64,000 nt of DNA from Lepidodermella squamata (taxonomy: Eukaryota > Animalia > Gastrotricha): the NCBI GenBank assembly GCA_047495785.1, contig JBLDXI010000023.1, positions 434,001 to 498,000 on the forward strand, written 5' to 3'. Positions 1 to 64,000 of this stretch are shown here, one piece after another; positions within the stretch are counted from its first letter, which is position 1; each line of letters opens with the position of its first letter. A program made the position numbers and the translations under genes. Under the pieces are notes generated by a model, which had not been told where the DNA came from, did no database searches, and saw only the letters and a list, made by a program, of their open reading frames with translations.

Positions 1-997
1 GAGGTGATGGGTTACTCCCCGAAGGTTTTACTGTTGTTTTTCTTACTCAGCATAGTTAATTCATTAATCAAATGATCTTGGTAGATGCTCTACAGACCTG
101 AGCCAGTCTCAGAAGATCTTGCAATGGATGAGTGAGGTTAAACCTAAAAGGGATGCGTAACATGAACATCCAACATCTTGCAAAGGACGTTCATGAGATG
201 TGAAAACACTAATTAACCATCTATTTCTACGAAATCAACAAATCTAAGTAAGAAAAGCAGTAGTAAAAGCTTTTAAAAGTCGCCATTCGCCCTCAAGGAG
301 TAACATCTAGAGCGTCTTCCCTCATGGTACCTGTGAATAGTGACGACAATGCATGAGATCAGCATAATTAATTTTTTTTCGATTTATTTGCTTTTCTCAT
401 GCTGTAGTTATCAATTCGACCATGCTGAGCACGAATTTACCATGCCCCGACCCCGTGGACGTGTCCTTGGTTGAGATAATGGAACCCCAAAGGTCAGGCG
501 ACGCGGCGCCCGGCGACCGGAATTTTTGAATTTCCCCGCAAACGCGTCGCCATGGAAAATATTTAAATTTTAATTAATAAGAATTTGATTTAGTAATTAA
601 CTAAGAGTTTAAAAATGTTTTCGTATTTTAAATTAAATTGCGTTCAAAATCAGAAAGCGCTCTATTTGTTTTTTGGCATTTTTGACACTGCGGATTTGAC
701 GTATTCGAAATCTGGCATTTTTCGCTCGAGTAGTTTTTTATTCTCTATCTAATGACACTAAGCACTTGGCTACCCAGTGAGTAGAAGTATACTTTTTAAG
801 CATGCCGCCGAATACAAAGGAAAATTCAAATTTAGCCGTTGAGGACCTTCGTCGTTTAGTAATATAGATGGTTCTCGAATTGGGAATCCAAGCTCCTTAA
901 TCGATTTCATTGAAGGCATTTTAATTTTCTCCGTTATTGAGAAGTCCTATCGCCCATTTCAGCAGGCAAGTGGGAAATCTCAATTATCACAGAGGTG

Positions 998-1068
998 AGG
1001 GGGACCCTTTAGTCATATAATTGAAGCCCGAGAATACCCCATAGTTCGAGGATCCTACTTCGCGCATT
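998..1068 (+). repeat. Dispersed repeat end (about 70 bp; other copies near 21045-21112 and 61717-61785)
   Basis: GGGGGACCCTTT.GTC...GAAAATACCCC.TAGTTCGAG.AT.CTACTTCGCGCA is seen three times. Probably a MITE terminus. Confidence 0.7.
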
Positions 1069-1144
1069 GTTCCTTCCTTTGTGTCTGAATATAGATGGTC
1101 TGTTGAGATCCTCTTTTCTGTAATGATTGTACAGCTAAACACGA

Positions 1145-1290
1145 ACATGCGAATACAATAGCGTAGGTAATGCTTGCGTAATGTGAGTTGACATATTACT
1201 GAATAAATTCCTCACGATAAAAAAACTAGTTGGCGTGCCTGTTGGCTAACCACGCACGACAAAGCCGTGTTAGAATCGCGTTATTTATTG
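1145..1290 (+). promoter_or_regulatory. Conserved upstream block shared by the ANK paralogs (copy 1 instance)
   Basis: The pattern AATAGCGTAAC..TTGA..A(C)ATTCC..GCTGAAAAA..TTGGCAT..ACGCACG..TTTATTGCT recurs near 5090-5225, 19010-19145, 23820-23960, 35560-35660, 41097-41220 and 51710-51860, and partly before copies 3 and 4. Confidence 0.65.
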
Positions 1291-1380
1291 CTCCTTGCTG
1301 ATATCTGGAAAATTTTACAGTCGGCTTTGTTTCGAGTGAATTTCAGCAATTTCAAACCTCTCTGTGTGCTCTGGTTAACT

Positions 1381-4300
1381 ATGAAATTGATATTTCTACT
1401 TTTTGTGGAAATATGTTTCATGGGTACGTTAATTGCTGCTAGGCAAATCGACTACGACAGCGTAAGACCTGAATACTCCTTAACTCATCCAAAATCAGTT
1501 TTTCGTTCAGGCTTTCAACCAAGCAATTGTATCGGGTCAAATTGCGACGGTTCGGCAAATGTTAAATTCCGGCCTGGCTACCGCGAATTCTGCGACCAGT
1601 CGATGGAGTTTTCGATGGGGATACTCAGGCCCAGCTATCGTGGCTGCTGTTCGAACAAATCAAAGCTACGAAATGGTTGAATTGTTACTTGAAAGCGGCG
1701 CAAATACTGAGGCGAAAGATGATGGTTACGATTTTAGCTCATTGAAAACCCCATTCCTATGGGCTGCGAGACTTGGCAGGCTGGATCTAGTGAGACTTCT
1801 CGTCGAAAAGTACAAAGCTAAAACTGATACTCGAGATAACATAAGGCAGACGGCGTTGATGGTTGCCTTGGACGGCCCGATCACCCAAGACTATCTTCGA
1901 CTAATCTACTATTTGTTACCATTCGAATCGCCTAATTCCAGAAACAGTGACGGACAAACCGCCCTTCATATACTATGCCGAGTCACAACAACGGATCCAC
2001 TGCCTTTCGCCAAATTGCTTCTCGAGCATTTCAAAATGGATGTAAATGCGCGTGATTCCCTTGGCAACACGCCGCTGCTAATTGCGGCCAGAACTGGCAA
2101 TTCTACCACTTTACTCCAGTACTTGATCGACCACGGAGCCGATCCACAGGCGAAGAATAACGAAGGCGAAAATATGTTGCTTCAAGCTTGTCAAATCAAC
2201 AAGGCCGCGTTGAGCCATATTGATTTTATCAAGTTTGCGATTGAAGTAGGTGGAAATGACGTTAATTCAAGATCGAGAGCTGCAGCTTGCGGCTATTACC
2301 TTCAATTGACTCCCGCTGGGCCACAGATTGACGACTGGGATCTCGTCGATATTATGCAGTACTTGGTTAGTAAAGGCTATGATGTCAACGTTAAGGATAG
2401 TTCTTCGGGTTTCACCGATTTAATGTCTGCAGCGTTGAATAACCGGGAGCATACTCTGGTGGCTCTACTTGATCTGGGTGCTGATGCGAATGCTACGAAT
2501 GACCTTGGCTCCACTGCGATGGACATTGCACGGAACAATGGAGATACAATTAGCATTGCCAATTTAAGAAGGCGAGGTGCTGCTTTAGGCAGGGAATTGG
2601 TTATCGGATCATCGACCAAGCGCGTGACTCAGACATCAACAAGTCCTGCCACAACTCCGGTGACTGCCATTTCAACCAATTATTTGCCATTAACGCCCAG
2701 CGATGAGACGATCGACGATGGATTGCAGCGGATGTTTGGAGCTATTTTCAAGGCGAGATCAACAACAGCGGGGAAGTCCAGCACTACTACAAGACTTGCC
2801 AGGAAACTCGTGCGGAACGAAACACAAGATGAGCTGAATTCGGTAAGTTATGGTGGATTTCGCGCCAAAAACATTAGGATGATCGGGAGTAGATTCCTAG
2901 AATATTGGTTTCTGAGCACCGCTCGCCTCTTCTCTCTCATTTGCTACCAATTACATTTTGTGATTGCGGCCTTCCCGGCACTAGCTTTCAAATACGCTCG
3001 CTCTCGAATCTAACGGAAAGATGAATGCTGAGAGTTAGCAAGCCAAGGCCTCCGCGTTCTTCCGTGGAGCTTTGATGATATTTTCAGGCTAACCCAAAGA
3101 ATCAAATTTTGAAGCAACTTCTAGAGTCTCGACGTGCAAACAAGTTCCACAGACCTAGCTTATGTGGTATGTGGTTACTCCACTGGTCTTCAGTTAGAAC
3201 TTCTCACTTCTAATAGAATAAATATTCGCACATAGTCCACTATTACCTTCAATCTTGAGATGAACCAATTGGTTGTAATCAGCTTTTAACCTTTTGGCAG
3301 AAATTTGTTGGCTATGTAACGACTGGGAACATTACTGCTGTTCGCGAAATGATTCGGCTCAATCAATCACGCGGGGACGCGCTTTTAATGAAACACCACG
3401 TTGACTACACAACCGGAGTATGCACAGACTTGAAATGGGATGAACCCATCCCAGCGGTGGCTGCTGCTTTAAGCGTCAAAAACACTCCGTCGGAAATGCT
3501 CCAAATTCTACTGGAAAACGACGGCGACGCAAATTCAATTCACCCTAATCTTGAGAAATCAGCTCTAATGCTTGCCCTGGAACAAGATCGCCTTGATCTG
3601 GTTCAATTGCTCGTCCGATTCGGAGCAGACGTTGATTTGGAAACTAATGGAAGAACGGCAATACTCGACGCTTCGTCAAAGAATCTTGAGATTGCTAGGT
3701 TCCTATTATCACAGGGGGCTTCTAAATACGTTGATCAAATCCTCTTTGAGGCTTGTCGAATCTCTAAATTTCCTGCTCTTCCAATGGTGAAATTCGCAAT
3801 CGAGGAGGCTGGAAATTCTGTTTCCAACAAGGATAACGAAAGCAGGAATGCTCTCGCAGTCGCAGCCATGTACCTGAAATCGCCAGATCGCGTTCAGGTC
3901 TACGAATATCTTCTTTCAAAAGGGGCTGATGTTCAACCCAGGATAAATTCGGCTGGATACCAAAACTATACGTTGCTACTTCTAGCTGCACGCGTCGGTA
4001 ACTTTGAATTGGCAAGATTCCTTGTCAAAACTGCCGGTGTAAGCCTTGAGGATCGCGAATCAACTGGACAAACTCCGTTAATGATCGCAGTTTCTAGAAA
4101 CAATGGCAAAACTATTGTTGATCTACTCGTCGACTCGGGCGCGGATGTAACGGCCGTTGATGAAGGTGGCAATAGCGCCTTTCTGTTGGCTTGTAAAAAC
4201 GACGACAAGACTCTCACGCGAGCGAGACGATTCACAAACTTCACAGGGGTGGATGTGAATTCGCAGAACAAATACAATGACACGTGCCTCACGCTGATTC

Positions 4301-4689
4301 GAAACAACTACGAGTTCAACGGTTTTGCCAAACGTCTCGTCCAGAACGGTTACGATATCAATCGTAAACTGCGAAGGGGAGATACTGTTTTGCATACCAT
4401 CGCAGCTCAGGGCACTGCGAACAATGTTAAAGAATTGATTGAAGCTGGATCTGATATAAATGTATTAAATGACGATGGCTACAACCCGTTAGATTTCGCA
4501 CTGCTTTACCGGAATTCGCGTACAGCAGATGCGCTGAGAAAAGCTGGAGCCGTTACAGCTAAACCAGCAATGTTGTTTTTGACAACTAAAGCGGTTCGTT
4601 CTACCACGAAAACTGCGATACAATGGAAAAGGACGACGATCGTTACCAATAATGCTAGGATGACAACAGAAGCAAATGTCAATGATTAG
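1381..4689 (+). CDS. Secreted ankyrin-repeat protein, array copy 1 (3 exons, about 933 aa)
   Basis: Exons 1381-1461 (MKLIFLLFVEICFMGTLIAARQIDYDS, hydrophobic signal peptide), 1511-2842 (ANK module A + S/T linker, ends DELNS|GTAAGT) and 3301-4689 (GGCAG|KFVGYV..., ANK module B). Both introns are GT-AG, phase 0, at the same positions as in the paralogs. Many GxTPLxxAA...LLxxGADxN ankyrin motifs. AATAAA at 4718. Confidence 0.88.
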
Positions 4690-4759
4690 GACGATGAGTC
4701 AATAATCCGAATCATTAAATAAATAGGTATGTGAAATAAAAAGGACCTATGAAAAAGGA

Positions 4760-4810
4760 CATGAAAATATATTGCCCCCCTAGATAGCATGGGGGCAATA
4801 TATTTTCATG
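4760..4810. repeat. Perfect 20-bp hairpin downstream of copy 1
   Basis: CATGAAAATATATTGCCCCC - 11 nt - GGGGGCAATATATTTTCATG. Confidence 0.8.
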
Positions 4811-5320
4811 CTCTAATGTCATTCATATGTGCCTATAGCGCCGGCCGGCGGAGGGCCTATATAAATAAAACTACGACATGCTAAAAAGGACCTAAAATGA
4901 TGGTTACGTGAAATGATTTATTTGACTATGCCATTGTGTACTATAGGGATTAAGGGAAATCTAGAGTTTCATCGCATTGTATTTTTGTATGGATTTTCAA
5001 CATGAGAATCTAAGAAGTTCAGATTTTTGGTTGAAATTTCAGTTCACCACATTATTTGGTGATTATCGTGTTTGGCTCATCAGTTAAGAATGATGCCATA
5101 CAAAGCAGCAGCGTGAATTGAACAATCGCAGAAAAACATTCTTTAAGCTGAAAAAACTAGTTGGCATACCTGCCTAAGGCTAAGCACGCACGGCAATGGA
5201 GTGCAATAGTCGTTTTTATTGCCTTATGATACCTAGAGAGCTTAAAAGTCGGCGTTGTTTCAAGGGAAGTATAGATATTTCAAACCCATCACAGAGTGTT
5301 CGAACCAGTTTTGAAGTGCT

Positions 5321-8300
5321 ATGAAATCGATTCATCTATTGTTTCTGCAAATATATTTTACGGCTGCAGAGAAGCCAACAAAGACTAATGACGGCCCACA
5401 TAATGTCAACTACGACAGCGTAAGACTTCTGAAATCTCTCAATTCCAACTCAGTTATTTTGTTCAGGCATTCAACCAAGCCGTCGAGTCAGGCCGAATCA
5501 CAATAGCTCGGCAGCTATTGAAATCTGGCCTTGTTAACGCAGATTCATCTTTCTTCTTTTACCCGGAACACCAACCATTTATCGTAAATGCAATTAGGAC
5601 GAATCAGAGCTACGAAATGGTCGACTTCTTACTACAAAACGGCGCAAATGTGGAGGCAAGAAATTGGGGCTACAATGATTCGAAGAATGCATTTCTCATG
5701 GCTGCTAGAGTAGGCAGGCTGGATTTAGCGAGACTTCTCGTTGAGAACTACAAAGCTAAAACAGACGTTCGAGCTGAGAAACGTCAAACAGCGTTGATGG
5801 TTGCCTTCGACGGCCCGGTAACACCAGATCATCTTCGGCTAGTTTACTATCTCTTACCATTCGAATCGCCCGATTATAGAAACAGGCATGGGAAAACTGC
5901 TCTTCATATACTTTGCCGAGTGACAACGACTGATCCGGTACCTTTTGCTAAATTACTTGTGGAAAAGTTCAAAATGGACGTGAATGCGAGCGATAACGAC
6001 GGCAACACGCCGTTGCTAATTGCGACCAGAACCGGCTATTCTATAGCTCTACTTCAGTACTTGATCGACCGAGGCGCCGACCCACAGACGAGAAACAACG
6101 AAGGCGAAAACATGCTGCTTCAAGCTTGTCGAATCGATCGTACGTTGGATTACATGGCCTTTATAAAGTTCGCAATTGAGGTTGGCGGTAATGACGTGAA
6201 TTCGAGGACGGAATCGGCCAGCTGCCTTTATCACCTCATGTGGCGTAATTGGCCTTATTCATTGCGTGAAAGGGAACTCCTCGAAAGTATGCGTTACTTA
6301 GTTAGCAAAGGCTTTGATTTCAACGCTAAGGATGACAATTCGGGCTATACCCCTCTAATGTCTACAGCAGCTTCGCGCTATCAAAGACAAACTCTTGTTA
6401 CCCTGCTGGATATGGGTGTTGATGTGAACGCGACGAATGACAAGGGCGAGACTGCTTTGGACATTGCAATAGCGATGAGGGAAACAATCAGCATCGGGAA
6501 TTTGAGAAGACGAGGCGCAGCTTTTGGCAGCGAATTAGGCATTGGATCATCGATTAGACGCGTAACGCTAGCGACTCTGACATCACCGAGTCCACTATAC
6601 GCGATTTCGACGGCTGCTATTGCCGCTACCAACAGGTTTCCGTTAACGCCCAGTGATGAGGATATCGATGCAGGTTTGCAGCCTATTGTTGGAGCAATTT
6701 TCAAGGCTAGATCAACTGTGGCCAAGAGATCCAGTACTGCAAGCTTTACTGCTGAGCGAAGACAGACGACAGCAAACGACAAGTCATCGTTCAATGAGCG
6801 CAACTTGGTAGGCCAAATCACTTAAATATAATGCAATATCAGCCAATGACACAATGAGCAGGGTTCAATTGTCATTACATTGCGGACTAGACCCTCCTTT
6901 CAAGCTCTCCTTTCATCTTCACTATCAAGGCTTAGATCCAAGCGTCGTGAAAGGAATTAATGCCGACTTAATTTATTAAGGCCAATCAATGCTTTGACAA
7001 TATAAATCAATCTGAATTATAACGCATGCCCATTGCGGAACGACATTGCCATCAACCATCGCTGTGTCATTGGCTGAGATACGCACTCGCATGGTAAACT
7101 TATCATCTGAGCGTTCGGTTTTAATCTAACAAATTAGGATTGGGGATTGGCAGTAAAAAAGCCATAAGCCCCAAAGCCTTAATAATGTGGATTTTGAATT
7201 GCGCGAAAAAGTAGTGTTTCTAGTTGAGACTTCCCCGGAAATTTTCAAAAGACGAGGAACAAATTCAGAAATTCCCAAAGCAATGTCGCAATATCAAAGC
7301 GGTGGAAAGCAATTGAGCAATATGTTATTGTCCTCAATGGCTTTCCACCCCAAGAACAAAAAGTTTCCGTCAAAACTCAGTAAGAACTGATTTCACATCA
7401 AATCTGTTCATTAAATGCCATGCTTCGGGTAATGTTTCGGGTCAAATTTCGAGCAGGGTTTAATTGCATCTATTTTTTCATTTTTCCGCAGAGATTTTTT
7501 GGTTATATAAAAGCTGGAAACGTAACTGCTGTTCGCCAAATGATACTATTCAATGAAGCCCGCGGAGATGCTCTTCTAATGGAATATCAGCAGTGGGAGT
7601 ATTTCGACCATTGCCGGGATCTTGGTTTCGACCAACCCATACCAGCTGTGGCTGTTGCTTTAAGCCAGAAAAACTGTTCGCTGCAACTGCTACAAGTTCT
7701 ACTCGACAAAGAAGGCGACGCAAATGCAATTCATCCAAATTCTATGAAATCCGCTCTTATGCTCGCCATCCAAAGGAATCGCCTTGATCTGATTGAATTG
7801 CTCTTCCAATACGGAGCAGATGTTGATTTGGAAGTGGATGGAAGAACGGCGATACTCGACGCTTCGTCCAAGAATCTTCAGATTGCTAGATTCCTATTAT
7901 CACAGGGAGCTTCTAAGTACGTTGATCGAATCGTTCTTGAGGCTTGTCGGATCTCCTCAATGCCTGCTCTACCCTTGGTGAATTTCACAATCGAGGAAGC
8001 TGGGAATTCTGTTTCCGACACGGATGCTGAAGGCAGGAATCCGCTAGCAGTCGCGGCTATGCACTTGAAATCGCCAGATCGACTTCAAGTCTACGAATAC
8101 CTGCTATCGAAAGGTGCTGATGTTAATAATATTATAAATTCGGCTGGATACCAAAACTATACATTGCTACATCACGCTGCATGTGTAAATGACTTCTTAT
8201 TGGCGAGATTTCTTATCAAAACTGCTGGCATCGGCCTTGAAGATCGGGAATCAACTGGCAAAACTCCATTGATGATTGCGGCTAGTTACAACGCGAGAGA

Positions 8301-8895
8301 AGTTGTCGATCTGCTCGTCGATTCGGGTGCAAATGTAACGGCTGTTGACAATGATGGAAACAATCCCTTTTTGTTGGCTTGCGCCAATGGTGACTCTAGA
8401 CTAATTCTCGCTACACGATTTGCAAACTTCGAAGGGGTGAATGTCAATTCGCAGAACAACAACAACGACACGTGTCTCACCGTAATTCGAGAGTACGCCG
8501 CGTTCAATGGTCTTGCCAAGTTTCTTGTCCGGAAAGGTTACGATATCAACCGAAAACTGCGAAGGGGAGATACTTTATTGCACATGCTCGTAGTTCGGGA
8601 TCCGGAGATACTCGGAAGGGCCTCGAGATTCATGGTGGCTCAAAATACTGCCCGGAATATTAAAGAGTCGATCGAAGCCGGAGCCGAAGTTAATGCGCTG
8701 AGTGACGATGGCTATACTCCGGTTGATTTGGCTTTGCTATTCCAAAATGAGGAGGGTGAAGATTTGCTGAGAGAAGGTGATGCTGTTTCAGCTAAACCGG
8801 AAATGTTGCGTGTGACACGAGAGAACATTAATGTTTTCACGATTACTGTGGCCAGTGACTACGTGTGGGGTTATGATCGAGCCGATATTGAATAG
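5321..8895 (+). CDS. Secreted ankyrin-repeat protein, array copy 2 (3 exons, about 947 aa)
   Basis: Exons 5321-5419 (MKSIHLLFLQIYFTAA...NYDS), 5467-6807 and 7492-8895. GT-AG phase-0 introns. Frames match ORFs 5518 and 7420. Confidence 0.86.
6839..7077. mobile_element. MITE-like element in intron 2 of copy 2
   Basis: Perfect 15-bp inverted termini TCAGCCAATGACACA / TGTGTCATTGGCTGA. Confidence 0.6.
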
Positions 8896-9094
8896 ATTCT
8901 TCAGCCAGACGTTACCAGACGTTTCGGCATACACCTTCTTAGAATTCTTTGTTTTTTTTACTAATTTTGTGAAAGGTTTTCTTTTCATAAAGATGAATGG
9001 CGGATGATTTTTAACTCTATTGTTAACTACGAATCTTTTGGAAAAAGTAGGATCATCGACTGTGGGGGTGGGTAAGGAATACTCTTTGCCTGCT

Positions 9095-9280
9095 CTTCAA
9101 CACCGGAATCTGCGGCCCATTTACGATGAAAATTCTGACACTGTGGAAGAAACGTGGTTCGTGAAATGTGAAATGCCGGATATTAGCTTAGCCCTGCTGG
9201 GATCGCTCGGGGCCATTCAGATGATGCTGTTTATCTACACGCTGATGATTGCATTTCAACTAAAACAACTTCGAGGCGTA
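9095..9280 (+). pseudogene. Class C GPCR ECL2-TM5-like fragment, opposite in orientation to the adjacent VFT fragment
   Basis: RPIYDENSDTVEETWFVKCEMPDISLALLGSLGAIQMMLFIYTLMIAFQLKQL: a loop Cys, then a hydrophobic helix ending AFQLK, like the GABA-B LAYETK/R motif. Confidence 0.45.
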
Positions 9281-9309
9281 TGTGAGCATTGCCATGAGTT
9301 TACGGCTTA

Positions 9310-9870
9310 TGTGAGCCTCACAAAGAAATCGCGGGACGATTGTCGAGCTGAAGCTTGTGATAACGAGAATCCTCAAGCCTGTTTGCTTCAGACTCGCAAT
9401 CACCTCGAAATCAGACGCTGCTTCATCGATCAGGTTGAATATTGGAACTTCACAGTGCTCCGAGTACGGGGGGGAAGGGGGGTAAACAAACCCCCCTGGC
9501 GTTCGAAAATTTCTGAAAAACGTAAGGGTCCCCCCTGTTGATTTGCTAATTTTGGGCTCAAAATGGGTCTATTTACCCCCCTCAGAGCCTGACCTAGTCG
9601 GATCACTGGAACTTCAACCCCGGCTGCTAGTGCTCTGTCATTGAAAACATCCCGGTCCTAATATCATTACTGTATATGGCTGTTGTGAGCGAGGCGACCT
9701 TTTTCCATCTACCGACTCGCTGTATGAACGTTAGAATTGCCATGGCAGTTGTTCTTGATGTTGCCTGTGTGAGTAACACATTCGGGTACAAATTTCTATC
9801 GGTCAACTGCTGGGGGAAGCTGAGATATGCTGATATCACGGATTTCCGCATAATGCCAGTCATGCTTGGA
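9310..9870 (-). pseudogene. Class C GPCR (GABA-B-like) Venus-flytrap domain fragment
   Basis: SAYLSFPQQLTDRNLYPNVLLTQATSRTTAMAILTFIQRVGRWKKVASL, then after a frameshift and a MITE, ALAAGVEVPIFNLIDEAASDFEVIASLKQTGLRILVITSFSSTIVPRFLCEAH. This resembles the ANF-receptor/VFT motifs L-S-x-R-x-x-F/Y-P, WKKIA and LKxxDARII...FCE. Confidence 0.65.
9453..9608. mobile_element. hAT-type MITE (156 bp)
   Basis: TIRs CAGTGCTCCGAGTA / TAGTCGGATCACTG (12 of 14 match). Perfect 8-bp TSD GAACTTCA at 9445-9452 and 9609-9616. Confidence 0.9.
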
Positions 9871-11047
9871 TTTATATTTCAAAATCGATGCATGGAAAAT
9901 GAACCGACATCACTCTCACTATCGCATTTCGCCAGACTGCTCGTGATTGCAGCCCGAGAGCATAAAAGCAACAGATTCGGAAAACGGCGTAGTAACTCAG
10001 GCATTGATCGAGCAACTCGTGAGCAACATCGTCAGGCAGCGCGAGAATGCACAGTGCACAAATGGCTGACCACGCGAAATAAGCTGAAATGTCCTGGAAC
10101 TGATTCCTGGCACATTTTCCGGCCCGCCGGTGTTTCCTCCGCGCGCACGCTCCTATTCGGTGGCGCTTGTTGCGCAACATAATATAAAAAGGTCATGTTA
10201 TTATTTTCCTCTTCGAAATGTCGTATACCGTTCCCAGTTTTGATGAGGGCGAAGGTAGGCGAAGGTAGGCGAAGGTTATCAAATTGATCAAAATTTGAAT
10301 TTTTTAATAAATAATATGTTTGATTTTGCGTTCTCCCTGTGTCAACTCATGTGCGTTGACATGAACTGTTGACATGACTGTTGACGTTTAATTACTCGGT
10401 GATTGGGGCTCGGCGGCGAAACCGAAAATTATATCCGATGAGTGAACTCGAAGCGGCCTGTAATAACCACATGAAGACGTGCGTGAAATTCTAAAGGCAA
10501 TTTGCCACCCGAACATCGCCCGATGCTACGCCAAAGAAGATTTCGAAGCCAAGGTTTTGGCTCCGTTGACGCCGAAATACCAACTTTCAATGAGAAAAGA
10601 CACATCTAGAGTGTAATCGGATAGTCTAATAAATGTTGATAATTGATCATTTTGTTTTATATTAAACATCAATCCTGCGCGTTTTGTTGCTGGGAGTTCC
10701 ACGTTAGGCCGACGGTGTGTAATATGTTTAAGCGCTGCTTTTCTGAAATTCGCGTTCATGAAATTTTCTGCCGAGCTATTACCACCACGACTGCCATCAT
10801 AAAAAAACTGATGAATATAGTTATATATTATAATGCTATCCACATGACAGAAGCGGATGATGAAGGCGACGAACTGGTACCTAACAAATTATTGCTGGCA
10901 TGCCTAATGGCGAGCACACAAAACATTGACGTGTCTTCCATGTCATATGTACACACGTTGTTACTTCATTGACTGGTTATTACTGGTTTTACTCTACCAG
11001 TAAAAAGCAAAAGCTTTCTTCGTAGTCAAGTTCAATTTATAATAAAG

Positions 11048-14000
11048 ATGTTGATATATTTGATTCTTCTGGACATTTTTCTCGCGAGTGAGAAAGTTGA
11101 GGCAATCGACTATAACTGTGTAAGAATGCCAGAAATTTTTCAATTTTCTACAATTAAAGATTATGTAGGTTTTCAACCAAGCAATCATGTCAGGCCAATT
11201 TTCCGTTGTTCAGCAAATGCTGAATTCCGGTTTAGTCGACGTGAATGCAACATCCGTTTACCTAAGCTATCAAGGTCCGGCTATTGTGAATGCAGTTCGA
11301 ATAAATCAAAGCTATGAAATGGTTGAACTTCTACTGAAAACTGGTGTGAATGTCGAGGCGAGGAACGAAGGCAACGCAGATTCTAAAACGCCTTTCCTCT
11401 GGGCTGTGAGGCTTGGCAGGCTGGATCTCGTGAGGCTTCTCGTCGAAACGTACAACGCTAACACTGATGCTCGAGACTCGAACAACCAGACAGCGTTGAT
11501 GGTTGCCTTCGACGGCTCTCTCACTCAAGACTATCTTTGATTAGTCTACTACTTACTACCATTCGAATCGCCTGATTCCAGAAACAACGATGCTATGAAG
11601 ATTATTTGTTTCGCCCCACTCCTCCCAGCCGTGGCTGCAGCTTTGACTTACAATTTGAGCAATTCGAGAGATACGGCGGATGTCGCACAATTATTGTTCG
11701 AAATGCTTCAAATTCTGCTGGAAAACGATGGCGACGCAAATGCGATTCATCCTCAATTCAGGAAATCCGCTTTAATGCTCGCAGTAGCACAGTCTTGATC
11801 GCGGAAGACGTTGCCGATTTACTCATCGATTTGGGCGCTGATGTTACGGCTGTTGATAATGGTGGGAAAAATGCATTTTTGTGGGCATGTACAGGGTGTT
11901 TCATAAAAAAACCGAACTCCTATAAAAATGTACTGCTGCTGCGCGTTATCGATTTTTTTCGCGAGCGCATTTTTTTCTCCAAAAATGCACCAAAACCGCA
12001 CGGTCACCGCAAATTTTACGCATTTCTCCGAGAGAAAGCCATGCGGTAGCAGCAACAAAATTAGCGGTGTTTCAGGCACATTTTCAGTTACAGTGTGAGT
12101 TTTACACGGTGAAAACAAAATTCCTCCGGTGAATTCGCATATTTTATTACGATCCACATTTTCACCTAAAGTTTATACGAAAATTCCTTAGTGACAAGTT
12201 GTTTGCGGCTTCTCTATTTCCAAAAATTCTATTTTTGCATCAAAATCAGCAAATAAACCGCCATTTTTATTGAACGGATGGCCCCTTTCAAACGCAGCGC
12301 GACGAAGTCCCAATCCTGACCCTTCGCGCTCCGGTATCGAGCCCGACTGGGAAGCGGGTCTGCCTGGATCCCGGATTGTGCTTAATGGAATGAATTCAAA
12401 CAAATACCGCAATAGTGGACAGAGGGGGCACAGGCAAGGGCAGATGTCAATCCGAGTGCGGCGAAGTGAACTATAGGTAGTTAAAAGTGTATTTATGTGC
12501 ACTTCTAGCTCCGCCGAGCTCGGGCATCGGCATGATACTCGAGCGAAAAGAGCGATGATCAGTTCCACACTATGGCCAGATTCGGGGGTTCCACACTAGG
12601 ACAGCCCAAGTACGGCGAGAACCCAACGTTTTCCGCCGCACTCGAGCCGACACCTCGGCTGGCATGTGAGCAGTCTAACGAGATTTGTTCAAATTCGTTG
12701 AATTTACAGTGTCGCATACTGGCATGTTCTAGGGAAACCCGAGCGCGCAGTGGCAAAGCGCCGTTATCCAACCGTACACAAGCCGGCTAAAACGCGAACT
12801 GGCCGAAATCGGGCTTGGGATAGGGTCCCAACACCAAACAGCGCTAAGAGCTTTTCCATCACAGAAAATTGAAGTTGTTCCAATCAAATCCATTCTTTTG
12901 GACGGACAAGCCGCCATTCATGTATAACATGTTGGGAGTGGAAGCTATGACGCGATTGTTATCCGACGACGCTGAATCTAAGATATTATATTTCGAAACT
13001 AGGGATTATCAGAAGTATTAACAACCAATGTAGTGCTAAAACATGCCAACCAAAGACCAAACAAGATGAGGCATAAAAGGCATTTGGTCAGAATTTTTGT
13101 CGGAACGGTTCGGTCAGAACGTGCACGAGTCTACTGTGAGAATTGCGGACGCGCACTTCTTATGCATGAAAAGCAATGGGCGAATGCACCAAAGCAATTG
13201 ATTTCGTTGAGAAAAAGACGAAAGAGCATTTTCTTTAATAAGCACAATAGCAGCATATCGCGTTGTTGTCGGTCAGTAGTAACAAATTTTCGGCCGATCA
13301 CTCGTGTCTCATCAGCGGCGAATTATTACGCCGCATATGCCCAGTGCACGCGAATCCGCATGGAGATACATTGCTCTCTTTGTGGTATAGTTTTGGCAGA
13401 TGTCCGTACTCAAGATGTAAAATGAAATTGTCCGCAGAGTTTTGTCGTCAAGTTTTTGCTGACAGTTTTTTGTTTGAGCGAAGGGTTTACTATAAGTAGG
13501 GCCTTCCCCAGGTCATACGTTGATCATATATTTACCACGGGTAACTAAAGTAGATCTCATTGACCGCTAATAACACGGCGTCCATGCGTGACATCCGTCA
13601 CTCTGAGCGAATACTTGACACTGAGTCATGGAAGAATGCCAGTCGAGCTATGCTGATTTCTGTCAAATCTACCATAGCCTTTACCAAGCACGGCAGCGTA
13701 TCGGCAGCGGCATTGTGTTCTTCTCCCCTTCCGGTTTCTCGATAGAGTGTGTGCCGGCCATGATGCCTCAAAGGTTGTAGCCGAGCCTTCTCAGAGAGAT
13801 ATCCTGTGTTCGATCCCACGATTTTTGATCAGCCCGACTTGTTAAAGCACTTTAAACACGAGATGTGGATGTATTGCCGCAATTGCACGTTCAAGTTAGC
13901 GATTGTGCGCGTTCAAGTTCCTCGGTGACTTTTGCACGGCGCATGCGCATAGCGAGATAAGTAAGATCTCAGTTGACAATAATTCAAGAGCGACGCAGGT

Positions 14001-15072
14001 TTGGACGGAGTTTACAAGTTATTTCAAAAGAGAGAATCAGAGACAATCAATATTCGGCCGTTACCCTTATTTCTTCCCTAGTCGAATATTTCACTGTCGT
14101 TTTGCCGTTGATCCACTTTCAGTTTGCCTGAAAAGTCCTGAAAACCTAAGAAACCACACACTCCGAGGTTAAACGCCACGAGGGAACTGCAGATAACGTT
14201 ATTTTTCCACGGTGAAACTTGTTCAATTTCCTATAGCAACATTTGCTCAAATTTTCAAAACGTTTCACCGTCGTTTCACTGTTGATCTACTCGCAGTTTA
14301 CCTTAAAACTGCTAAAAATATAGGAAATCGCACACTTAAACCCACGCCAAAGCTAAATTGAAGAATGCACGGCAATAGTTTTGAAAGCAAAGTTAGTCTT
14401 TATCATCGAGGATAATTTAGGTTAAATTTCACAGAAATTGACCGCAGGTTAGCCGTGAATTCACACCGTAAAATGCCACGTTTTCACCGTAGAAATACCG
14501 CATTCCTGCCGCTTTTTTCTCCATGCGACACAGCAAAAAATAACATGGCGCATGGAAAATCGATAACGGCAGTACTTTTTCTATATTATCTATGCATGCT
14601 AATATAAGGCTCATCTCGTACGGTTTTTTATGAAACACCCTGTAGTACCTTTGACGGACGTCTACTGCTCGCCAGAAGATTTGCGAACATCACAGGAGTG
14701 GACGTCAATTCTCAGGACGAAAAGAATGAAACGTGCCTCACCCTTGTTCCTGGTGTTATCCTCTTCGACGCGTTGGAGGAACTAGTCCAAAGAGGCTACG
14801 ATATCAACCGGAAACTGCGTGGGGGAGATACTGTTTTGCACATCCTCGCAGCTCGGGATACTGAAAATAATATTCGCGAGTTGATTGAAGTTGGATCCAA
14901 TGTTAATGCACTCAACGACGATGGCTTTAACCCGCTCGATCTGGCAATGCGTGCAAACAATTTGCTCTCTGTAGATTTGCTGAGAATAGCTGGGGCTGTT
15001 ACTTCTGGAGCCGGGACCGTTGCTTTCGACAACACAGGTCAGATCCATCATGACACTGCATGGCAAAAATGA
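11048..15072 (+). pseudogene. Ankyrin-array copy 3, pseudogene
   Basis: Exon 1 is 11048-11119 and exon 2 starts at 11169. Premature TGA at 11538-11540 where paralogs have CGA (DYLR). A large deletion near 11592 fuses module A to module B, and a second deletion lies near 11795. A 2.75-kb TA-flanked insertion occupies 11892-14642. The 3' remnant is 14645-15072. Confidence 0.88.
11892..14642. mobile_element. Non-autonomous Tc1/mariner-like DNA transposon (2751 bp) inserted in ANK copy 3
   Basis: TIRs CAGGGTGTTTCATAAAAAA(A)CCG at both ends. TA duplicated at 11890-91 and 14643-44. Excision restores the frame (..WAC-STFDGRLLLARRF..). No DDE transposase ORF seen. Confidence 0.9.
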
Positions 15073-15569
15073 TGAATATGCTTATGATTCTTGATGATAA
15101 AGGCCTAGACTATTCAAATTAATTGCCGATTATCGGACATCTTATGAATGCGCGTTATTCTTCTTTTCAGTGAACCGTAGTAAAAACATATTAATAAAAA
15201 ATAGCTTTCGGCTCTCATATACTGTATTGATCCACTCATCAAATCGTTTCATATTTTAATTAAATGCTCACGCTCTGGTTTTAGGAAATTCATCGAAATT
15301 CTTGTCATGACATCAATCGAAAATTACGTAGGTGAGACAATCGTCCTATCCGCCCAGATTATTCGAGCGCCCTGATTGCTGTGTCAGGTGCCTTCAGCTT
15401 TGGAATTTTAGATTCTAAATTACTCATCTGCAGATGAAAAAATCTAGCTGGCATGCCTGTCTAATGACGAAAACTCACAACAATGGCGTGTCAAAATTGC
15501 GTTGGAATTGCTTGATAATATTTACAAAAAACATTTGAGAATATCATGTAAATTCAAGTTGAAACAACT

Positions 15570-18121
15570 ATGCTCTTCTATTTGATTCTTCTGGAAATTT
15601 GTCGCGTAAGTGCGACAGTAATTGGAGATATCGACTATGACAGCGTAAGAACCCTAAATGATGTTCGTTTTTGACGAATCGTGATTGATTATTCAAGGCT
15701 TTCAACCGAGCTATTGTAAATGGCCAATTTTCAACCGTTCGACAGCTGTTGGAGTCCGGCGTAGTTAACATAACATCAACATCCTATTACCGCCCAAAAT
15801 ACAAAGCCTCGGCTATCGTAAATGCGGTTCGACGTAATCAAAGCTACGAAATGGTCGAATTCCTACTGGAAAATGGCGCAAATGTTGAGGAGAGGAACTG
15901 GGATGTCGAAAATAAATACAGTTATGGAAGTGATTATGCGAAAACGCCATTTCTGTGGGCTGCGAGACGTGGCAGGCTGGATCTCGTGAGACTTCTCGTC
16001 GAAAGGTTCAACGCTAAAACTGATGCTCGAGACTCGAACAACCAGACGGCGTTGATGGTCGCCTTTGACGGGCGAGTTACTCAAGACTATCTTCGATTAG
16101 TCTACTACTTACTGCCATTCGAATCGCCTGATTCCAGAAACAACAATGGACAAACTGCCCTTCATATGCTTTGCCTAGTGAAAACTACTGATCCAGTACC
16201 TTTTGCGAAATTGCTGGTGGAACTGTTGAAAATAGATGTAAATGCGACTGATAACAAAGGCACCACCCCGTTGATTGTTGCAGCAAGAACAACCTACTCC
16301 TTCCCCCTGATTCAGTACTTGATCGATCAAGGAGCTAATGTCAATGCGACCAATGACAAGGGCGAGACTGCTTTGGACATGCTGTGGCAAGATACCATTA
16401 GCCAGGAAATGTTAAGAAAACAAGGTGCTGCTTATGGCCGTGAGTTAACATGGACCGAGCGCGCGACTCGGACATCAGCTACGACAAAAACGCCTAGCAA
16501 TATTAGGCCATTGACGCCTAGCGATGAGACAATCGGCGTTGGTTTGCAGCCGATTGTTGGAGCTGTTTTCAAGACGAGATCAACTGCGGCAATGAGGTCC
16601 ACTACTACACGCTTTAGACCAGAGCGCGAAAAGCCGGCGGCATTGGAAAGATCGCAAAATCGGCTCAACTCGGTGGGTTTTTGCTTTTCAGAGCTGCCAG
16701 TTGCTCTAAGAATTGCATACTATGTTTGCATTTGTCCACAGAAATTCTTTGGTTACATAAATGCTGCAAACGTCACTGCTGTTCGCGAAATGATTCGACT
16801 CAATCAAGCCCGCGGTGATGCTCTTCTAATGGAACAGCATGACGACTACGTGGATTGCATGAATTTGCGTTACGTAGAGCCCATCCCGGCAGTTGCCTTT
16901 GCACTAAGTGTCACAGGCTCTACGCTGGAAATGATGAATTACGAGAAAGCAATATTTGAAATGCTTCAAGTTCTACTCGAAAACGATGGCGACGCGAATG
17001 CGGTTGACCCTAGGTTCGACAAATCCGCGTTATTGCTCGCAGTAGAAAGAGATCGCCTTGATCTGGTTGAATTGCTCGTCCAATATGGAGCAGATGTTGA
17101 CTGGGAATCCAATGGTAGGACGGCTATTGTCGATGCTGCGTCCAAGAATCTTGGAATCGTGAAATTCCTCTTTTCACAAGGAGCTTCTAAAAACCTGGAT
17201 CAACTCATTTTCGAGGCTTTTCAGGTCTCCTCAATCCCTGCTCTTCCGTTGGTGAAGTTCGCAATTGAGGAAGCTGGAAATTCTGTTTCTGACACGGATG
17301 CTGAAGGTAGCACTCCACTTGGAGTTGCGGCAATGTACTTGAGATCGCCAGATCGCGTTCAAGTCTATGAATATCTGGTCTCAAAAGGGGCCGACGTTAC
17401 TACCAGGTTTAACTCGGCCAGATACGGATACAAAAACTATACATTGCTACAACAAGCCGCGCGTATCAATGATTTGCAAGTTGCAAGATTTCTCATTAAC
17501 ACGGGCGGTGTCGGCCTCGAAGACCGAGAATCCACTGGAAAAACTTCATTCTTGATTGCAGCTGCAAACGGTGCGGATGACGTCGTCAATCTTCTCATTG
17601 ACTCGGGCGCAAATGTTACGGCTACTGACAATGATGGAAATAACGCTTTCTTGTTGGCTTGTGGTTGTTACGACTCGAGTTTAAGGCTCGCCAGAAAATT
17701 TGCAAACTTCACAGAAGTCGACGTCAATTCACAGAACAAAAACAACGACACGTGTCTAACTCGAATTCATTCTGACTACGAATTCAACGATTTTGCAATG
17801 TTTCTCGTGCATAAGGGGTACGATATCAACCGGAAACTGCGTGGAGGGAACACTGTACTGCATATTTTCGCAGATCGTTGGTACCCAAACAATGTTAAGG
17901 AGCTGATTGAAGCTGGAGCTGATGTTAATGCACTGAATGACGATGGCCATACCCCGCTTGATTTGGCGCTCATACGCGACAATACTCAGGCTATTTCCGC
18001 ACTAAGAGACGCTGGAGCGGTTACAGCGAAACCGACCAAGTCTCTTCAGACGACTGTCACGGCAGCTGCCGGCACTGCCGGAAGTTTCCTTCTCGGAAGC
18101 TGGCCAGGATGGAGAAATTAA
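15570..18121 (+). CDS. Secreted ankyrin-repeat protein, array copy 4 (about 809 aa; internal deletion in module A)
   Basis: Exons 15570-15644 (MLFYLILLEICRVSATVIGDIDYDS), 15698-16672 and 16742-18121. Intron 2 (16673-16741) is 69 nt, in frame and stop-free, so the ORF track reads A+B as one 790-aa ORF. Module A jumps from LIDQGA to NVNATNDKGETALD. Confidence 0.85.
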
Positions 18122-19223
18122 TTACTGGCATTCAACTGGCAATCTTCCTTCAGGATCCGATAGCCGTTATGCGTATGGCGTAAACCATATCATATCATCA
18201 AACAGAAACCATAAGATTATATTTCCCATGTTCATCAATTATGTCAGCTCAAATGCGCTGATTACTGATAATTGTCCTTAACAGTAAATAAACTCAATAG
18301 CGGAATTCATTGTTCGACATCGTTGAAATTGAGGAACCCCAAATTGCAGGCAAGACGATCATAATTGACCGAGTGACCGATTGACCGAGTAAGCCAGTGA
18401 AAATGATGAAAAGAAAAGTTTTAGTTGAAAGAACAACTTGGTGTATATTTTGTCTGCTTTTAACTTGACAAATCCGGATTATAACGTCAGTTTTAGTTCC
18501 ACGTTCCACCTATGATATAATGATATAGGGTCTACATTGTGTACAGAATTTTCCGAGAATCTAATGACCTATTCAGTATCTTTCGCGAACAATATGTTCA
18601 ACAACGGCATCGAATTTCCAAGTTTGAAACCACATACGCTTGCTCCAATGTAATATGGCTTTTCGATTATGAATTCGACGGAGCGTTCTATTCGAAGTCA
18701 TTTTTGTTTGGCAATTCAAAATCGCTGTCTTTTCGGTTTTATCTCTTTTATTGGAAGAGAAGAACATTGCTCGAACGACGCGCAAAACTATCTACCCACT
18801 TTCCGCTGTATCAGTCCGCAAAAACTCAGATTTTCTACTTTCATCTTAAACACTAGCTCTAATTTGGAGTAGCGAATTTACAAGGAGCAAAACGTCTGAC
18901 ATTGTAGGTTCACTAGAATCTTCATTGCCAAATTAATATTCATAGCCGAAAAAATCCTTATATCCTTGTAAGAACAGGGTAAGGGGTAAGAACAGTGTGT
19001 CGACATAAACATGATGCCAGGTTGCATATAATAGCGTAACGTGAGTTGAAAGAATTACAGAAGAAAACATTCCACGGGCTGAAAAAATCCTAATTGACGT
19101 AACCACGCACGAAAATGCCGCATCATTTTTTCCTTCTTTGTTGCTTAACGATACTTGAAAGATTTTACAGTCAGTTTTACGCCGAGAGGATTCAAGTAAT
19201 TTTAGAAATTGGAGTTGTGGAAT

Positions 19224-22200
19224 ATGAGATCCTTTAATTTAATATTTCTCGAGATATTTTTGACTGGTGTGGTTATTGATGCCAGGCAGATCGACTACGA
19301 AAGCGTATGAACTTGGTATCATTTCTCGAATATACAAGTCAAGTCTTTCCTTCAGGTTTTCTACAAAGCAATTGATACCGGTCAAATGGCAACGGTTCGG
19401 CGAATGCTGAATTCCGGCCTGGTTAATGCTAATTCCTCGAGCAATATACCGGGAATATTACCGGAATTGGGCTACAGAATCCCTCATATTGTGACTGCTG
19501 TTCGATCAAATCAAAGCTACGAAATGGTCGAATTCCTGCTGAAAAACGGCGCTAATGTCGAGGCGACGACTGCGCCAGTTGATAACAGAACGCCTTTTCT
19601 CTGTGCCGCAAGAGTAGGCAGGCTGGATCTAGCGAGACTCCTCGTTGAAAATTATAAAGCTGAAACAGATGTTCAAGACACGAAAAATCAAACGGCGCTG
19701 ATGGTAGCATTTGACGGCCCAATCACTCAAGACTATCTTCGATTAGTCTACTACTTGCTACCATTCGAATCACCTGATTCAAGAGATAGATACGGAAAAA
19801 CCGCTCTTCATTTTCTTTGTGGAGTAACAACAAGTGATCCGGTCCCATTTGCTAAATTGCTGGTGGAACAGTTCAAAATGGATGTGAATGCGAGAGATAA
19901 CAACGGCAATACCCCCTTGCTACTTGCGGCCAGAACTGGATATTCCATCGCTCTACTTCAGTACTTGATCAACCAAGGAGCTGATCCGCAGGCAAGGAAC
20001 AACGCCAGCGAAAACATGTTGCTTCAAGCTTGTCAGATCGATAGTTCTGAGTTTGTTCACTTGACCTTCATCAAGTTCGCCATTGAGGCAGGCGGCAATG
20101 ACATAAATTCGAGATCCGGAATGGCACCTTGCGCCCATTATCTCATATGGATGTTAGAAGTTTCTGAGTGGGATCTTGTCGAAATTATACGATACTTGGC
20201 TAGCAAAAGCTATGATTTCAACGTTAAAGATGGAGATCCGGGCAATACCGCTCTAATGGCAGCTGCATATTCGAACTATCGGATGCCAGCGCTTTTAGCC
20301 TTACTCGATTTAGGTGTTGATGTAAATGCGACAAACAAAAGGGGCCATACTGCTTTGGACATTGTGTTGGACCTTGATCACTGGAGAATGCTGCGAAACA
20401 TCAAAGACGATAAAATTAAAATCGGGAATTTGATAAGGCGAGGTGCTGCTTATGGCAGAGAATTACACCCCGGATCATCGACTAGGAGCGTGACTCCGAC
20501 ATCAACGAGTCGCCCTTCGACGAAAGCGGAGATTGTTACTTCAAGGAAAATATGGCCACTGACGCCTAACGACGAGGCAATCGAGGCTGGTTTGCAGCCG
20601 ATTGTTGGAGCCATTTTCAAGGCAAGGTTGACTGCAGCTACAAAGACCAGTACTACCACACGGTCCATCAAGAAAATTGGACGGAACGAAACTCAAGATG
20701 AGCTAAATTCGGTATTTTTCCGTTTAATTACATTCTTCGATTATAGGAAGCGAATATTGGAAGGCTATGTGACCGTGCATCGGCAAATCCTGGCGAGAGC
20801 TCCGGTAGTCCTCCCGGGAAACGGGTACCTTGACCCTGCCCCTTACCTTTGACATGTATTCGATTTTGACAAGATTTTGAGACTACCCAACAATTTTTAA
20901 AGTTTCTAGCCTAATATCATTATGATTCGAAGAATCCGGTTCAACTCGAACCAGTTCGAAAACTGTGCACATTACGGGGGGAAATGAGGGGTATTGTACA
21001 CATCAGTTCGGCAGGCCAAGGTGGAAAATTCCAGAAAGACCACTGGGGGACCCTTTGGTCATAATATTTGGCCCGAAAATACCCCTTAGTTCGAGAATCC
21101 TACTTCGCGCACTATATGCGCGCACTTCCCTCAGGAGGTCAATCATTCTTTTCTATGGGGGAAAGAATCAAAATTCAAAGCTGTGAAACTTTCGAATTTC
21201 TCTACAATCTAAAAGGTCCAAGATAGGGAAAATGACAATTCAAAAACCTTTGTCAAAATCGTCCATCGTAAAAAATGGGCGAATTTTTAATTTTTCTCCA
21301 AATAAAATTCCTTTGATTATTAAGAAATTCTGAAGTTTCATAGCTTGTCAATATTCTTTCCCCTTTTTGCGATGTGATTGACCTCGAGGAAGCTAAAATC
21401 AATATAAAACGTGAAATTAGAGATTAACATCGTCTCTACTCCAATTCGTTTTTTCAGAGATTTGTTGACTATGTTAAGGCTGGCAACATTACTGCTGTTC
21501 GTGACATGATTCGACTCAATCAGGCCCGCGGCGATGCTCTTCCTATCAATCACCACGAAGACTACGTACAATGCTTTGTATACGCAGAATGGGATGAACC
21601 TATTCCAGCGGTAGCTGCAGCTTTGAGCGTCAAAAACACTTCGGCAGAAATGCTGCAACTTCTACTAGAAAATGATGGCGATGCAAATGCAATCGACCCA
21701 GCGTCCACGAAATCTGCTCTAATGCTTGCCGCCGAACAAGATCGCCTAGATCTTGTTGAGCTACTTGTCCAATATGGGGCAGATGTCGACTTGGAGTTCA
21801 ATGGCAGAACAGCGATGCTCGATGCGGCATCGTCAAGTCTTGAAATCGTGAAATTCCTAATTTCGCAAGGAGCTTCTAAAAACTTGGATCGAATCATTTT
21901 CGTGGCTTGCCGGATCTCTAGCATTCCTGCTCTACCTATAGTAAAATTCGCTATAGAGAAGGCTGGAAATTCTGTTACTGACAAGGATACCGAAGGAAGG
22001 ACCCCACTTGTAGTTGCAGCCATGTATCTGAAATCGTCAGATCGCGCTCAAGTCTACGAATATCTGCTATCGAAAGGGGCTGACGTCAAAGTCAGGATGA
22101 ATTCCGCCGGATACCGAAATTATACACTGCTTCATCTAGCTGCAAGTATCGGTAACGTTGACTTGGCGAGATTCCTTATCAAAACAGCCGGTGTCGGTCT

Positions 22201-22786
22201 TGAGGACCGCGAATCAACTGGGAAGACTCCGCTGATGATCGCAGCTTCCAGTACAAATGGCCAAAATATCGTCGATATTCTCGTCAATTCTGGCGCGGAT
22301 GTAAGGGCAGTTGATAAAGATGGCAACAGCGCCTTTTTGTTGGCTTGTAAAAACGCCGACAAGAATTTGACGCAGGCCAGACGATTGGCTAACGTCACAC
22401 GAGTGAACGTAAATTCACGCAACAAAAACAACATGTGCCTCACCGTAATTCCGAATATTTATGTGTTCAACGGCTTTGCAAAACTTCTCGTTCAAAAAGG
22501 TTACGCTATCAATCGAAAACTGCTTAGGGGAGATACCATATTACATATCGTCGTAGCTGCCCAGAACTCCGCGAACAATACTCAAGAATTGATTGAGGCT
22601 GGATCTAACATTGATGAACCAAATGAAGATGGTTATAGCCCCCTTGATATGGCGCTGCTTTTCCAAAATTCTCGTGCTGCAGATGTGCTGAGAAAGGCTG
22701 GAGCTGTTACAGCTAAACCATCTGCTTCCATCACGTTGGTCACCAGGAAAATTAACGACTTTGATTATAATCCCGACAGGAAGTAA
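19224..22786 (+). CDS. Secreted ankyrin-repeat protein, array copy 5 (about 921 aa)
   Basis: Exons 19224-19304 (MRSFNLIFLEIFLTGVVIDARQIDYES), 19356-20711 and 21458-22786. GT-AG phase-0 introns. Confidence 0.86.
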
Positions 22787-22796
22787 AACCTCCAGC

Positions 22797-22842
22797 CATA
22801 GAGAACAGAAGTACATTCTCTATAGTACTTCTGTTCTCTATG
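22797..22842. repeat. 46-bp mini-palindrome with CATAG...CTATG ends, 10 bp after the copy 5 stop
   Basis: CATAGAGAACAGAAGTAC - 10 nt - GTACTTCTGTTCTCTATG. Confidence 0.75.
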
Positions 22843-25481
22843 TACTTCTGTATACAATATCTTGGAGCTTTGTAGCGCATAGCCGAAAATATTCGCCTGA
22901 TGGCCAGCTGTGGAGACCTTCGACTGCGCCACAGGTCGGAATAGCGGCCTGAACCTATCTGGGTTCAACCTTCTTAATTGCATCGCAATTACGGAATAAT
23001 AAAATTTAGGGGGTCGCGGGATTTCGTCACCTCTGTATTTTCGTGACTTTTGATTCCTTGCTCAAATAAATGGATAATAAGAGATCGATTTCGCAATTAT
23101 AAAAATTCTTAAATTTTGCGAAAATCCTCCTTAAAAGAATTTCGCAACGAATCGCGTCACTGCAACAGTTCCAAACTACCCTGTATTCTGTATTGTAGCT
23201 CTATAGAATACCTGGAAAATTCAGAAATAAAAAATATCGATATGTTGAGGTATTTCTCATGATTGATTGATTTTTCAAGGTCATTACAGGGTGTCCCAGA
23301 ATTAGCGCAACTAAAGTATGCGTAATATTTTTTTTGCATCGCATTTTTTCAGTAACTTTTTAACCATGAGGAATGTTTTAAAGTGGTTTTCACCAGTCGA
23401 TAGATCTAGTCTGCGGTAAACTTTCCTCAAATTTTCATTTGAATTGGGTGCGAAAGAAAAAATTGGTGACGAAAATTCTGTCCGCGATTTTTATTGAATA
23501 CCAAAGTTTTATCAAAGTTTGTTCCAATAATTCTACCTAATTCTCCGGATATATTTTAAGGCAGCACAGTGGATTTGTGCTAACTGGCATGCTATCAGCC
23601 GCAATAGCATGGAACTTCTGCATTTCATTAATTCTGAATTAAGTGCAGTTAAGCTCGGTGCGTCCGTCGGCCTCTACTTCACTTTTCGGTAGTACCGTGA
23701 AGTTCACTTTGATCTCCAAAATCATCTTGCAGCCTTCAGTTGTTTCATGAATGAGGTTAACTGCGCGATATTTTGCCTCGGTAAAGTGGATTTGACGCAT
23801 AACTGGGTGTTCATAAAAACATGATGCCTGCTCGTATACAATGGTGAAATGTGGGTTGTAATATCTCAGAAAAACATTCCTCAAGCTGTGATATATCAAA
23901 TATGGCATACCTATCTACGCACGACAGTGCTGCTTCAGAATCACGTTGTTTATTGCTTAATGATACCTGAAAGGCTTTTTTCTCAATTAAATTTGAATAA
24001 TTCCAAAACTCACCGTGTGGTCGGAGAGTCAGTTTTGTAATCCAATGAATTCCATATTGATTATTTGTTTTCTTGGAATATATTTCGCGTGCTTGATTAT
24101 TGATGCCAGGAAGATTGATTACGACAGCGTATGACCGTTTTACGTTTTATTTTCCAAACAATAATTTACCTATTCAGGCTTTCAATCAAGCAATTGCATC
24201 TGGCCAAATTGCGACAGTTCGGCAATTATTGAATTCCGGCTTGGTTAACGCTAATTCCTCAAAACGTCTCCGCGGGGGCTATACAGGCCCGGCTATCTTA
24301 ACTGCAGTTCAAACAAACCAAAGCTACGAAATGGTTAAATTCTTGCTTGAAAACGGCGCAAATGTCGAGAGCAAAAAAGATTCGAAGACTCCGTTACTCT
24401 GGGCGGCAAGACTTGGCAGGCTGGATCTAGTGAGACTTCTCGTTGAACAGTACAAAGCTAAAACCTCCGCCAAAGACGATGGTGGTCAGACGGCGTTGAT
24501 GGTCGCCTTAAACGGCCCTTTCACCCAGGATTACCTTCGACTTATTTACTACTTGTTACCCTTTCATTCGCCGAATTACAAAAGAAATGACGGACTGACG
24601 GCACTTCATATGATTTGCCGCGTCTCAAAAACTGACCCGGTACCTTTTGCTAAATTGCTGGTGGAGCAGCCAAATATCGATGTTAATGTGAGAGACAGAG
24701 ATGGAAACACGCCTTTGCTCATCGCTGCTCAAACTGGCTATTCCACTGACTTACTCCAGTACTTGATCGACCAAGGAGCTGATCCACTGGCGAGGAACAA
24801 TGAAGGCGAAAATATGTTGATTCGAGCTTGTCAAATCGATAAGGCCGCGTTGACCCATTTAGACTTCATCAAATTTGCGGTCGAAGTAGGCGGAATTGGT
24901 GTAAATTCAAGGTCGAATCTTTCACCATGTGACTATTACCTTCAATGGCCCATCGGCGGCCAGCAGATTGACGACGGGGACCTCATCGAAATCTATCAAT
25001 ACTTGGCTGGCCAAGGCTATGATATCAACGCCAAGTATAGTAACGCTTTGACCGCTCTAATAACAGCAGCGTTGACAAATCGGGAGCAAATGCTGGTGGC
25101 ATTGCTTGATCTGGGTGCTGATGTAAATGCAACGAATAACAACGGTCAGACGGCTTTGGACTATGCGCGCAACAATCAATATGAAATAAACGTCGCGTAT
25201 TTGAGAAAACGAGGTGCCGCCACGGGCCAGGAATTGGCTGCGCGCGTTACTCGATCCACATCCACGGCGGCTGTCACTTCGAGAAGAAATTGGCTATTAA
25301 CGCCCAGCGATGAGGCGATCGACGACGGATTGCAGCGAATTGTTGGAGCTACTTTCCGAACAAGAGCAACTACAGCGACCAAGGCCAGTACTAGTACGCG
25401 GCCCGTAAAGAAAATTGAACGGAACGAAACTCAGGATGAGCTCAACTCGGTTAGTCAGCGTTTATTTCACATCTTCCTGCT

Positions 25482-28146
25482 CATAGACAACTCTATATAG
25501 ATCGGAAAGTAACGATCTTTCCGAGTAAATAAATTCACACCAAAACGTGAAAATCCGGGCACGCGACCTTTATTTTTATTCACTCATCGCCCTATCCGCC
25601 CATTGTAAAACTTTCGATTTTTTATTATTTTTAAAAATTACCAGAGAAAATCTTTCATTTCCTACTAATTTCAAAGACATATTCCGGAATGCTAGAAGCG
25701 CTTCTCTAACGAATGAGTCACGTCTCATGAGACGGTTTTTCTTCCAACTTTTAAAAATTGTCTCAAAGTTCGTCACTTTTAAGAAATATCGAGTCTTTCA
25801 GGGCGGTACATTTTTTTATTTTACGCCGAAAAATTCCGATAAAAATACTATGATCTTATTTAATTATTGCTCTGTCATCATCATCATCATCATTTTATTC
25901 GTAAATAAATATTTACAGGATTAGAAGGGCAGGCCACTTACACTAACCCGATTAGTTGTCATATAGTGTTCTATTTTTTGATATTAAGTTTCCTTTACAG
26001 TATTGCAAAAAATTTACACGATTAAGATTATTTTTAAATAAAGCATTCTTCGTAGTAAGAGGTAGGCTATCATCGAAGTCAAAAATATGAGGCGGTAAAC
26101 GATTCCATATATTTACAATACGATTTAAGAAGTAATTTTTATATATAGGCTTCGTAGGATTTTTAAAGTTATTATTAGGGTTAAGTACATTAAATCTGAA
26201 CCGATGACCACGATTATTATTTTGCACAACAATTATATTATTTTTGATGGTTGTTTGCACGGACCCGTTAATAATTTTAAATAAGAAGCAAAGGTCGTAG
26301 ATAAGGCGTCGTTCTTCGAGGGATTTAATATTCAGAATATTGAGGCGCTGTATATAATTCGGCCTAGAGTAGTTAATAGTTGAGAATCCAAGAGCACGGC
26401 GAGTGAAATTAGCTTGTACTTTCTCAATAAGATCAATTATTGTTTTCAGACAGGGTGACCATACAGTTGTGCAATATTCCAATAATGGCCTAACATATAC
26501 ACAGTAGGCCCATTTGAGGATATGAGGAGGTTGGCCTTTCAGGGCCCTGAGAATAAGGTTAGCCCGATTGTAGGCTTTAGAAATTATATCATTAATGTGA
26601 GATTTAAAATTCAACCTATCATCAACTATCAGACCCAAATCTTTATAGCTTGAGCACTTTTTAAGAGGTGAGCCACCGAGGACGTAAGTAGAATGAGGAT
26701 TTTTTGGGCCCAGGTGCAGTACGGCACACTTTTCCAGCGATAACTTTAGTTGCCAAGTTGTGATCCACTTGAATAAATTATTGAGCGATAAAGATAGGCT
26801 TAGAGGCGGAGTCATCGTCACGATAGAAAAGAACGTAAAGCTTACAATCGTCAGCGAAGAGTTTGATCGAGACACCTTTCGGTAGGGAAGAGGTGAGATC
26901 ATTTATATAGATAAGGAATAATAGAGGATCAAGTACCGAGCCTTGAGGTACCCCACTAGAAACAGAACTTTCACTACTTAACGTGCCATTAACGTTAACT
27001 TGCTGAGAACGTTCGGTAAGATAAGAAGACAGCCAATTTATAAGGTTTCCGGAGACACCTAGCGATTCAAGTTTCATAAGCAGTTTTCTGTGGCAAACAG
27101 TGTCGAAAGCTTTAGCTAGGTCAATATATACTATATCCACACAATTCGAACTTTCAATGGCGAAAGACCAGTCGAGGAAACATTCTAACATTTGCGTTGC
27201 AGTGGATTTAAGCCTCATGAAGCCATGTTGTTCAGCTGAAATAATATTATGGTAAAGAAGATAGTCTAATAAGTTATTACGAATAATAGTTTCCATTATT
27301 CTACATGGCGTAGGAGTAAGCGAGATTGGCCTGTAATCAGCAGGATTTTTTGAGTTTCCTTTTTTTGGAATGGGCGTGACGAAGGCTTTTTTCCAAGACT
27401 TAGGAACGTGACCTTGAGACAATGAGAGGGAGAAAATATGAGTCAGAGGTTTAGCTATAGAAGAGCCTAATTTTTTGAAGAAGACAGTAGGAAGGCCATC
27501 TGGGCATATCGAATGAGAATCAGACAGGTTTAGAATAATTTCAAGAGTAGAGTCTTCGTTAAAATTCAAAGATGCGAGACAGTCATTAATACTACTCGTA
27601 AATTGAGGGGTCAAATTATCATCAAGAGTGAAGACAGAGGAGAATTGGTCATTTAGAGCCTCGGCTTTTTCGCGGTTTTCAACACATAGAACACCAGAGC
27701 TATTAAGAAGAGGAGGAATTTTTGAGTGATCGCCTAATTTAGAATTTACAAAGCTGTACAAAGCTGTCCAACGATATTAAACTTGAGCAAATCGGATTTT
27801 GTTTGAATTCTGCGAACGCGTGATAGTACTCTTTCAGCATTTCAGCAATTTTGTAGCTATTTTTAGCTCGCTCAGATTATTATCACCCGAACGCGTACGT
27901 GACAATTTTGCGGAATTCAAACAAATTCTGATTTGCTCCGTTCTCTATGGCTTCTAGTATTCCGGAATATTTTTTTGAAATTAGTAGGAAATGAAAGGTT
28001 TTCTCTGGGAAAATTTTTGAAAATAAACTAAAATGGGCGGATAGGGCGATGAGTGAATAATATAAAGGTCTCTTGCCCACTTTTTGATGTGAATTTATTT
28101 ACTATAGGAAGATCGTTACTTTCCGATGTGTATAGAGTTGTCTATG
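25482..28146. mobile_element. hAT-like non-autonomous DNA element in intron 2 of copy 6 (hosts a LINE)
   Basis: Long imperfect TIRs starting CATAGACAACTCTATA and ending TATAGAGTTGTCTATG. Flanks TTCCTGCT / TTCATGCC match at 6 of 8 (degenerate 8-bp TSD). Confidence 0.8.
25875..27765 (-). mobile_element. 5'-truncated CR1/L2/Jockey-group LINE (reverse transcriptase + C-terminal region, one frameshift)
   Basis: ORF 26778-27761 has the RT motifs [28 protein letters not shown] and FADD. ORF 25952-26902 continues (WQLKLSLEKC, YKDLG, VRPLLEYC) in another frame. The 3' end is AATAAA followed by an (ATG)6 tail. Confidence 0.93.
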
Positions 28147-30118
28147 TTCATGCCTTACGACATACGTAACAATAACTTATCCGAACAGTGAGGACGGGAA
28201 CGAAAGGGGTAGGTAGGGGGTATTTCAGACTAGAAAAACCTCAAATGCATTGGCATCATTCGTAATTTCATTTCATTTTCACCAGAAATTTGTTACCTAT
28301 GTAAAAACTGGGAATGTTTCCGCTGTTCGCGAGATGATTCGACTCAATCAAGCTCGCGGTGACGCTCTTTTTATGGAACAACATAGCGAATACGACGCGT
28401 CAGCATGCGCCATCTGGCTTTGGGAGCAACCCATCCCTGCGGTGGCTGCCGCTTTCGGCGTTTCAAGACCTTCGTCAGAAATTCTTCAACTTCTACTCGA
28501 AAACGATGGAGATGCTAATGCGATTCATCCACAGTTCAAAAAATCAGCTCTTATGCTTGCCGTTGAACAAGATCGCCTTGATCTGATCGAGCTACTTGTC
28601 CAATACGGAGCAGACGTTGATTTGGAAGTGAATGGAAGAACGGCGATTCTCGACGCTGTTTCCAAGAATCTCGAAATCGTGCAATACCTCATTTCGCAGG
28701 GAGCTTCAAAAAACGTGGATAAAATCATTTTCGAAGCTTGCCGGATCACCTCAGTGCCGGCTCTTCCCATGGTGAATTTAACCATCGAGGAAGCTGGAAA
28801 TTTTGTTACCGACAAGGATACTGAAGGCAGGACCCCTTTTGCGGTGGCAGCCATGTACTTGAAATCGCCAGATCGCGTTCAAGTTTACGAATATCTACTG
28901 TCAAAAGGGGCCGATGTTAATGTCAGGATAAATTCAACCGGATACCGAAGTTATACCCTGCTACATCATGCAGCACGTGTAAATGACTCTGTCTTGGGGA
29001 AATTTCTAATCCAAACGGCCGGCGTTGGCATTGAAGAACGCGAATCAACTGGCAAAACTCCGCTGATGATTGCTGCTTCCAGCAACAATGCCAAAACCCG
29101 GACAAAAAAGTTTGCGTAAATTAACATTGTAAATTCCTGTATTTTGGGGTATTTTGCAGTTTATTTGGGTATTTTCATGTAAGCAGATCAGGAACCAGCT
29201 CAGCGATCCGGAATTCAGCGTTGTAAACCAGGGTTTTTCGTTTTTCGGCCGAAAAACTTCATGGAAATTCGTGTGAACCATGAAATTCGGTCTTGTAAAC
29301 TCATGGATTTTCGTCCTTCAGTTATTTCTTCGATGTATTTCAATGGAAGCTGGACGATTTTTCGACTGGAATATCCTCACATCATTTTACATCATGGAAA
29401 AGACGTTGTAATCTCATGTAGGAAGATCGATTGAATAAAAAGTAAATAAATTTTTAAAATTCAGTCGATATAACCCTAATTTTACTGCTCGAATTTTCAA
29501 GTACGAGCCGCAATTGACATTACATGAAATTACACGATCGGAAATTTCACGGAATTTCAAGGAAACTTCGGTTCATTGTATTTCTTATTATTGTATTGTA
29601 TTTCTTGTATTCTGGAGAAATCTGAGTAGTTACACTAAAATACACAAAGGAAAAAATAAGATATACTGGCAATTTTGAGCTCAAAAATCACCGTGTAAAT
29701 TCATGTAGACTGGTTGTGTAAATAACGATTCGATAAATAGCAAATTTTTCACAAATTTCAGGTAAGTTTCGGAGGAAAACAGAATTTAGGTGATTTCAAT
29801 TACGCCAAAATGTTAAAAATTCGGGCGAGTTGAATCTTAGTTGATTTCGGCTCATTTGAACGCTGCTGTTAAATCGTGTGCTGAGAGCACAAGTAATCAG
29901 ACGGCTCAAAATCGTAGTCAATTATTGGGACGATTTTCGAAAAATGACATATACGAGTGCGCCGATTTTTATATGATTTGTATATTTCAGGTGAAATCCG
30001 CGTCAATTCAGTTAATTTGGTTACAAAGTCAGCTGGTTTTCAAAACTGACTGAAAAACTCATAAATTTTCTCTGATTTGCTGTTTCACGTTTGAATTTTT
30101 CGAAAATATCAGAAGTTC

Positions 30119-31099
30119 GCTCAATTCCGGGCCCCCCTTAGTTTCGTGCGGCCCCCAACATTAATTGCGCAACCAGAGGGTAAAAATGGACTTGTGCGCG
30201 AGCGCTAAGTCGAAAATCTTCAAAATTTCACAGCCGCGCGCGCCTATGTCAAAAGGCTAGTTTTGACTTTTCGTGCGGTTTTTATACCAAAATAAAGGTC
30301 AGACAATTCTCTATCGAATAGATATAGTCTACTCGCGTGAAAAAATTAATAGGAAACAGTTTTACGTGCACACCAAATTTCTGCAACGAAGTGCGCACGC
30401 TCTCACCCTGCGCGCGAAATCTAAGGTGCACGTAAAACTTTTTCCCATTAATTTTTTCACGCGAGAACACCATATTCAATCGATAGAGAATTGTCTGAAT
30501 TTTTTTTTGGTATAAAAACCGACGCGATATTTGAAAGTAATCCTTTAACATCTTTGCGCGCGGTTTTAAATTCGTTAAAAATCATGACTCTGCAAATTTA
30601 ACCTCGCGCGACTAAAGCGCGCTGGCTAAGTCATGATTTTTAACGAATTTAAAACCGCGCGCAAAGATGTTAAAGGATTACTTTCAAATATCGCGTCGGT
30701 TTTTATACCAAAAAATAATTTAGACAATTCTCTATCGATTGAATATGGTGTTCTCGCGTGAAAAAATTAATGGGAAAAAGTTTTACGTGCACCTTAGATT
30801 TCGCGCGCAGGGTGAGAGCGTGCGCACTTCGTTGCAGAAATTTGGTGTGCACGTAAAACTGTTTCCTATTAATTTTTTCACGCGAGAACATCATATTGAC
30901 TCGATAGAGAATCGTCCGACCTACATTTTGGTATAAAAACCGCCTACATTATAAAAAGTAGCCTTTTGACATTAGCGCGCGCGGCCCTAAAATTATTAAA
31001 AACTTCGACTTGGCGCTCGCGCACAAGTCCACTTTTACCTTCTGATTGCGCAATTAATGTTGGGGGCCGCACGAAACTAAGGGGGGCCCGGAATTGAGC
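30119..31099. mobile_element. Foldback/MULE-like palindromic element (981 bp) nested in the CMC-like element
   Basis: Inverted arms of about 470 bp (GCTCAATTCCGGGCCCCCCTTAG...CTAAGGGGGGCCCGGAATTGAGC). Perfect 9-bp TSD CAGAAGTTC at 30110-30118 and 31100-31108. Confidence 0.9.
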
Positions 31100-34000
31100 C
31101 AGAAGTTCGGCAATATTGCTCTGAAATGTTTTTTTTTTCAATCTTGCGACCCCCGAGCTATTCTAAATTATTCGAGTTTTTCAGCGACTGATAATTTCAA
31201 AAAATCTTACTATAGATGGATAGAAAAAACACGTTAAATGTACGGAAATTTGGATAACAATTATTTGTTTAATTATTTCAATTCTATGGGACAATTCGTC
31301 CGCGGTAAAGTCGTCCAAAACAGCCCCAAATTTACAAAGAAACGTTTATTTCGAATCGAGGATGACTGGCGAATGGACGAGCTGATCGCCGATGAGGTGA
31401 AGCACCACCTAAATTTCTGATTTGACCTCGGGCGAAATTGATATTTTATATTTATTTATATTTATATGGAAAATCGGCATGAATTTCGGTTATGATATTA
31501 GAAAAAGAACAATGCTTCAGCATGAATTATGCATTGTAATATAGGTCAATTATAATTCAAAAAAGATTGGTGACGAGTGAAGAGCATGAAGAAAATTTCA
31601 AGTGGAAAAATAAAAATAAAAGAATTGAATAAATTCAGAATAAATTTTTCTCGGAAATTGGTGATAAATGGGAGAATCGGTCTCTGATCATAATTTGGCA
31701 CAATGTTAATAGCATGGCACGCTGGAGGTAAATTTTGCAGGTGAAAGTGCCAAATTCAAAATCATTTTCAAAACGTCCTTGCAGCAAAATCGCTATCATA
31801 ATTGTAATTAAAACATTTTAATTATCGGTTAAAAATTAAAATAAAATATTTATGGATACGCAATTTCTCAAAATCCAAAAGCGCTTAAATAACCTTGAGG
31901 TTTAAATTAATTTTATTATAATTTAAATTTAATTTCGCATTAAGTAAAATTTAAGACAGCAATTCCAAGATTGCGGCCAGAAATGAGCAAGCCCCTAGAA
32001 AATTTACCTGTTGTCGTAAAAAATTCCTTTAAATGTGTAATGATTGAAATTGGACCGAAGAAAAATGTTAAAAATTTAAAATAAAAACAATTTTAAATAA
32101 TGCGCTGACCATTGTTACGTGACATCTGGCACGTGCGCCTTAGGACAAACTAAGTGGAGCGAGAGCCACACAGTTAGTCGCGATTTTTTTCGTCGTTTGA
32201 AAGCAGGTCATTTTTATTCGAAGCAGCTCGCTTGTTAATTGAACATTACCGGCTGGTCGACGCTGTTTCCATGGTCAAAGGTGATCAGGCAAAGCAAATA
32301 AATCTCTAAATTTATTTATTGCCCGCTATGGTGGCGGTGCAATGGCAGCGCATGAGCGACCGGACCATTCAATTTACCGGAACGGCCCCGCGGCTAATCC
32401 AGCCTGTCCAGGCCAGCTTTACTCGTCTACCTGAGTAAGTAATAATTTCGACAGGTAATTCCAACGTAGATGACTCGCATTCGTGCTTACTAATCCTATT
32501 TTTCGACCCTCGGCTTAAATAGCATAATTTCAGTCATTATCAGTATCTTAAATTGTTCAAATTTGCCATCTCCATCGTAGCTGCTTAGACTTGTTTCCAA
32601 GGAATTATTTCAAATTTTCAGAATATTTTATTCACAAAATTATGAATAATACAGCGTTTCCTAAAAGTTGCGCAAATATTTTTTCATTTCAAAACGTTTT
32701 GAAGGAATTTCAACTAATTTCTAAAAATTGAACCAACCGAGAGAATATTCCAACTTTTTTCCGCGATTTAACCAAAGATATAAAAAATTTATTACCGGAG
32801 AAAACCCGGATGGCAACTGATTCGTTAGTTCTCGGTATTTAACCCGGTCGGACCAAATTTCTCCTGAATTTTTAAACTCCATTAAAAAGTGACATACTAT
32901 TCTCATGATTTTTTAATTTTTCTAAAAATTGTGATTACTATTCTCGTGATTTTTTAATTTTTCTAAAAATTGTCTAACCTTGAGATGTGACTTCAAGGTT
33001 AATAACGGCTCAACATTTCATTTCCAACAAAACACTCATTTTCATATTTTATTAAAAATAAATAATTAATCCATTTTTCTGAAACTTTATAGTCTGTCAG
33101 CGATTCCCTCGATTTCGCGCATCTCGAATTTCCTGCAACGTGGTGAGTTAAAATCTACCTTAAAATAAGTGAGTAATTAAATTGATAATTCGCATTTTCA
33201 CTCTTGCCGAATTTTGCTATGGAGCTGTGGAACGATAGCGTCGTTGAGAAAACAAACTACACAATGAAGGTGACCATTTCCGGCAATTCTTGAGATCATT
33301 TATAATCGAAAGAATTAATGATAAATGCTATTTTAATTTCCAGGCGATTCAAGCTTGCACTCACCTTCATCAGGCTAGGTCAAGCGTTGGACAAGAGACT
33401 CGAGGCAAGAAACATGACTTGAAAACAGCTTTAAAAGGTGAGTTTACTAATCGGAATTAGCATGCAAATATTCAAAATAAATTATGAAAACATTTGTTCT
33501 GATAATTTCTGCATCAATTTTGAAAGCAAAATTAAGAAAAATTCCCGATTAAAATATTTCTTGGACTGATCCCTGCAAATAATCGATTATCGGTCCTGAG
33601 TAGAATTGAGGAGCTTGATATATCTTTGGCGGACATAGTCATCCCATTCAGTTGATTTGTAAAACTTTTAATTTTCAGGGATGTAATTGCTCGGCCGCTG
33701 AAGCTGATTAAGAAAATTTCCTGATGCTGCTGATTTTAAAATTCAGGTGATCATACGTCGATGACACGTTGCTACTACAACTACATTTTCGGTTACTTTC
33801 AGCTGAATCCTGTTGCAACCATGAACTGAAGCTGTTCATTTTAGGCTGAATTTCTGGCTGTTCGTCATGGGTCATTGGTCACATTTTAGCGCAAAAGATG
33901 CGCCAAGGAACAGATAATAAAATAACGATTTTTCTCGATTTCATTTCTTTCCGCAAAATCTGTGAAGTTGACATTTTTTTGAAAAATGTTGTTGATGTGA

Positions 34001-34237
34001 AAAGCGTCATTTCTGTGAAAATTGCTATTTTCTCTTGCTGTTTTCATGCTGCCAATTCTCTGCTTATCACACTATTTTTCTCGATTTTTTTCCCATTTTT
34101 GCGAATTTTGTGTGAAAAATGTGTTTTCCTACGTTTTGCTGTGCCTGTGGTTACACGGAATTACACGATGTTCCTCGACTTTTTGTGCCATTTTCGCGCA
34201 GTCTGTGTGAAAAATGCTATATTTTTGAGCCATCTCT

Positions 34238-34480
34238 CTGCGCTTCCACGGAATTACACGGAGTTGTGAGTCTGGTTGATTTCGCCGGAAACGCTGGAAA
34301 AACTTGTCTTGACTTGCTTTTCTCGGCTGAATCTTCTTACATGAGTTTACAACGGCGAAATGTCGTTGGAAACTTAAGTTTGACGATTCAGCTGGGAGAA
34401 GCAAGTCAAGACAGGTTTTTCCAGCGTTTCCGGCGAAATCAGCCAGACTCACAACTCCGTGTAATTCCGTGGAAGCGCAG
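34238..34480. repeat. Inverted repeat/hairpin (arms about 95 bp) near the right end of the CMC-like element
   Basis: CTGCGCTTCCACGGAATTACACGGAGTTGTGAGTCTGG... is mirrored by ...CCAGACTCACAACTCCGTGTAATTCCGTGGAAGCGCAG. Confidence 0.85.
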
Positions 34481-35755
34481 GGCGAACGGCGGCCAATTAT
34501 GGTCTAAATGTAAATTCGTGTGAGCTGAATCAATAAAATGATCATGTAAATTCATAGGACTCGTTACCATTTCTCCCTGATTTTACAGCAAAATACACGG
34601 ACGTGTTTTCACCCCATTTACACGAGTTTACAACATGAAACTTTTTAGTCCGGGAAGTATTATCAATCTTCTCGTCGATTCGGGAGCGGACCTTACGGCT
34701 GTTGACAGAGATGGCAACAATGCCTTTTTGTTGGGCTGTAAAAACGGCGAAGTGGCTCTCACGCAGGCCAGGCAACTTGCGAATTTCTCAGAGGTTGACC
34801 TCAATTCGCAAAACAAAAACAATGACACGTGTCTCACGCTGATTCGGAAAGACAACGACTTCAAAGGTTTTGCTAAACTTCTTGTCCAGAAAGGCTACGA
34901 CATAAATCGAAAACTTCGGGGAGGGGATACTGTACTGCACATCCTCGCAGCTCGCCCGAACACGGAGACGGAGAATACCCAAGAATTGATTGAAGCTGGA
35001 GCCGATATTAACGCGCTGAATGACGATGGCGATACCCCGCTCGATTTGGCGCGGCGTGCCCCAAATTTACGTGCTACGTATTCTCTGAGAATGGCTGGAG
35101 CTGTTACAGCTCAACCACAAAGAACATGTTTTCCATAAGAAGCTTTAACCACCTCGACTGATGCATCTAATATTCAATTCGATGGGTCTACTGATGTGTT
35201 ACGACTTCTTAAAACCTAACAGACATTTGGATCCGCATAACCATCGTCCTTCGTCCTTTTGCTAGTGTCAGTGATCATGTAAGACCATTTGAATATTAGT
35301 GAAAATAAAAAGAGACAGTAAAATGACAGTAAAATGATTAGTCGGCGAAAAGTGGATGTCTCACAAAGTGGAATAAATTATGACGGCTTTGCCCCGCTTG
35401 ATTTGGCCCTGCTTCCCCGAAATTCCCCGAACATTTATCATAATGAATGTAAAATTCTGAATTATGGTGCGAAACTTCTTCCATGACTTCAGGGGTAAAT
35501 TTTTCTACGCGTTTTTTATTATTTAAACATTGTAAATGTGCATTTTTGAAGCGTTGCGTAAATTGAAAAATCGCAGAAAAACATTCCTTAAGCTGAAAAG
35601 CTAATTGGCATACATAACTAAGGCTGAACACGCACGAGTTTAACATTTTTTTTTATTGCTTAATGATACATGAAAAGCCTTACAGCCGGCATTGTTTTAA
35701 GCGGAGTCTATTTCAAACATTACTTTACTGAGTGTTCGAACCAGTTTTGAAGGCG

Positions 35756-38700
35756 ATGAAATTGATTTATCTATTATTTCTGCATATATGTTTTACGGCT
35801 GCAAGGAAGCCGCCATCGAGGATTGATGACGGCCCGCATAACGTCTACTACGACGCCGTAATACCTATCCCTCTTTTCAGTCTTGAATTAAGTCTTTCAT
35901 GTAGGCTTTCAACCAAGCAGTTGAGTCAGGCCTAATCGCTACAGCTCAGCAATTATTGGATTCCGGACTTGTTAACGCCAATTCAGCTTTCAAGTACTAC
36001 CCGGAAAGACAGCCATTCATCGTGAATGCAGTGAGAACGAATCAAAGCTACGAAATGGTCGATTTTCTCCTGAAAAACGGCGCAAATGTCGACGCAAGGA
36101 ACGAGGGCTACAATGATTCAAAAAATGCCTTTCTGATGGCTGCACGAGTAGGCAGGCTGGATCTAGCGAGACTTCTCGTAGAAAAATACAAAGCTAAAAC
36201 TGATGTCCGAGACTCGGACAATCAGACGGCGTTGATGGTCGCCTTTGATGGCACGATCACCCAAGATTACCTTCGACTAGTTTACTACTTGTTACCATTC
36301 GAATCGCCTGACTCCAGAAACAGGCATGGGAAAACTGCCCTTCATATACTTTGTCGAGTGACAACAACGGATCCATTACCTTTTGCTAAATTGCTGGTAG
36401 AACAGTTCAAAATGGACGTAAATACGAGCGACAACGACGGCAATACCCCCTTGCTACTTGCGGCCAGAACTGGATATTCCATCGCTCTACTTCAGTATTT
36501 GATTGACCAAGGAGCTGATCCACAGGCGAAGAATAACGAAGGCGAAAACATGTTGCTTCAGGCTTGTAGAATCGATCGTGGTATGTTCTTGGCTTTTATT
36601 AAGTTTGCAATTGAAGTAGGCGGCAATGACGTCCATTCGAGGACGAACTTCACCAACTGTCTCTATCACCTTATGTGGCGGCGCAATTCGCAATTTGAAG
36701 AATGGGAACTCCTCGAAATTATGCGATACTTGGCTAGCAAAGGCTATGATTTCAACGCTAAGGATGCAATTTCGGGCTATACTCCACTAATGACTGCAGC
36801 AGCTTCGCTCGATCAAAGGCCTATTCTTGCGGCATTGCTCGACTTGGGAGTTGATGTTAATGCAACTAATGATAAGGGCGAGACTGCTTTAGACTTCGCG
36901 ACGATGTTGGCCGATAACATCAACATTGGGAATTTGAGAAGACGAAATGCTGCTTACGGCAGCGCATTCATCCGATCACCGATTACTCGCCTTACTCTGC
37001 CAACATCAACTCGTCCAGCATCCAGACTTTCGAAGAAAATGGCGTCTATCACGACTTCCAATATTAGGCCATTAACACCTAGCGACGAGGCAATCGATGA
37101 GGGATTACGGCCAATCGTTGGGGCTATTTTCAGGGCAAGATCAACTGTTGCTAAAATGTTGACTTCAACACGCTCTGCAACACAGCGCAGGCAGACGGCG
37201 GCACTCTATGAATTGCAAGAAGAATCCAACACGGTAGGCTGTTCTGTAAAAAAGAGTATATCGCGGGGTGGGCGACAGAGCGACTTGCCTAGAATGGAAA
37301 CAGAAACAGATGGCATTCAATGCACAGAAAATACAGCGTTTTAGTTAATGAGGCACGCGACTAGCTCGGCGAAGATTCAAACAGTTTGTTTACGCCATTT
37401 TTTCCATTCTAGGCAAGTCGTTCAGTCGCCAATCCCGCAATAAAAATATTTGGGTGTAAATTTTCTTACCATCAATTTTGGGACCTTATCCATCAATTTC
37501 GGGCTTTTACCAACGAAACGGAAACCGCCATCAATTTAAATTGATGGTGAATGTCCCAAAATTGATGGCAGAAAGCATTTTCCCCTAAATATTTCTGGAC
37601 ATTAGCATTGATTGTATTCCCTGCAGATGTTACTTGGTTATATAAAAACTGGAAATGTTACTGCTGTTCGCGAAATGACGCGGCTCAATCAAACTCGCGG
37701 GAATGTTCTCTTGATGGAACTTCGTGATGAGTACATCGACGGGTGCCGAAGCCTTGTTTTCGACCAACCTATACCAGCGGTGGCTTTTGCTCTGAGTATG
37801 CGAAACGCTTCGTTTGACATGCTTAAGATTCTACTAGAAAACGATGGCGACGCAAATGCGATTCATCCAGATTTCAAGAAATCCGCTATGATGCTTGCTG
37901 CAGCACAAAATCGTTCTGACCTTGTGAAATTGCTCGTACAATACGGAGCAGATGTTGACTTGGAATTCAATGGCAGAACAGCGATACTCGACGCTGCGGC
38001 TAAGAATCTTGATATCGTTAGATTCCTCGTTTCGCAGGGAGCTTCCAAAAACGTTGATCAAATCATCTTTGTGGCTTGCCGAATCTCCGGTATGCTAGCT
38101 CTTCCCATATTTAAGTTTGCGATTGACGAAGCTGAAAATTCTGTTTCCGACACGGATATACTGGGTAGAACTCCGTTTGCAGTTGCGGCCATGTACTTAA
38201 AATCGCCTGATCGCATTCAAGTCTACGAGTATCTGCTATCGAAAGGAGCCGACGTTGAAGCTAGGATATATTCGGCCGGATACCGAAATTATACATTGCT
38301 ACATCTAGCTGCACGTGTCAGTAACTTTGAACTGGCGCGATTCCTGATCGTAACTGTCGGTGTCAGCCTAGAGGACTGCGAATCAACAGGCAAAACTCCG
38401 TTGATGATTGCTGCTAGTAATAATGCGGAAAGAAAAGTCGATCTTCACATCGATGACGCTGAAGATTTCGGCAACCCTTCATCGATGATTGCAGTTGACA
38501 ACAACGTGGATAAGGTTATCGATCTTCTCGTCGATTCAGGCGCAGATATTTCGGCTGTTGACAATGATGGAAACAACGCTTTTTTGTTAGCGTGCAATAA
38601 TGGCGACTCGACTTTACAGCTCGCCAGACAATTTGCAAACTTCACAGGAGTGAACGTGAATTCACGGAACAAAAAGAACGAAACATGCCTAACCCCAATT

Positions 38701-39117
38701 CTGAAAAAATTCGAATTGAACGGTTTCGCCAAACTACTCGTCGAGAAAGGATACGACATCAATCTAAAATTTCGGAAGGGCGATACCTTTTTGCACATCC
38801 TCGCAGCTGAAGAGACTGCGATGAATATCGGCGAGTTGATTGAAGCTGGGTCCGATGTTAATGCGCTGAATGACGATGGCCATGCTCCGCTTGATTTGGC
38901 AAATTTCTTCCAGAATCGAGAAGCTGCGTATTTACTGAATAATGCTGGTGCTGTTACAGCGCTGCCGGAGATTTCGCAGACAAGAGCCGCTAGCAGGTTC
39001 TCCATTACAACAACTATGATAACTGAAAATAACGATGAAGGCGAGAGGGATACTGATGATGCCATGATGACAAATGAAGACGATGATAAAGGCCTGGGCT
39101 ATTCCGATATGGATTAG
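35756..39117 (+). CDS. Secreted ankyrin-repeat protein, array copy 7 (about 973 aa)
   Basis: Exons 35756-35857, 35905-37233 and 37627-39117. Closest to copy 2 (DGPHNV exon 1). Module B has a partial ANK duplication (MIAASNNAERKVDL...MIAVDNNVDKVIDL). Acidic C-terminal tail. Confidence 0.86.
37261..37441. mobile_element. MITE-like element in intron 2 of copy 7
   Basis: Inverted arms sharing GGCGAC.GA.CGACTTGCCTAGAATGGAAA. Confidence 0.6.
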
Positions 39118-39444
39118 ATGCCGAATACCGGATACCTAATAATTCTTTGTTGATTCTTCGTTCTCAGCTAGACATTACAGCTAATTTGAGGAAAATACTG
39201 GAATAAAGAAAGAAGAGACGTTTGTGATTTCACTGACTGGTAATAGTAAATACGATAGAAAAATAGGAACTCGGCGAATAAACTACCCCGATAAAATACT
39301 TTGAACTTGTAATAGTTAATTAATAATTAATATGATTGTTTTAATCATGTTTAACCTTTTTTGATTATTTATTATAGCACGCGATTGATTAGCACTTGAA
39401 GGAAGAGGACCTTACGTCGCATTAAGATTGTCGCTAGATGGTTT

Positions 39445-39696
39445 TTAGCATTGCGTAGGGTACTGCTCCTTGCCGAGGATAACTTTCTCGTTCTTACAGC
39501 AAGTCTGGTACATGGAGTCGTACGAAGCTGTTCCGCAGCAATTAATGGTGTAGCGATTCCAGTTGAATGCGTTAGCACCACAGCACTTAGTGAAGCCGAA
39601 CGGGCCGTTATTAGCTAGGCCATTGCCGTCGTATTCGGACAGGCAGAAGCAGAAGATGCGTTCTTCGATCAGAGAATTCGGGAAAATAATTGCTGA
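39445..39696 (-). CDS. Galaxin-like dicysteine-repeat coding segment (83 codons; 5' end unresolved, possibly a pseudogene)
   Basis: Manual minus-strand translation: SAIIFPNSLIEERIFCFCLSEYDGNGLANNGPFGFTKCCGANAFNWNRYTINCCGTASYDSMYQTCCKNEKVILGKEQYPTQC*. AATAAA lies about 70 nt downstream. There is no early start codon, so it is absent from the ORF track. Confidence 0.55.
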   Translation of the reverse strand, partial: SAIIFPNSLIEERIFCFCLSEYDGNGLANNGPFGFTKCCGANAFNWNRYTINCCGTASYDSMYQTCCKNEKVILGKEQYPTQC

Positions 39697-40642
39697 CTAG
39701 ATGACTGATGACTAGAATAGCATACTTTAACTGCGTTTTATATTTGCATAGAAAAGCCAGATAAGATTAAGTAGGAACTAAAAAAATTGTCCAAAGGTGA
39801 GTGATCAACAGCGAGAAATTACCAAACTTTTAGTCAATTAATATATTGCTAGCTACAGTTAATCTTTCGTTCACATCCACCAATCTTTCCATTGCTAATC
39901 GAAAAAACTTCTAAAAATTGACGGAAAAGCGGGCTACATTTTCATAATCTTCATAATCAACAAGTCGGACTACTGGTGCGCACACGGTTTTTCGAGTTTT
40001 TTACTTTCACAAATACTACAACCCATTGAAATCAATGTAAGTTTACTGTATTCGTTCCGTCTCATCAATTAAAATATTGCTAACCAGTAAAATCGGCGTC
40101 GCCTCAGCAAAAAAGGAAACAACTTAGCGACGCACTTACGATTCACCTGCCCTCTATAAAACAGTGCAACCCTCCGTAAACGTAAATGCAAACTGCCGAC
40201 CCTTTGCACTTATAAAGGTCGCGCATTGTTGCATCCAGCCATCAGTAATCGTCAGCCGCAGATGTGGTAGTGTGCAATACGGCAGGTGTCTAGAGCTGTA
40301 GAGAGCGATGGCTAGTGACCCGGTCTTACAACTAGTCTGTATATGATTCGGCTTCCTAGGCCTCTTGATTTCTGTGTCGGCCATAGAGATCGTTCTCTGT
40401 GATTGCCCGGAAGTTCGATAGGCTGCGACCTTCCAAGACCAATGCGAAATCGTAAGCGGCCATTCAATGTCATTCACACAACTAATAAAACATCATCCGA
40501 AAAGAAATTAAAAATTTTGAAGAAACAAGCAAAGTTGATGTTCTTAAAAACGATATATAATCTGCCTAATATTCTGCTGGCTTCATATTGTTTGAATTAC
40601 AGGCTCCATTTCGTGACTTTTCGCCTCGGTAGACATTCGCTG

Positions 40643-41079
40643 TTATGCATGTCGTATATAATGTCGACTTTTATGTAATGTTAACTTTACATAGCACAAG
40701 TGCCCTATGTAATGTTGATTTTCATCCCGATTTTTGAAAGCCCTTGAAATCCCAAGTTGACAACAAATTAGAGTCGGCATCGAGGAGTTTGAAAATGAAT
40801 TTATTTGTTCACTTGGGCGAAAGATAGCCGATGATATCGCCTAAATTCGAAAAATCGATCGGAATCTATTTTCGAAAATCGATCATTTTGGGAGTTTGAG
40901 TGATCGGTATATCTTTCAAAACACCATTTTTGAATTCCTCAATGCCGACTCTAATTTGTTGTCAACTTGGGATTTCAAGGGCTTTCAAAAATCGGGATGA
41001 AAATCAACATTACATAGGGCACTTGTGCTATGTAAAGTTAACATTACATAAAAGTCGACATTATATACGACATGCATAA
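40643..41079. mobile_element. Palindromic MITE (arms about 155 bp, near-perfect) just upstream of the copy 8 promoter block
   Basis: TTATGCATGTCGTATATAATGTCGAC... / ...GTCGACATTATATACGACATGCATAA. Ends are compatible with a TA duplication. Confidence 0.8.
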
Positions 41080-41312
41080 GAACGTGGCCTTCTAAGCATG
41101 ATCCCAGGTATTCACAATAGCGTAACGTGGATTGTTGAAATATGGCAGAACAAATTCTTGAAGCTGAAAAAATAACAATTACTACGCACATGCTGTGCTG
41201 TAAGCACGTTTTTTATGGCTGAATGATACTTGAAGAATTTTACAATCACTTGTATTCCAAGAATTTCAACTTCAAACCTCTCTGCGTAGAGTCGAGTCTA
41301 TTTCGAAGACGG

Positions 41313-44300
41313 ATGAGGCTAATTCTGTTCATTTTTCTCGGAATATGTTCTGACGGTGGGATTACTGATGCCAGGAAGATCGACTATGACAGCGTAAGAC
41401 TTTGAGTTTTCTCATTTCTAAATAAAGTCTTTCGTTCAGGCTTTCAACCAAGCCATTGTAACGGGACAAGTGGCAACGGTACAGCAAATGTTGAATTCGG
41501 GCCTAGTTACCGCAAATTCCTCGACCAGGACGACGCGTCATCGATATGGGTACGCAGGCCCTGCTATCGTGCTTGCTGTTCGAACAAATCAAAGCTACGA
41601 AATGGTTAGCTTATTACTTGAAAACGGTGCTGATGTTGAAGCGAGGAACAATGGCTACGATGGATTTGGTGAATTCAACTTTCCATTCCGAACTCCATTT
41701 CTCTGGGCTGCAAGAGTAGGCAGGCTGGATCTAGCAAGACTTCTCGTTGAAAAATACAACGCTAAAACTGACGTTCGTGACACGAGAAATCAGACAGCTT
41801 TGATGGTTGCTTTTGATGGCCCAATCACCCAAGACTACCTTCGGCTTGTTTACTATCTGTTACCCTTCGAATCACCTGATTCCAGAAACAGGCATGGTTC
41901 TGCCCTTCATATGCTTTGTCGAGTAACAACCACTGATCCAGTACCTTTTGCTAAATTGCTTGTGGAACAATTAAAAATGGATGTGAACGCGAGAGATTAC
42001 CGAAGCAACACGCCGCTGCTGATCGCGGATGAAACAGGATATTCCATGGCTTTGATGCAGTACTTAATTGACCAAGGAGCTGATCTGCTGGCGAGAAATA
42101 CCGAAGGAAAAATCTTTGGGAGGCAATTGACCACGAGACTGCCGAACAGTCCTGTCACTCCGGCATCAATTAGCTCATATACACTTTCGACGACATCCGC
42201 TGCAATCACTTCAACTAGAATTTCGCCATTAACGCCAAACGACGATGCCATCGATGCTGGTTTGCAGCCGATTGTCGGAGCTATTTTCAAGGCGAGGTTA
42301 ACTACGGCTAAGAAAATCAGTACTACCACACGACCCGCCAGGAAATTTGTACGGAACGAAGCACAAGATGAGCTGGACTCAGTAGGTTAACGTTTCTTTA
42401 GCTAGACTGTCTCTTCATACTCATACTCATACTCTTTATTTATGCAAGTTGCCTTTCGACATTTAGCATTTGGTATTATCAGGCATCATCACAAGGCTTA
42501 TGAGTCAACTATTCCCATGGTTGATGGTCGAACCATGGTCCCCAGGCTTTGTGTACTGAGTAGCCATATCTTGATTGCCTGTGAATGGCGTCCTACACCG
42601 GGAGGGAGGAAACCGCGGTCTCGGGTGGATTTGCTTGGCAGTGTTACCAGCAGGTACGCACTCGAGGATTGTGCCCTTGGCTCCGTAGTCGGCGACACGT
42701 CTTCCTGTCAGCTTTATTTCAGTGAAGCTATAATTAGAGGATGCTACATAGACAACTCTATACAGATCGGAAACTAGCGATCTTCCTATAGAAAATAACT
42801 TCACACGAAAACGTGCAAAAGTGGGCACGCGACCTTTTTTATTTACTCATCGCCCTATCCATCCATTGTAATTTGTTCGATTTTTAATTATTTTCTGAAA
42901 TTACCACAGGAAATCTTTCATTTCCCTCAAATTTTAAAAGAAATATCCCGGAATACTAGAAACACTCCTCCATCGAATGAGTCCCGTGTCACGAGACGGT
43001 TTTTTTTCTTGAAGTTGGTCACTTTTGCGAAATATCGCCATTTTAAAAGTCTTTCTGGGCGGTAAACTTCTCTAAGAATTTTTTTTAATTTCAGAAAAAT
43101 GATTTTATCCACGATCAGAATTTTCTCTATTCGGCAAAATGAAACTTGTCCAATAAATATTTTTTACCGCTTTTCCGATTTTTTCAACTTGGTAAAATCC
43201 TCATGTCGCTAGTACTCCTTAAATAAAAAAATACCAATGGGTCCAAAGTTCAAAGTCCATTACAAATGTCCAAATAAATTTAAGGAATTCAATACCAAGT
43301 TTAAAAAAATCGGATGCTACATGAAGCAGTCATATCCCACTGAAAATTTGAGAATGGCGCAATGGCGAGAACTCTCATCTCATCTCGCAAATTTGCATAC
43401 CATGTGAAACTACTGGGAGGTACGATGCTAAAGCTGTAGCCAAACTCATCAACTCTAATTGTTGAAACTCGGGGCAACCTGCATAGCTAACGCTTAAATG
43501 AAAATGGGTTATTTCAGGATGATCAGTACTTTGAATTAAACTGCCTCATTAGCTCATGCGTTAATAAGTATCCGCTGACGATCAGTCTTAAAAGTCGCAA
43601 CTACATAGTTTGATTATTTTTTGCATTTTTCAGAGATTTGTTGGCTACGTGAAGACCAGAAACATTAATGCTGTTCGCGAAATGATTAGACTCAATCAAT
43701 CCCGCGGTGGCGCTCTTTTAATGGAACATCACAATGATTACTTCAGTTCGATATGCGCCAATTGGATATGGGATGAACCTATTCCTGCGGTGGCCGCCGC
43801 TTTGAGCGTTGCGGGAACTTCGTCGGAAATGCTTCAGATTCTACTCGACAACGATGGGGATGCAAATGCAGTCCACCCAAAGTTCGGAAAATCAGCTTTA
43901 ATGCTTGCCTCGGAACAGGATCGCCTGGATCTCGTTCAATTGCTCGTCCAATTTGGGGCAGATGTTGATTTGGAAGTGAATGGAAGAACAGCGATGCTCG
44001 ACGCAGCAGCTACGAATGTTGAAATTGTGAAATTTCTCTTTTCGCAGGGAGCGTCAAAAAACCTGGATAACATTATTTTCGAAGCTTGCCGGAGCTCCTC
44101 TGAGGCTGCTCTCCCAATGGTAAAATTTGCCATTGAGGAAGCTGGCAACTCCATTTCTGGCACGGACACTGAAGGCAGGACTCCATTTGTTTTAGCGGCG
44201 CTCTACCTAAAATCGTCAGATCGCGTCCAAGTATTCGAATATCTTCTATCGAAAGGGGCCGACGTTAATACCAGGATAACTTCGACCGCATTTCAATACC

Positions 44301-44878
44301 AAAATTATACATTGCTTCACCATGCTGCACGCGTCAGTAGCTTGGAATTGGCAAGATTTCTCATCAAAACTGCTGGCCTCAGCCTCGAAGTACGAGAATC
44401 AACTGGCAAAACTCCTTTAATGATCGCAGCTAGTAACACTGCTGAAACTGTTGTCGACCTTCTCGTCGATTCGGGTGCAGATTTATCGGCGGTCGATGAC
44501 GATGGCAATAACGCGCTTTTGTTTGCGTGCAGATATGGCGACATATATCGGGCGAAAAAATTTGCTAGCTTCGCACGAGTGGACGTGAATTCTCAGAACA
44601 ATGACAACGACACGTGTCTCACACTTATCAATGACAAATACGAGTTCAACGGTTTTGCGAAGTTTCTTGTCCAGGAGGGCTACGATATCAATCGAAAACT
44701 ACGGGGAGGGGATACTTTGCTGCATATCCTCGCAGCTCGCCCGAACACGGACACTGAGAATACCCAAGAATTGATTGAAGCTGGAGCCGATATTAACGCG
44801 CTGAATGACGATGGCGATACCCCGCTCGATAATAGTATAATTAGTCGGCTGTCGACGGAAAGCGTTTATGCTTCTTAA
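41313..44878 (+). CDS. Secreted ankyrin-repeat protein, array copy 8 (about 755 aa; module A deletion, 3' end truncated)
   Basis: Exons 41313-41393, 41440-42381 and 43634-44878. Module A lacks its last repeats (RNTEGK joins IFGRQL). Homology stops near 44830 (DTPLD), followed by 15 unrelated codons. May be a decaying copy. Confidence 0.75.
42414..42745 (-). mobile_element. Possible 3' end of a SINE/LINE
   Basis: A GC-richer segment that on the minus strand ends AATAAA + (GAGTAT)3. No protein motif recognised. Confidence 0.35.
42747..43070 (+). mobile_element. One-ended copy of the CATAGACAAC hAT-like element, in intron 2 of copy 8
   Basis: Colinear with 25482-25810. No right TIR seen before exon 3. 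Confidence 0.75.
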
Positions 44879-45691
44879 ATTTCAGATCCCTGTTTTCTGA
44901 TGTTTTACAATATTTCTACGTAACTATTAATGGCTGGTGGCTTAGCTGTTTGATCCTTTTTACGTTCAGGGCTGAATTGAATCTGTGTTCCCTCAATTCC
45001 TTAGCTGGCGGTGTGTCAATCTATTGGACGAATCTCAAAGTCGAAGTTTTCCAGTATCCGGCCGGTTTGTAAGCAGTGGAGTAGCCATGATTGATATCAT
45101 TAGCTTTGAACGTGCTTGATGACTCAATTTAGCCATTTAGAAGATTATAAAAATCTGGTTTTTGCATCAAGAATGAGTCTGTCTTTACAGCGAAACCAAG
45201 AGGTTGTGACAGAAAAAGCGGCCAATGGAGCAGATTAACTGAAACGAATGACAAAAATAGGCGCAAAGTTACTCCGGCAGTAAACGTGTCCGTTCCAAGG
45301 CTTCATCCGAACGAATCCCCGTGGTGCACTCACAGTCCGTTACCCAAAAATCACCGTATTTGATTTAATAACCAGTCGCACTCGCCCCACTTAACATAAA
45401 TAGGGCGCAAAAGTATAACATGTTAAGCGCACAAACAAAACTGCTCTACGACCAGGCCATTAGGTAGCACGTGTTTAGTTAAAGTCGTGGTGGCATTTGG
45501 CAACGCGCGTACTTCCAATCGATTGAGTGCTGTCTTCGACATCGTTAATTGCTCTCGGTTTGCTCTCGAATCGCTTTCTATCCGGGAAAATATGTTTTCG
45601 CCGCAGAAACTCCTACTGCTTTTAACCCGTATTTTAGCCGCATTTCAAATAGGAAGAAGTGAAAAGCTATCACAAACCTTCAAAAAAAGAA

Positions 45692-48600
45692 ATGCGAAAC
45701 TTCCTGACTTTCTGCACTGCGGTCTGCTTGGCTCACGTCAGAGGTATGATTTACATCAGAACATATCAGTGGATTTCATAAATTTATGCCGCATATCATA
45801 TAATTTTCCAGATGCCGCTGGCGGGTCGATCGATCCGCTACCTGACTCGGCATCTGTTCCGCTGCCCCAGCTATACGCAACGCCACGCTACATCCCGCAG
45901 TTCTCCTTCGATCGCGAAAACTGGACGATCAACGCCAACAGTGCTATTCATTCATATTACAACTGCGTTACAGTGGCAAATGGTTACAGCCTCAACTCGA
46001 TGGATCCCAGTCAAAACAGGCTTTTCGGAATGGTCGGAGGAGATGTAAGTATTGGGGTTATTGCCCGGAATATTTCGATATTATACCCGGAATGAGGTTA
46101 GCTAAGCTTGATTGAACCTTTCTTTGCGCCCTAGAAGGCAGGGGGATTTTTTTCTAACGAAAATGTTGATAACTATAAGAGTTTCCAGTATCCTACGCTA
46201 ATAATCCATATATCTACATTGCAGTCTCGTGTTTTCAGATAGTTTCAACCGCTATGGGCATTCTGACACCATGGCGTGCCGAATTCGAAGTGGAAATTAA
46301 GTATAAGACAGTCAACTCAAGCGCATGGCTAGGATTCGGACTGGACTCTCGGACCTATTACCCTCCAAGTGAGAGCCTCGCCATTCTAGTAACAATGTTT
46401 CATGTGTTTTTTACAGTTAAAATGACGAATGCATCGTTGGGCTTTGATGGCTTCAGCGGCTACGGAGAAGGCTTTTTTGTTTGGCAAAAGTTGGAAGTTG
46501 GCGGTCGCGTTTATACTACAAACAAAGCGTCAAACTCATACGGTGGTACCGTGACCAAGTTTGGCATTCCATTTGATTCTCAAGCGAATGAAATTTCGGC
46601 GCCTAGTTGCGGCAGCAACTTAGTACTAAACGCGTCCGGCTACATGACGTACCGCATGGTTTTGCAGGGCCTGCTGGAAAAAGCTAACGTGAGTTATATA
46701 TGAGTTTCTCCTGAGAAGTTGAGATTAACAATAACAGATTTATTGCGCCGTGCAAAACTGTTGAATTTCTTTCTGCTGTTTCACAGGTTTCAATTGTGCC
46801 TTTGAGTGGCGGGCAAAGCCTAACAGCAGCAACGTGCTTGATCAATGTCGACGCCCAATTAGAAGTTCAGATTACAAATGGCTTCCTGTTGAGCCCCTTT
46901 TTCATTGGTGTTAACGGACTTGACGGCGAAGTCATAGTTAAGCGATTGTAAGTTGTATAAGCTAATCTTAGGTTCAAAATTGAGAGTGCTGCAAATTCTT
47001 TTGCAACGACTCCAGATGGGATAATTCATAGGAACTATCATTATCTAACCTTGCGCGCAATATGTTCACCTTTGAAAATGAAAAGGTGATCACAAAAGTT
47101 GTACCTGATTGCAGTATGGATAGTGGACCTAAATTCTAAATTTTAAAATGTCTTTATTACAGCTACTATTGGAACTTGCAGCCGACCACTCCTCCGCTTC
47201 TAGATCAATACACGTTGCCATTAGAGAACGGCTGGGCTGGCAAGCCGCAATTCATGCCGTTCGGCTTTGACGCCATGTCCACGAATCCATTAATACCACC
47301 TTCGCGCAGGCTGCCGGGATCAAGCATGTACTCGGCTGGTTACAGGCTTAATAACATCGCGCCTAGCTATTCGACTGTTCAAAAACTAGGGGTAAGCTTC
47401 GCAGACTATTCCTAACTTGTCAATCTTTGTCTTAAAAGAATTAAGTATCGGATAGGAAGGATGCATTTTACAGGTCATGTAAATTAGAACCTTAGCCTGG
47501 GATAAAAGTATTTTCGGGTGCATAAGGTATTGCTCAAATCGAAATCCTGGCTCATAGAGAGAAACCGATTTATTGGTGGTCTGTCTTACGGATATTTACA
47601 GTAACATTGCCTTTTAGACACAGAAGTATATATTTAATTGATATTGGAGAATGGTATGTTTCAGAAACCAGAAACTATGTTTTATGGTTTCGATTGTTAA
47701 TAATTTGAGCAAAGGTGATGATTTACAACTCGAACGCTGTCCTTCAAGACTTGAGATGCCATTTCGACTACATTGATGTCAAAGTTTTGCAGAAGTTTCA
47801 TTGCTTCAGTGGTTAATGAACCCCGGGCATCAATGTAGAGAACATGCACTTCGATTTAGTCTTAATTGTAAGCCTCACCAATGAAGTCGCTGCACGGCAC
47901 GTAGATTGTGCGTTTCTCTTTATTAACCAGTTCGAATTGATCAATTGATGATTCGCATCGGATTGTAGAGTCGATTACCATACCGGTTCGGCTTCCTTTC
48001 CTAATAGCTGGGATGTCGAATCGTCGTGATTGTTGGCCGCACAATGCCCTTCTTCGTTATATCCTTGACCGCGTAGTTCTGTAGCGATTTTCTGGCGGAT
48101 TTTTAGGTTGCGATCATGGATCCTGAAGCTTCCAAGGATGGATATATTTTCTCGTTATTACTATACTCGTTGCCAAAGTCCCAATACACTATCCCAGTTA
48201 CTGACATTCCGATGCATTTACAGGATGTGGGAAGGGTGTTACAGCAATTGTACTGGCGTATCGAGGTGGATTTGGATGTTTACCTCAAACAAGACGCTTC
48301 CGAGGCTTGGTTAGGCATCAACGTCGCGCCTTTCTGGGTTTACCCGGTAGCAGGTTCGTTTCTGAACTAAGCAAAACTAATTCAAGCATATATGCCACAT
48401 TTGTCCAATAAACAGGATCGGTAAACGGGAGTTCGTATGACAATGCTTTCAAAGGCTATGCCGGCATATTTGTAGCGCAGCGAATCGGTATCAATGCCGG
48501 CGAATTTTACGCGACATTCGACCCGATGCAGGTGACTGTTAGCAGCGCGAGCTCGCTATTTCCAAACATGACAGCCATGCCTCTCACCTACAATGTGACA

Positions 48601-50418
48601 ACACCTCCAGCCTGTGGTCTGACCTCTCTTTTCTCGTCACCATCTGGCAATGCCAAGTACCGCGTCGTCATACAAAACCCAAATAATTTAGTTACGGTAA
48701 TAAACAGAAGTATGTTTCCAACATGGTGCACTCTTATGTTTTTTTCGGCAGATGGCGATTGCCCCGTTGCCAGGCAACGGCGATACCCCAAGCTCTATTT
48801 GCTTCTCGAATGTTTCGTACGTGGTGAAAGGCGGCATGACCTTTGTTCTAAGCAGCGTGCAAGGCAATAACGCCGACATCTTCGTTCAAAAAGCGTACTT
48901 TAAATGATCTCTTTATATTCCTCAGTTTATTCTTCTTTATCAAGGTATATGTGGCTACTAACGCCAGGAAATAGAACCCTGCTGCCCACTAAGGTTATAA
49001 CGTCTTCAACGGCATCTTTATCTTCGAGTTCAACCGCTTCGAGCTCAACAGTTCAATCGCTTAGCACTTCAAGTCCGGCTAGCTCTACAAGCAGCGAACC
49101 AGCAACCAGCGTCCTTACTCCAATGGAACCTTTACCAACTACAAATACGCCTCTTCTATCGAACGGCCTAATCAGTACTAAAGCAGTTCAATCAGCCACG
49201 ATGATTGCAGGTATGAAGCAACAAGGTGGGATAGGTTTGAGTGGTGAAGATTCGGCCAAGGAATATCAGCAGGATTTGGATGCTACTAGTCGCTCACCGA
49301 GTGGGTTCCCAATCCCGGCACTATTCACAGGCAACGCCCGTCCAACTGTTAAACTGGCTGATTTGACAAGTTGCCCGTATATAAGTGCCGAGGAACGCAT
49401 GCCGGAAATCGGAACCCTCATATACGCGACTCTAACCTTGGAACGGTTGTTCAAAATCGACACAGCCGAGCAGCAGGTCTCACTTTGGGGATCACTGCTT
49501 CTACAGTGGGTGGTTACATCTTGCGAGGCAGATTACACGGCGCCGGGAAGTGACGTCAAAGAACGGTTGGTTTCGACCAGAAGTAAAGACATCTGGCGAC
49601 CGACGTTGATTTTCGCAAATTCGACAACAGAATTTGATTCGCCGTTGGATTCGGAGGCCAGCGACAAGTTGGACATTGCCTACTACCCGACAGCTCCTAA
49701 CCGTTCGTTGTTTTTCCACTGGAACCGAGTTGGAACTTTTGTGGCACGCTGCCAACTCGACCTTACGACTTTCCCGTTCGATAAGCAATCCTGCGAATTC
49801 ACGGTTGTTTTCGACGAGCCGTCGGAATTTGTCGCGTTCGGCGGAATCTACGTTCGAATTCCAGACTCGCTCGCCAGTGGCATTTGGCAATACACATCAC
49901 GGAAAACCAGTCACGGTGTCATCGCATCACCCACGCAACTCACCGCGAGGGTTTCCTACGCAAAGGTCACGCTGACCTTCGAGCGCGACCCAGGGTACTT
50001 TATCATAAACATGCTAGTTCCGTGCTACATTCTTCTGACTCTCGGCTTCGGAACTTTCTTCATGGATCCCGCTGTTCCCGATAGACCGGCTATCTGTTGT
50101 ACCATAATGTTATCGCTTATCGTAGCTCAGTCTGACGTTTTGCGGAGTGTGCCTGAGACCAGCCAGCAAATATTGTATGCAAACTATATCCTGGGCTTGA
50201 CTGGTACTATTGCTCTTATCGCTATGTACCAGATCATCGTATCGGCTGTTGCTTCGAAACGTGGGGAGAAGTACACCACGGTAGTAAAATGCCGCTTCTT
50301 GCCAGCTATGGAGTTTATCCGCCTATGCGACATCCTCGCGTTTCTCGCAACCTTCGAAGGCATTCTGGGCATCAATGTTTACTTTATTTGGATTGCGATG
50401 CGTGGTCGTGATAATTGA
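45692..50418 (+). CDS. Cys-loop (pentameric) ligand-gated ion channel subunit with a long duplicated N-terminal ectodomain (10 exons, about 1073 aa)
   Basis: Exons 45692-45743 (signal MRNFLTFCTAVCLAHVR), 45812-46044, 46239-46368, 46417-46688, 46787-46947, 47163-47391, 48107-48353, 48416-48696, 48752-48894 and 48945-50418. All introns are GT-AG with consistent phases, summing to 3222 nt. The last exon has IWRPTL..N (loop A), the Cys-loop CQLDLTTFPFDKQSC (C-x13-C), pre-M1 R-x-P-x-YF and four hydrophobic helices. The exon 3 acceptor and exon 8 donor are the least certain junctions. Confidence 0.8.
47697..48105 (-). mobile_element. R2/NeSL/Utopia-type non-LTR retrotransposon remnant (restriction-like endonuclease C-terminus) in intron 6 of the channel gene
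   Basis: Frameshifted minus-strand pieces KIRQKIATELRGQGYNEEGHC / SRRFDIPAI..GMVIDSTIRCE..VNKEKRTIYVP / IEVHVLYIDARGSL..VLKDSVRVVNHHL match the REL-endonuclease pattern (EEVHC, RRxDI, IDPTIRxE, EKxxIYxP, GARG, HHL). Confidence 0.72.
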
Positions 50419-51949
50419 GGCTGATCTTGCTGGAGCAACTGTGATTGAACGTGAATGAAATTGCATGATCTCAACTCAATATAGTGAAAGAGCTTTACTA
50501 ATGTGATCCGTCTCGTATCCTTTATAATAGCGCTACAAATGTATTTTCGACGACTTTTGACTCCTATTGACTGGATGACCTTCGATGGTATTCGATGATG
50601 ATTGTTGAGTTGATCCTGTATCCTAGTTCTTAGAACGTGAGCCGGTTGACTGATAAATGAAGTGGTCCGTGTAAGAAGGAAGGCCCTATGATTTATGAAA
50701 TGTCGTGTCATTCCTGTCTTTTAACATAATAAGTAGTTACGGGTTGGTTGATTTTGATTTACCCCGAAATGCATCCACAAAAAAGTCATATCATGTTTTG
50801 TTGACAATATTTCAGTAGTGGTTATGAATTTCCCCTATTTCTAACCTTATTACTATGCACAATCTAATGAGCCGCCAGACTCACTAAACCTGTTAATATT
50901 TGGAAATTATTGTAATGCTTTTTATTATGAATATTACGATGAGTATTGTGAATGAAATAACAATTCAATCGTAATTTAGTGACCTGTTTCAACTTCAAGA
51001 TTTGTGTTACTAGCAACGAGAAAACAAGAGAGATACAGGTTTGCATCCCAGAAAGAAAGACAGGAATCTAAATGATAGAATCGCGTTAGGAGCCTGTTCG
51101 ATGCTTTGACGGCGAGCAACTCTGTTCTGTCTCGTGCCACCGGAAGTTCGAATCTGTCGCGTGCACTCGTCATCGATTTTCTTCTCATTATGCATACTGA
51201 TCTTTTGCTTCTTGCATGGTGTGAATTATTAAAGACGCTCTAACAGCTCTATACTTGCTGAATGCTGAAAGCTCAGCACTTTTCCGAAAATGTTCACGCG
51301 TGCTGTTTTCGATATTTTTCGACAATTTTGGCTCTGGGTTGGCAACTTAATCAAACGAGTGATTTCGGGCACATCGGCAAGCAGGCGTACCGAAACGAGC
51401 GAAGCAAGCAGCCAAACGTGGCCTGAGATAGACTGATATGCAGATGGAAAAAACTTACCCAACCTTTGTCGTTGATTGCCTTTTACTATCATTCATTGCT
51501 CCACGAATTTTGTTTATAGATCTTTACATTTCATCGCGAGTGTTAATATAGTGCTCTATTTTATGATTTAATCTTGATTCCTAATTTTGGCTCCGCTATG
51601 ACAAGGAGAATAATAAAATAATCGGCCTGCCCGAAATTAATCCATCATGGACGCACTGTCTAAAATTGGAGCGAAGGCGGATTTCATATCAGGCATGTAT
51701 TAAATAACCATGATGGCAGCTTGAATACAATAGCGTAACGAGACTTGACATGTTGTTGTAGAGCACATTCCTCAGATTAAAAAACCCCAAGTTGGCATGC
51801 TTGCCGAATTGCTGACTACGCACGAGAATGCCATGTTAGAATCATGTTTATTGCTTGATGATACCTGACAAAATGTATTTGAGAATTTAGTTTCAAGATT
51901 TTTCAAGATTCCGCAATATCCTTTTCAGATTGAGTCAGTTTGAAGTCCC

Positions 51950-54900
51950 ATGCATTTTAATCTGTTGATTTTTCTCGGAATAAGCTCTACCGGCTCGGTC
52001 GTTTATGCTGGAGTGGTCGACGACAGTGTAAGAGCTTGTAAGGTTTCAAGTCAGACTGAAAATTTGTTTTTACAGGTTTTCGGCCGTGCAATAATATCCG
52101 GCCAAATTGCAACAGTTGAGCAAATGCTGAATTCCGGCCTTGTTAACGCCAACTCCATCTCGTATTATCGCCCGGGACGCCGAGCCCCAGCTATAATACA
52201 CGCAGTTCGAACAAATCAAAGCTACGAAATGGTCGATATCCTTCTAAAAAACGGCGCAAATGTCGAGACGAAGGCTGAAGAATTTGATATGAAAACTCCA
52301 TTTCTCTTTGCTACAAGAGCTGGCAGGCTAGATCTAGTGAGACTTCTTGTTGAAAAATACAATGCTTCAACTGACGCTCGAGACAGCAAAGAACAAACGG
52401 CTTTGATGGTTGCATTTGATGGCCCGATCACTATAGACTATCTTCGACTAGTCTATTACTTATTACCATTCGAATCACCCGATTCCAGAAACTCAGACGG
52501 GCAGACTGCCCTTCATAAACTTTGTAATGTTGCAACAACGGATCCAGTGCCGTTTGCTAAACTGCTAGTGGAGCAGTTCAAAATGGATGTCAATGCGAGA
52601 GACAAAGGTGGCGACACCCCGTTGCTAATTGCAGCTAAAACTGGCTATTCGATCACTCTACTTCAGTACATGATCGACCAAGGAGCTGATGCGCAGGCAA
52701 GGAATAACGACGGCGATAACATGTTGCTTCAAGCTTGTCAAATCGATCGTACGGAGTTGAGCCCCTTGACCTTTATCAAGTTCGCAATTGAAGTCGGCGG
52801 CAATGACTTGAACTCAAGGTCAAAATTAGACGGTTGCGACTATCGGCTTCAAATGCGTAGTGGTGCGCAGGTGCGCGACGGGGATCTTGTCGAAATTATG
52901 CGCTACTTAGCTAGCAAAGGCTATGATTTCAACGCTAAGAATGGCAATTTTAGTTATACCGCTCTAATGTCCGCAGCAGCGTCAAATGATCGACAGTTAA
53001 CTCTAGAGGCCTTGCTCGATCTTAGTGTTGACGTGAATGCGAAGAATGACAGGGGCGAGACAGCCTTAGACATTGCGACAATGCGCAACAATAAATACAG
53101 CGTCATCAATCTGAGACGACGAGGTGCTGTCCTGGCTAGTGAACTTAATCTGACATCAACGAGCTCATCATCTACATCTCCGACAAAACCTGAGGCTATC
53201 GTGACTTCAAAGTTTTGGCCACTGACCCCTAGCGACGAGGCAATTGACGATGGTCTGCAACCGATTGTCGGAGCAATTTTCAAGGCAAGATCAACTGTGG
53301 CAATGAAGCCCACGACAGCTCGAGCAGCCGCAAAAGCTGTGCGTTATGAATCGCAGAATCAGCTTAACTCGGTAGGTTAAATATTTACAAGGAGGGGTAG
53401 TCTCGAAGCTGTTCAAATTGTTATGCTTACTTAGTCGATGAAGCTTCGACTCTATCCCCGGCTAATCTTAGCCGAAGGCGGTTCCGCATTGAAACATATT
53501 AGTATCGGCTAAGATGCCGAAGATTGCAGTTGAAAGTCGGCAATAATTTTGATTTCAAAAAAGTTCGCCGATTTTCTCCTTTTTGTAATCTTTCGCTCAA
53601 TTCCCGGCCCATATTAGTTCCGTCCAGTCGGAGGGTAAAAGTGGACTGCAAAACGCGCATAAGTCGAAATTTTTAGAAATTTCAAGGCCGCGTGCGTCAA
53701 AGTCAAAGGGCAAGTTTTGATTATTTAGTCCACTTTTACCCTCCAATTGCGCAACCGACGCTTGGGGGCCGGATGGAACTAATATGGGCCCGGAATTTTG
53801 CTAATCTTTCTTGTCCCTCGCCTTATTGTTCTTCTTTCCTGGCGAATTTCTTTGGAAAGACCTATAAAGTACACAACCAGCTCAGCACATCAAAATGGGC
53901 CTATTTAACCGATTTTTCTTGATTTTTTCAGCGATTTGCTCAAAACGTGAAAAATGGGGACGTTATTGCTGTTCGCGAAATGATTCGACTCAACCAATCT
54001 CGAGGGGACGCGGTTTTCATAGAGCAGCAAAGAGACTATATGGATTGCCAGACGTTTATTTACTACCAACCCATCCCAGCAGTGGCTGCTGCTTTAAATG
54101 TCGTCTATCCTTCTTTGGAAATGCTTCGAATGCTGCTAGAAACCGATGGAGATGCCAATGCGATTCATCCAGAGTTCATGAAATCTGCGCTAATGCTTGC
54201 CGCCGAACACGGTCGCCTTGATCTGGTGCAATTGCTCTGTCAATACGGGGCTAATATTGATTTCGAAGTGAACGGGAGAACGGCGATACTCGACGCTGCG
54301 GCCACGAAACTTGAGGTCGCGAAATACCTCTTTTCTCAAGGAGCGTCTAAAAACGTGGATCAAATAATTTTCGTGGCTTGCCGAATCTCCACAATGCCTG
54401 CTCTCCCCATGGTAAAATTCGCTATTGACGAAGCTGGGAATTCTGTTTCTGACAAGGATACTGAAGGCAGGACCCCGCTTGCAGTTGCTGCAATGTACTT
54501 AAAAACGATAGATCGAATTCAAGTCTACGAATATCTGATATCAAAAGGGGCTGACGTCAATCATACCTGGATAAATTCGGCCGAATACCGAAATTATACA
54601 TTGCTGCATCACGCGGTACGTGTAAAAGACTTGGAACTGGCTAGATTCCTAATCAAAGCCGCTGGTATCAGCCTTGAAGACCGCGACTCGACTGGAAAAA
54701 CTCCATTATTGATTGCAGTTGATAGCCAAGTCAACAATATTATTGATCTGCTCGTCGGCTCAGGCGCAGATGTATTGGCGGTTGACAAAATTGGTAACAA
54801 CGCCTTTTTGTCGGCTTGTCAGATTGAGTACATGCCTTTCACGTGGGCCAGGCGATTTGTGACCTTCGAAGGAGTGGACGTAAATTCTCAGAACAACAAC

Positions 54901-55263
54901 AATGACACGTGTCTAACCCTAATTAACGGCGGCTACGAATTCAACGGTTTTGCCAAGTTTCTTGTCCAGAAAGGGTACGATATCCATCGCAAACTTCGAA
55001 GAGGAGATACCGTTTTGCATATCATCGCAGCTCGAGAAACCACGAAGAATGTTGTCGAGCTGATTGAAGCTGGATCTAATGTTAATGCGCTGAATGATGA
55101 AGGCTATGCCCCACTCGATTTAGCATTGATTTACGGTAATACTCGCGCTATATCTGCGCTAAGGGATGCTGGAGCTGACACGGCTAAACCACTGCCATTT
55201 TATCTAACGACAGTCACCACTTCCGCTTGGCGAATGGGTACAGCAACTACAGACCACAACTAA
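51950..55263 (+). CDS. Secreted ankyrin-repeat protein, array copy 9 (about 901 aa)
   Basis: Exons 51950-52027, 52076-53371 and 53932-55263. Intron 1 (48 nt) is in frame and stop-free, so the ORF track includes the signal peptide. Confidence 0.87.
53595..53801. mobile_element. Short (207 bp) MITE of the same MULE/foldback family, in intron 2 of copy 9
   Basis: Starts GCTCAATTCCCGGCCC and ends GGGCCCGGAATTTTGC. Shares GAGGGTAAAA..GGAC with the 30119 element. Perfect 9-bp TSD TAATCTTTC. Confidence 0.85.
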
Positions 55264-55419
55264 CCAAAACAGCTTGATTTCCTCGATATTCTTTGCCTTT
55301 TTCGTCGAGTGCTCAGAATAAAATGGATCTGTACCCTCTAGCTTTGGTGTTGGGTGTTGCTACATATACAATGCTGGAAAAATTAATGCGTGAATGTTCC
55401 CATAATTCAAGGGACTGAC

Positions 55420-55720
55420 AACGAGACTATTGGTCATCATGACGGCAGTTTTGAGATCAACTCTAGCTCGCCAGCTTGTTTGAGAGCGAACGAGCCCTTT
55501 CGAGCCTTGCCTTTCGCCATCTCAACGAGTTCGTCGAATAAGAGCTTATTGTCAATACGAGGGCGAGCGTGTTCATATATTCAGACGGCCTAATCGCAAC
55601 GCCACCGATGGTGACCGTGAAGTCGGGCGGCGTCGAAAGGTGCGGCTTGACCAGCATAAACTTCAATTGTTTACCATTTACGGCCAGGCTATTCTGATCA
55701 ATGTGGTTTAAACACCGAGT
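55420..55720 (-). mobile_element. Degraded LINE RT C-terminal fragment
   Basis: NSLAVNGKQLKFML...VTIGGVAIRPSEYMNTLA, then after a frameshift IDNKLLFDELVEMAKGKA. This is the typical post-RT LINE motif (N-x-L-x-x-N..K..LG..D..L.F). Confidence 0.6.
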
Positions 55721-56182
55721 TGATTGAACAATATACTGTTTTTTACACAAAACGCGCCAATCGCGATTTCGCCGGTCGTTTTGGTTGTTAATATTATCAT
55801 AATTTAAATTTATTGCCACAAATAATAGCGGAATTGTCAATTTCATCGCCAACTCAAGCCAGCGGAATGTCATCGAAGCCAAATTAACAATTTTTGGAGC
55901 CTCCAAGGCCATTGACACGGCTTGCCGGTAGATTCCAGAATAAAGTATTGGCTTTCCAGATCGCGCATCTTCTTCCCCTAATCTGTAAGCTGATCTGTAA
56001 GCTGATCCGGCAGTTTTTTGAGCAACCTGATAGTTTTTTGAATTCGAATTTTCTTCAGCTCATCTTATAGGAGTCATTTGTAAGTCATTAGTAAGTCGCG
56101 TTTGCAACTGGCAGTTTTTCGGCGCTGGTTGCTCGGGTTTTTCACGTGTAGAGATGCCACATCGTGTGTTTGGCGCTCATGT

Positions 56183-56202
56183 TGTGTGTGTGTGTGTGTG
56201 TG
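56183..56202. repeat. (TG)n microsatellite
   Basis: About 10 TG units. Confidence 0.9.
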
Positions 56203-56565
56203 CTGGCCCAGCTAGCTTGGATATCTTTTCACCGTATCTAATTCTTATAACTATCCTGTTTTGCGCAGAGCCGATGCTGACAACTTTCTGGCGATTGCGT
56301 GCTGCTGCCTTTTTGTAACATAGTCTTATTTTTTCAACTGCCATGGCTTCTGTATAGTTGTATGTTGAAACTATATTATGCTTTCATTTGGTTGATGCAA
56401 ACACGGCGGGTCGCTGGGTGCATTGTGTAATTTTCGGTCCCTTTCTCCGTCACTCGAAAATGCTCGGTCAATTAATTATGCCAGTAATGGGAAACAGGGA
56501 TATTTAAGAGCTGAAACCGCGGCTGTTATTCATTTTTCATTTCTTGAGAATTACTTGAGCTAATC

Positions 56566-57918
56566 ATGCCATTTCTAATGTTCGCTCTCATAGCCGCTGC
56601 ATGTGGCATTGTCACAGCTTGCCCTGCAACATCGACAACGCCCTGTCCAAGATTAGCCACGGCAACTGATTCCCCTGGAACTTGCCCGAATGGCCAGGCC
56701 TGTTACACCACATCAAACCCCTGCAATTCTGGCTCTTCGTGTGTCGCATCGGCTAACGTATGTGATACAACTGCGAACAACTGCGTCGCCAAAAGTGGCG
56801 CTTCTTCGTGCACTATCGGCCAGACTTGCACGCCGTCTGGCAATGTCTGCGACGCTACTGCAAAGAATTGCATCGCGAAGGCGGATACTCAATGCCCATT
56901 AGGACAAGCTTGCACGAACCCAGTAAGCTGTTACCTCGATTACCGTTATAATTTTACTCGTATGTGAATTAATGTGAACAGGTAACCTACAAGTTGTGTT
57001 TGATAACTAAGACGCAGGGCTCATTGGCGTCTATCGCTAAAACTAGTGTTCCATTCTGCACGGCAAATGGTGGCGCGTGCAACTCGGTTCTGACAACCGG
57101 AACCAGTGTAAGAAACTCTGAGTTCATTAGTTTATTCACTTTGAACTAAAGTGACTTGACAAGGGCCATGGCATAAGATATTTCGAAGAAGGCAGGACAA
57201 AGAATCCTCAATTTGAGTAGCGTTGGACTACATGCAAATGGCAGATTGCTGACGATATATTAGTACTTCAGGAATTCGCATTCGCCTCGTTTTCGGCTTT
57301 CTGACGGTACCCTGTACCCATTTCAAAGGATAGCCCTGACCTTTTCGAGATTTTCTATGCCAATGCCTTTGGCTTAGTCAAAGTGGTCCCGACTATGGAA
57401 ACCTGAATGCAACCTTTGTACAACTTTGATGCAAATGAGATTATGGGCTATTTCTTTACAGGCAGCTCCTGCCGATCCCAATACGTTTCCTTCGTTTGCG
57501 GACTGCTGCAATGCAGCCAAAGACGCTTCTTCTGTCATGTACGAGGTTGTTCCTGGCACGCCGCCTGTATTGGCATGTATACAAAAAAAGGACGCTGACA
57601 ACCCGTACAAAGTAGCCTCTGCTACGGTTGGTGGAGCAGTCGGGGGTGATCCTAGCGGATTATGTTTCCGCTTCCCTTACACTACATCGGTCGACACATA
57701 TGTTGCTGTCTCTACTTTAATAGTAGGTTTTTGACAAACAGCTTGTTCATGTTGTTTATTTTTTCTCGTCATTTCAGGTAACCAAACCCCCCGGTGTGTA
57801 CAGCGCTGCAACTTACCAAGAGTGCTGCGGGCTTCTATCGCCGAGTCCCCTCAGCCATGCAGCCACAGGCAGTGCTTATGGCGCAAGTGGTTTTGATACG
57901 TGCACTTACAGAGAATGA
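56566..57918 (+). CDS. Secreted cysteine-rich protein (4 exons, about 294 aa), family unknown
   Basis: Exons 56566-56922, 56982-57107, 57462-57722 and 57778-57918, all GT-AG phase 0. Signal MPFLMFALIAAACGIVTA. Repeats CxxGQxC...NVCDxTAxNCxAK. TATA-like TATTTAA at 56501. Confidence 0.78.
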
Positions 57919-59645
57919 ATGGCAAGGAAGAATAGTATTACAATGAAGATGAAGCATTCTGGCCAACTTTTTGCCTGTCTGGCTTTTCAGGCCAGGGCGA
58001 CCCTTTTTCTTATGACTGTTACTGCTCTATATGGGATTCAGATGTCCGCCACAGTTTGTATGGGTCGTGTGTGCCAATAAGCCAAATTTGTCATTAATTT
58101 CATTTGGCTAATCGATCCATGATCTATCTTGTGACTATCTCTCATTCATTTTGGCAACTGTTTATTAAATTAGGCGCATGCAAAATGAGATCAATATTCG
58201 TGATGTCTATATTTTCGCTCCGCACCCAGCATCTGCGCTTTGTTCCGATTACCCATAGCTCGCGGGCTACAAACTCAGATTTTAATAAAATATTCGTGGA
58301 ATTATAATGAATATTACGATGAAGATGAAGATGAAGCAGTCATTAATTTCATTATGCTTGACCTATGCTTGTTATTAGAACTGAAGCGACTTTACTAAGA
58401 AAGGATGGATACTTACATGTGTAGTTCGTCAGTTTTCCCATGTTTTTACGTAAAAACAGTAAAAAGCCGTTAAAACATGTAAAAAGGTGGTCGATTTTTA
58501 CATGTAAAACCAACAAAAATATGTAAAAACCAATCGCGATAATCATAGGTCATAATTAACAAGTAAGCTTGAGTAGATGAAGTTCTACAAGATAGTGAGC
58601 TCTTTCTCGTCTTTTTTAGCCTATGATTTTCTTAGCAGCATGAGATTCGCCGCCTCTCAGCGCCAGTCCCGCTCCTAATACTATTAATCCTACTCCTCGT
58701 CCTGAAGAGCATCGCCAGTTCTCACACTCCTAACTCAGCCTCTCTTACCACTACTCTCTTGAAATGAATGACCGCTTTCTTGCTATTTAATTGAATACTG
58801 AACATCGGTGTGCACCTGCGCTCTTGCCGGCAAAGAAAGTCGGTAAAGAAAATGAAAGCGGACACGCTGAATCTATAATGGCTTCTTCAGAGTTTTCCTC
58901 CGTCAAAGCCATCATAGTTTACAAGTTTCCATTTGCAAGTTTGTTTCGAAATCGTGTTTAGAGATGGTCCGTTTCTGTTGGTTGCGGGTTTTGTTCGTTC
59001 GATGGTCTTCCTAAACTTCCATACGTGGAAGCACAAGACCTTCAAGGGATCGAACGATTCTGTAAAGTCAGCAACTCACTCTACTTTACGAGAGGAACTG
59101 TCATAATCGAAGGACCTAATTTGACCTAATCTGAAATGCTGTATCGTGTCTGTGATTTGAATTTTCAGTCAAACAATGACTGCTGCTAACTTCCTGCCGA
59201 ATATGGGGGATTCACTGTGATGGTACTGCCGAAAAACGATTATTCCTGGTTTAAATCCGTGCAACATACATTGAAAATAAATAAGTAGGACGTAATAAAA
59301 AGAAGCGCGTGTTGTGACTCGAAGCCAAACTTTTTTTACTAGTTTTCAGCTGAAAATAGATGCATTGATGTCATCGTGGTGCCGTTGGCGTGATGCATTT
59401 TCATTTCAATCTACACTGGTCACAGGCTAGCCTTAGTGAGAAGATATCAAAACAGATTAAAAAAAATAAATACCTAAACGTCGTTGTGTTGGTGAAATTA
59501 CTACGAAAGAGTAATGGCAGAATAATCTTCTTATATAAGTAGTTAAATTGCCTACCCAATTTATAGCGTTGGGCTCACGCCACTTTCAAGCAAAAGAAAA
59601 CTTTAGTATTATTTTCCACGTCAATTCCAGTATTTCAGCTTGCAG

Positions 59646-62600
59646 ATGCGTTCTGTTTTAGTACTGACATCTGCGATCGCACTGGCCAATGCCCAAATCG
59701 ATTTCAACAGCGTAAGAAAGTAATCAGAATCTCTATGACTCTTTCATTACAAAAGCTGCATTCTCAGGCTTTTTTTGTTGCCGTTGGAAATGGCCAGCTC
59801 TCGACCGTCAGGCAAATGCTTGCGAGTGGCTTAGTGAATGCGTCTACAACATCGGTGATCCAGAACGATGTCGTAGCTCCAGCACTTATCAACGCTGTTC
59901 GGGTAAAAGCCAGACCATAATTATCCGAATTCCGATACTTTTTCAAGATTCCGCTAGCGCTTCGGTAACTCTCAATTTGACGGTAGTTATTTTACCGCAG
60001 CACGCAAACAAGGTCACCTCAATGCTTTAGCTGTAAAACGAACGCCGCCGCGTCTGCAAATTTTTACCGCACGCGGCGTTAGTTTTACCGTAAAAGCACT
60101 TGCGGCAGTTACTCTTTAACGCAAGCTTTTGTCTTTCCACTTCGCAAGAAGCATGCTGCTTATGAGCCATGGAGGAATCCTATGGTAACGCGTCATTTTA
60201 TAACACCCTAAACCAACAGGAAATGTTCCTGCCCAGTTGGTTATTTTTTGCCTAGACGGAAAAAGTGATTCTGCCCGATGTTTCTGCCCGCTGTTTCTGC
60301 CCGCTCAAACGATTAGGGTGGATTTTTTATTTTCGAAAATCAATTGATGCTCTCGAAAATTCGGGAAAACCTCTCACCTGAAATAATGTTGCACAACTTC
60401 AATTTCCGTTCCCAGTCCCTTTACTACAACCTTCAGACTCTGACCAAACGAGTGAACAAGTGAATAACCTTTATTAGAATGTTTAAACTTTAAAACAAGT
60501 GTTTGGGCCGGATTAATTGTTAATAACGACGGAGCAATTCGAGAAATTGAAGATCGGCATGGGTTTAGCTTGCTTTACGGGTGGCTCATCGCGCGGGTCA
60601 TTTTCGACGTTTCGAAGCAGCAGCGTTTGCGAGAAATGCGACTCGGCCACCACCAATCCTTCGGTTGGCTTGATCTCTTGTGCAGACACACCCGAAACTG
60701 CAGCTGATTGTCCATCACCGAAACCGACAGCCAGTTTGTCGCTGATACTTCGTCGACAAATCGGCTCCAGTGCTGCTTGGTTTTCCGAGCTGTGCCGTTT
60801 GCTTCAAAACCAGCCACGAAATTTTCGACTTCTTGAATGAACTCCGACGTATCACCCTCTTCATCGGATTCTTCTTCTTCGATATCAGCATCAAGTTCTC
60901 GTTCGAGAAGTCGAATTGGATCGGATTCTTCGCGCTGTTTCACTTCCACGGAGCCGTCAGCGAGAGCACCGAGGCCCAGGTCGCCAATATCAAAAGTGAT
61001 CTCCATTGAAAATTCGACGGAAATTCGCAATATTCAATTGATAATAAAACAAGGAAATGAACAACGAACAAAAAAATTCAAAAAAAAAAATTTGCTACAA
61101 ATTTTAAGCTGGATTTCTTATTTTCGTTATTAACAACGGTCATCTTTCATACGCACTATACACCATTCCCCATTTTCACTCGTCCGAGTGTCGGATTAAC
61201 GAAAATAACCAACTGGGAAGGAACAGGAACTCTTCCCTTGTGTCTCGGGCAAAACCTCGAATTCAGCCCTTGAAAATACCCTCGGGCTTCGCTTCGCTGC
61301 GCTCCGCTACGCCCTCGGGCATTTTCAGCGGGCAGAATTCTCGGTTCTGCCCTCAACACCGGGAAGAATTCCTTATTTCTGTTATACTCTTACTCTACAG
61401 CGGTTGCGTAAGACGCTCTATTAATTACCGTTTACGGTAAATTAATTACCGCAACTAGAGAACAATGGCTAGATGGAGTTACCGTCAAATGGAGTTATAC
61501 CGAAAGGCTAACGATTCCGGATGTAAAAGTGTTCAAATTTATTCTCATCTGTAAGGTTTTGCTCATTAAAAAAAGCTTCAGGTGTCACAACTTTCTCTGA
61601 CAATCGATCGACTTTCGAAAAAGACTGGCTCTCAATTCTTAAAATTGAATTATTTTCTTCTCAAAGGGGGAAAGGGGGTGGGAAATGAGGGTTATCGTAA
61701 ACCCCAGAAAACCACAGGGGGACCCTTTGGTCCTAAATTTGGGGTCCGAAAATACCCCTAGTTCGAGAATACTACTTCGCGCATTGAACCTTAGCAATGA
61801 TTGCTGAATGGAGCTTCAACAATCCGGCCGAGAATCCGCTTTGTTTGGGGAATAATTGTGATTAAAAAAAAAACTCGTCACAAGTCCAAACCCAAGACCA
61901 ATCGCATCAGTAACTTCTTGAAATATTGGCACTTATTTGAATAACTTATTTGAATAACTTGTTTTAAATTCAAACAGGCGAATAATTACGATATGGTGCA
62001 ACTTCTGCTCGAGAACGGCGCCAATGTTGAGGAGACGAACGAACCAGCTAGAGATTACGAGTTCACAATGCAGCGAACCCCACTGCTATGGGCGGCATAC
62101 CAAGGCCAGCTGGATATTGTCCGGCTTATGCTTCAAAAGTACGGCGCCAAATTGGACGCTGCCGATCGGGACGGCTATTCAGTTCTCAGCACACTTTTCC
62201 AACTCAAAATTCAGCCGCAGAACTACTGGTCCTACGTCGCACTCACCAGCTACTTGCCTGGGGAATTGCTGAATTGGAGAAGCGCAAGGGGTCAAAACGC
62301 TTTACACTTCGCCAGCCTTGTAAGCCCTACAGACCCGATGCCTTTCGTTCGAATTCTAGTTGAAAAGCATAAATTCGACGTCAATGCGAGAGATAACAAT
62401 GGTTATACTCCTCTACTGATGGCGGCTAGAGTTGGCCGATCACTAGACCTGCTTCGTTACCTCATCGAAAAAGGAGCCGACCCGAAGGCGGCGACTGACG
62501 CCGGTGAAAACTTGCTATTGAGTACTTGCCAAATCAGCAACAGACGCGAGGCTTTAAACTTCATCAAATTCGCTATTGAAGTCAGTGGCAACGACGTTAA

Positions 62601-64000
62601 TTCTGAGATTGATGGGAAACGGTGTGACAGCCTGTTTCGCTACTCCGCCGGGTTTGACGCTGAGCACAACCGGTTTTGGATTCAACTCATTAAATACTTG
62701 GTTAGTCAAGGATTCGATCTTAACCCGAGCAATGTGAATACCCCGCTGATGGTCGCAGCTGCGGCTGAAAGATCCTTGCCGTATTTGGAGACTCTGATTG
62801 ACATGGGCGCCGATGTTAACGCGACGAATTACGAGGGCAAAACTGCGCTGGATTTGACGAGGCCGTCGCGTGATCAGGTTAACATTGGAGCTCTTGTAAG
62901 GCGAAAGGCTGCTTGGAGCCGAAATTTCACACGCGTTGCTACTTTTTCGACGCCTAATCGACGGACAACTACTCGGCCAATGACTACAACAGACTCTGGC
63001 AGAAAGTCGATTGATGCTAAGATTGATTTCATGGCGGATGATGCGATTGAACTTGTTCCGGTCGAAATGGGTGGTCCGAAGCTTAAGATCAGGCCGCTGG
63101 ATCGCCGAAGCAACCTGACAACGAAGGTTGACATCAGTCCTGGTGATTATCAGCTCACCCAGGCCCAAGCTGAACTGGATGCGGTTAGTTTTATCTCATA
63201 GATATCTAGTTGAACAAAATGAATTAGCCGTGGGACAGTACGCGTTGATTTCACTCTTCTCTTTACAGAAATTTATCAAGTTCGTGACGGATGGCAACAT
63301 GGAAGGTATTCGTGATATGATAGAGCAGCAGAAGGCCCGAGGCAATGCCCTGCTCTTCAAGCTTCAACAATCCCCCATGTCACGCAAAGCAAATTACATC
63401 ACCATCCCAGCTGTGGCTGCTGCTCTCAGCTCTCAGTTAAAAGGAAACGACACTTTCTACATGGTCGCGGCGCTTCTTCAAAATGGCGGCGATGCTAACG
63501 CTGTTCATCCTGAAACTGGCTTAAGTGCTATAATGATGGCTGCTGCAAACGGCAGTTTCGAATTGGTTGACCTTCTGCTGGAATATAACGCAGATATCGA
63601 TATGGAAACTTTCTCGAAAAGGCCGCGGACTGCTCTCCTCGAAGCTGCTGCAGCCAATCAACTCGAAATGGTCGACTATCTTTTGTCAAAGGGAGCTATC
63701 GCCTACAAGGATGAGCTGATTTTCGCATTCGACGCAGGAAATAAAGTTCCGGTTTTGCCGTTGGTCAAATACGCTGTTGAGAACGTATCCAATTCAGTAA
63801 ATGGCACGGGCAAGGATGGCTATACCCCGTTTGTCAAAGCCGCTTTGCAATTGCGAAATAGTCCAGATCGCCTTGAAATTCTGACGTATTTGCTAGAAAA
63901 TGGAGCCGATGCTGACTCCAGGGTGTCCACAGATCGATTCTCAAACAAAACCTTACTTCACCTTTCCATTTTGGAGAAGGATTACAATTTGACGCAGTTC
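59646..64000 (+). CDS. Divergent secreted ankyrin-repeat protein, array copy 10 (4+ exons, runs off the window)
   Basis: Exons 59646-59711 (MRSVLVLTSAIALANAQIDFNS), 59768-59902, 61978-63183 and 63269 to beyond 64000 (KFIKFVTDGNMEGIRDMIEQQKARGNAL...IPAVAAAL). Same architecture plus one extra phase-0 intron. Confidence 0.82.
59952..61513. mobile_element. TIR DNA element with 4-bp TSD in the extra intron of copy 10
   Basis: Imperfect TIRs CG(C/T)TAGC..TTCGGTA..ACTC..ATTTGACGGTA. ATTC at 59948-51 and 61514-17. Superfamily unassigned. Confidence 0.65.
60199..61386 (-). mobile_element. Crypton-like element remnant nested in the above
   Basis: TATAACA...TGTTATA ends. Inverted CCCAGTTGGTTATTTT / AAAATAACCAACTGGG. 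Terminal stem-loop at 61200-61385 with CCCTCGGGC-TTCGC-GCTACGCCCTCGGGC. ORF 60575-61030 has an acidic tract and EVENFVAGFEANGTARKTKQHWSRF, like the N-terminus of Crypton/DUF3504 tyrosine recombinases. Confidence 0.55.

Follow-up and report, generated by a model that had tools for sequence, protein, structure and literature searches.

The window, i.e. the whole stretch of 64,000 nucleotides that was analysed, holds a tandem array of ankyrin-repeat genes in which two neighbouring fingers of one ankyrin module vary in sequence and length on a strongly conserved framework, and are richer in tyrosine than neutral simulations predict. The reading preferred here, which is given about an even chance, is that of a lineage-specific, putatively secreted family undergoing birth-and-death evolution; its two loops would change at an approximately neutral rate under a constraint on composition, and would be the ligand contacts of a germline-encoded repertoire.

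The array was delineated by a tblastn map, the list of open reading frames (ORFs), Pfam Ank families and splice sites. Each gene has the same layout: a putative signal-peptide exon, ankyrin module A followed by a linker, and ankyrin module B. The ten module A copies, located by tblastn and translation, start at 1514, 5470, 11172, 15701, 19359, 24181, 35908, 41443, 52079 and 59771/61984; three to four copies in the array are degenerate, and the last gene continues beyond the end of the window. The array is broken up by one LINE, one other insertion and a few unrelated ORFs. The features of the array and of its first gene are as follows.

1381 to 64000, + strand: tandem array of about ten same-strand genes
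1381 to 1461, + strand: gene 1 exon 1, signal-peptide-like N-terminus MKLIFLLFVEICFMGTLIAARQIDYDS (Kyte-Doolittle 11-residue mean 2.9), then a GTAAGA donor
1462 to 1510, + strand: gene 1 intron 1, 49 nt, phase 0, GT-AG
1511 to 2842, + strand: gene 1 exon 2, module A (N-cap and nine ankyrin repeats) and Ser/Thr-rich linker; Pfam Ank_2, 1.5e-32
2687 to 2764, + strand: conserved linker motif PLTPSDE.ID.GLQ...GAIFKARST, from the alignment; a low-confidence predicted helix (AF2)
2843 to 3300, + strand: gene 1 intron 2, GTAAGT...CAG
3301 to 4689, + strand: gene 1 exon 3, ankyrin module B; Pfam Ank_2, 2.4e-43

Intron 1 lies at the equivalent position in nine of the ten copies, with a length of 46–56 nt; in gene 4 the script chose an earlier donor. 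The equivalents of intron 2 elsewhere in the array range from 69 to 2836 nt, and the one in gene 4 is in frame.

Nine of the ten module A copies can be aligned (MAFFT). Their framework has diverged to a dS of 0.7–1.4, which marks the copies as old paralogues, yet omega in the framework is 0.24; because such a low ratio is maintained at this divergence, the genes are taken to be functional. Gene conversion was ruled out as the source of framework conservation: framework dS is 0.7–1.4 and segment trees are largely congruent across the ankyrin part.

The ankyrin assignment is firm. Pfam Ank_2 matches the ORFs of the array with E-values of 1.5e-32 to 2.3e-63, which places them in the ankyrin repeat superfamily (PF00023, PF12796). 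AF2 models of module A have a pLDDT of 78–79, that of copy 1 comprising ten helix pairs (pLDDT 78), and Foldseek matches them to ankyrin structures with a probability of 1.0, the top matches being DARPin, AnkB and Espin ankyrin domains. The two loops had been placed at the inter-repeat β-hairpin fingers of the ankyrin fold, and the AF2 models together with the fold match to DARPins and AnkB bear this out: both are extended fingers, loop 1 joining the N-cap to repeat 1 and loop 2 joining repeat 1 to repeat 2. Loop 1 is modelled as a hairpin, and loop 2 as a coil that runs between repeat helices; in copy 1, the strands of loop 1 span residues 27–28 and 39–40, with a pLDDT below 50 at the tip. 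Both loops are 0–10 residues longer than the canonical ankyrin β-turn. In the nine-copy alignment, loop 1 (9–15 residues) is bounded by ...NANS and PAIV..., and loop 2 (4–16 residues) by ...ANVEA and KTPF.... Their positions, all taken from this alignment, are given below by copy.

1592 to 1630, + strand: loop 1, copy 1, ATSRWSFRWGYSG (alignment columns 26–40)
1715 to 1744, + strand: loop 2, copy 1, KDDGYDFSSL (alignment columns 69–91)
5548 to 5574, + strand: loop 1, copy 2, SFFFYPEHQ
5659 to 5682, + strand: loop 2, copy 2, RNWGYNDS
11250 to 11276, + strand: loop 1, copy 3, a truncated copy (also from translation)
11361 to 11384, + strand: loop 2, copy 3, RNEGNADS
15779 to 15808, + strand: loop 1, copy 4, TSYYRPKYKA
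15893 to 15940, + strand: loop 2, copy 4, the longest, 16 residues
19437 to 19481, + strand: loop 1, copy 5, 15 residues, with a short tandem duplication (ataccgg.../attaccgg...)
19566 to 19586, + strand: loop 2, copy 5
24259 to 24288, + strand: loop 1, copy 6
24373 to 24384, + strand: loop 2, copy 6, KKDS, of canonical finger length
35986 to 36012, + strand: loop 1, copy 7, AFKYYPERQ
36097 to 36120, + strand: loop 2, copy 7, RNEGYNDS
41521 to 41559, + strand: loop 1, copy 8
41644 to 41688, + strand: loop 2, copy 8, 15 residues
52157 to 52186, + strand: loop 1, copy 9, ISYYRPGRRA (AF2 β-hairpin, E27-31/E34-37)
52271 to 52291, + strand: loop 2, copy 9 (also from AF2)

The peptide strings listed in the initial annotation are all present, and its coordinates 1592–1630 and 1715–1744 are exact for copy 1. 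Its central description, two loops of variable sequence and length set among strongly conserved framework blocks, is confirmed in the nine alignable copies. Averaged over columns, entropy reaches 1.90 in loop 1 and 1.69 in loop 2, compared with 1.09 in the linker and 0.68 in the framework, so that the loops are also more variable than the linkers, a comparison that had been proposed as a check. When 8-column windows across the ankyrin domain are ordered by variability, the loops rank first and fourth. No other inter-repeat finger of module A varies in length; fingers 3–6, 8 and 9 have a fixed length and omega values of 0.15–0.36. The variation had been described as differing in nearly every copy, which is overstated: copies 2, 3 and 7 share the loop 2 pattern RN[WE]G[YN][NA]DS. 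Close copies also have loop 1 motifs in common, namely YYP in copies 2 and 7, SYYRP in copies 4 and 9, and GY.G in copies 1, 8 and 6. In an alignment of seven B modules, the first finger is variable as well, around an invariant Cys, and an extended variable first finger is present in both modules.

This picture is complicated by two further variable regions of module A, the positions of which are given for copy 1.

2270 to 2338, + strand: third variable region (from alignment entropy), covering finger 7, helix 1 of repeat 7 with a conserved Cys, and the helix-helix turn of repeat 7
2528 to 2548, + strand: fourth variable region, the helix-helix turn of repeat 9, 3–13 residues between copies

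The third region has an entropy of 1.5–1.8 and an omega of about 1 overall, rising to 1.8 in the turn; the turn of repeat 9 is the second most variable window of all, with an omega of 1.3. By the repeat register, which was used to assign variable sites to the edges of the domain, the turns between helices 1 and 2 of repeats 7–9 lie on the edge opposite the fingers, and they are as variable as the loops. The expectation that the variable sites would cluster on one face is not supported by this register and, with turns just as variable at the other edge, high variability alone is no mark of a binding site.

The composition of the loops is more telling. In phylogeny-aware neutral simulations, Tyr is expected at 2.9–4.3% in loops 1 and 2, but is found at 12.2% (P <= 0.001); Tyr, Trp and Phe together make up 20% (6–10% expected), and Leu, Ile, Val, Met and Cys 7% (27–30% expected), with P <= 0.002 on every measure. 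The other fingers of module A contain 3.6% Tyr, and the enrichment is limited to fingers 1 and 2. The noted richness in Y/W/F/R/G/S is thus real and exceeds what neutral simulations on the tree produce, and pure neutral drift of the loops is rejected by their composition. Within the loops, anchor residues (GY, YYP) have been kept across a dS of about 1. Any exposed loop would be expected to be poor in aliphatic residues. Conserved anchor positions account for part of the Tyr excess, and the residues there may be structural (hairpin-stabilising) rather than related to binding.

As to how the loops change, their insertions carry short tandem duplications, and the loop indels look like ordinary events of this kind. 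All indels keep the reading frame, as had been observed; taken as a sign of diversifying selection, this carries no weight, because in-frame indels are expected wherever the downstream part of a gene is under purifying selection. The window was searched for donor cassettes or templates from which the loops could derive, and none was found: the best matches are the paralogous loops themselves or are at chance level, with 5 or more mismatches over 24 nt. Somatic or template-based diversification as in cassettes of variable lymphocyte receptors (VLRs), diversity-generating retroelements or immunoglobulin gene conversion was likewise not found within the window, and the sequence gives no sign of a dedicated diversification mechanism.

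Two other accounts of the variability have to be weighed against the preferred one, and the selection tests bear on both. Diversifying selection might favour change in loops 1 and 2, making the family an ankyrin-based repertoire for recognition, locked in an arms race with variable ligands such as those of pathogens, non-self or host targets; this is possible, but on the unlikely side. In its favour are models in which loops and framework share dS. The loops are then the fastest parts of the protein (omega about 1; linker 0.49, framework 0.24), loop 1 reaching 1.4–1.6 (2dlnL 4.1–10.2 versus omega = 1) and loop 2 0.86–1.1. The comparison of M8 with M8a (2dlnL 8.24, p ~0.002) places about 5% of sites at an omega of about 2.2 and yields 13 sites with P > 0.5, three of which lie in loops 1 and 2 and seven in fingers; the paratope-like composition of the loops and the resemblance of the N-terminus to a signal peptide also fit. 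Against this, M1a versus M2a is not significant (2dlnL 4.96, p ~0.08), and no site reaches P >= 0.95. When free to vary, synonymous divergence in the loops is inflated 1.6–1.9x relative to the framework; with their own synonymous rate or codon frequencies, the omega of the loops becomes 0.5–1.0, while estimates with an own synonymous rate are 0.85–1.0 for loop 1 and 0.15–0.26 for loop 2. In FEL/FUBAR-like site tests, beta/alpha stays below 1 in the loops and no site is significant, and the closest pairs of copies have a ratio of loop dN to framework dS of only 0.35–0.7. The alignment of the loops is uncertain, and dS has come close to saturation; both conditions are known to inflate omega. The claim of dN/dS above 1 in the loops is hence not robust: the site models disagree, omega moves between 0.5 and 1.6 with the assumptions, and no site is significant once rate variation is allowed. 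Selection as the driver of loop variation is not shown by the tests that were run, and the term 'CDR-like' overstates what is a slow germline divergence of old paralogues. Of the proposed natural DARPin-like system under diversifying selection, finger position, fold, composition and variability are supported; a robust dN/dS above 1 and a single variable face are not, and the helix-1 positions randomised in DARPins are conserved.

The opposite account, that the loops are functionally unimportant, insertion-tolerant stretches under relaxed constraint, shaped by drift and slippage, from which only hydrophobic residues, stops and frameshifts would be removed, is judged unlikely. An omega of about 1 or lower, the raised synonymous divergence, indels derived from slippage, similar hot spots in the helix-helix turns at the other edge, low AF2 confidence at the loop tips and the degenerate copies would all agree with it. 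It leaves unexplained a 3–4-fold enrichment of Tyr and a 2–3-fold enrichment of aromatics that are absent from other fingers and linkers, anchors conserved across a dS of about 1, and the recurrence of an extended variable first finger in both modules. In the preferred birth-and-death reading, array genes would duplicate in tandem and be gained and lost over time; loops 1 and 2 would change through ordinary point substitutions and short tandem duplications or deletions, at a rate close to neutral; and selection would hold them rich in Tyr, Gly, Ser and Arg, without aliphatics and Cys, while keeping a few anchor residues. The most likely function of two neighbouring, exposed, aromatic-rich fingers would be that of ligand-contact elements. 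Loop divergence may then have given each old paralogue its own binding preference, and the array would amount to a germline-encoded repertoire.

The preferred reading also has the proteins outside the cell, and they appear to be secreted via a predicted signal peptide, as assessed by hydrophobicity and conservation only. All ten first exons encode Met, 0–2 residues that are polar or charged, then a hydrophobic core 10–15 residues long (Kyte-Doolittle 1.8–2.9) and a polar end; the core, a conserved IDYDS end and a canonical GT donor are retained in ten of ten copies despite a dS of about 1. The linker is, apart from its conserved motif, variable, Ser/Thr-rich and mucin-like, and probably glycosylated. 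An NQS sequon is kept in nine of nine module A copies and a NAT sequon is also conserved; the NQS sequon and the mucin-like linker are hints of secretion. Set against these features, it is very unlikely that the hydrophobic first exon is instead a membrane anchor or mis-assigned, and that the proteins are intracellular ankyrin adaptors, although characterised eukaryotic ankyrin-repeat domains are almost all cytosolic or nuclear, the junction of exons 1 and 2 is predicted from sequence alone, and the proteins contain few cysteines and no disulphide-rich domain.

A close homologue of the family was found neither among 5.8 billion clustered proteins nor among 1.84 billion representative proteins; only generic multi-ankyrin proteins were recovered, none above about 40% local identity. 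The queries were a 476-aa ORF and a 790-aa read-through ORF spanning both modules in word-indexed searches, together with an exhaustive phmmer search of the 1.84 billion representatives. A literature search found no description of extracellular ankyrin recognition families in animals.

Among known systems, DARPins share with the array family the fold, variable elements at the inter-repeat β-turn fingers, and the Tyr/Ser/Gly/Arg bias typical of binding surfaces. DARPins carry substitutions at fixed β-turn and helix-1 positions in every internal repeat, at constant length, whereas the array family varies mainly by extension and turnover of two N-terminal fingers, conserves its helix-1 positions, and has hot spots on the opposite domain edge too; it is also natural, multigene and germline-encoded. 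The VLRs of lamprey and hagfish, FREPs and the 185/333 family likewise present variable contact loops on a solenoid scaffold, a multigene locus and a proposed role in recognition. VLRs are built of leucine-rich repeats and assembled somatically from donor cassettes; the array genes, in contrast, are complete in the germline, have no cassettes in the window and diverged long ago (dS ~1). The ankyrin effectors of Wolbachia, Legionella, poxviruses and polydnaviruses, and the latrotoxins, one of which is among the Foldseek structural matches of module A, are large, fast-evolving families that act outside the cytosol of their producer. They reach their targets via bacterial secretion systems, viral expression inside host cells or venom glands, have at most about 30–40% local identity to the array family, and none has its architecture of signal peptide, ankyrin domain, mucin linker and ankyrin domain. 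The secreted ankyrin-repeat effectors of Phytophthora sojae are a eukaryotic, lineage-expanded family with signal peptides, as is predicted for the array (PMC11139960); two modules joined by a mucin-like linker are not described in the available text of that report. Moreover, the window looks animal, with a Cys-loop-like gene and a LINE whose reverse transcriptase neighbourhood is of the apurinic-endonuclease type, and database searches with the array family returned only generic ankyrin similarity.

To our knowledge, eukaryotic ankyrin repeats are almost always intracellular adaptors, and their use as extracellular binders comes mainly from protein engineering and pathogen effectors. If both secretion and binding hold, extracellular recognition would be a use that nature, too, has made of the ankyrin scaffold, and the natural loop extensions of the family would be designs for binder engineering. 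The most far-reaching form of this idea, an extracellular germline repertoire of an animal, with dozens of secreted ankyrins in tandem arrays and with Tyr-rich finger paratopes serving in immunity, allorecognition or symbiont handling, as a natural counterpart of DARPins and a new recognition scaffold beside the immunoglobulin, leucine-rich-repeat and lectin folds, seems unlikely. Caution is also called for since old paralogues with a conserved framework and variable loops mimic hypervariability, a pattern compatible with near-neutral turnover under a composition constraint.

The reverse transcriptase in the window is part of the LINE, which sits inside an intron. The Cys-loop-like ORF has no match in a database search, and Rfam and tRNA scans of the window were both empty. 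Among sequencing runs, a single one matching the window was found, and no RNA run. Its contigs differ from the window by 1–3% (1031 differences in all) and include many paralogous pieces; contigs of the same run are 90–99% like genes 1 and 2 of the array, while paralogues within the window are at most 85% alike. The apparent joints in that run's contigs were discarded as in-window paralogues matched piecewise; at the joint 5655 > 1744, the 14 inserted letters spell loop 2 of copy 6.

The array most likely encodes a family of two-domain ankyrin proteins, predicted to be secreted, whose two extended N-terminal fingers, both rich in Tyr, serve as paralogue-specific contact elements. A tblastn search of the window (GC ~42%) with one copy as query finds ten segments of the first ankyrin domain (module A) and about ten of the second (module B), all on the plus strand and in the order A-B-A-B. 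Each unit begins with an exon for an N-terminus resembling a signal peptide; its hydrophobic core scores 1.8-2.9 on the Kyte-Doolittle scale, and IDYDS stands at its end. Intron 1 (46-56 nt, phase 0) separates this from a single exon containing module A and a Ser/Thr-rich linker; intron 2 (69-2836 nt) precedes the module-B exon. Because this unit structure is conserved across copies, a three-exon gene model is predicted. The introns in the window are short and GT-AG, with T-rich acceptors; intron 2 of gene 4 is in frame, and that of gene 6 houses a LINE. Together with the GC content, the LINE reverse transcriptase and a Cys-loop-channel-like ORF, such introns point to eukaryotic, probably animal, DNA. 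An N-glycosylation sequon in the repeat-1 turn (NQS; 1655-1666 and equivalents) is invariant in all nine alignable copies, and an NAT sequon near repeat 8 is conserved in six of seven; both would fit a protein that enters the secretory pathway. Two further elements are conserved between units:

2687-2764 and equivalents: linker motif PLTPSDEAID.GLQPIVGAIFKARST, 26 residues, strongly conserved within the otherwise variable Ser/Thr-rich linker
1140-1320, with the equivalent 250 nt before exon 1 in other copies, e.g. 51700-51900: conserved upstream blocks, non-coding

The linker motif is predicted with low confidence to be helical; it might be where the protein is processed, or it might dock into an ankyrin groove. 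The upstream blocks (e.g. TTATTGCTTAATGATACCTGAAA, ACGCACGA and CATTCCT.AAGCTGAAAAA) are kept among paralogues despite a dS of ~1, which suggests that the whole array has a common promoter or regulatory module.

Variability in module A is high in its first two inter-repeat fingers, loops 1 and 2. An alignment of nine copies recovers every loop string listed in the initial annotation, and the copy-1 coordinates (1592-1630 and 1715-1744) are exact. Mean column entropy is 1.90 in loop 1 and 1.69 in loop 2, as against 0.68 in the framework and 1.09 in the linker, so that the loops do vary more than the linker. The loops are nevertheless less unique than described: loop 2 is nearly identical in copies 2, 3 and 7, and loop-1 motifs are common to copies 2 and 7, to copies 4 and 9, and to copies 1, 6 and 8. 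Among the nine fingers, counted between helices, only the first (17-23 residues) and second (13-19) vary in length; length is fixed in the rest (12-15 residues; omega 0.15-0.36). Module B has a similar element:

3388-3445 (equivalents 7580-7640, 16830-16880, 54030-54080): first finger of module B, variable and length-polymorphic; [DE]Y is conserved and a single Cys invariant

This finger occupies the structural position of loop 1; both ankyrin domains therefore have a variable N-terminal finger.

AF2 modelled copies 9 and 1 (pLDDT 79 and 78) each as an N-cap followed by nine ankyrin repeats. Loop 1 is a predicted β-hairpin in copy 9 (E27-31 and E34-37); in copy 1 its base strands are paired and its tip is of low confidence. 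Loop 2 is modelled as a coil joining helix 2 of repeat 1 to helix 1 of repeat 2. Foldseek ranks DARPin fusions, AnkB and the ankyrin domain of Espin highest. Models and matches together support the earlier assignment of the loops to neighbouring fingers. When 8-column windows across the ankyrin domain are ranked by variability, the loops come first and fourth; between them stand the helix-helix turns of repeat 9 (second) and repeat 7 (third). In ankyrin repeats, the turn between helices 1 and 2 sits at the end opposite the fingers. From this architecture and the repeat register, the hot turns of repeats 7-9 should lie at that opposite end; the variable sites would therefore spread beyond one face.

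Support for diversifying selection on the loops, which the initial annotation held to act, varies with how synonymous change is modelled. The paralogues are old (pairwise framework dS 0.63-1.46, omega ~0.2). A codon-likelihood program was written for the analysis (GY94, F3x4, IQ-TREE topology). Under a partition model with a shared synonymous rate, omega is 0.24 in the framework, 0.49 in the linker, 1.11 in loops 1 and 2, and 0.98 in a third region running from finger 7 to the repeat-7 turn. Loop 1 alone (three alignments and the six intact copies) gives 1.39-1.61, with 2dlnL against omega = 1 of 4.1-10.2; loop 2 alone gives 0.86-1.12. When the three variable regions are pooled and allowed their own rate multiplier, the fit improves (2dlnL 8.8-15.4), the rate is 1.6-1.9 times that of the framework, and omega is 0.52-0.57; loop 1 with its own multiplier has omega 0.85-1.0. 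Loop-specific codon frequencies with the rate fixed at 1 give loop 1 a non-significant omega of 1.24. Site models, with all branch lengths scaled by one common factor and eight beta classes in the M7, M8 and M8a fits, are divided: M1a vs M2a gives 2dlnL 4.96 (p ~0.08), M7 vs M8 gives 12.4, and M8 vs M8a gives 8.24 (p ~0.002), with ~5% of sites at omega ~2.2. Under M8, P exceeds 0.5 at thirteen sites and reaches 0.95 at none of them:

Alignment columns 33, 39: loop 1
Alignment column 84: loop 2
Alignment columns 123, 197: tips of fingers 3 and 5
Alignment columns 269, 270: finger 7
Alignment columns 281, 287: repeat-7 turn
Alignment columns 357, 368: repeat-9 turn
Alignment columns 383, 394: C-cap and linker

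With site-specific synonymous rates, a FEL/FUBAR-like analysis yields no significant site (best columns 39 and 123, LR ~5, uncorrected); averages in the loops are 1.8-2.1 for alpha and 0.75-1.1 for beta. The ratio of loop dN to framework dS is 0.35-0.7 in the closest pairs. The loops thus change at a roughly neutral rate, and the apparent omega above 1 hinges on the assumption of a uniform synonymous rate and on the uncertain alignment of indel-rich, near-saturated sequence. Overall, the observation of variable loops was confirmed and their structural reading supported; diversifying selection may act on them but is not established, and nor is the label 'CDR-like'.

Loop composition is not neutral. 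Compared with codon simulations that set omega to 1 and used the estimated tree and the real gap pattern (P <= 0.002 throughout), Tyr makes up 12.2% of loop residues (expected 2.9-4.3%), Y+W+F 20% (6-10%), Y+G+S+R 44% (22-27%) and L+I+V+M+C 7% (27-30%). The bias is absent from the other fingers (Y 3.6%, YWF 6%) and the linkers (Y 0.8%); selection therefore upholds the character of the loops while their sequence and length turn over. Near-neutral turnover under constrained composition is thus the most likely mode of evolution. Loop insertions contain short tandem duplications, and no donor for any loop was found elsewhere in the 64-kb window:

Copy 1, loop 1: tandem duplication cgatgg...cgatgg
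Copy 5, loop 1: tandem duplication ataccgg.../attaccgg...
Copies 4 and 8, loop 2: repeats of the units agt-tat and ttt/ttc

Framework conservation can be ascribed to purifying selection; recent gene conversion was considered and rejected, because framework dS is ~1 and, across the ankyrin part, trees of separate segments largely agree.

Module A is full-length in six copies and truncated in copy 3. Other copies are rearranged or divergent:

15701-16672: copy 4, repeats 6-8 lost via in-frame deletion
41443-42381: copy 8, repeat 6 through linker lost via in-frame deletion
59771-59905 and 61984-63201: copy 10, divergent (43% identity); an extra ~2 kb intron interrupts repeat 1 and the linker differs; module B begins at 63269 and continues past the window end
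25450-28285 and 29084-34658: gene 6 disruption, with a LINE in intron 2 and a ~5.5 kb insertion splitting module B
25952-27761, minus strand: LINE reverse transcriptase ORFs in gene 6 intron 2

The copy 4 deletion fuses one finger neatly to another (QGA joined to NVNATND), and both deletions look like unequal recombination between ankyrin repeats altering repeat number.

Word-indexed and exhaustive HMMER searches for close protein relatives matched only generic ankyrin proteins (<=31% identity, and <=40% over short stretches, respectively). No animal extracellular ankyrin recognition family was found in the literature; the nearest eukaryotic precedent is the oomycete family of secreted ankyrin effectors (PMC11139960). 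The only public sequencing run found to contain the locus differs from window positions 1300-7299 by ~1-3% in single-copy stretches. It includes contigs 90-99% like genes 1-2, with pieces 90-95% like them, whereas likeness between paralogues within the window reaches 85% at most. Copies or alleles closer than those in the window therefore exist, and the pieces imply divergent haplotypes or further family members. Two other ORFs were also seen, the first having no detectable relative in a word-indexed search of 5.8 billion proteins and the second no family assignment:

48904-50418: intronless 504-aa ORF, Ser/Thr-rich N-terminal part, weak Cys-loop ligand-binding-domain match (Pfam E = 6e-8)
56566-56967: small ORF whose start resembles a signal peptide and in which a Cys-rich motif (C..G..C / N.C) is repeated

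Follow-up and report, generated by a model that had tools for sequence, protein, structure and literature searches.

Ankyrin repeats are the textbook intracellular module of eukaryotes, where they are overwhelmingly cytosolic. In canonical ankyrin solenoids, such as the membrane-binding domain of ankyrin-R/B, Espin and the DARPins, a common fold carries a variable binding face, and the natural proteins of this kind are cytosolic. The latrotoxins of widow spiders are animal-encoded, with about 20 ankyrin repeats, and exert their effect outside the cell that produces them; their N-terminal domain is large, and a classical signal peptide is lacking. Ankyrin arrays also occur in secreted effectors of intracellular bacteria and Plasmodiophora, which are exported from the producer, and signal peptides are reported for some eukaryotic examples.

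The family described here shares its fold and variable binding face with the canonical solenoids but differs from them on several counts: a secretory-type leader at the N-terminus has an exon of its own, two homologous solenoids are connected through a mucin-like linker, the Cys pairs are invariant, sequons are conserved and the tail is rich in Thr. Like the latrotoxins it is animal-encoded with about 20 repeats. Unlike them it has a leader, and only about 10 residues separate this leader from the first ankyrin repeat, so that a latrotoxin-type N-terminal domain is absent; for this reason, and because ankyrin families were the only ones detected, membership of the latrotoxin family was rejected. 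No specific sequence similarity to latrotoxins was found either. In contrast to the effectors of intracellular bacteria and Plasmodiophora, which act in host cells, these genes are encoded by an animal and contain spliceosomal introns, and their similarity to other proteins is of a generic ankyrin level, with no close bacterial homolog. Searches of the literature turned up no animal family of ankyrin proteins with signal peptides. Judged from sequence, the best reading is that the products are probably secreted by means of a cleavable leader.

Gene organization

Using unit 1 as tblastn query against the window, i.e. the whole 64-kb stretch of DNA analyzed, we located ten tandem A+B ankyrin units of one three-exon gene type, all on the + strand. 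Exon 1 starts with ATG, is 66-102 nt long and encodes a hydrophobic leader. It is followed by an intron of 46-56 nt with a GTAAGA, GTATGA or GTAATA donor and a YAG acceptor. Module A, encoded by exon 2, comprises 10 ankyrin repeats together with a Ser/Thr linker and a conserved helix; module B, encoded by exon 3, comprises 12 repeats and a Thr-rich tail. From unit 1 to unit 10 the leader exons measure 81, 99, 72, 75, 81, 84, 102, 81, 78 and 66 nt and the first introns 49, 47, 49, 53, 51, 49, 47, 46, 48 and 56 nt. Predicted products are about 900-975 aa long, and Pfam recognizes only ankyrin families in the units. The window belongs to a cluster that extends over roughly 240 kb, and the genome holds at least about 35 full-length copies of module A.

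Five units are intact and full-length. In unit 1, the leader exon (1381-1461; MKLIFLLFVEICFMGTLIAARQIDYDS, donor GTAAGA) precedes module A of 444 aa with its 10 repeats, S/T linker and conserved helix (1511-2842) and module B with 12 repeats, tail and stop codon (3301-4689). Unit 2 has a long leader variant, MKSIHLLFLQIYFTAAEKP...NYDS (5321-5419), followed by modules A (5467-6807) and B (7492-8895). Unit 5 comprises a leader exon at 19224-19304, module A at 19356-20711 and module B at 21458-22786. The leader of unit 7 is again a long variant (35756-35857; module A 35905-37233, module B 37627-39117), and unit 9 occupies 51950-52027 (leader), 52076-53371 (A) and 53932-55263 (B).

Units 4 and 8 are open, with internal deletions in module A. 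In unit 4 (leader exon 15570-15644) module A is reduced to 325 aa (15698-16672), and since intron 2 (69 nt) preserves the reading frame, A forms a single continuous ORF with module B (16742-18121), whose C-terminal end is ...GSFLLGSWPGWRN. Module A of unit 8 (leader exon 41313-41393) is 314 aa long and lacks the C227/C260 region (41440-42381); its module B has 414 aa (43634-44878). Unit 3 is a degenerate copy consisting of a leader exon (11048-11119; MLIYLILLDIFLASEKVEAIDYNC), a fragment of A residues 1-156 with an in-frame stop at 11540 (11169-11609) and a fragment of B residues 298-444 (14641-15072). In unit 6, the leader exon (24045-24128) and module A (24178-25449) are followed in intron 2 by a reverse-transcriptase element on the - strand (25633-28016; RVT_1 ORF 26778-27761) with 67-nt inverted arms at both ends. 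An AT-rich insertion splits the module B exon of this unit into a first part encoding B residues 1-271 and then a stop (28286-29119), and a second part, 5.5 kb downstream, encoding B residues 271-448 (34656-35198). Unit 10 belongs to a divergent subfamily and leaves the window. Its leader exon (59646-59711; MRSVLVLTSAIALANAQIDFNS) has the most canonical signal-peptide shape of all; the first 45 aa of module A lie on exon 2a (59768-59902, donor GTAAAA), the rest, about 44% identical to unit 1 and retaining C227/C260, on exon 2b (61978-63183), and module B (63269-64000) continues past the window end.

The earlier note on this DNA had described ten tandem three-exon units, with the size ranges of micro-exon and intron given above and unit 1 junctions at 1461/1511 and 2842/3301. 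All ten units were detected, the ranges agree with the measured lengths throughout, the conserved exon structure and splice sites uphold the gene model, and both junctions coincide with conserved phase-0 sites; intact genes, however, are not found in all ten, units 3, 4, 6, 8 and 10 being the exceptions. At the A/B junction, the end of conservation coincides precisely with a phase-0 donor and acceptor. A module B was found behind module A in 24/27 loci examined; for two of the other three, no module B lies within the 5 kb fetched. Together with the read-through in unit 4, this indicates that A and B form one gene. The genes contain two or three spliceosomal introns with host splice signals, and an intron of the housekeeping HSP90 gene of this genome matches the mini-introns in size and splice signals. 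The only sequencing run found for this DNA is genomic; its contigs read through the introns of the ankyrin genes and do not skip them.

The leader exon

A leader exon with ATG, open frame, phase-0 GT donor and a downstream intron of 46-60 nt is present in 30/30 paralogs examined, which combine 20 paralogs from other clusters in the genome with copies from the window and include the ~44%-identical subfamily. Nucleotide identity is 0.78 in exon 1 versus 0.71 in its intron and 0.67 in upstream DNA, and the pooled dN/dS of exon 1 is about 0.38. Conserved promoter-like motifs precede the leader ATG by 80-130 nt, which fits transcription that begins before exon 1, and exon 1 is likely to be used in transcripts.

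The leaders are signal-peptide-like in shape, as had been proposed for the window copies. A hydrophobic core of the kind expected of a eukaryotic signal peptide, about 7-15 residues within roughly the first 25, occurs in all 30 (12-residue Kyte-Doolittle maximum 1.6-2.9), as does a candidate -3/-1 small-residue site at about residues 16-22 (for example IHA/RAI, IDA/RKI and ANA/QID), the latter scored by a heuristic rather than a trained signal-peptide predictor. Position 2 is K or R in 13 leaders and a basic n-region is absent from the remaining 17. About half carry Glu or Asp in mid-core, including most of the young 'MIS' clade, some others have a polar residue within the core, and the leader of unit 2 is weakly hydrophobic. 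When the DNA was scanned without motifs for an ATG, a hydrophobic core, a -3/-1 site and an in-frame donor, 8 of the 10 leaders were recovered against a background of 0.086 hits per kb per strand.

For calibration, we turned to the cathepsin L genes of the same genome, whose mature protein is unrelated and which serve here only as an example of a true signal-peptide exon. Their signal peptide occupies a mini-exon of 58 nt, with an intron of likewise 58 nt behind it; it lacks a basic n-region and is of similar hydrophobicity to the ankyrin leaders. Both gene types share a leader mini-exon of ~60 nt and an intron of ~55 nt. Exon 1 of the ankyrin genes is predicted to supply an N-terminal leader of 22-34 residues, most likely a cleavable ER signal peptide, with cleavage expected after the small residue preceding R/K-x-IDYDS.

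It seems unlikely that the leader is instead an uncleaved N-terminal signal-anchor that would keep the proteins tethered to a membrane rather than soluble, with the ankyrin modules lumenal or outside (type II) or cytosolic as in cytochrome P450-type anchors (type III). Such an anchor is suggested by the 'MIS' clade, in which a hydrophobic stretch of 17-19 residues runs from residue 2, with no basic n-region, up to H-A-R. Nevertheless, the core is short and interrupted by E, Q, H or G; in older lineages and in the divergent unit 10 the n-region is of the classical K/R kind and the c-region of the A-x-A type, and a basic n-region is also absent from the cathepsin L signal peptides. The conserved Cys pairs, sequons and poly-Thr tails, too, speak against an anchor, as they fit an ankyrin part that is lumenal or extracellular.

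Ankyrin fold and the mature protein

Matches to Ank_2, a family of 33-residue helix-turn-helix-loop units, have E-values of 1e-27 to 1e-63, far beyond the Pfam gathering thresholds (Ank/Ank_2, clan CL0465). AlphaFold2 models contain 10 helix pairs in module A and 12 in module B, 22 repeats in total where roughly 20 had been estimated. Foldseek matches module A with ankyrin-1, AnkB, Espin1-AR and DARPin fusions (E about 1e-13, TM up to 0.64). The two modules are homologous, with 29% identity. Variable positions lie at the inter-repeat loops and helix1-helix2 turns, the usual ankyrin binding face.

Other features remarked on in the earlier note, namely recurrent N-glycosylation sequons, conserved Cys positions, mucin-like S/T linkers and the lack of a TM helix, likewise hold across the paralogs. 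The NQS sequon at A residue N50 is invariant (27/27 paralogs), and A N327 and B N10, N222 and N326 are conserved as well; overall sequon density, about 5 per module, is near the expectation from composition only. These sites are putatively glycosylated. The LQAC..C motif corresponds to A C227/C260 and LLAC..TC to B C298/C329. Both pairs are kept wherever the region exists, are homologous to each other and have been retained since the A/B duplication and in the divergent unit 10; they may form disulfides. Ser/Thr-rich linkers and poly-Thr tails are present, the tracts being conserved.

A 19-residue hydropathy scan of the mature part revealed no membrane span, the highest peaks all lying inside ankyrin helices modeled with high confidence, and no mature protein has a KDEL-type C-terminal end. 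A single-pass surface protein was rejected, there being no hydrophobic segment outside the ankyrin helices, and so was a GPI anchor or a downstream membrane-span exon, as the tails are polar or Thr-rich and no conserved downstream exon was found.

Two further kinds of locus were inspected in this genome. A same-exon fusion of sushi/CCP with ankyrin would have been independent evidence for extracellular ankyrin in this genome, but the six large sushi ORFs inspected contain no ankyrin. A second ankyrin family, starting with EVYEQLWN..., was set aside because it has no obvious leader exon within 500 nt.

Evolution of the family

The window units represent deep lineages and not recent tandem copies. 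Intact paralogs differ by a dS of about 0.8 with dN/dS of 0.17-0.30, indicating purifying selection on helices and loops alike, so positive selection in the loops was rejected. Pseudogenes and fragments do occur, but since the intact paralogs are old and under purifying selection, the immune-type birth-and-death evolution that the earlier note had envisaged is not supported.

Its view of a lineage-specific family fared better. An exhaustive phmmer search with module A against 1.84 billion representatives, a word-index search for which the fused 807-aa copy served as query and an ESM Atlas search each returned only generic ankyrin proteins; the best outside matches are multi-ankyrin proteins with identities <=44% over repeat-sized stretches. 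The bacterial (HGT) origin that had been raised as a question finds no sign: with no close bacterial homolog and genes that are not intron-less, a horizontally acquired bacterial ankyrin effector was rejected.

The genome is that of an animal, as its Wnt genes show; its HSP70 and an EF-2-like ORF have identities of about 75% and 65% to proteins across many phyla, with no close named relative, and the assembly contains no COX1. A further alternative, which we regard as quite improbable, is secretion of the proteins as effectors or toxins destined for the interior of foreign cells, be they those of a host, a prey or a symbiont, in the manner of spider latrotoxins and of the ankyrin effectors of bacteria and plasmodiophorids. 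Secreted or signal-peptide-bearing ankyrin proteins in the literature are mostly effectors or toxins, the ankyrin family is large and clustered, and the small genome, the few Wnt genes and the fast evolution of the organism would fit a parasite or symbiont. Against this, Pfam gives ankyrin families only, with no translocation or pore-forming domain, the latrotoxin-type N-terminal domain is absent, and purifying selection on old paralogs is unlike an arms race.

Route of the products and implications

The weakest of the alternatives is a cytosolic protein translated from exon 2, with exon 1 outside the main transcript or an upstream ORF: ankyrin repeats are normally cytosolic, and ATG or TTG codons occur within the exon 2 ORFs, but this is very improbable given that exon 1, its frame, donor and mini-intron persist over deep divergence under constraint, that conservation of exon 2 starts exactly at the acceptor and not at an internal ATG, and that promoter-like motifs lie upstream of exon 1.

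We therefore favor secretion through a cleavable leader, on account of the leader found in every paralog examined, its likeness to the signal-peptide exon of the cathepsin L genes, the absence of a membrane span and of KDEL, the invariant Cys pairs and the conserved sequons. Counting against it are the predominantly cytosolic occurrence of ankyrin repeats in eukaryotes, the acidic residue in the core of about half the leaders, the 17 leaders that have no basic n-region, the weak hydrophobicity of the unit 2 leader and a sequon density near that expected from composition. Joining a signal-peptide-like mini-exon to ankyrin modules probably brings an intracellular-type binding fold into the secretory pathway. 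To the predicted product, exon 2 would contribute a solenoid of 10 repeats, a Ser/Thr/Pro linker that is disordered and a short helix that is conserved, and exon 3 a homologous solenoid of 12 repeats into which a beta-hairpin is inserted, plus a Thr-rich tail. After transit through the pathway the product should, having neither membrane span nor ER-retention signal, be released or displayed outside the cell, where both solenoids may act as protein-binding modules. More tentatively, and with considerable doubt, the ankyrin solenoid could serve as an extracellular, glycosylated and disulfide-stabilized scaffold for dozens of two-module receptors that recognize self/non-self, microbes or matrix, comparable to the use of LRR-based VLRs or DARPins.

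As the mini-exon layout is common to true secretory enzymes here, annotation of the secretome needs splice-aware models. ORF-level or naive gene prediction would overlook the 66-102 nt leader exon, and the family would be annotated as cytosolic fragments. If the favored reading is true, these genes would offer a rare example in nature of ankyrin scaffolds outside the cell, with 22-repeat arrays in a large animal family under purifying selection, and a natural counterpart to the engineered DARPins.

Tandem array of two-module ankyrin genes

A tblastn search of the window with unit 1 as query yielded ten units in tandem on the + strand, each composed of a leader exon (exon 1), module A (exon 2) and module B (exon 3). 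Pfam detected nothing but ankyrin families in these units, and the ten-copy ankyrin array of the earlier note stands. Units 1, 2, 5, 7 and 9 are intact and full length (901–973 aa), and units 4 and 8 are still open in frame but have lost internal parts of module A. Unit 3 consists of a stop-containing fragment of A and a fragment of B, unit 6 has its module B in two pieces, and unit 10 is truncated by the window end.

The array is interrupted three times. A reverse-transcriptase element (25633–28016, − strand) in intron 2 of unit 6 contains an RVT_1 ORF (26778–27761) and an ORF of 316 aa without Pfam match (25952–26902), flanked by 67-nt inverted arms that are 90% complementary. An AT-rich insertion of 5.5 kb (29119–34656, ~36% GC) divides module B of the same unit and includes a 471-nt palindrome, 92% perfect, with arms at 30119–30589 and 30629–31099, as well as a second hairpin at 34233–34485. 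Finally, an unrelated gene lies between units 8 and 9 (45487–50418, + strand); its ORF 48904–50418 matched the Cys-loop ligand-binding domain weakly but above threshold (PF02931, 32.7 bits), and the ORFs beside it (45487–46095, 46254–46703 and 48526–48870) gave no Pfam match.

Gene structure

In front of each module A lies a hydrophobic mini-exon of 66–102 nt that starts with ATG, ends in ...(I/V)DYDS and is followed by the donor GTAAGA, and in the window units the intron between it and module A measures 46–56 nt; both ranges had been read exactly from the sequence before. Unit 10, a divergent subfamily member (~44% identical), has its leader at 59646–59711 (+ strand, MRSVLVLTSAIALANAQIDFNS) and an extra intron of ~2 kb that splits module A. 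Twenty more paralogs were taken from five other locations in the genome (assembly of 121 Mb in 151 contigs), hence the family is present beyond the window. A conserved phase-0 GT donor closes module A at the precise point where conservation ceases, and module B starts with a conserved acceptor. B follows A in 24/27 loci (17/20 outside paralogs and 7/7 complete window units), and in unit 4 the intron is 69 nt long and in frame, turning A and B into a single 807-codon ORF. These observations together indicate that A and B form one gene. An HSP90 housekeeping intron of the same genome resembles those of the ankyrin genes in size and splice signals. Judged by this comparative evidence, the predicted gene model is well supported and very probably correct.

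The leader exon as a putative signal peptide

We calibrated the leaders against cathepsin L genes from this genome, whose products must enter the ER. There a 58-nt mini-exon, with a 58-nt intron behind it, encodes the signal peptide (e.g. MQYNIANSIMLILVGSALVG), which lacks a basic n-region and is similar in hydrophobicity to the ankyrin leaders. Of the latter, 13/30 carry K or R at position 2. By this comparison the ankyrin leaders resemble true signal-peptide exons of the organism, and they are likely to be signal peptides themselves. The genome holds more than 100 Peptidase_C1 matches, and the cathepsin L loci (L051–L055) lie on two other contigs, C3 and C10. Since the cathepsin L signal peptide occupies a separate mini-exon of ~58 nt, naive ORF annotation would miss signal peptides genome-wide.

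A main rival is that the leader acts as an uncleaved signal-anchor. All 30 leaders have a hydrophobic core and a small-residue −3/−1 site near residues 16–22, a shape that fits a signal peptide. Weak points of the signal-peptide reading are the weakly hydrophobic leader of unit 2 and a Glu or Asp mid-core, which occurs in roughly half of all leaders and in most members of the young 'MIS' clade of paralogs. Another main rival is an unused exon 1, against which stand the retention of ATG, open frame, donor and mini-intron in 30/30 leaders (10 in the window and 20 elsewhere) and the conservation of the exon. In the 14 copies with a standard 81-nt exon, nucleotide conservation falls from 0.78 in exon 1 to 0.71 in the intron and 0.67 in the 150 nt upstream, and pooled dN/dS of exon 1 is ~0.38, an indicative value as pairs are non-independent. 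Family-wide noncoding motifs such as CAATGCCGTAGTAGAATCGTG and TATTGCTTAATGATAGCTG (consensus ~CACGCACGGCAATGCCGTAGTAGAATCGTG and TATTGCTTAATGATAGCTG) lie 80–130 nt upstream of the leader ATG, e.g. in window 1251–1301. They are likely shared promoter elements and are expected in this position if transcription begins before exon 1. A motif-free scan recovered 8/10 leaders, although such exon-like starts are rare in background sequence (0.086 per kb on each strand).

Fold and conserved features of the mature protein

AlphaFold2 models built with paralog alignments predict 22 ankyrin repeats per protein. Module A (pLDDT 81.6) forms 10 repeats (residues 1–357); after them come a Ser/Thr/Pro linker modelled as disordered, a short, strongly conserved helix and a second disordered stretch. 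This helix, LTPSDEAIDDGLQPIVGAIFKARST (residues 398–412), lies within residues 392–418 (window 2684–2764 in unit 1), a region isolated between two disordered Ser/Thr tracts with T395, P396, D398, L405, R416 and T418 invariant; its role may lie in docking or processing. Module B (pLDDT 85.7) forms 12 repeats with a disordered tail, and a long β-hairpin insert separates repeats 1 and 2. The two modules are homologous end to end (hhalign 99.95%, 29% identity), with two additional repeats in B. Foldseek matched the family to ankyrin-R/B, Espin and DARPins.

Hydropathy revealed no membrane span in the mature part, where the highest values (up to 1.84) belong to ankyrin helices modelled at high confidence, in agreement with the earlier note. 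No KDEL-type signal was found at the C-termini. In a subset, module B closes with a poly-Thr stalk and a conserved terminal ...GSSPSLGGWPGW(K/N/R)x-stop (window 18070–18121 and loci L008, L010, L012, L013 and L014), and the remaining paralogs have acidic DE-rich tails or an early stop. A search for a conserved exon downstream of the GSSPSLGGWPGW motif found none. We know of no named motif resembling this terminus, which may serve as a signal for sorting or attachment.

The conserved Cys positions and recurring NQS sequon noted earlier also hold across the family. C227/C260 of module A and the homologous C298/C329 of module B are present in all copies having the region, including the 44%-identical unit 10; B C41 and B C152 occur in 20/24 and 23/24 aligned module-B sequences. 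The sequon A N50-Q-S is invariant (27/27), and those at A N327, B N10, B N222 and B N326 are retained in 20–25 copies, at an overall sequon density that we estimate to be about the compositional expectation. These residues fit a lumenal or extracellular life and are compatible with, without proving, disulfides and N-glycans.

Family size and evolution

At least ~35 full-length module-A copies exist in the genome, most of them clustered at ~402–640 kb and 958–1037 kb of the contig containing the window (C23) and on another contig, C54. The window units are deep, separate lineages, and the clusters on C54 and near 1 Mb of C23 are composed of the 'MIS' clade. Between C54 (74–137 kb) and C23 (986–1037 kb) we found near-identical pairs (L008/L010, L014/L018, L015/L017 and L020/L022; branch lengths 0.005–0.09), which stem either from a segmental duplication of recent date or from haplotypes that were not collapsed. 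Another ankyrin family, distinct from this one (L035, L036, L038, L039, L041, L043 and L044) has exons of 458–952 aa that open right after the acceptor with ...EVYEQLWN(V/A)T.ETGDVEQVRQLV...; a quick scan of 500 nt upstream showed no leader exon.

Variability is concentrated at inter-repeat loops and helix1–helix2 turns, the usual ankyrin binding face. Pairwise dS of the paralogs is ~0.8, dN/dS is 0.17–0.23 in helices and 0.25–0.30 in loops, and dN exceeded dS in no pair for either. The loop variability is relaxed constraint without demonstrable positive selection. Dead and damaged copies exist, but the values of dS and dN/dS and the relaxed constraint leave the reading as a birth-and-death immune repertoire unsupported.

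Relatives and possible role

Homology searches beyond the genome returned generic ankyrin matches over repeat-sized stretches (identity ≤44%) and no specific relative. The proposal of a lineage-specific family is thereby upheld, and the bacterial origin by horizontal transfer raised for testing left no sign. Wnt genes mark the genome as that of an animal; its intron-less HSP70 and an EF-2-like ORF matched proteins from many phyla at ~75% and ~65% identity, with no close named relative, and we regard the source as a fast-evolving invertebrate. The one sequencing run that contains this DNA is genomic, and the DNA is missing from a second run of that study. In the parts of the literature consulted, no animal signal-peptide ankyrin family is described, and the secreted ankyrin proteins are bacterial or protist effectors and latrotoxins only. 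Such precedents would favor the remaining main rival, an exported effector or toxin role. The tandem family of leader-bearing ankyrin genes is itself confirmed, and its predicted features make secretion together with an extracellular binding role the best explanation, one we hold with moderate confidence.

What the first reader, a model, noticed from the sequence alone, without database searches (positions are those of the whole stretch)
45692..50418. Cys-loop ion channel fused to two tandem copies of an unrecognised ectodomain via a Ser/Thr stalk
Seen: splicing in consistent phases gives signal peptide, repeat 1 (exons 2-5), repeat 2 (exons 6-9), S/T stalk, then a complete pLGIC. The repeats are homologous: PLPDSASVPL..FSFD..GYSLNSMDPS vs PLLDQYTLPL..FGFD..GYRLNNIAPS; WRAEFEVEI..SAWLGFGL vs WRIEVDLDV..EAWLGINV; FSGYGEGFFVWQKL vs FKGYAGIFVAQRI; APSCG..SGYMTYRMVLQ vs PPACG..SGNAKYRVVIQ; VSIVPLSG vs MAIAPLPG. 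Intron positions and phases (0,1,0,2) also match. Known: animal Cys-loop subunits normally begin directly with the ligand-binding domain. Extra N-terminal sensor domains are described mainly in prokaryotic pLGICs such as DeCLIC. The WLGFG motif recalls DOMON beta-sandwich domains. Inference: a chimeric sensory channel displaying up to 10 extra binding domains per pentamer.
Basis: partly seen in the sequence, partly recalled or inferred. Interest (0 to 1): 0.85.

Follow-up and report, generated by a model that had tools for sequence, protein, structure and literature searches.

The report
Ion channel with two-domain extracellular antenna
This gene most likely encodes a Cys-loop (pentameric ligand-gated) ion-channel subunit that carries two copies of an unclassified extracellular domain on a sugar-coated stalk, a layout that the papers I read describe only for bacterial channels and that close environmental relatives encode in single uninterrupted reading frames.

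Summary
A ten-exon model on the + strand (45692-50418, all GT-AG, consistent phases) gives a 1034-aa protein. It has a signal peptide, two homologous ~262-aa units (26% identity, E 9e-16, matching intron positions and phases), a 120-aa Ser/Thr-rich linker and a complete pLGIC module. The channel model has pLDDT 88.9 and every top Foldseek hit is a pLGIC.

No RNA data exist: the only public run is DNA, so the 48894/48945 splice is not directly shown.

Comparative evidence supports the fusion. The nearest relatives come from ENA metagenome contigs. They encode the same head family, then a Thr-rich stalk or short linker, then the same channel clade, in one ORF (P0151, P0150, P0006). In L008 this runs through one final exon, and three intron positions are shared with the window.

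The exon-10 ORF alone has no signal peptide. Differences from the DNA run are 19 synonymous to 5 non-synonymous.

The head has no Pfam or PDB sequence relative. The DOMON guess is unsupported and the fold is undetermined.

I found no paper describing eukaryotic pLGICs with N-terminal heads. First readers of this scan noted similar fusions at many other places in this genome (unchecked).

Function is inferred only.

The parts
45692..45743 (+). Exon 1: start codon and signal peptide (MRNFLTFCTAVCLAHVR)
   Evidence: Hydrophobic core with 9-aa Kyte-Doolittle maximum 2.22, similar to the signal peptides of relatives at 2.2-3.2. Donor is GTATGA, phase 1.
45812..46947 (+). Head unit 1 (aa 18-282), exons 2-5: 45812-46044, 46239-46368, 46417-46688, 46787-46947
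   Evidence: Homologous to unit 2, E 9e-16. An HMM built only from relatives' heads hits it at 17.5 bits. Differences from DNA run X1 in these exons: 6 synonymous, 1 conservative. Conserved Cys pair C203/C246.
47163..48894 (+). Head unit 2 (aa 283-543), exons 6-9: 47163-47391, 48224-48353, 48416-48696, 48752-48894
   Evidence: Same intron positions and phases as unit 1. The relatives-only HMM hits it at 15.9 bits. hhalign of exon 4/8 alignment A2 against relatives' alignment A5 gives E 4.9e-4. Conserved Cys pair C469/C513.
48895..48944 (+). Intron 9 (50 nt), the inferred junction between heads and stalk/channel
   Evidence: Phase 2, the same as intron 5 between the units. Flanking residues are alike (VKRF|YYWNLQP against VQKA|YMWLLTP). 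Splice sites are weak (GTACTT...AAG). If unspliced, the frame stops at TGA 48905-48907. Not confirmed by RNA.
48945..49302 (+). Linker (aa 544-663): remnant of a unit start, then a Ser/Thr-rich mucin-like stalk
   Evidence: The core at aa 558-640 is 43% Ser+Thr and 60% S+T+P+A. The AF2 model is disordered in the 30 residues of the linker that it includes. Relatives have Thr-rich stalks at the same place.
49303..49995 (+). Channel extracellular ligand-binding domain (aa 664-894), including the clade-specific Cys pair C687/C737, loop A WRPTLIFANS and the Cys-loop at 49750-49794
   Evidence: Pfam Neur_chan_LBD 6e-8. PDB phmmer 1.4e-11. Both Cys-loop cysteines are invariant, and the extra Cys pair is nearly invariant, in 53 sequences. 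AF2 shows ten strands.
49996..50418 (+). Transmembrane domain: M1 49996-50064, M2 50080-50151, M3 50170-50250, short M3-M4 loop, M4 50326-50400, stop TGA 50416-50418
   Evidence: AF2 gives four helices with pLDDT above 90. M2 carries -1' Asp, 0' Arg, 6' Thr and 9' Leu. The M3-M4 loop is about 25 aa, as in all clade members. 11 synonymous against 2 non-synonymous differences lie in exon 10 as a whole.

Best explanation
One protein-coding gene (45692-50418, + strand, 10 exons, 1034 aa) encodes a subunit of a pentameric ligand-gated (Cys-loop) ion channel with a long extracellular N-terminal extension. The extension has a signal peptide, two tandem ~260-aa disulfide-containing head domains of a family without Pfam or PDB sequence relatives, and an ~80-120-aa Ser/Thr-rich linker that is presumably O-glycosylated.

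Shown: the exons, phases and internal repeat; the pLGIC fold and motifs; and the existence of relatives with the same head family, a stalk or linker, and the same channel clade in uninterrupted reading frames.

Inferred: that intron 9 is spliced as modelled, and that five subunits assemble so the channel displays ten heads.

Proposed mechanism (inferred, about 40%): the heads determine what the receptor recognises, namely an extracellular macromolecule, glycan or surface. They capture or concentrate it above the glycocalyx. Occupancy or cross-linking of the heads then acts on the top of the canonical extracellular domain, whose gating machinery is intact (Cys-loop FPFD, pre-M1 Arg, 9' Leu gate). 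The pore has an acidic -1' residue, which weakly suggests cation permeation. The very short M3-M4 loop argues against a classical synaptic scaffolded receptor.
For: Gene model with consistent phases and GT-AG introns. Repeat homology E 9e-16, with introns in identical alignment columns. pLGIC identity from Pfam, PDB sequence search, AF2 (pLDDT 88.9) and Foldseek. No candidate start in exon 10 has a signal-peptide-like core (maximum 1.2 against 2.2 for exon 1).

Nearest relative P0151 (37% identity in the channel) is one 812-aa ORF, L001:637-3075, holding two head units, a Thr stalk and the channel. A 6-unit head HMM hits it at E 1.5e-7. The same HMM hits P0150 (one unit, short linker and channel start in one ORF) at 2.5e-8 and P0006 at 4.7e-5.

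L008 carries signal peptide, unit 1, unit 2, Thr stalk and channel. Its last exon runs from the end of unit 2 into the stalk without an intron. Window introns 4, 7 and 8 match L008 introns 1, 3 and 4 in column and phase.

A relatives-only HMM hits both window units (17.5 and 15.9 bits). hhalign gives E 4.9e-4. In the channel tree the window groups with P0151, L008, P0002, P0004 and P0006 inside a head-bearing clade (SH-aLRT 98). Differences from DNA run X1 are 19 synonymous to 5 non-synonymous in the modelled frames, in both head and channel exons.

Heads in this channel clade are diverse (Laminin_G_3/pentraxin-like, EGF, small Cys-rich, and this family) on one conserved channel. That fits heads acting as specificity modules.
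Against: There is no transcript evidence: the single run found is genomic DNA with the introns present. Intron 9 has the weakest splice sites of the gene, and without splicing the head ORF ends at TGA 48905-48907. Homology between the window's heads and the relatives' heads is remote: pairwise z is 2.8-4.8, and the window-only HMM does not hit P0151. L008 has a 100-N scaffold gap inside its stalk. A flexible Ser/Thr stalk is a poor conduit for allosteric signals, so the gating role of the heads is speculative. Nothing here shows that the heads bind anything.
Confidence: 0.8

Rival explanations
1. The fusion is real, but the heads only position or anchor the channel in matrix, cuticle, mucus or glycocalyx, or cluster it. 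Gating is by a conventional small ligand, ion or pH at the canonical extracellular domain, independent of the heads.
For: The stalk is long and flexible. The channel's extracellular domain keeps conserved Trp residues (W104, W133 and W230 of alignment A3), which I take as possible pocket residues, and intact coupling elements across the clade. Bacterial N-terminal domains were proposed to pre-concentrate ligands that then bind the ligand-binding domain (PMC549065).
Against: The great diversity of heads on one conserved channel clade suggests the heads carry specificity rather than a generic anchoring role. No ligand is known for either part.
Confidence: 0.35
2. Two separate genes: a secreted two-unit protein ending at TGA 48905-48907, and an independent channel gene starting within 48904-49300.
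For: Intron 9 has a weak donor (GTACTT) and an AAG acceptor. There is no RNA evidence. An ATG sits at 48904 at the head of a 504-aa ORF.
Against: No candidate Met before the ligand-binding domain has a signal peptide, so a stand-alone product could not place its binding domain outside the cell. Relatives have heads and channel in one ORF. Only 37 nt separate the stop from the acceptor. The residues after the acceptor resemble the start of unit 2.
Confidence: 0.08
3. A decaying or non-functional copy of an expanded family, whose open frame is fortuitous.
For: The family is large and arrayed according to first-stage notes (unchecked). The window shows mobile-element activity: a reverse-transcriptase ORF and a repeat in intron 6.
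Against: All ten exons are open, with intact splice sites and all conserved pLGIC residues. Differences from the DNA run are 19 synonymous to 5 non-synonymous.
Confidence: 0.04

Closest known systems
Uncharacterised head-bearing pLGIC clade in ENA metagenome contigs (P0151, P0150, P0006, L008 gene; sister members P0025, P0015, P0030, P0105 with Laminin_G_3 heads)
   Same: Same channel clade: 30-37% identity, an extra nearly invariant Cys pair before and within the ligand-binding domain, the GFP(I/V)P...C(P/E)(Y/F)I entry motif, -1' D/E and 0' R, and a very short M3-M4 loop. Same order of signal peptide, head(s), Ser/Thr stalk and channel. P0151, P0150, P0006 and L008 carry the same head family, and L008 shares three intron positions with the window.
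   Different: They are unnamed, unpublished gene calls from unknown small animals. Most are intronless or have fewer introns. Their stalks are Thr-rich rather than Ser-rich. Head sequence identity to the window is in the twilight zone (about 20-25%).
DeCLIC and other prokaryotic pLGICs with N-terminal domains (PBP-I, Cache, MCP-N fusions; PMC549065, PMC9897478, 10.1101/2025.02.27.640520)
   Same: A pLGIC core preceded in the same polypeptide by extra extracellular or periplasmic domains thought to sense or modulate.
   Different: Those are prokaryotic and have a Pro-loop rather than a Cys-loop. They show no sequence similarity to these heads: PDB profile searches with the head alignments A2, A5 and A6 gave nothing significant. 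I did not look for a mucin-like stalk in them. Here the heads are separated from the ligand-binding domain by an ~80-120-aa Ser/Thr linker.
Canonical animal Cys-loop receptors (nicotinic, 5-HT3, GABA-A, glycine, GluCl)
   Same: Fold, Cys-loop with FPFD, loop A W-x-P, pre-M1 Arg, M2 6' Thr and 9' Leu, four transmembrane helices. Best PDB sequence matches are nicotinic alpha subunits.
   Different: Only about 16-19% identity. Canonical receptors have no N-terminal extension and have a long M3-M4 intracellular domain. Here the loop is about 25 aa, and Pfam Neur_chan_memb is below its cut-off (10.8 against 28.1 bits).
Arthropod ESM-Atlas clusters annotated ConA-like/Pentaxin + Ldl_recept_a + Neur_chan_LBD (854 aa) and Ldl_recept_a + Lectin_C + Neur_chan_LBD (595 aa)
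   Same: Animal proteins that automatic annotation shows as extracellular modules placed N-terminal to a pLGIC ligand-binding domain.
   Different: Different head domains. They were found only as structural neighbours of an Atlas hit, not shown to be close kin. I did not inspect their sequences, and no paper on them turned up.

Membership tests
Pentameric ligand-gated ion channel (Cys-loop receptor) superfamily | Extracellular beta-sandwich ligand-binding domain followed by four transmembrane helices | tested here: met
   AF2 with a 53-row alignment gives pLDDT 88.9 and pTM 0.82, with ten strands and helices at 265-288, 295-317, 326-354 and 373-405. The top 50 Foldseek PDB hits are all pLGICs, E about 1e-19 to 6e-20.
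Pentameric ligand-gated ion channel (Cys-loop receptor) superfamily | Cys-loop: two cysteines 13 residues apart enclosing F/Y-P-F/Y-D | tested here: met
   CQLDLTTFPFDKQSC at aa 813-827 (window 49750-49794). Both Cys and the Pro are invariant in 53 sequences.
Pentameric ligand-gated ion channel (Cys-loop receptor) superfamily | Sequence-profile membership (Pfam Neur_chan_LBD and Neur_chan_memb above gathering score) | tested here: inconclusive
   Neur_chan_LBD scores 32.8 bits against a cut-off of 26 (met). Neur_chan_memb scores 10.8 against 28.1 (not met). The transmembrane domain is nevertheless modelled confidently and aligns to nicotinic M1-M3.
Pentameric ligand-gated ion channel (Cys-loop receptor) superfamily | Pore-lining M2 with 9' Leu gate and 6' polar ring | tested here: met
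   D(-1') R(0') PAICC T(6') IM L(9') in the window, conserved across the clade alignment.
Pentameric ligand-gated ion channel (Cys-loop receptor) superfamily | Pentameric assembly and ligand-gated conductance | not testable with these tools
   Needs expression, electrophysiology or structure determination.
Head-bearing pLGIC clade (environmental relatives) | Extra Cys pair (one before the ligand-binding domain, one in W-x-V-x-x-C), short M3-M4 loop, -1' acidic / 0' Arg | tested here: met
   C687/C737 correspond to the nearly invariant C59/C109 of alignment A3. The loop is about 25 aa. The window sits in the 19-row clade with SH-aLRT 98.
Head-bearing pLGIC clade (environmental relatives) | Signal peptide, head domain(s), Ser/Thr stalk and channel in one polypeptide | tested here: inconclusive
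   Met in relatives as single ORFs (P0151, P0025, P0005, P0015) and in L008. In the window it depends on splicing of intron 9, which is supported by phase, homology and the lack of a signal peptide on exon 10, but not by RNA.
Head-unit family shared with L008, L004, P0150, P0151, P0006 | Detectable homology of the ~260-aa unit, conserved Cys pair, shared intron positions | tested here: met
   No Pfam family of any kind hits the exons at E up to 1 or the relatives' heads at E up to 5. The three-dimensional fold could not be tested.
Concanavalin A-like lectin / Laminin G / pentraxin superfamily | Profile or fold similarity to ConA-like jelly rolls | tested here: inconclusive
   Sister-clade heads are of this kind: Laminin_G_3 at 6e-16, and profile A7 hits the PTX3 pentraxin domain at 1e-3. 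The window's head family shows no link to them (hhalign probability 0.2%). There are only weak leads: Atlas SPRY/Neuralized at 0.84 and a GH16 glucanase at E 0.83. AF2 of a 150-aa piece failed with pLDDT 33.6.
DeCLIC-type N-terminal-domain pLGICs | N-terminal domain homologous to the DeCLIC lobes and packed on the extracellular domain; prokaryotic | tested here: not met
   PDB sequence and profile searches with head alignments returned no pLGIC N-terminal domain. The gene has spliceosomal introns, and the relatives' contigs carry animal genes. A long Ser/Thr linker intervenes.

The most novel reading that the evidence does not exclude
This gene is one member of a large, undescribed animal family of modular 'antenna' pLGICs. 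In this family, interchangeable extracellular heads (this new domain family, LamG/pentraxin-like, L-lectin-like, EGF and others) on mucin-like stalks set the specificity of a conserved channel that lacks an intracellular domain. That would make it an ionotropic pattern-recognition or contact/chemosensory receptor class, with a head fold not yet seen in Pfam or the PDB.
Probability: 0.35. Interest if true: 0.9.

Novelty: new variant of a known kind. Interest (0 to 1): 0.74.

Why it matters
The pLGIC papers read here treat N-terminal accessory domains as a prokaryotic trait and animal subunits as stereotyped, beginning at the ligand-binding domain (PMC549065; 10.1101/2025.02.27.640520).

This locus and its relatives point to an animal clade that broke that rule repeatedly. 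Different extracellular heads were grafted onto one channel core through mucin-like stalks, and the intracellular domain was lost.

If the heads confer ligand specificity, this would be a new way to couple recognition of macromolecules or surfaces to fast ionic signalling. It would also be a natural modular scaffold for engineering biosensor channels.

The locus also defines an unannotated ~260-aa extracellular domain family that needs a fold and a ligand.

Tried and rejected
RNA test. The only run holding the locus (X1) is genomic: its contigs include the introns and show no splice joints. The decisive transcript test could therefore not be done.

Word-indexed protein searches. Two searches with exon 10 found nothing. 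The first was swamped by Ser/Thr words. Both were limited to proteins of 270-857 aa.

Searches for the head. There are no paralogues in the window. Pfam on every exon found nothing for the heads. The Atlas gave only weak SPRY/Neuralized leads for exons 3-4 and nothing for exon 8. A PDB profile of exon 4/8 gave a GH16 glucanase at E 0.83, which is not significant. A JGI metagenome scan with the exon 4/8 alignment found nothing.

Window-only comparisons with relatives' N-termini. The window-only repeat HMM, BLAST, hhalign and Smith-Waterman tests against the relatives' N-termini were negative. The link appeared only after an ORF in L004 was found and the family was enlarged.

Structure of the head. 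AF2 of the 150-aa exon 3 / intron 3 / exon 4 read-through gave pLDDT 33.6 and is unusable. The whole spliced head could not be folded, because the spliced protein has no reference and I did not type it in.

Head family against known folds. hhalign of the head family against LamG-type heads gave no similarity. PDB profiles of the relatives' heads gave nothing.

Alternative splicing of intron 9. The CAG at 48923-48925 would give a 31-nt intron and a frameshift to an early stop, so I rejected it. A donor at 48884 has no in-phase acceptor.

Organism and sample. A literature look-up of the metagenome sample codes found nothing. The organism was not identified.


Full report
**Gene model and internal repeat**

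I rebuilt the gene from the raw sequence. Ten + strand exons join in consistent phases through nine GT-AG introns of 48-832 nt. The exons are 45692-45743, 45812-46044, 46239-46368, 46417-46688, 46787-46947, 47163-47391, 48224-48353, 48416-48696, 48752-48894 and 48945-50418. Together they give a 3105-nt reading frame of 1034 codons.

The product begins with a hydrophobic signal-peptide-like segment. Two units follow, at aa 18-282 and 283-543. They align end to end at 26% identity, BLASTP E 9e-16, with z = 23-26 against shuffles.

Their introns fall in the same alignment columns with the same phases (0, 1, 0, then 2 at the unit's end).

**The channel part**

The channel part is a genuine and complete pLGIC.
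- Pfam Neur_chan_LBD passes its cut-off, at 32.8 against 26 bits.
- phmmer against PDB sequences puts nicotinic alpha subunits first, E 1.4e-11, aligned from the ligand-binding domain through M3.
- An AlphaFold2 model built on 53 relatives has mean pLDDT 88.9 and pTM 0.82, with a ten-strand sandwich and four long helices.
- Its top 50 Foldseek matches in the PDB are all pLGICs.

The Cys-loop (CQLDLTTFPFDKQSC), loop A W-x-P, pre-M1 Arg, and M2 with -1' Asp, 0' Arg, 6' Thr and 9' Leu are all present.

Two features depart from textbook animal receptors. The M3-M4 loop is only about 25 residues. An extra, nearly invariant cysteine pair brackets the start of the ligand-binding domain.

**Is the fusion real?**

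The direct test failed for lack of data. The only public run holding this locus is genomic DNA; its contigs contain the introns and show no splice joints.

That run was still useful. Of 24 exonic differences from the window, 19 are synonymous in the modelled frames, and they are spread over head and channel exons. Both parts are therefore under purifying selection in these frames.

Intron 9 is the weak link. Its donor is GTACTT and its acceptor AAG, whereas the other eight acceptors are CAG. Without splicing, the head frame stops at TGA 48905-48907.

Several points favour splicing:
- The intron is in phase 2, like intron 5 between the two units.
- The residues around it resemble those around intron 5 (VKRF|YYWNLQP against VQKA|YMWLLTP).
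- No methionine ahead of the ligand-binding domain in exon 10 is followed by a signal-peptide-like core. The 9-residue hydropathy maximum is 1.2 or less, against 2.2 for exon 1 and 2.2-3.2 for relatives' signal peptides.

**Comparative evidence**

The strongest evidence is comparative. An exhaustive HMMER search with the channel module found 1846 relatives. The closest come from ENA metagenome assemblies.

Many of these are single uninterrupted ORFs that run signal peptide, N-terminal head(s), Thr-rich stalk and channel. P0025 (1099 aa) has Laminin_G_3 domains, and others include P0015, P0021, P0030, P0105 and P0005.

The best hit, P0151, is 37% identical in the channel. It is an 812-aa ORF (L001:637-3075) with about 400 residues and a Thr run ahead of the channel.

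At first none of these heads looked like the window's. Then an ORF just downstream of the second-best channel hit (L004:2114-2785) matched the window's repeat profile. This led to L008.

L008 is a 10.8-kb contig with a five-exon gene:
- a signal peptide, unit 1 and unit 2;
- a last exon that reads from the end of unit 2 straight into a Thr-rich stalk;
- after a 100-N scaffold gap inside that repetitive stalk, a continuation into a channel 32% identical to the window's.

Three further lines tie the window's heads to this family:
- Window introns 4, 7 and 8 coincide in alignment column and phase with L008 introns 1, 3 and 4. The alignment was made without intron information.
- A profile of six units then detects the same head in P0150 (E 2.5e-8; one unit, short linker and channel start in one ORF), P0151 (1.5e-7) and P0006 (4.7e-5).
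- A profile built only from the relatives hits both window units, at 17.5 and 15.9 bits. hhalign gives E 4.9e-4.

The homology is remote but supported from several independent directions.

In a channel-only tree the window groups with P0151, the L008 channel, P0002, P0004 and P0006. This group lies inside a clade (SH-aLRT 98) that contains all head-bearing proteins. The only other long rows, P0028 and P0143, carry two channel modules in one product. Head type and channel subclade therefore go together.

I put the single-gene fusion at roughly 0.85-0.9.

**What is the head?**

It remains unclassified.
- No Pfam family hits any exon, or any relative's head, at permissive thresholds.
- Profiles of up to eight rows find no PDB sequence relative.
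- There is no profile-profile similarity to the LamG/pentraxin-type heads of the sister subclade. Those heads do hit PTX3 pentraxin domains and other ConA-like jelly rolls.
- The language-model atlas gave only weak SPRY/Neuralized leads for one piece and nothing for another.

The 150-aa read-through piece folded badly (pLDDT 33.6).

What can be said is limited. Each unit has a conserved Cys pair (C203/C246 and C469/C513). It also carries several N-glycosylation sequons, and invariant motifs such as R-x-E-x-[DE], G-[LFI]-x-[LVF]-x-Q and Y-[RKQ]-[MV]-[VI]-[IL]-Q. These are consistent with a folded, secreted, probably all-beta domain.

**Mechanism**

Shown: a pLGIC core with intact gating elements, preceded by heads and a 120-aa linker whose core is 43% Ser+Thr.

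Inferred: five subunits would display ten heads on O-glycosylated stalks.

The same channel clade carries very different heads in different genes. The M3-M4 loop is also too short for synaptic scaffolding. I therefore favour heads as specificity modules of a non-synaptic sensor, at about 40%. On this view they capture a macromolecular or surface ligand and influence the top of the extracellular domain by load or cross-linking.

The main functional rival, at about 35%, is that the heads merely anchor or position a channel gated conventionally. This echoes the 'pre-concentration' idea proposed for bacterial fusions (PMC549065). The -1' Asp weakly suggests cation permeation. None of this is tested.

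**Comparison with what is known**

The papers I could search describe N-terminal domains only for prokaryotic pLGICs. [quoted passage not shown]

Nine full-text searches found no description of animal pLGICs with lectin-like or other heads.

Such architectures do exist in databases under automatic labels. Examples are arthropod clusters with Pentaxin/LDLa or C-type lectin plus Neur_chan_LBD.

First-stage readers of this scan flagged similar fusions at many other places in the same genome, with L-lectin-like, LamG/pentraxin and SRCR heads. I did not check those notes.

I therefore class this as a new variant of a known kind: a pLGIC with an undescribed eukaryotic architecture and an unannotated head family.

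**Caveats**
- There is no transcript evidence.
- Head homology to the relatives is remote.
- The relatives are anonymous metagenome contigs from unidentified small animals. Their contigs carry astacin, BBS7 and Kunitz genes with ~50-nt introns.
- The organism of the window was not identified.
- The head fold and all functional statements remain open.

Noticed in passing
window 1559-44878 and 51950-63201 (+ strand): The rest of the window is a tandem array of at least 16 ankyrin-repeat ORFs, all on the + strand (Pfam Ank_2 E 1e-15 to 1e-63). The channel gene is embedded in it. In two environmental relatives an ankyrin gene also lies directly upstream of a head-bearing pLGIC gene (L008:4857-5999, L002:95-2005).
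   Followed up: partly
window 25952-27761 (- strand): Reverse-transcriptase ORF (RVT_1, E 6e-27) overlapping a second 316-aa ORF without a Pfam match. Probably a retroelement inserted in the ankyrin array.
   Followed up: no
window 47392-48223 (intron 6): The long intron holds a repeated element. Depth in DNA run X1 roughly doubles at 47437-48104, and one contig replaces 47999-48055 with 22 other letters, which is a structural polymorphism.
   Followed up: no
window 46369-46416 (intron 3): This 48-nt intron is in frame and has no stop codon. Retention would insert 16 residues into head unit 1 without breaking the frame.
   Followed up: no
L004:452-3458: Tandem arrangement in a relative. A channel ORF (P0002, which has no signal peptide of its own and so is probably the last exon of a head-bearing gene) is followed 546 nt later by the signal peptide and head units of the next family gene. 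L004 and L007 hold the same three head-gene calls and both stop 43 nt after the last one, in the intron after the second unit's first exon.
   Followed up: partly
P0025, P0015, P0021, P0030, P0105, P0016, P0005, P0007 (relatives): The same channel clade carries quite different heads in single ORFs: two or three Laminin_G_3/pentraxin-like domains, an unknown domain plus EGF, or a small Cys-rich module. Most have Thr-rich stalks. One member (P0010) has a signal peptide and no head.
   Followed up: partly
window 49372 and 49522 (C687, C737); alignment A3 columns C59/C109: A nearly invariant extra cysteine pair, specific to this clade, brackets the N-terminal helix and first strands of the ligand-binding domain. 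It is probably a disulfide that fixes the point where the stalk enters the channel.
   Followed up: partly
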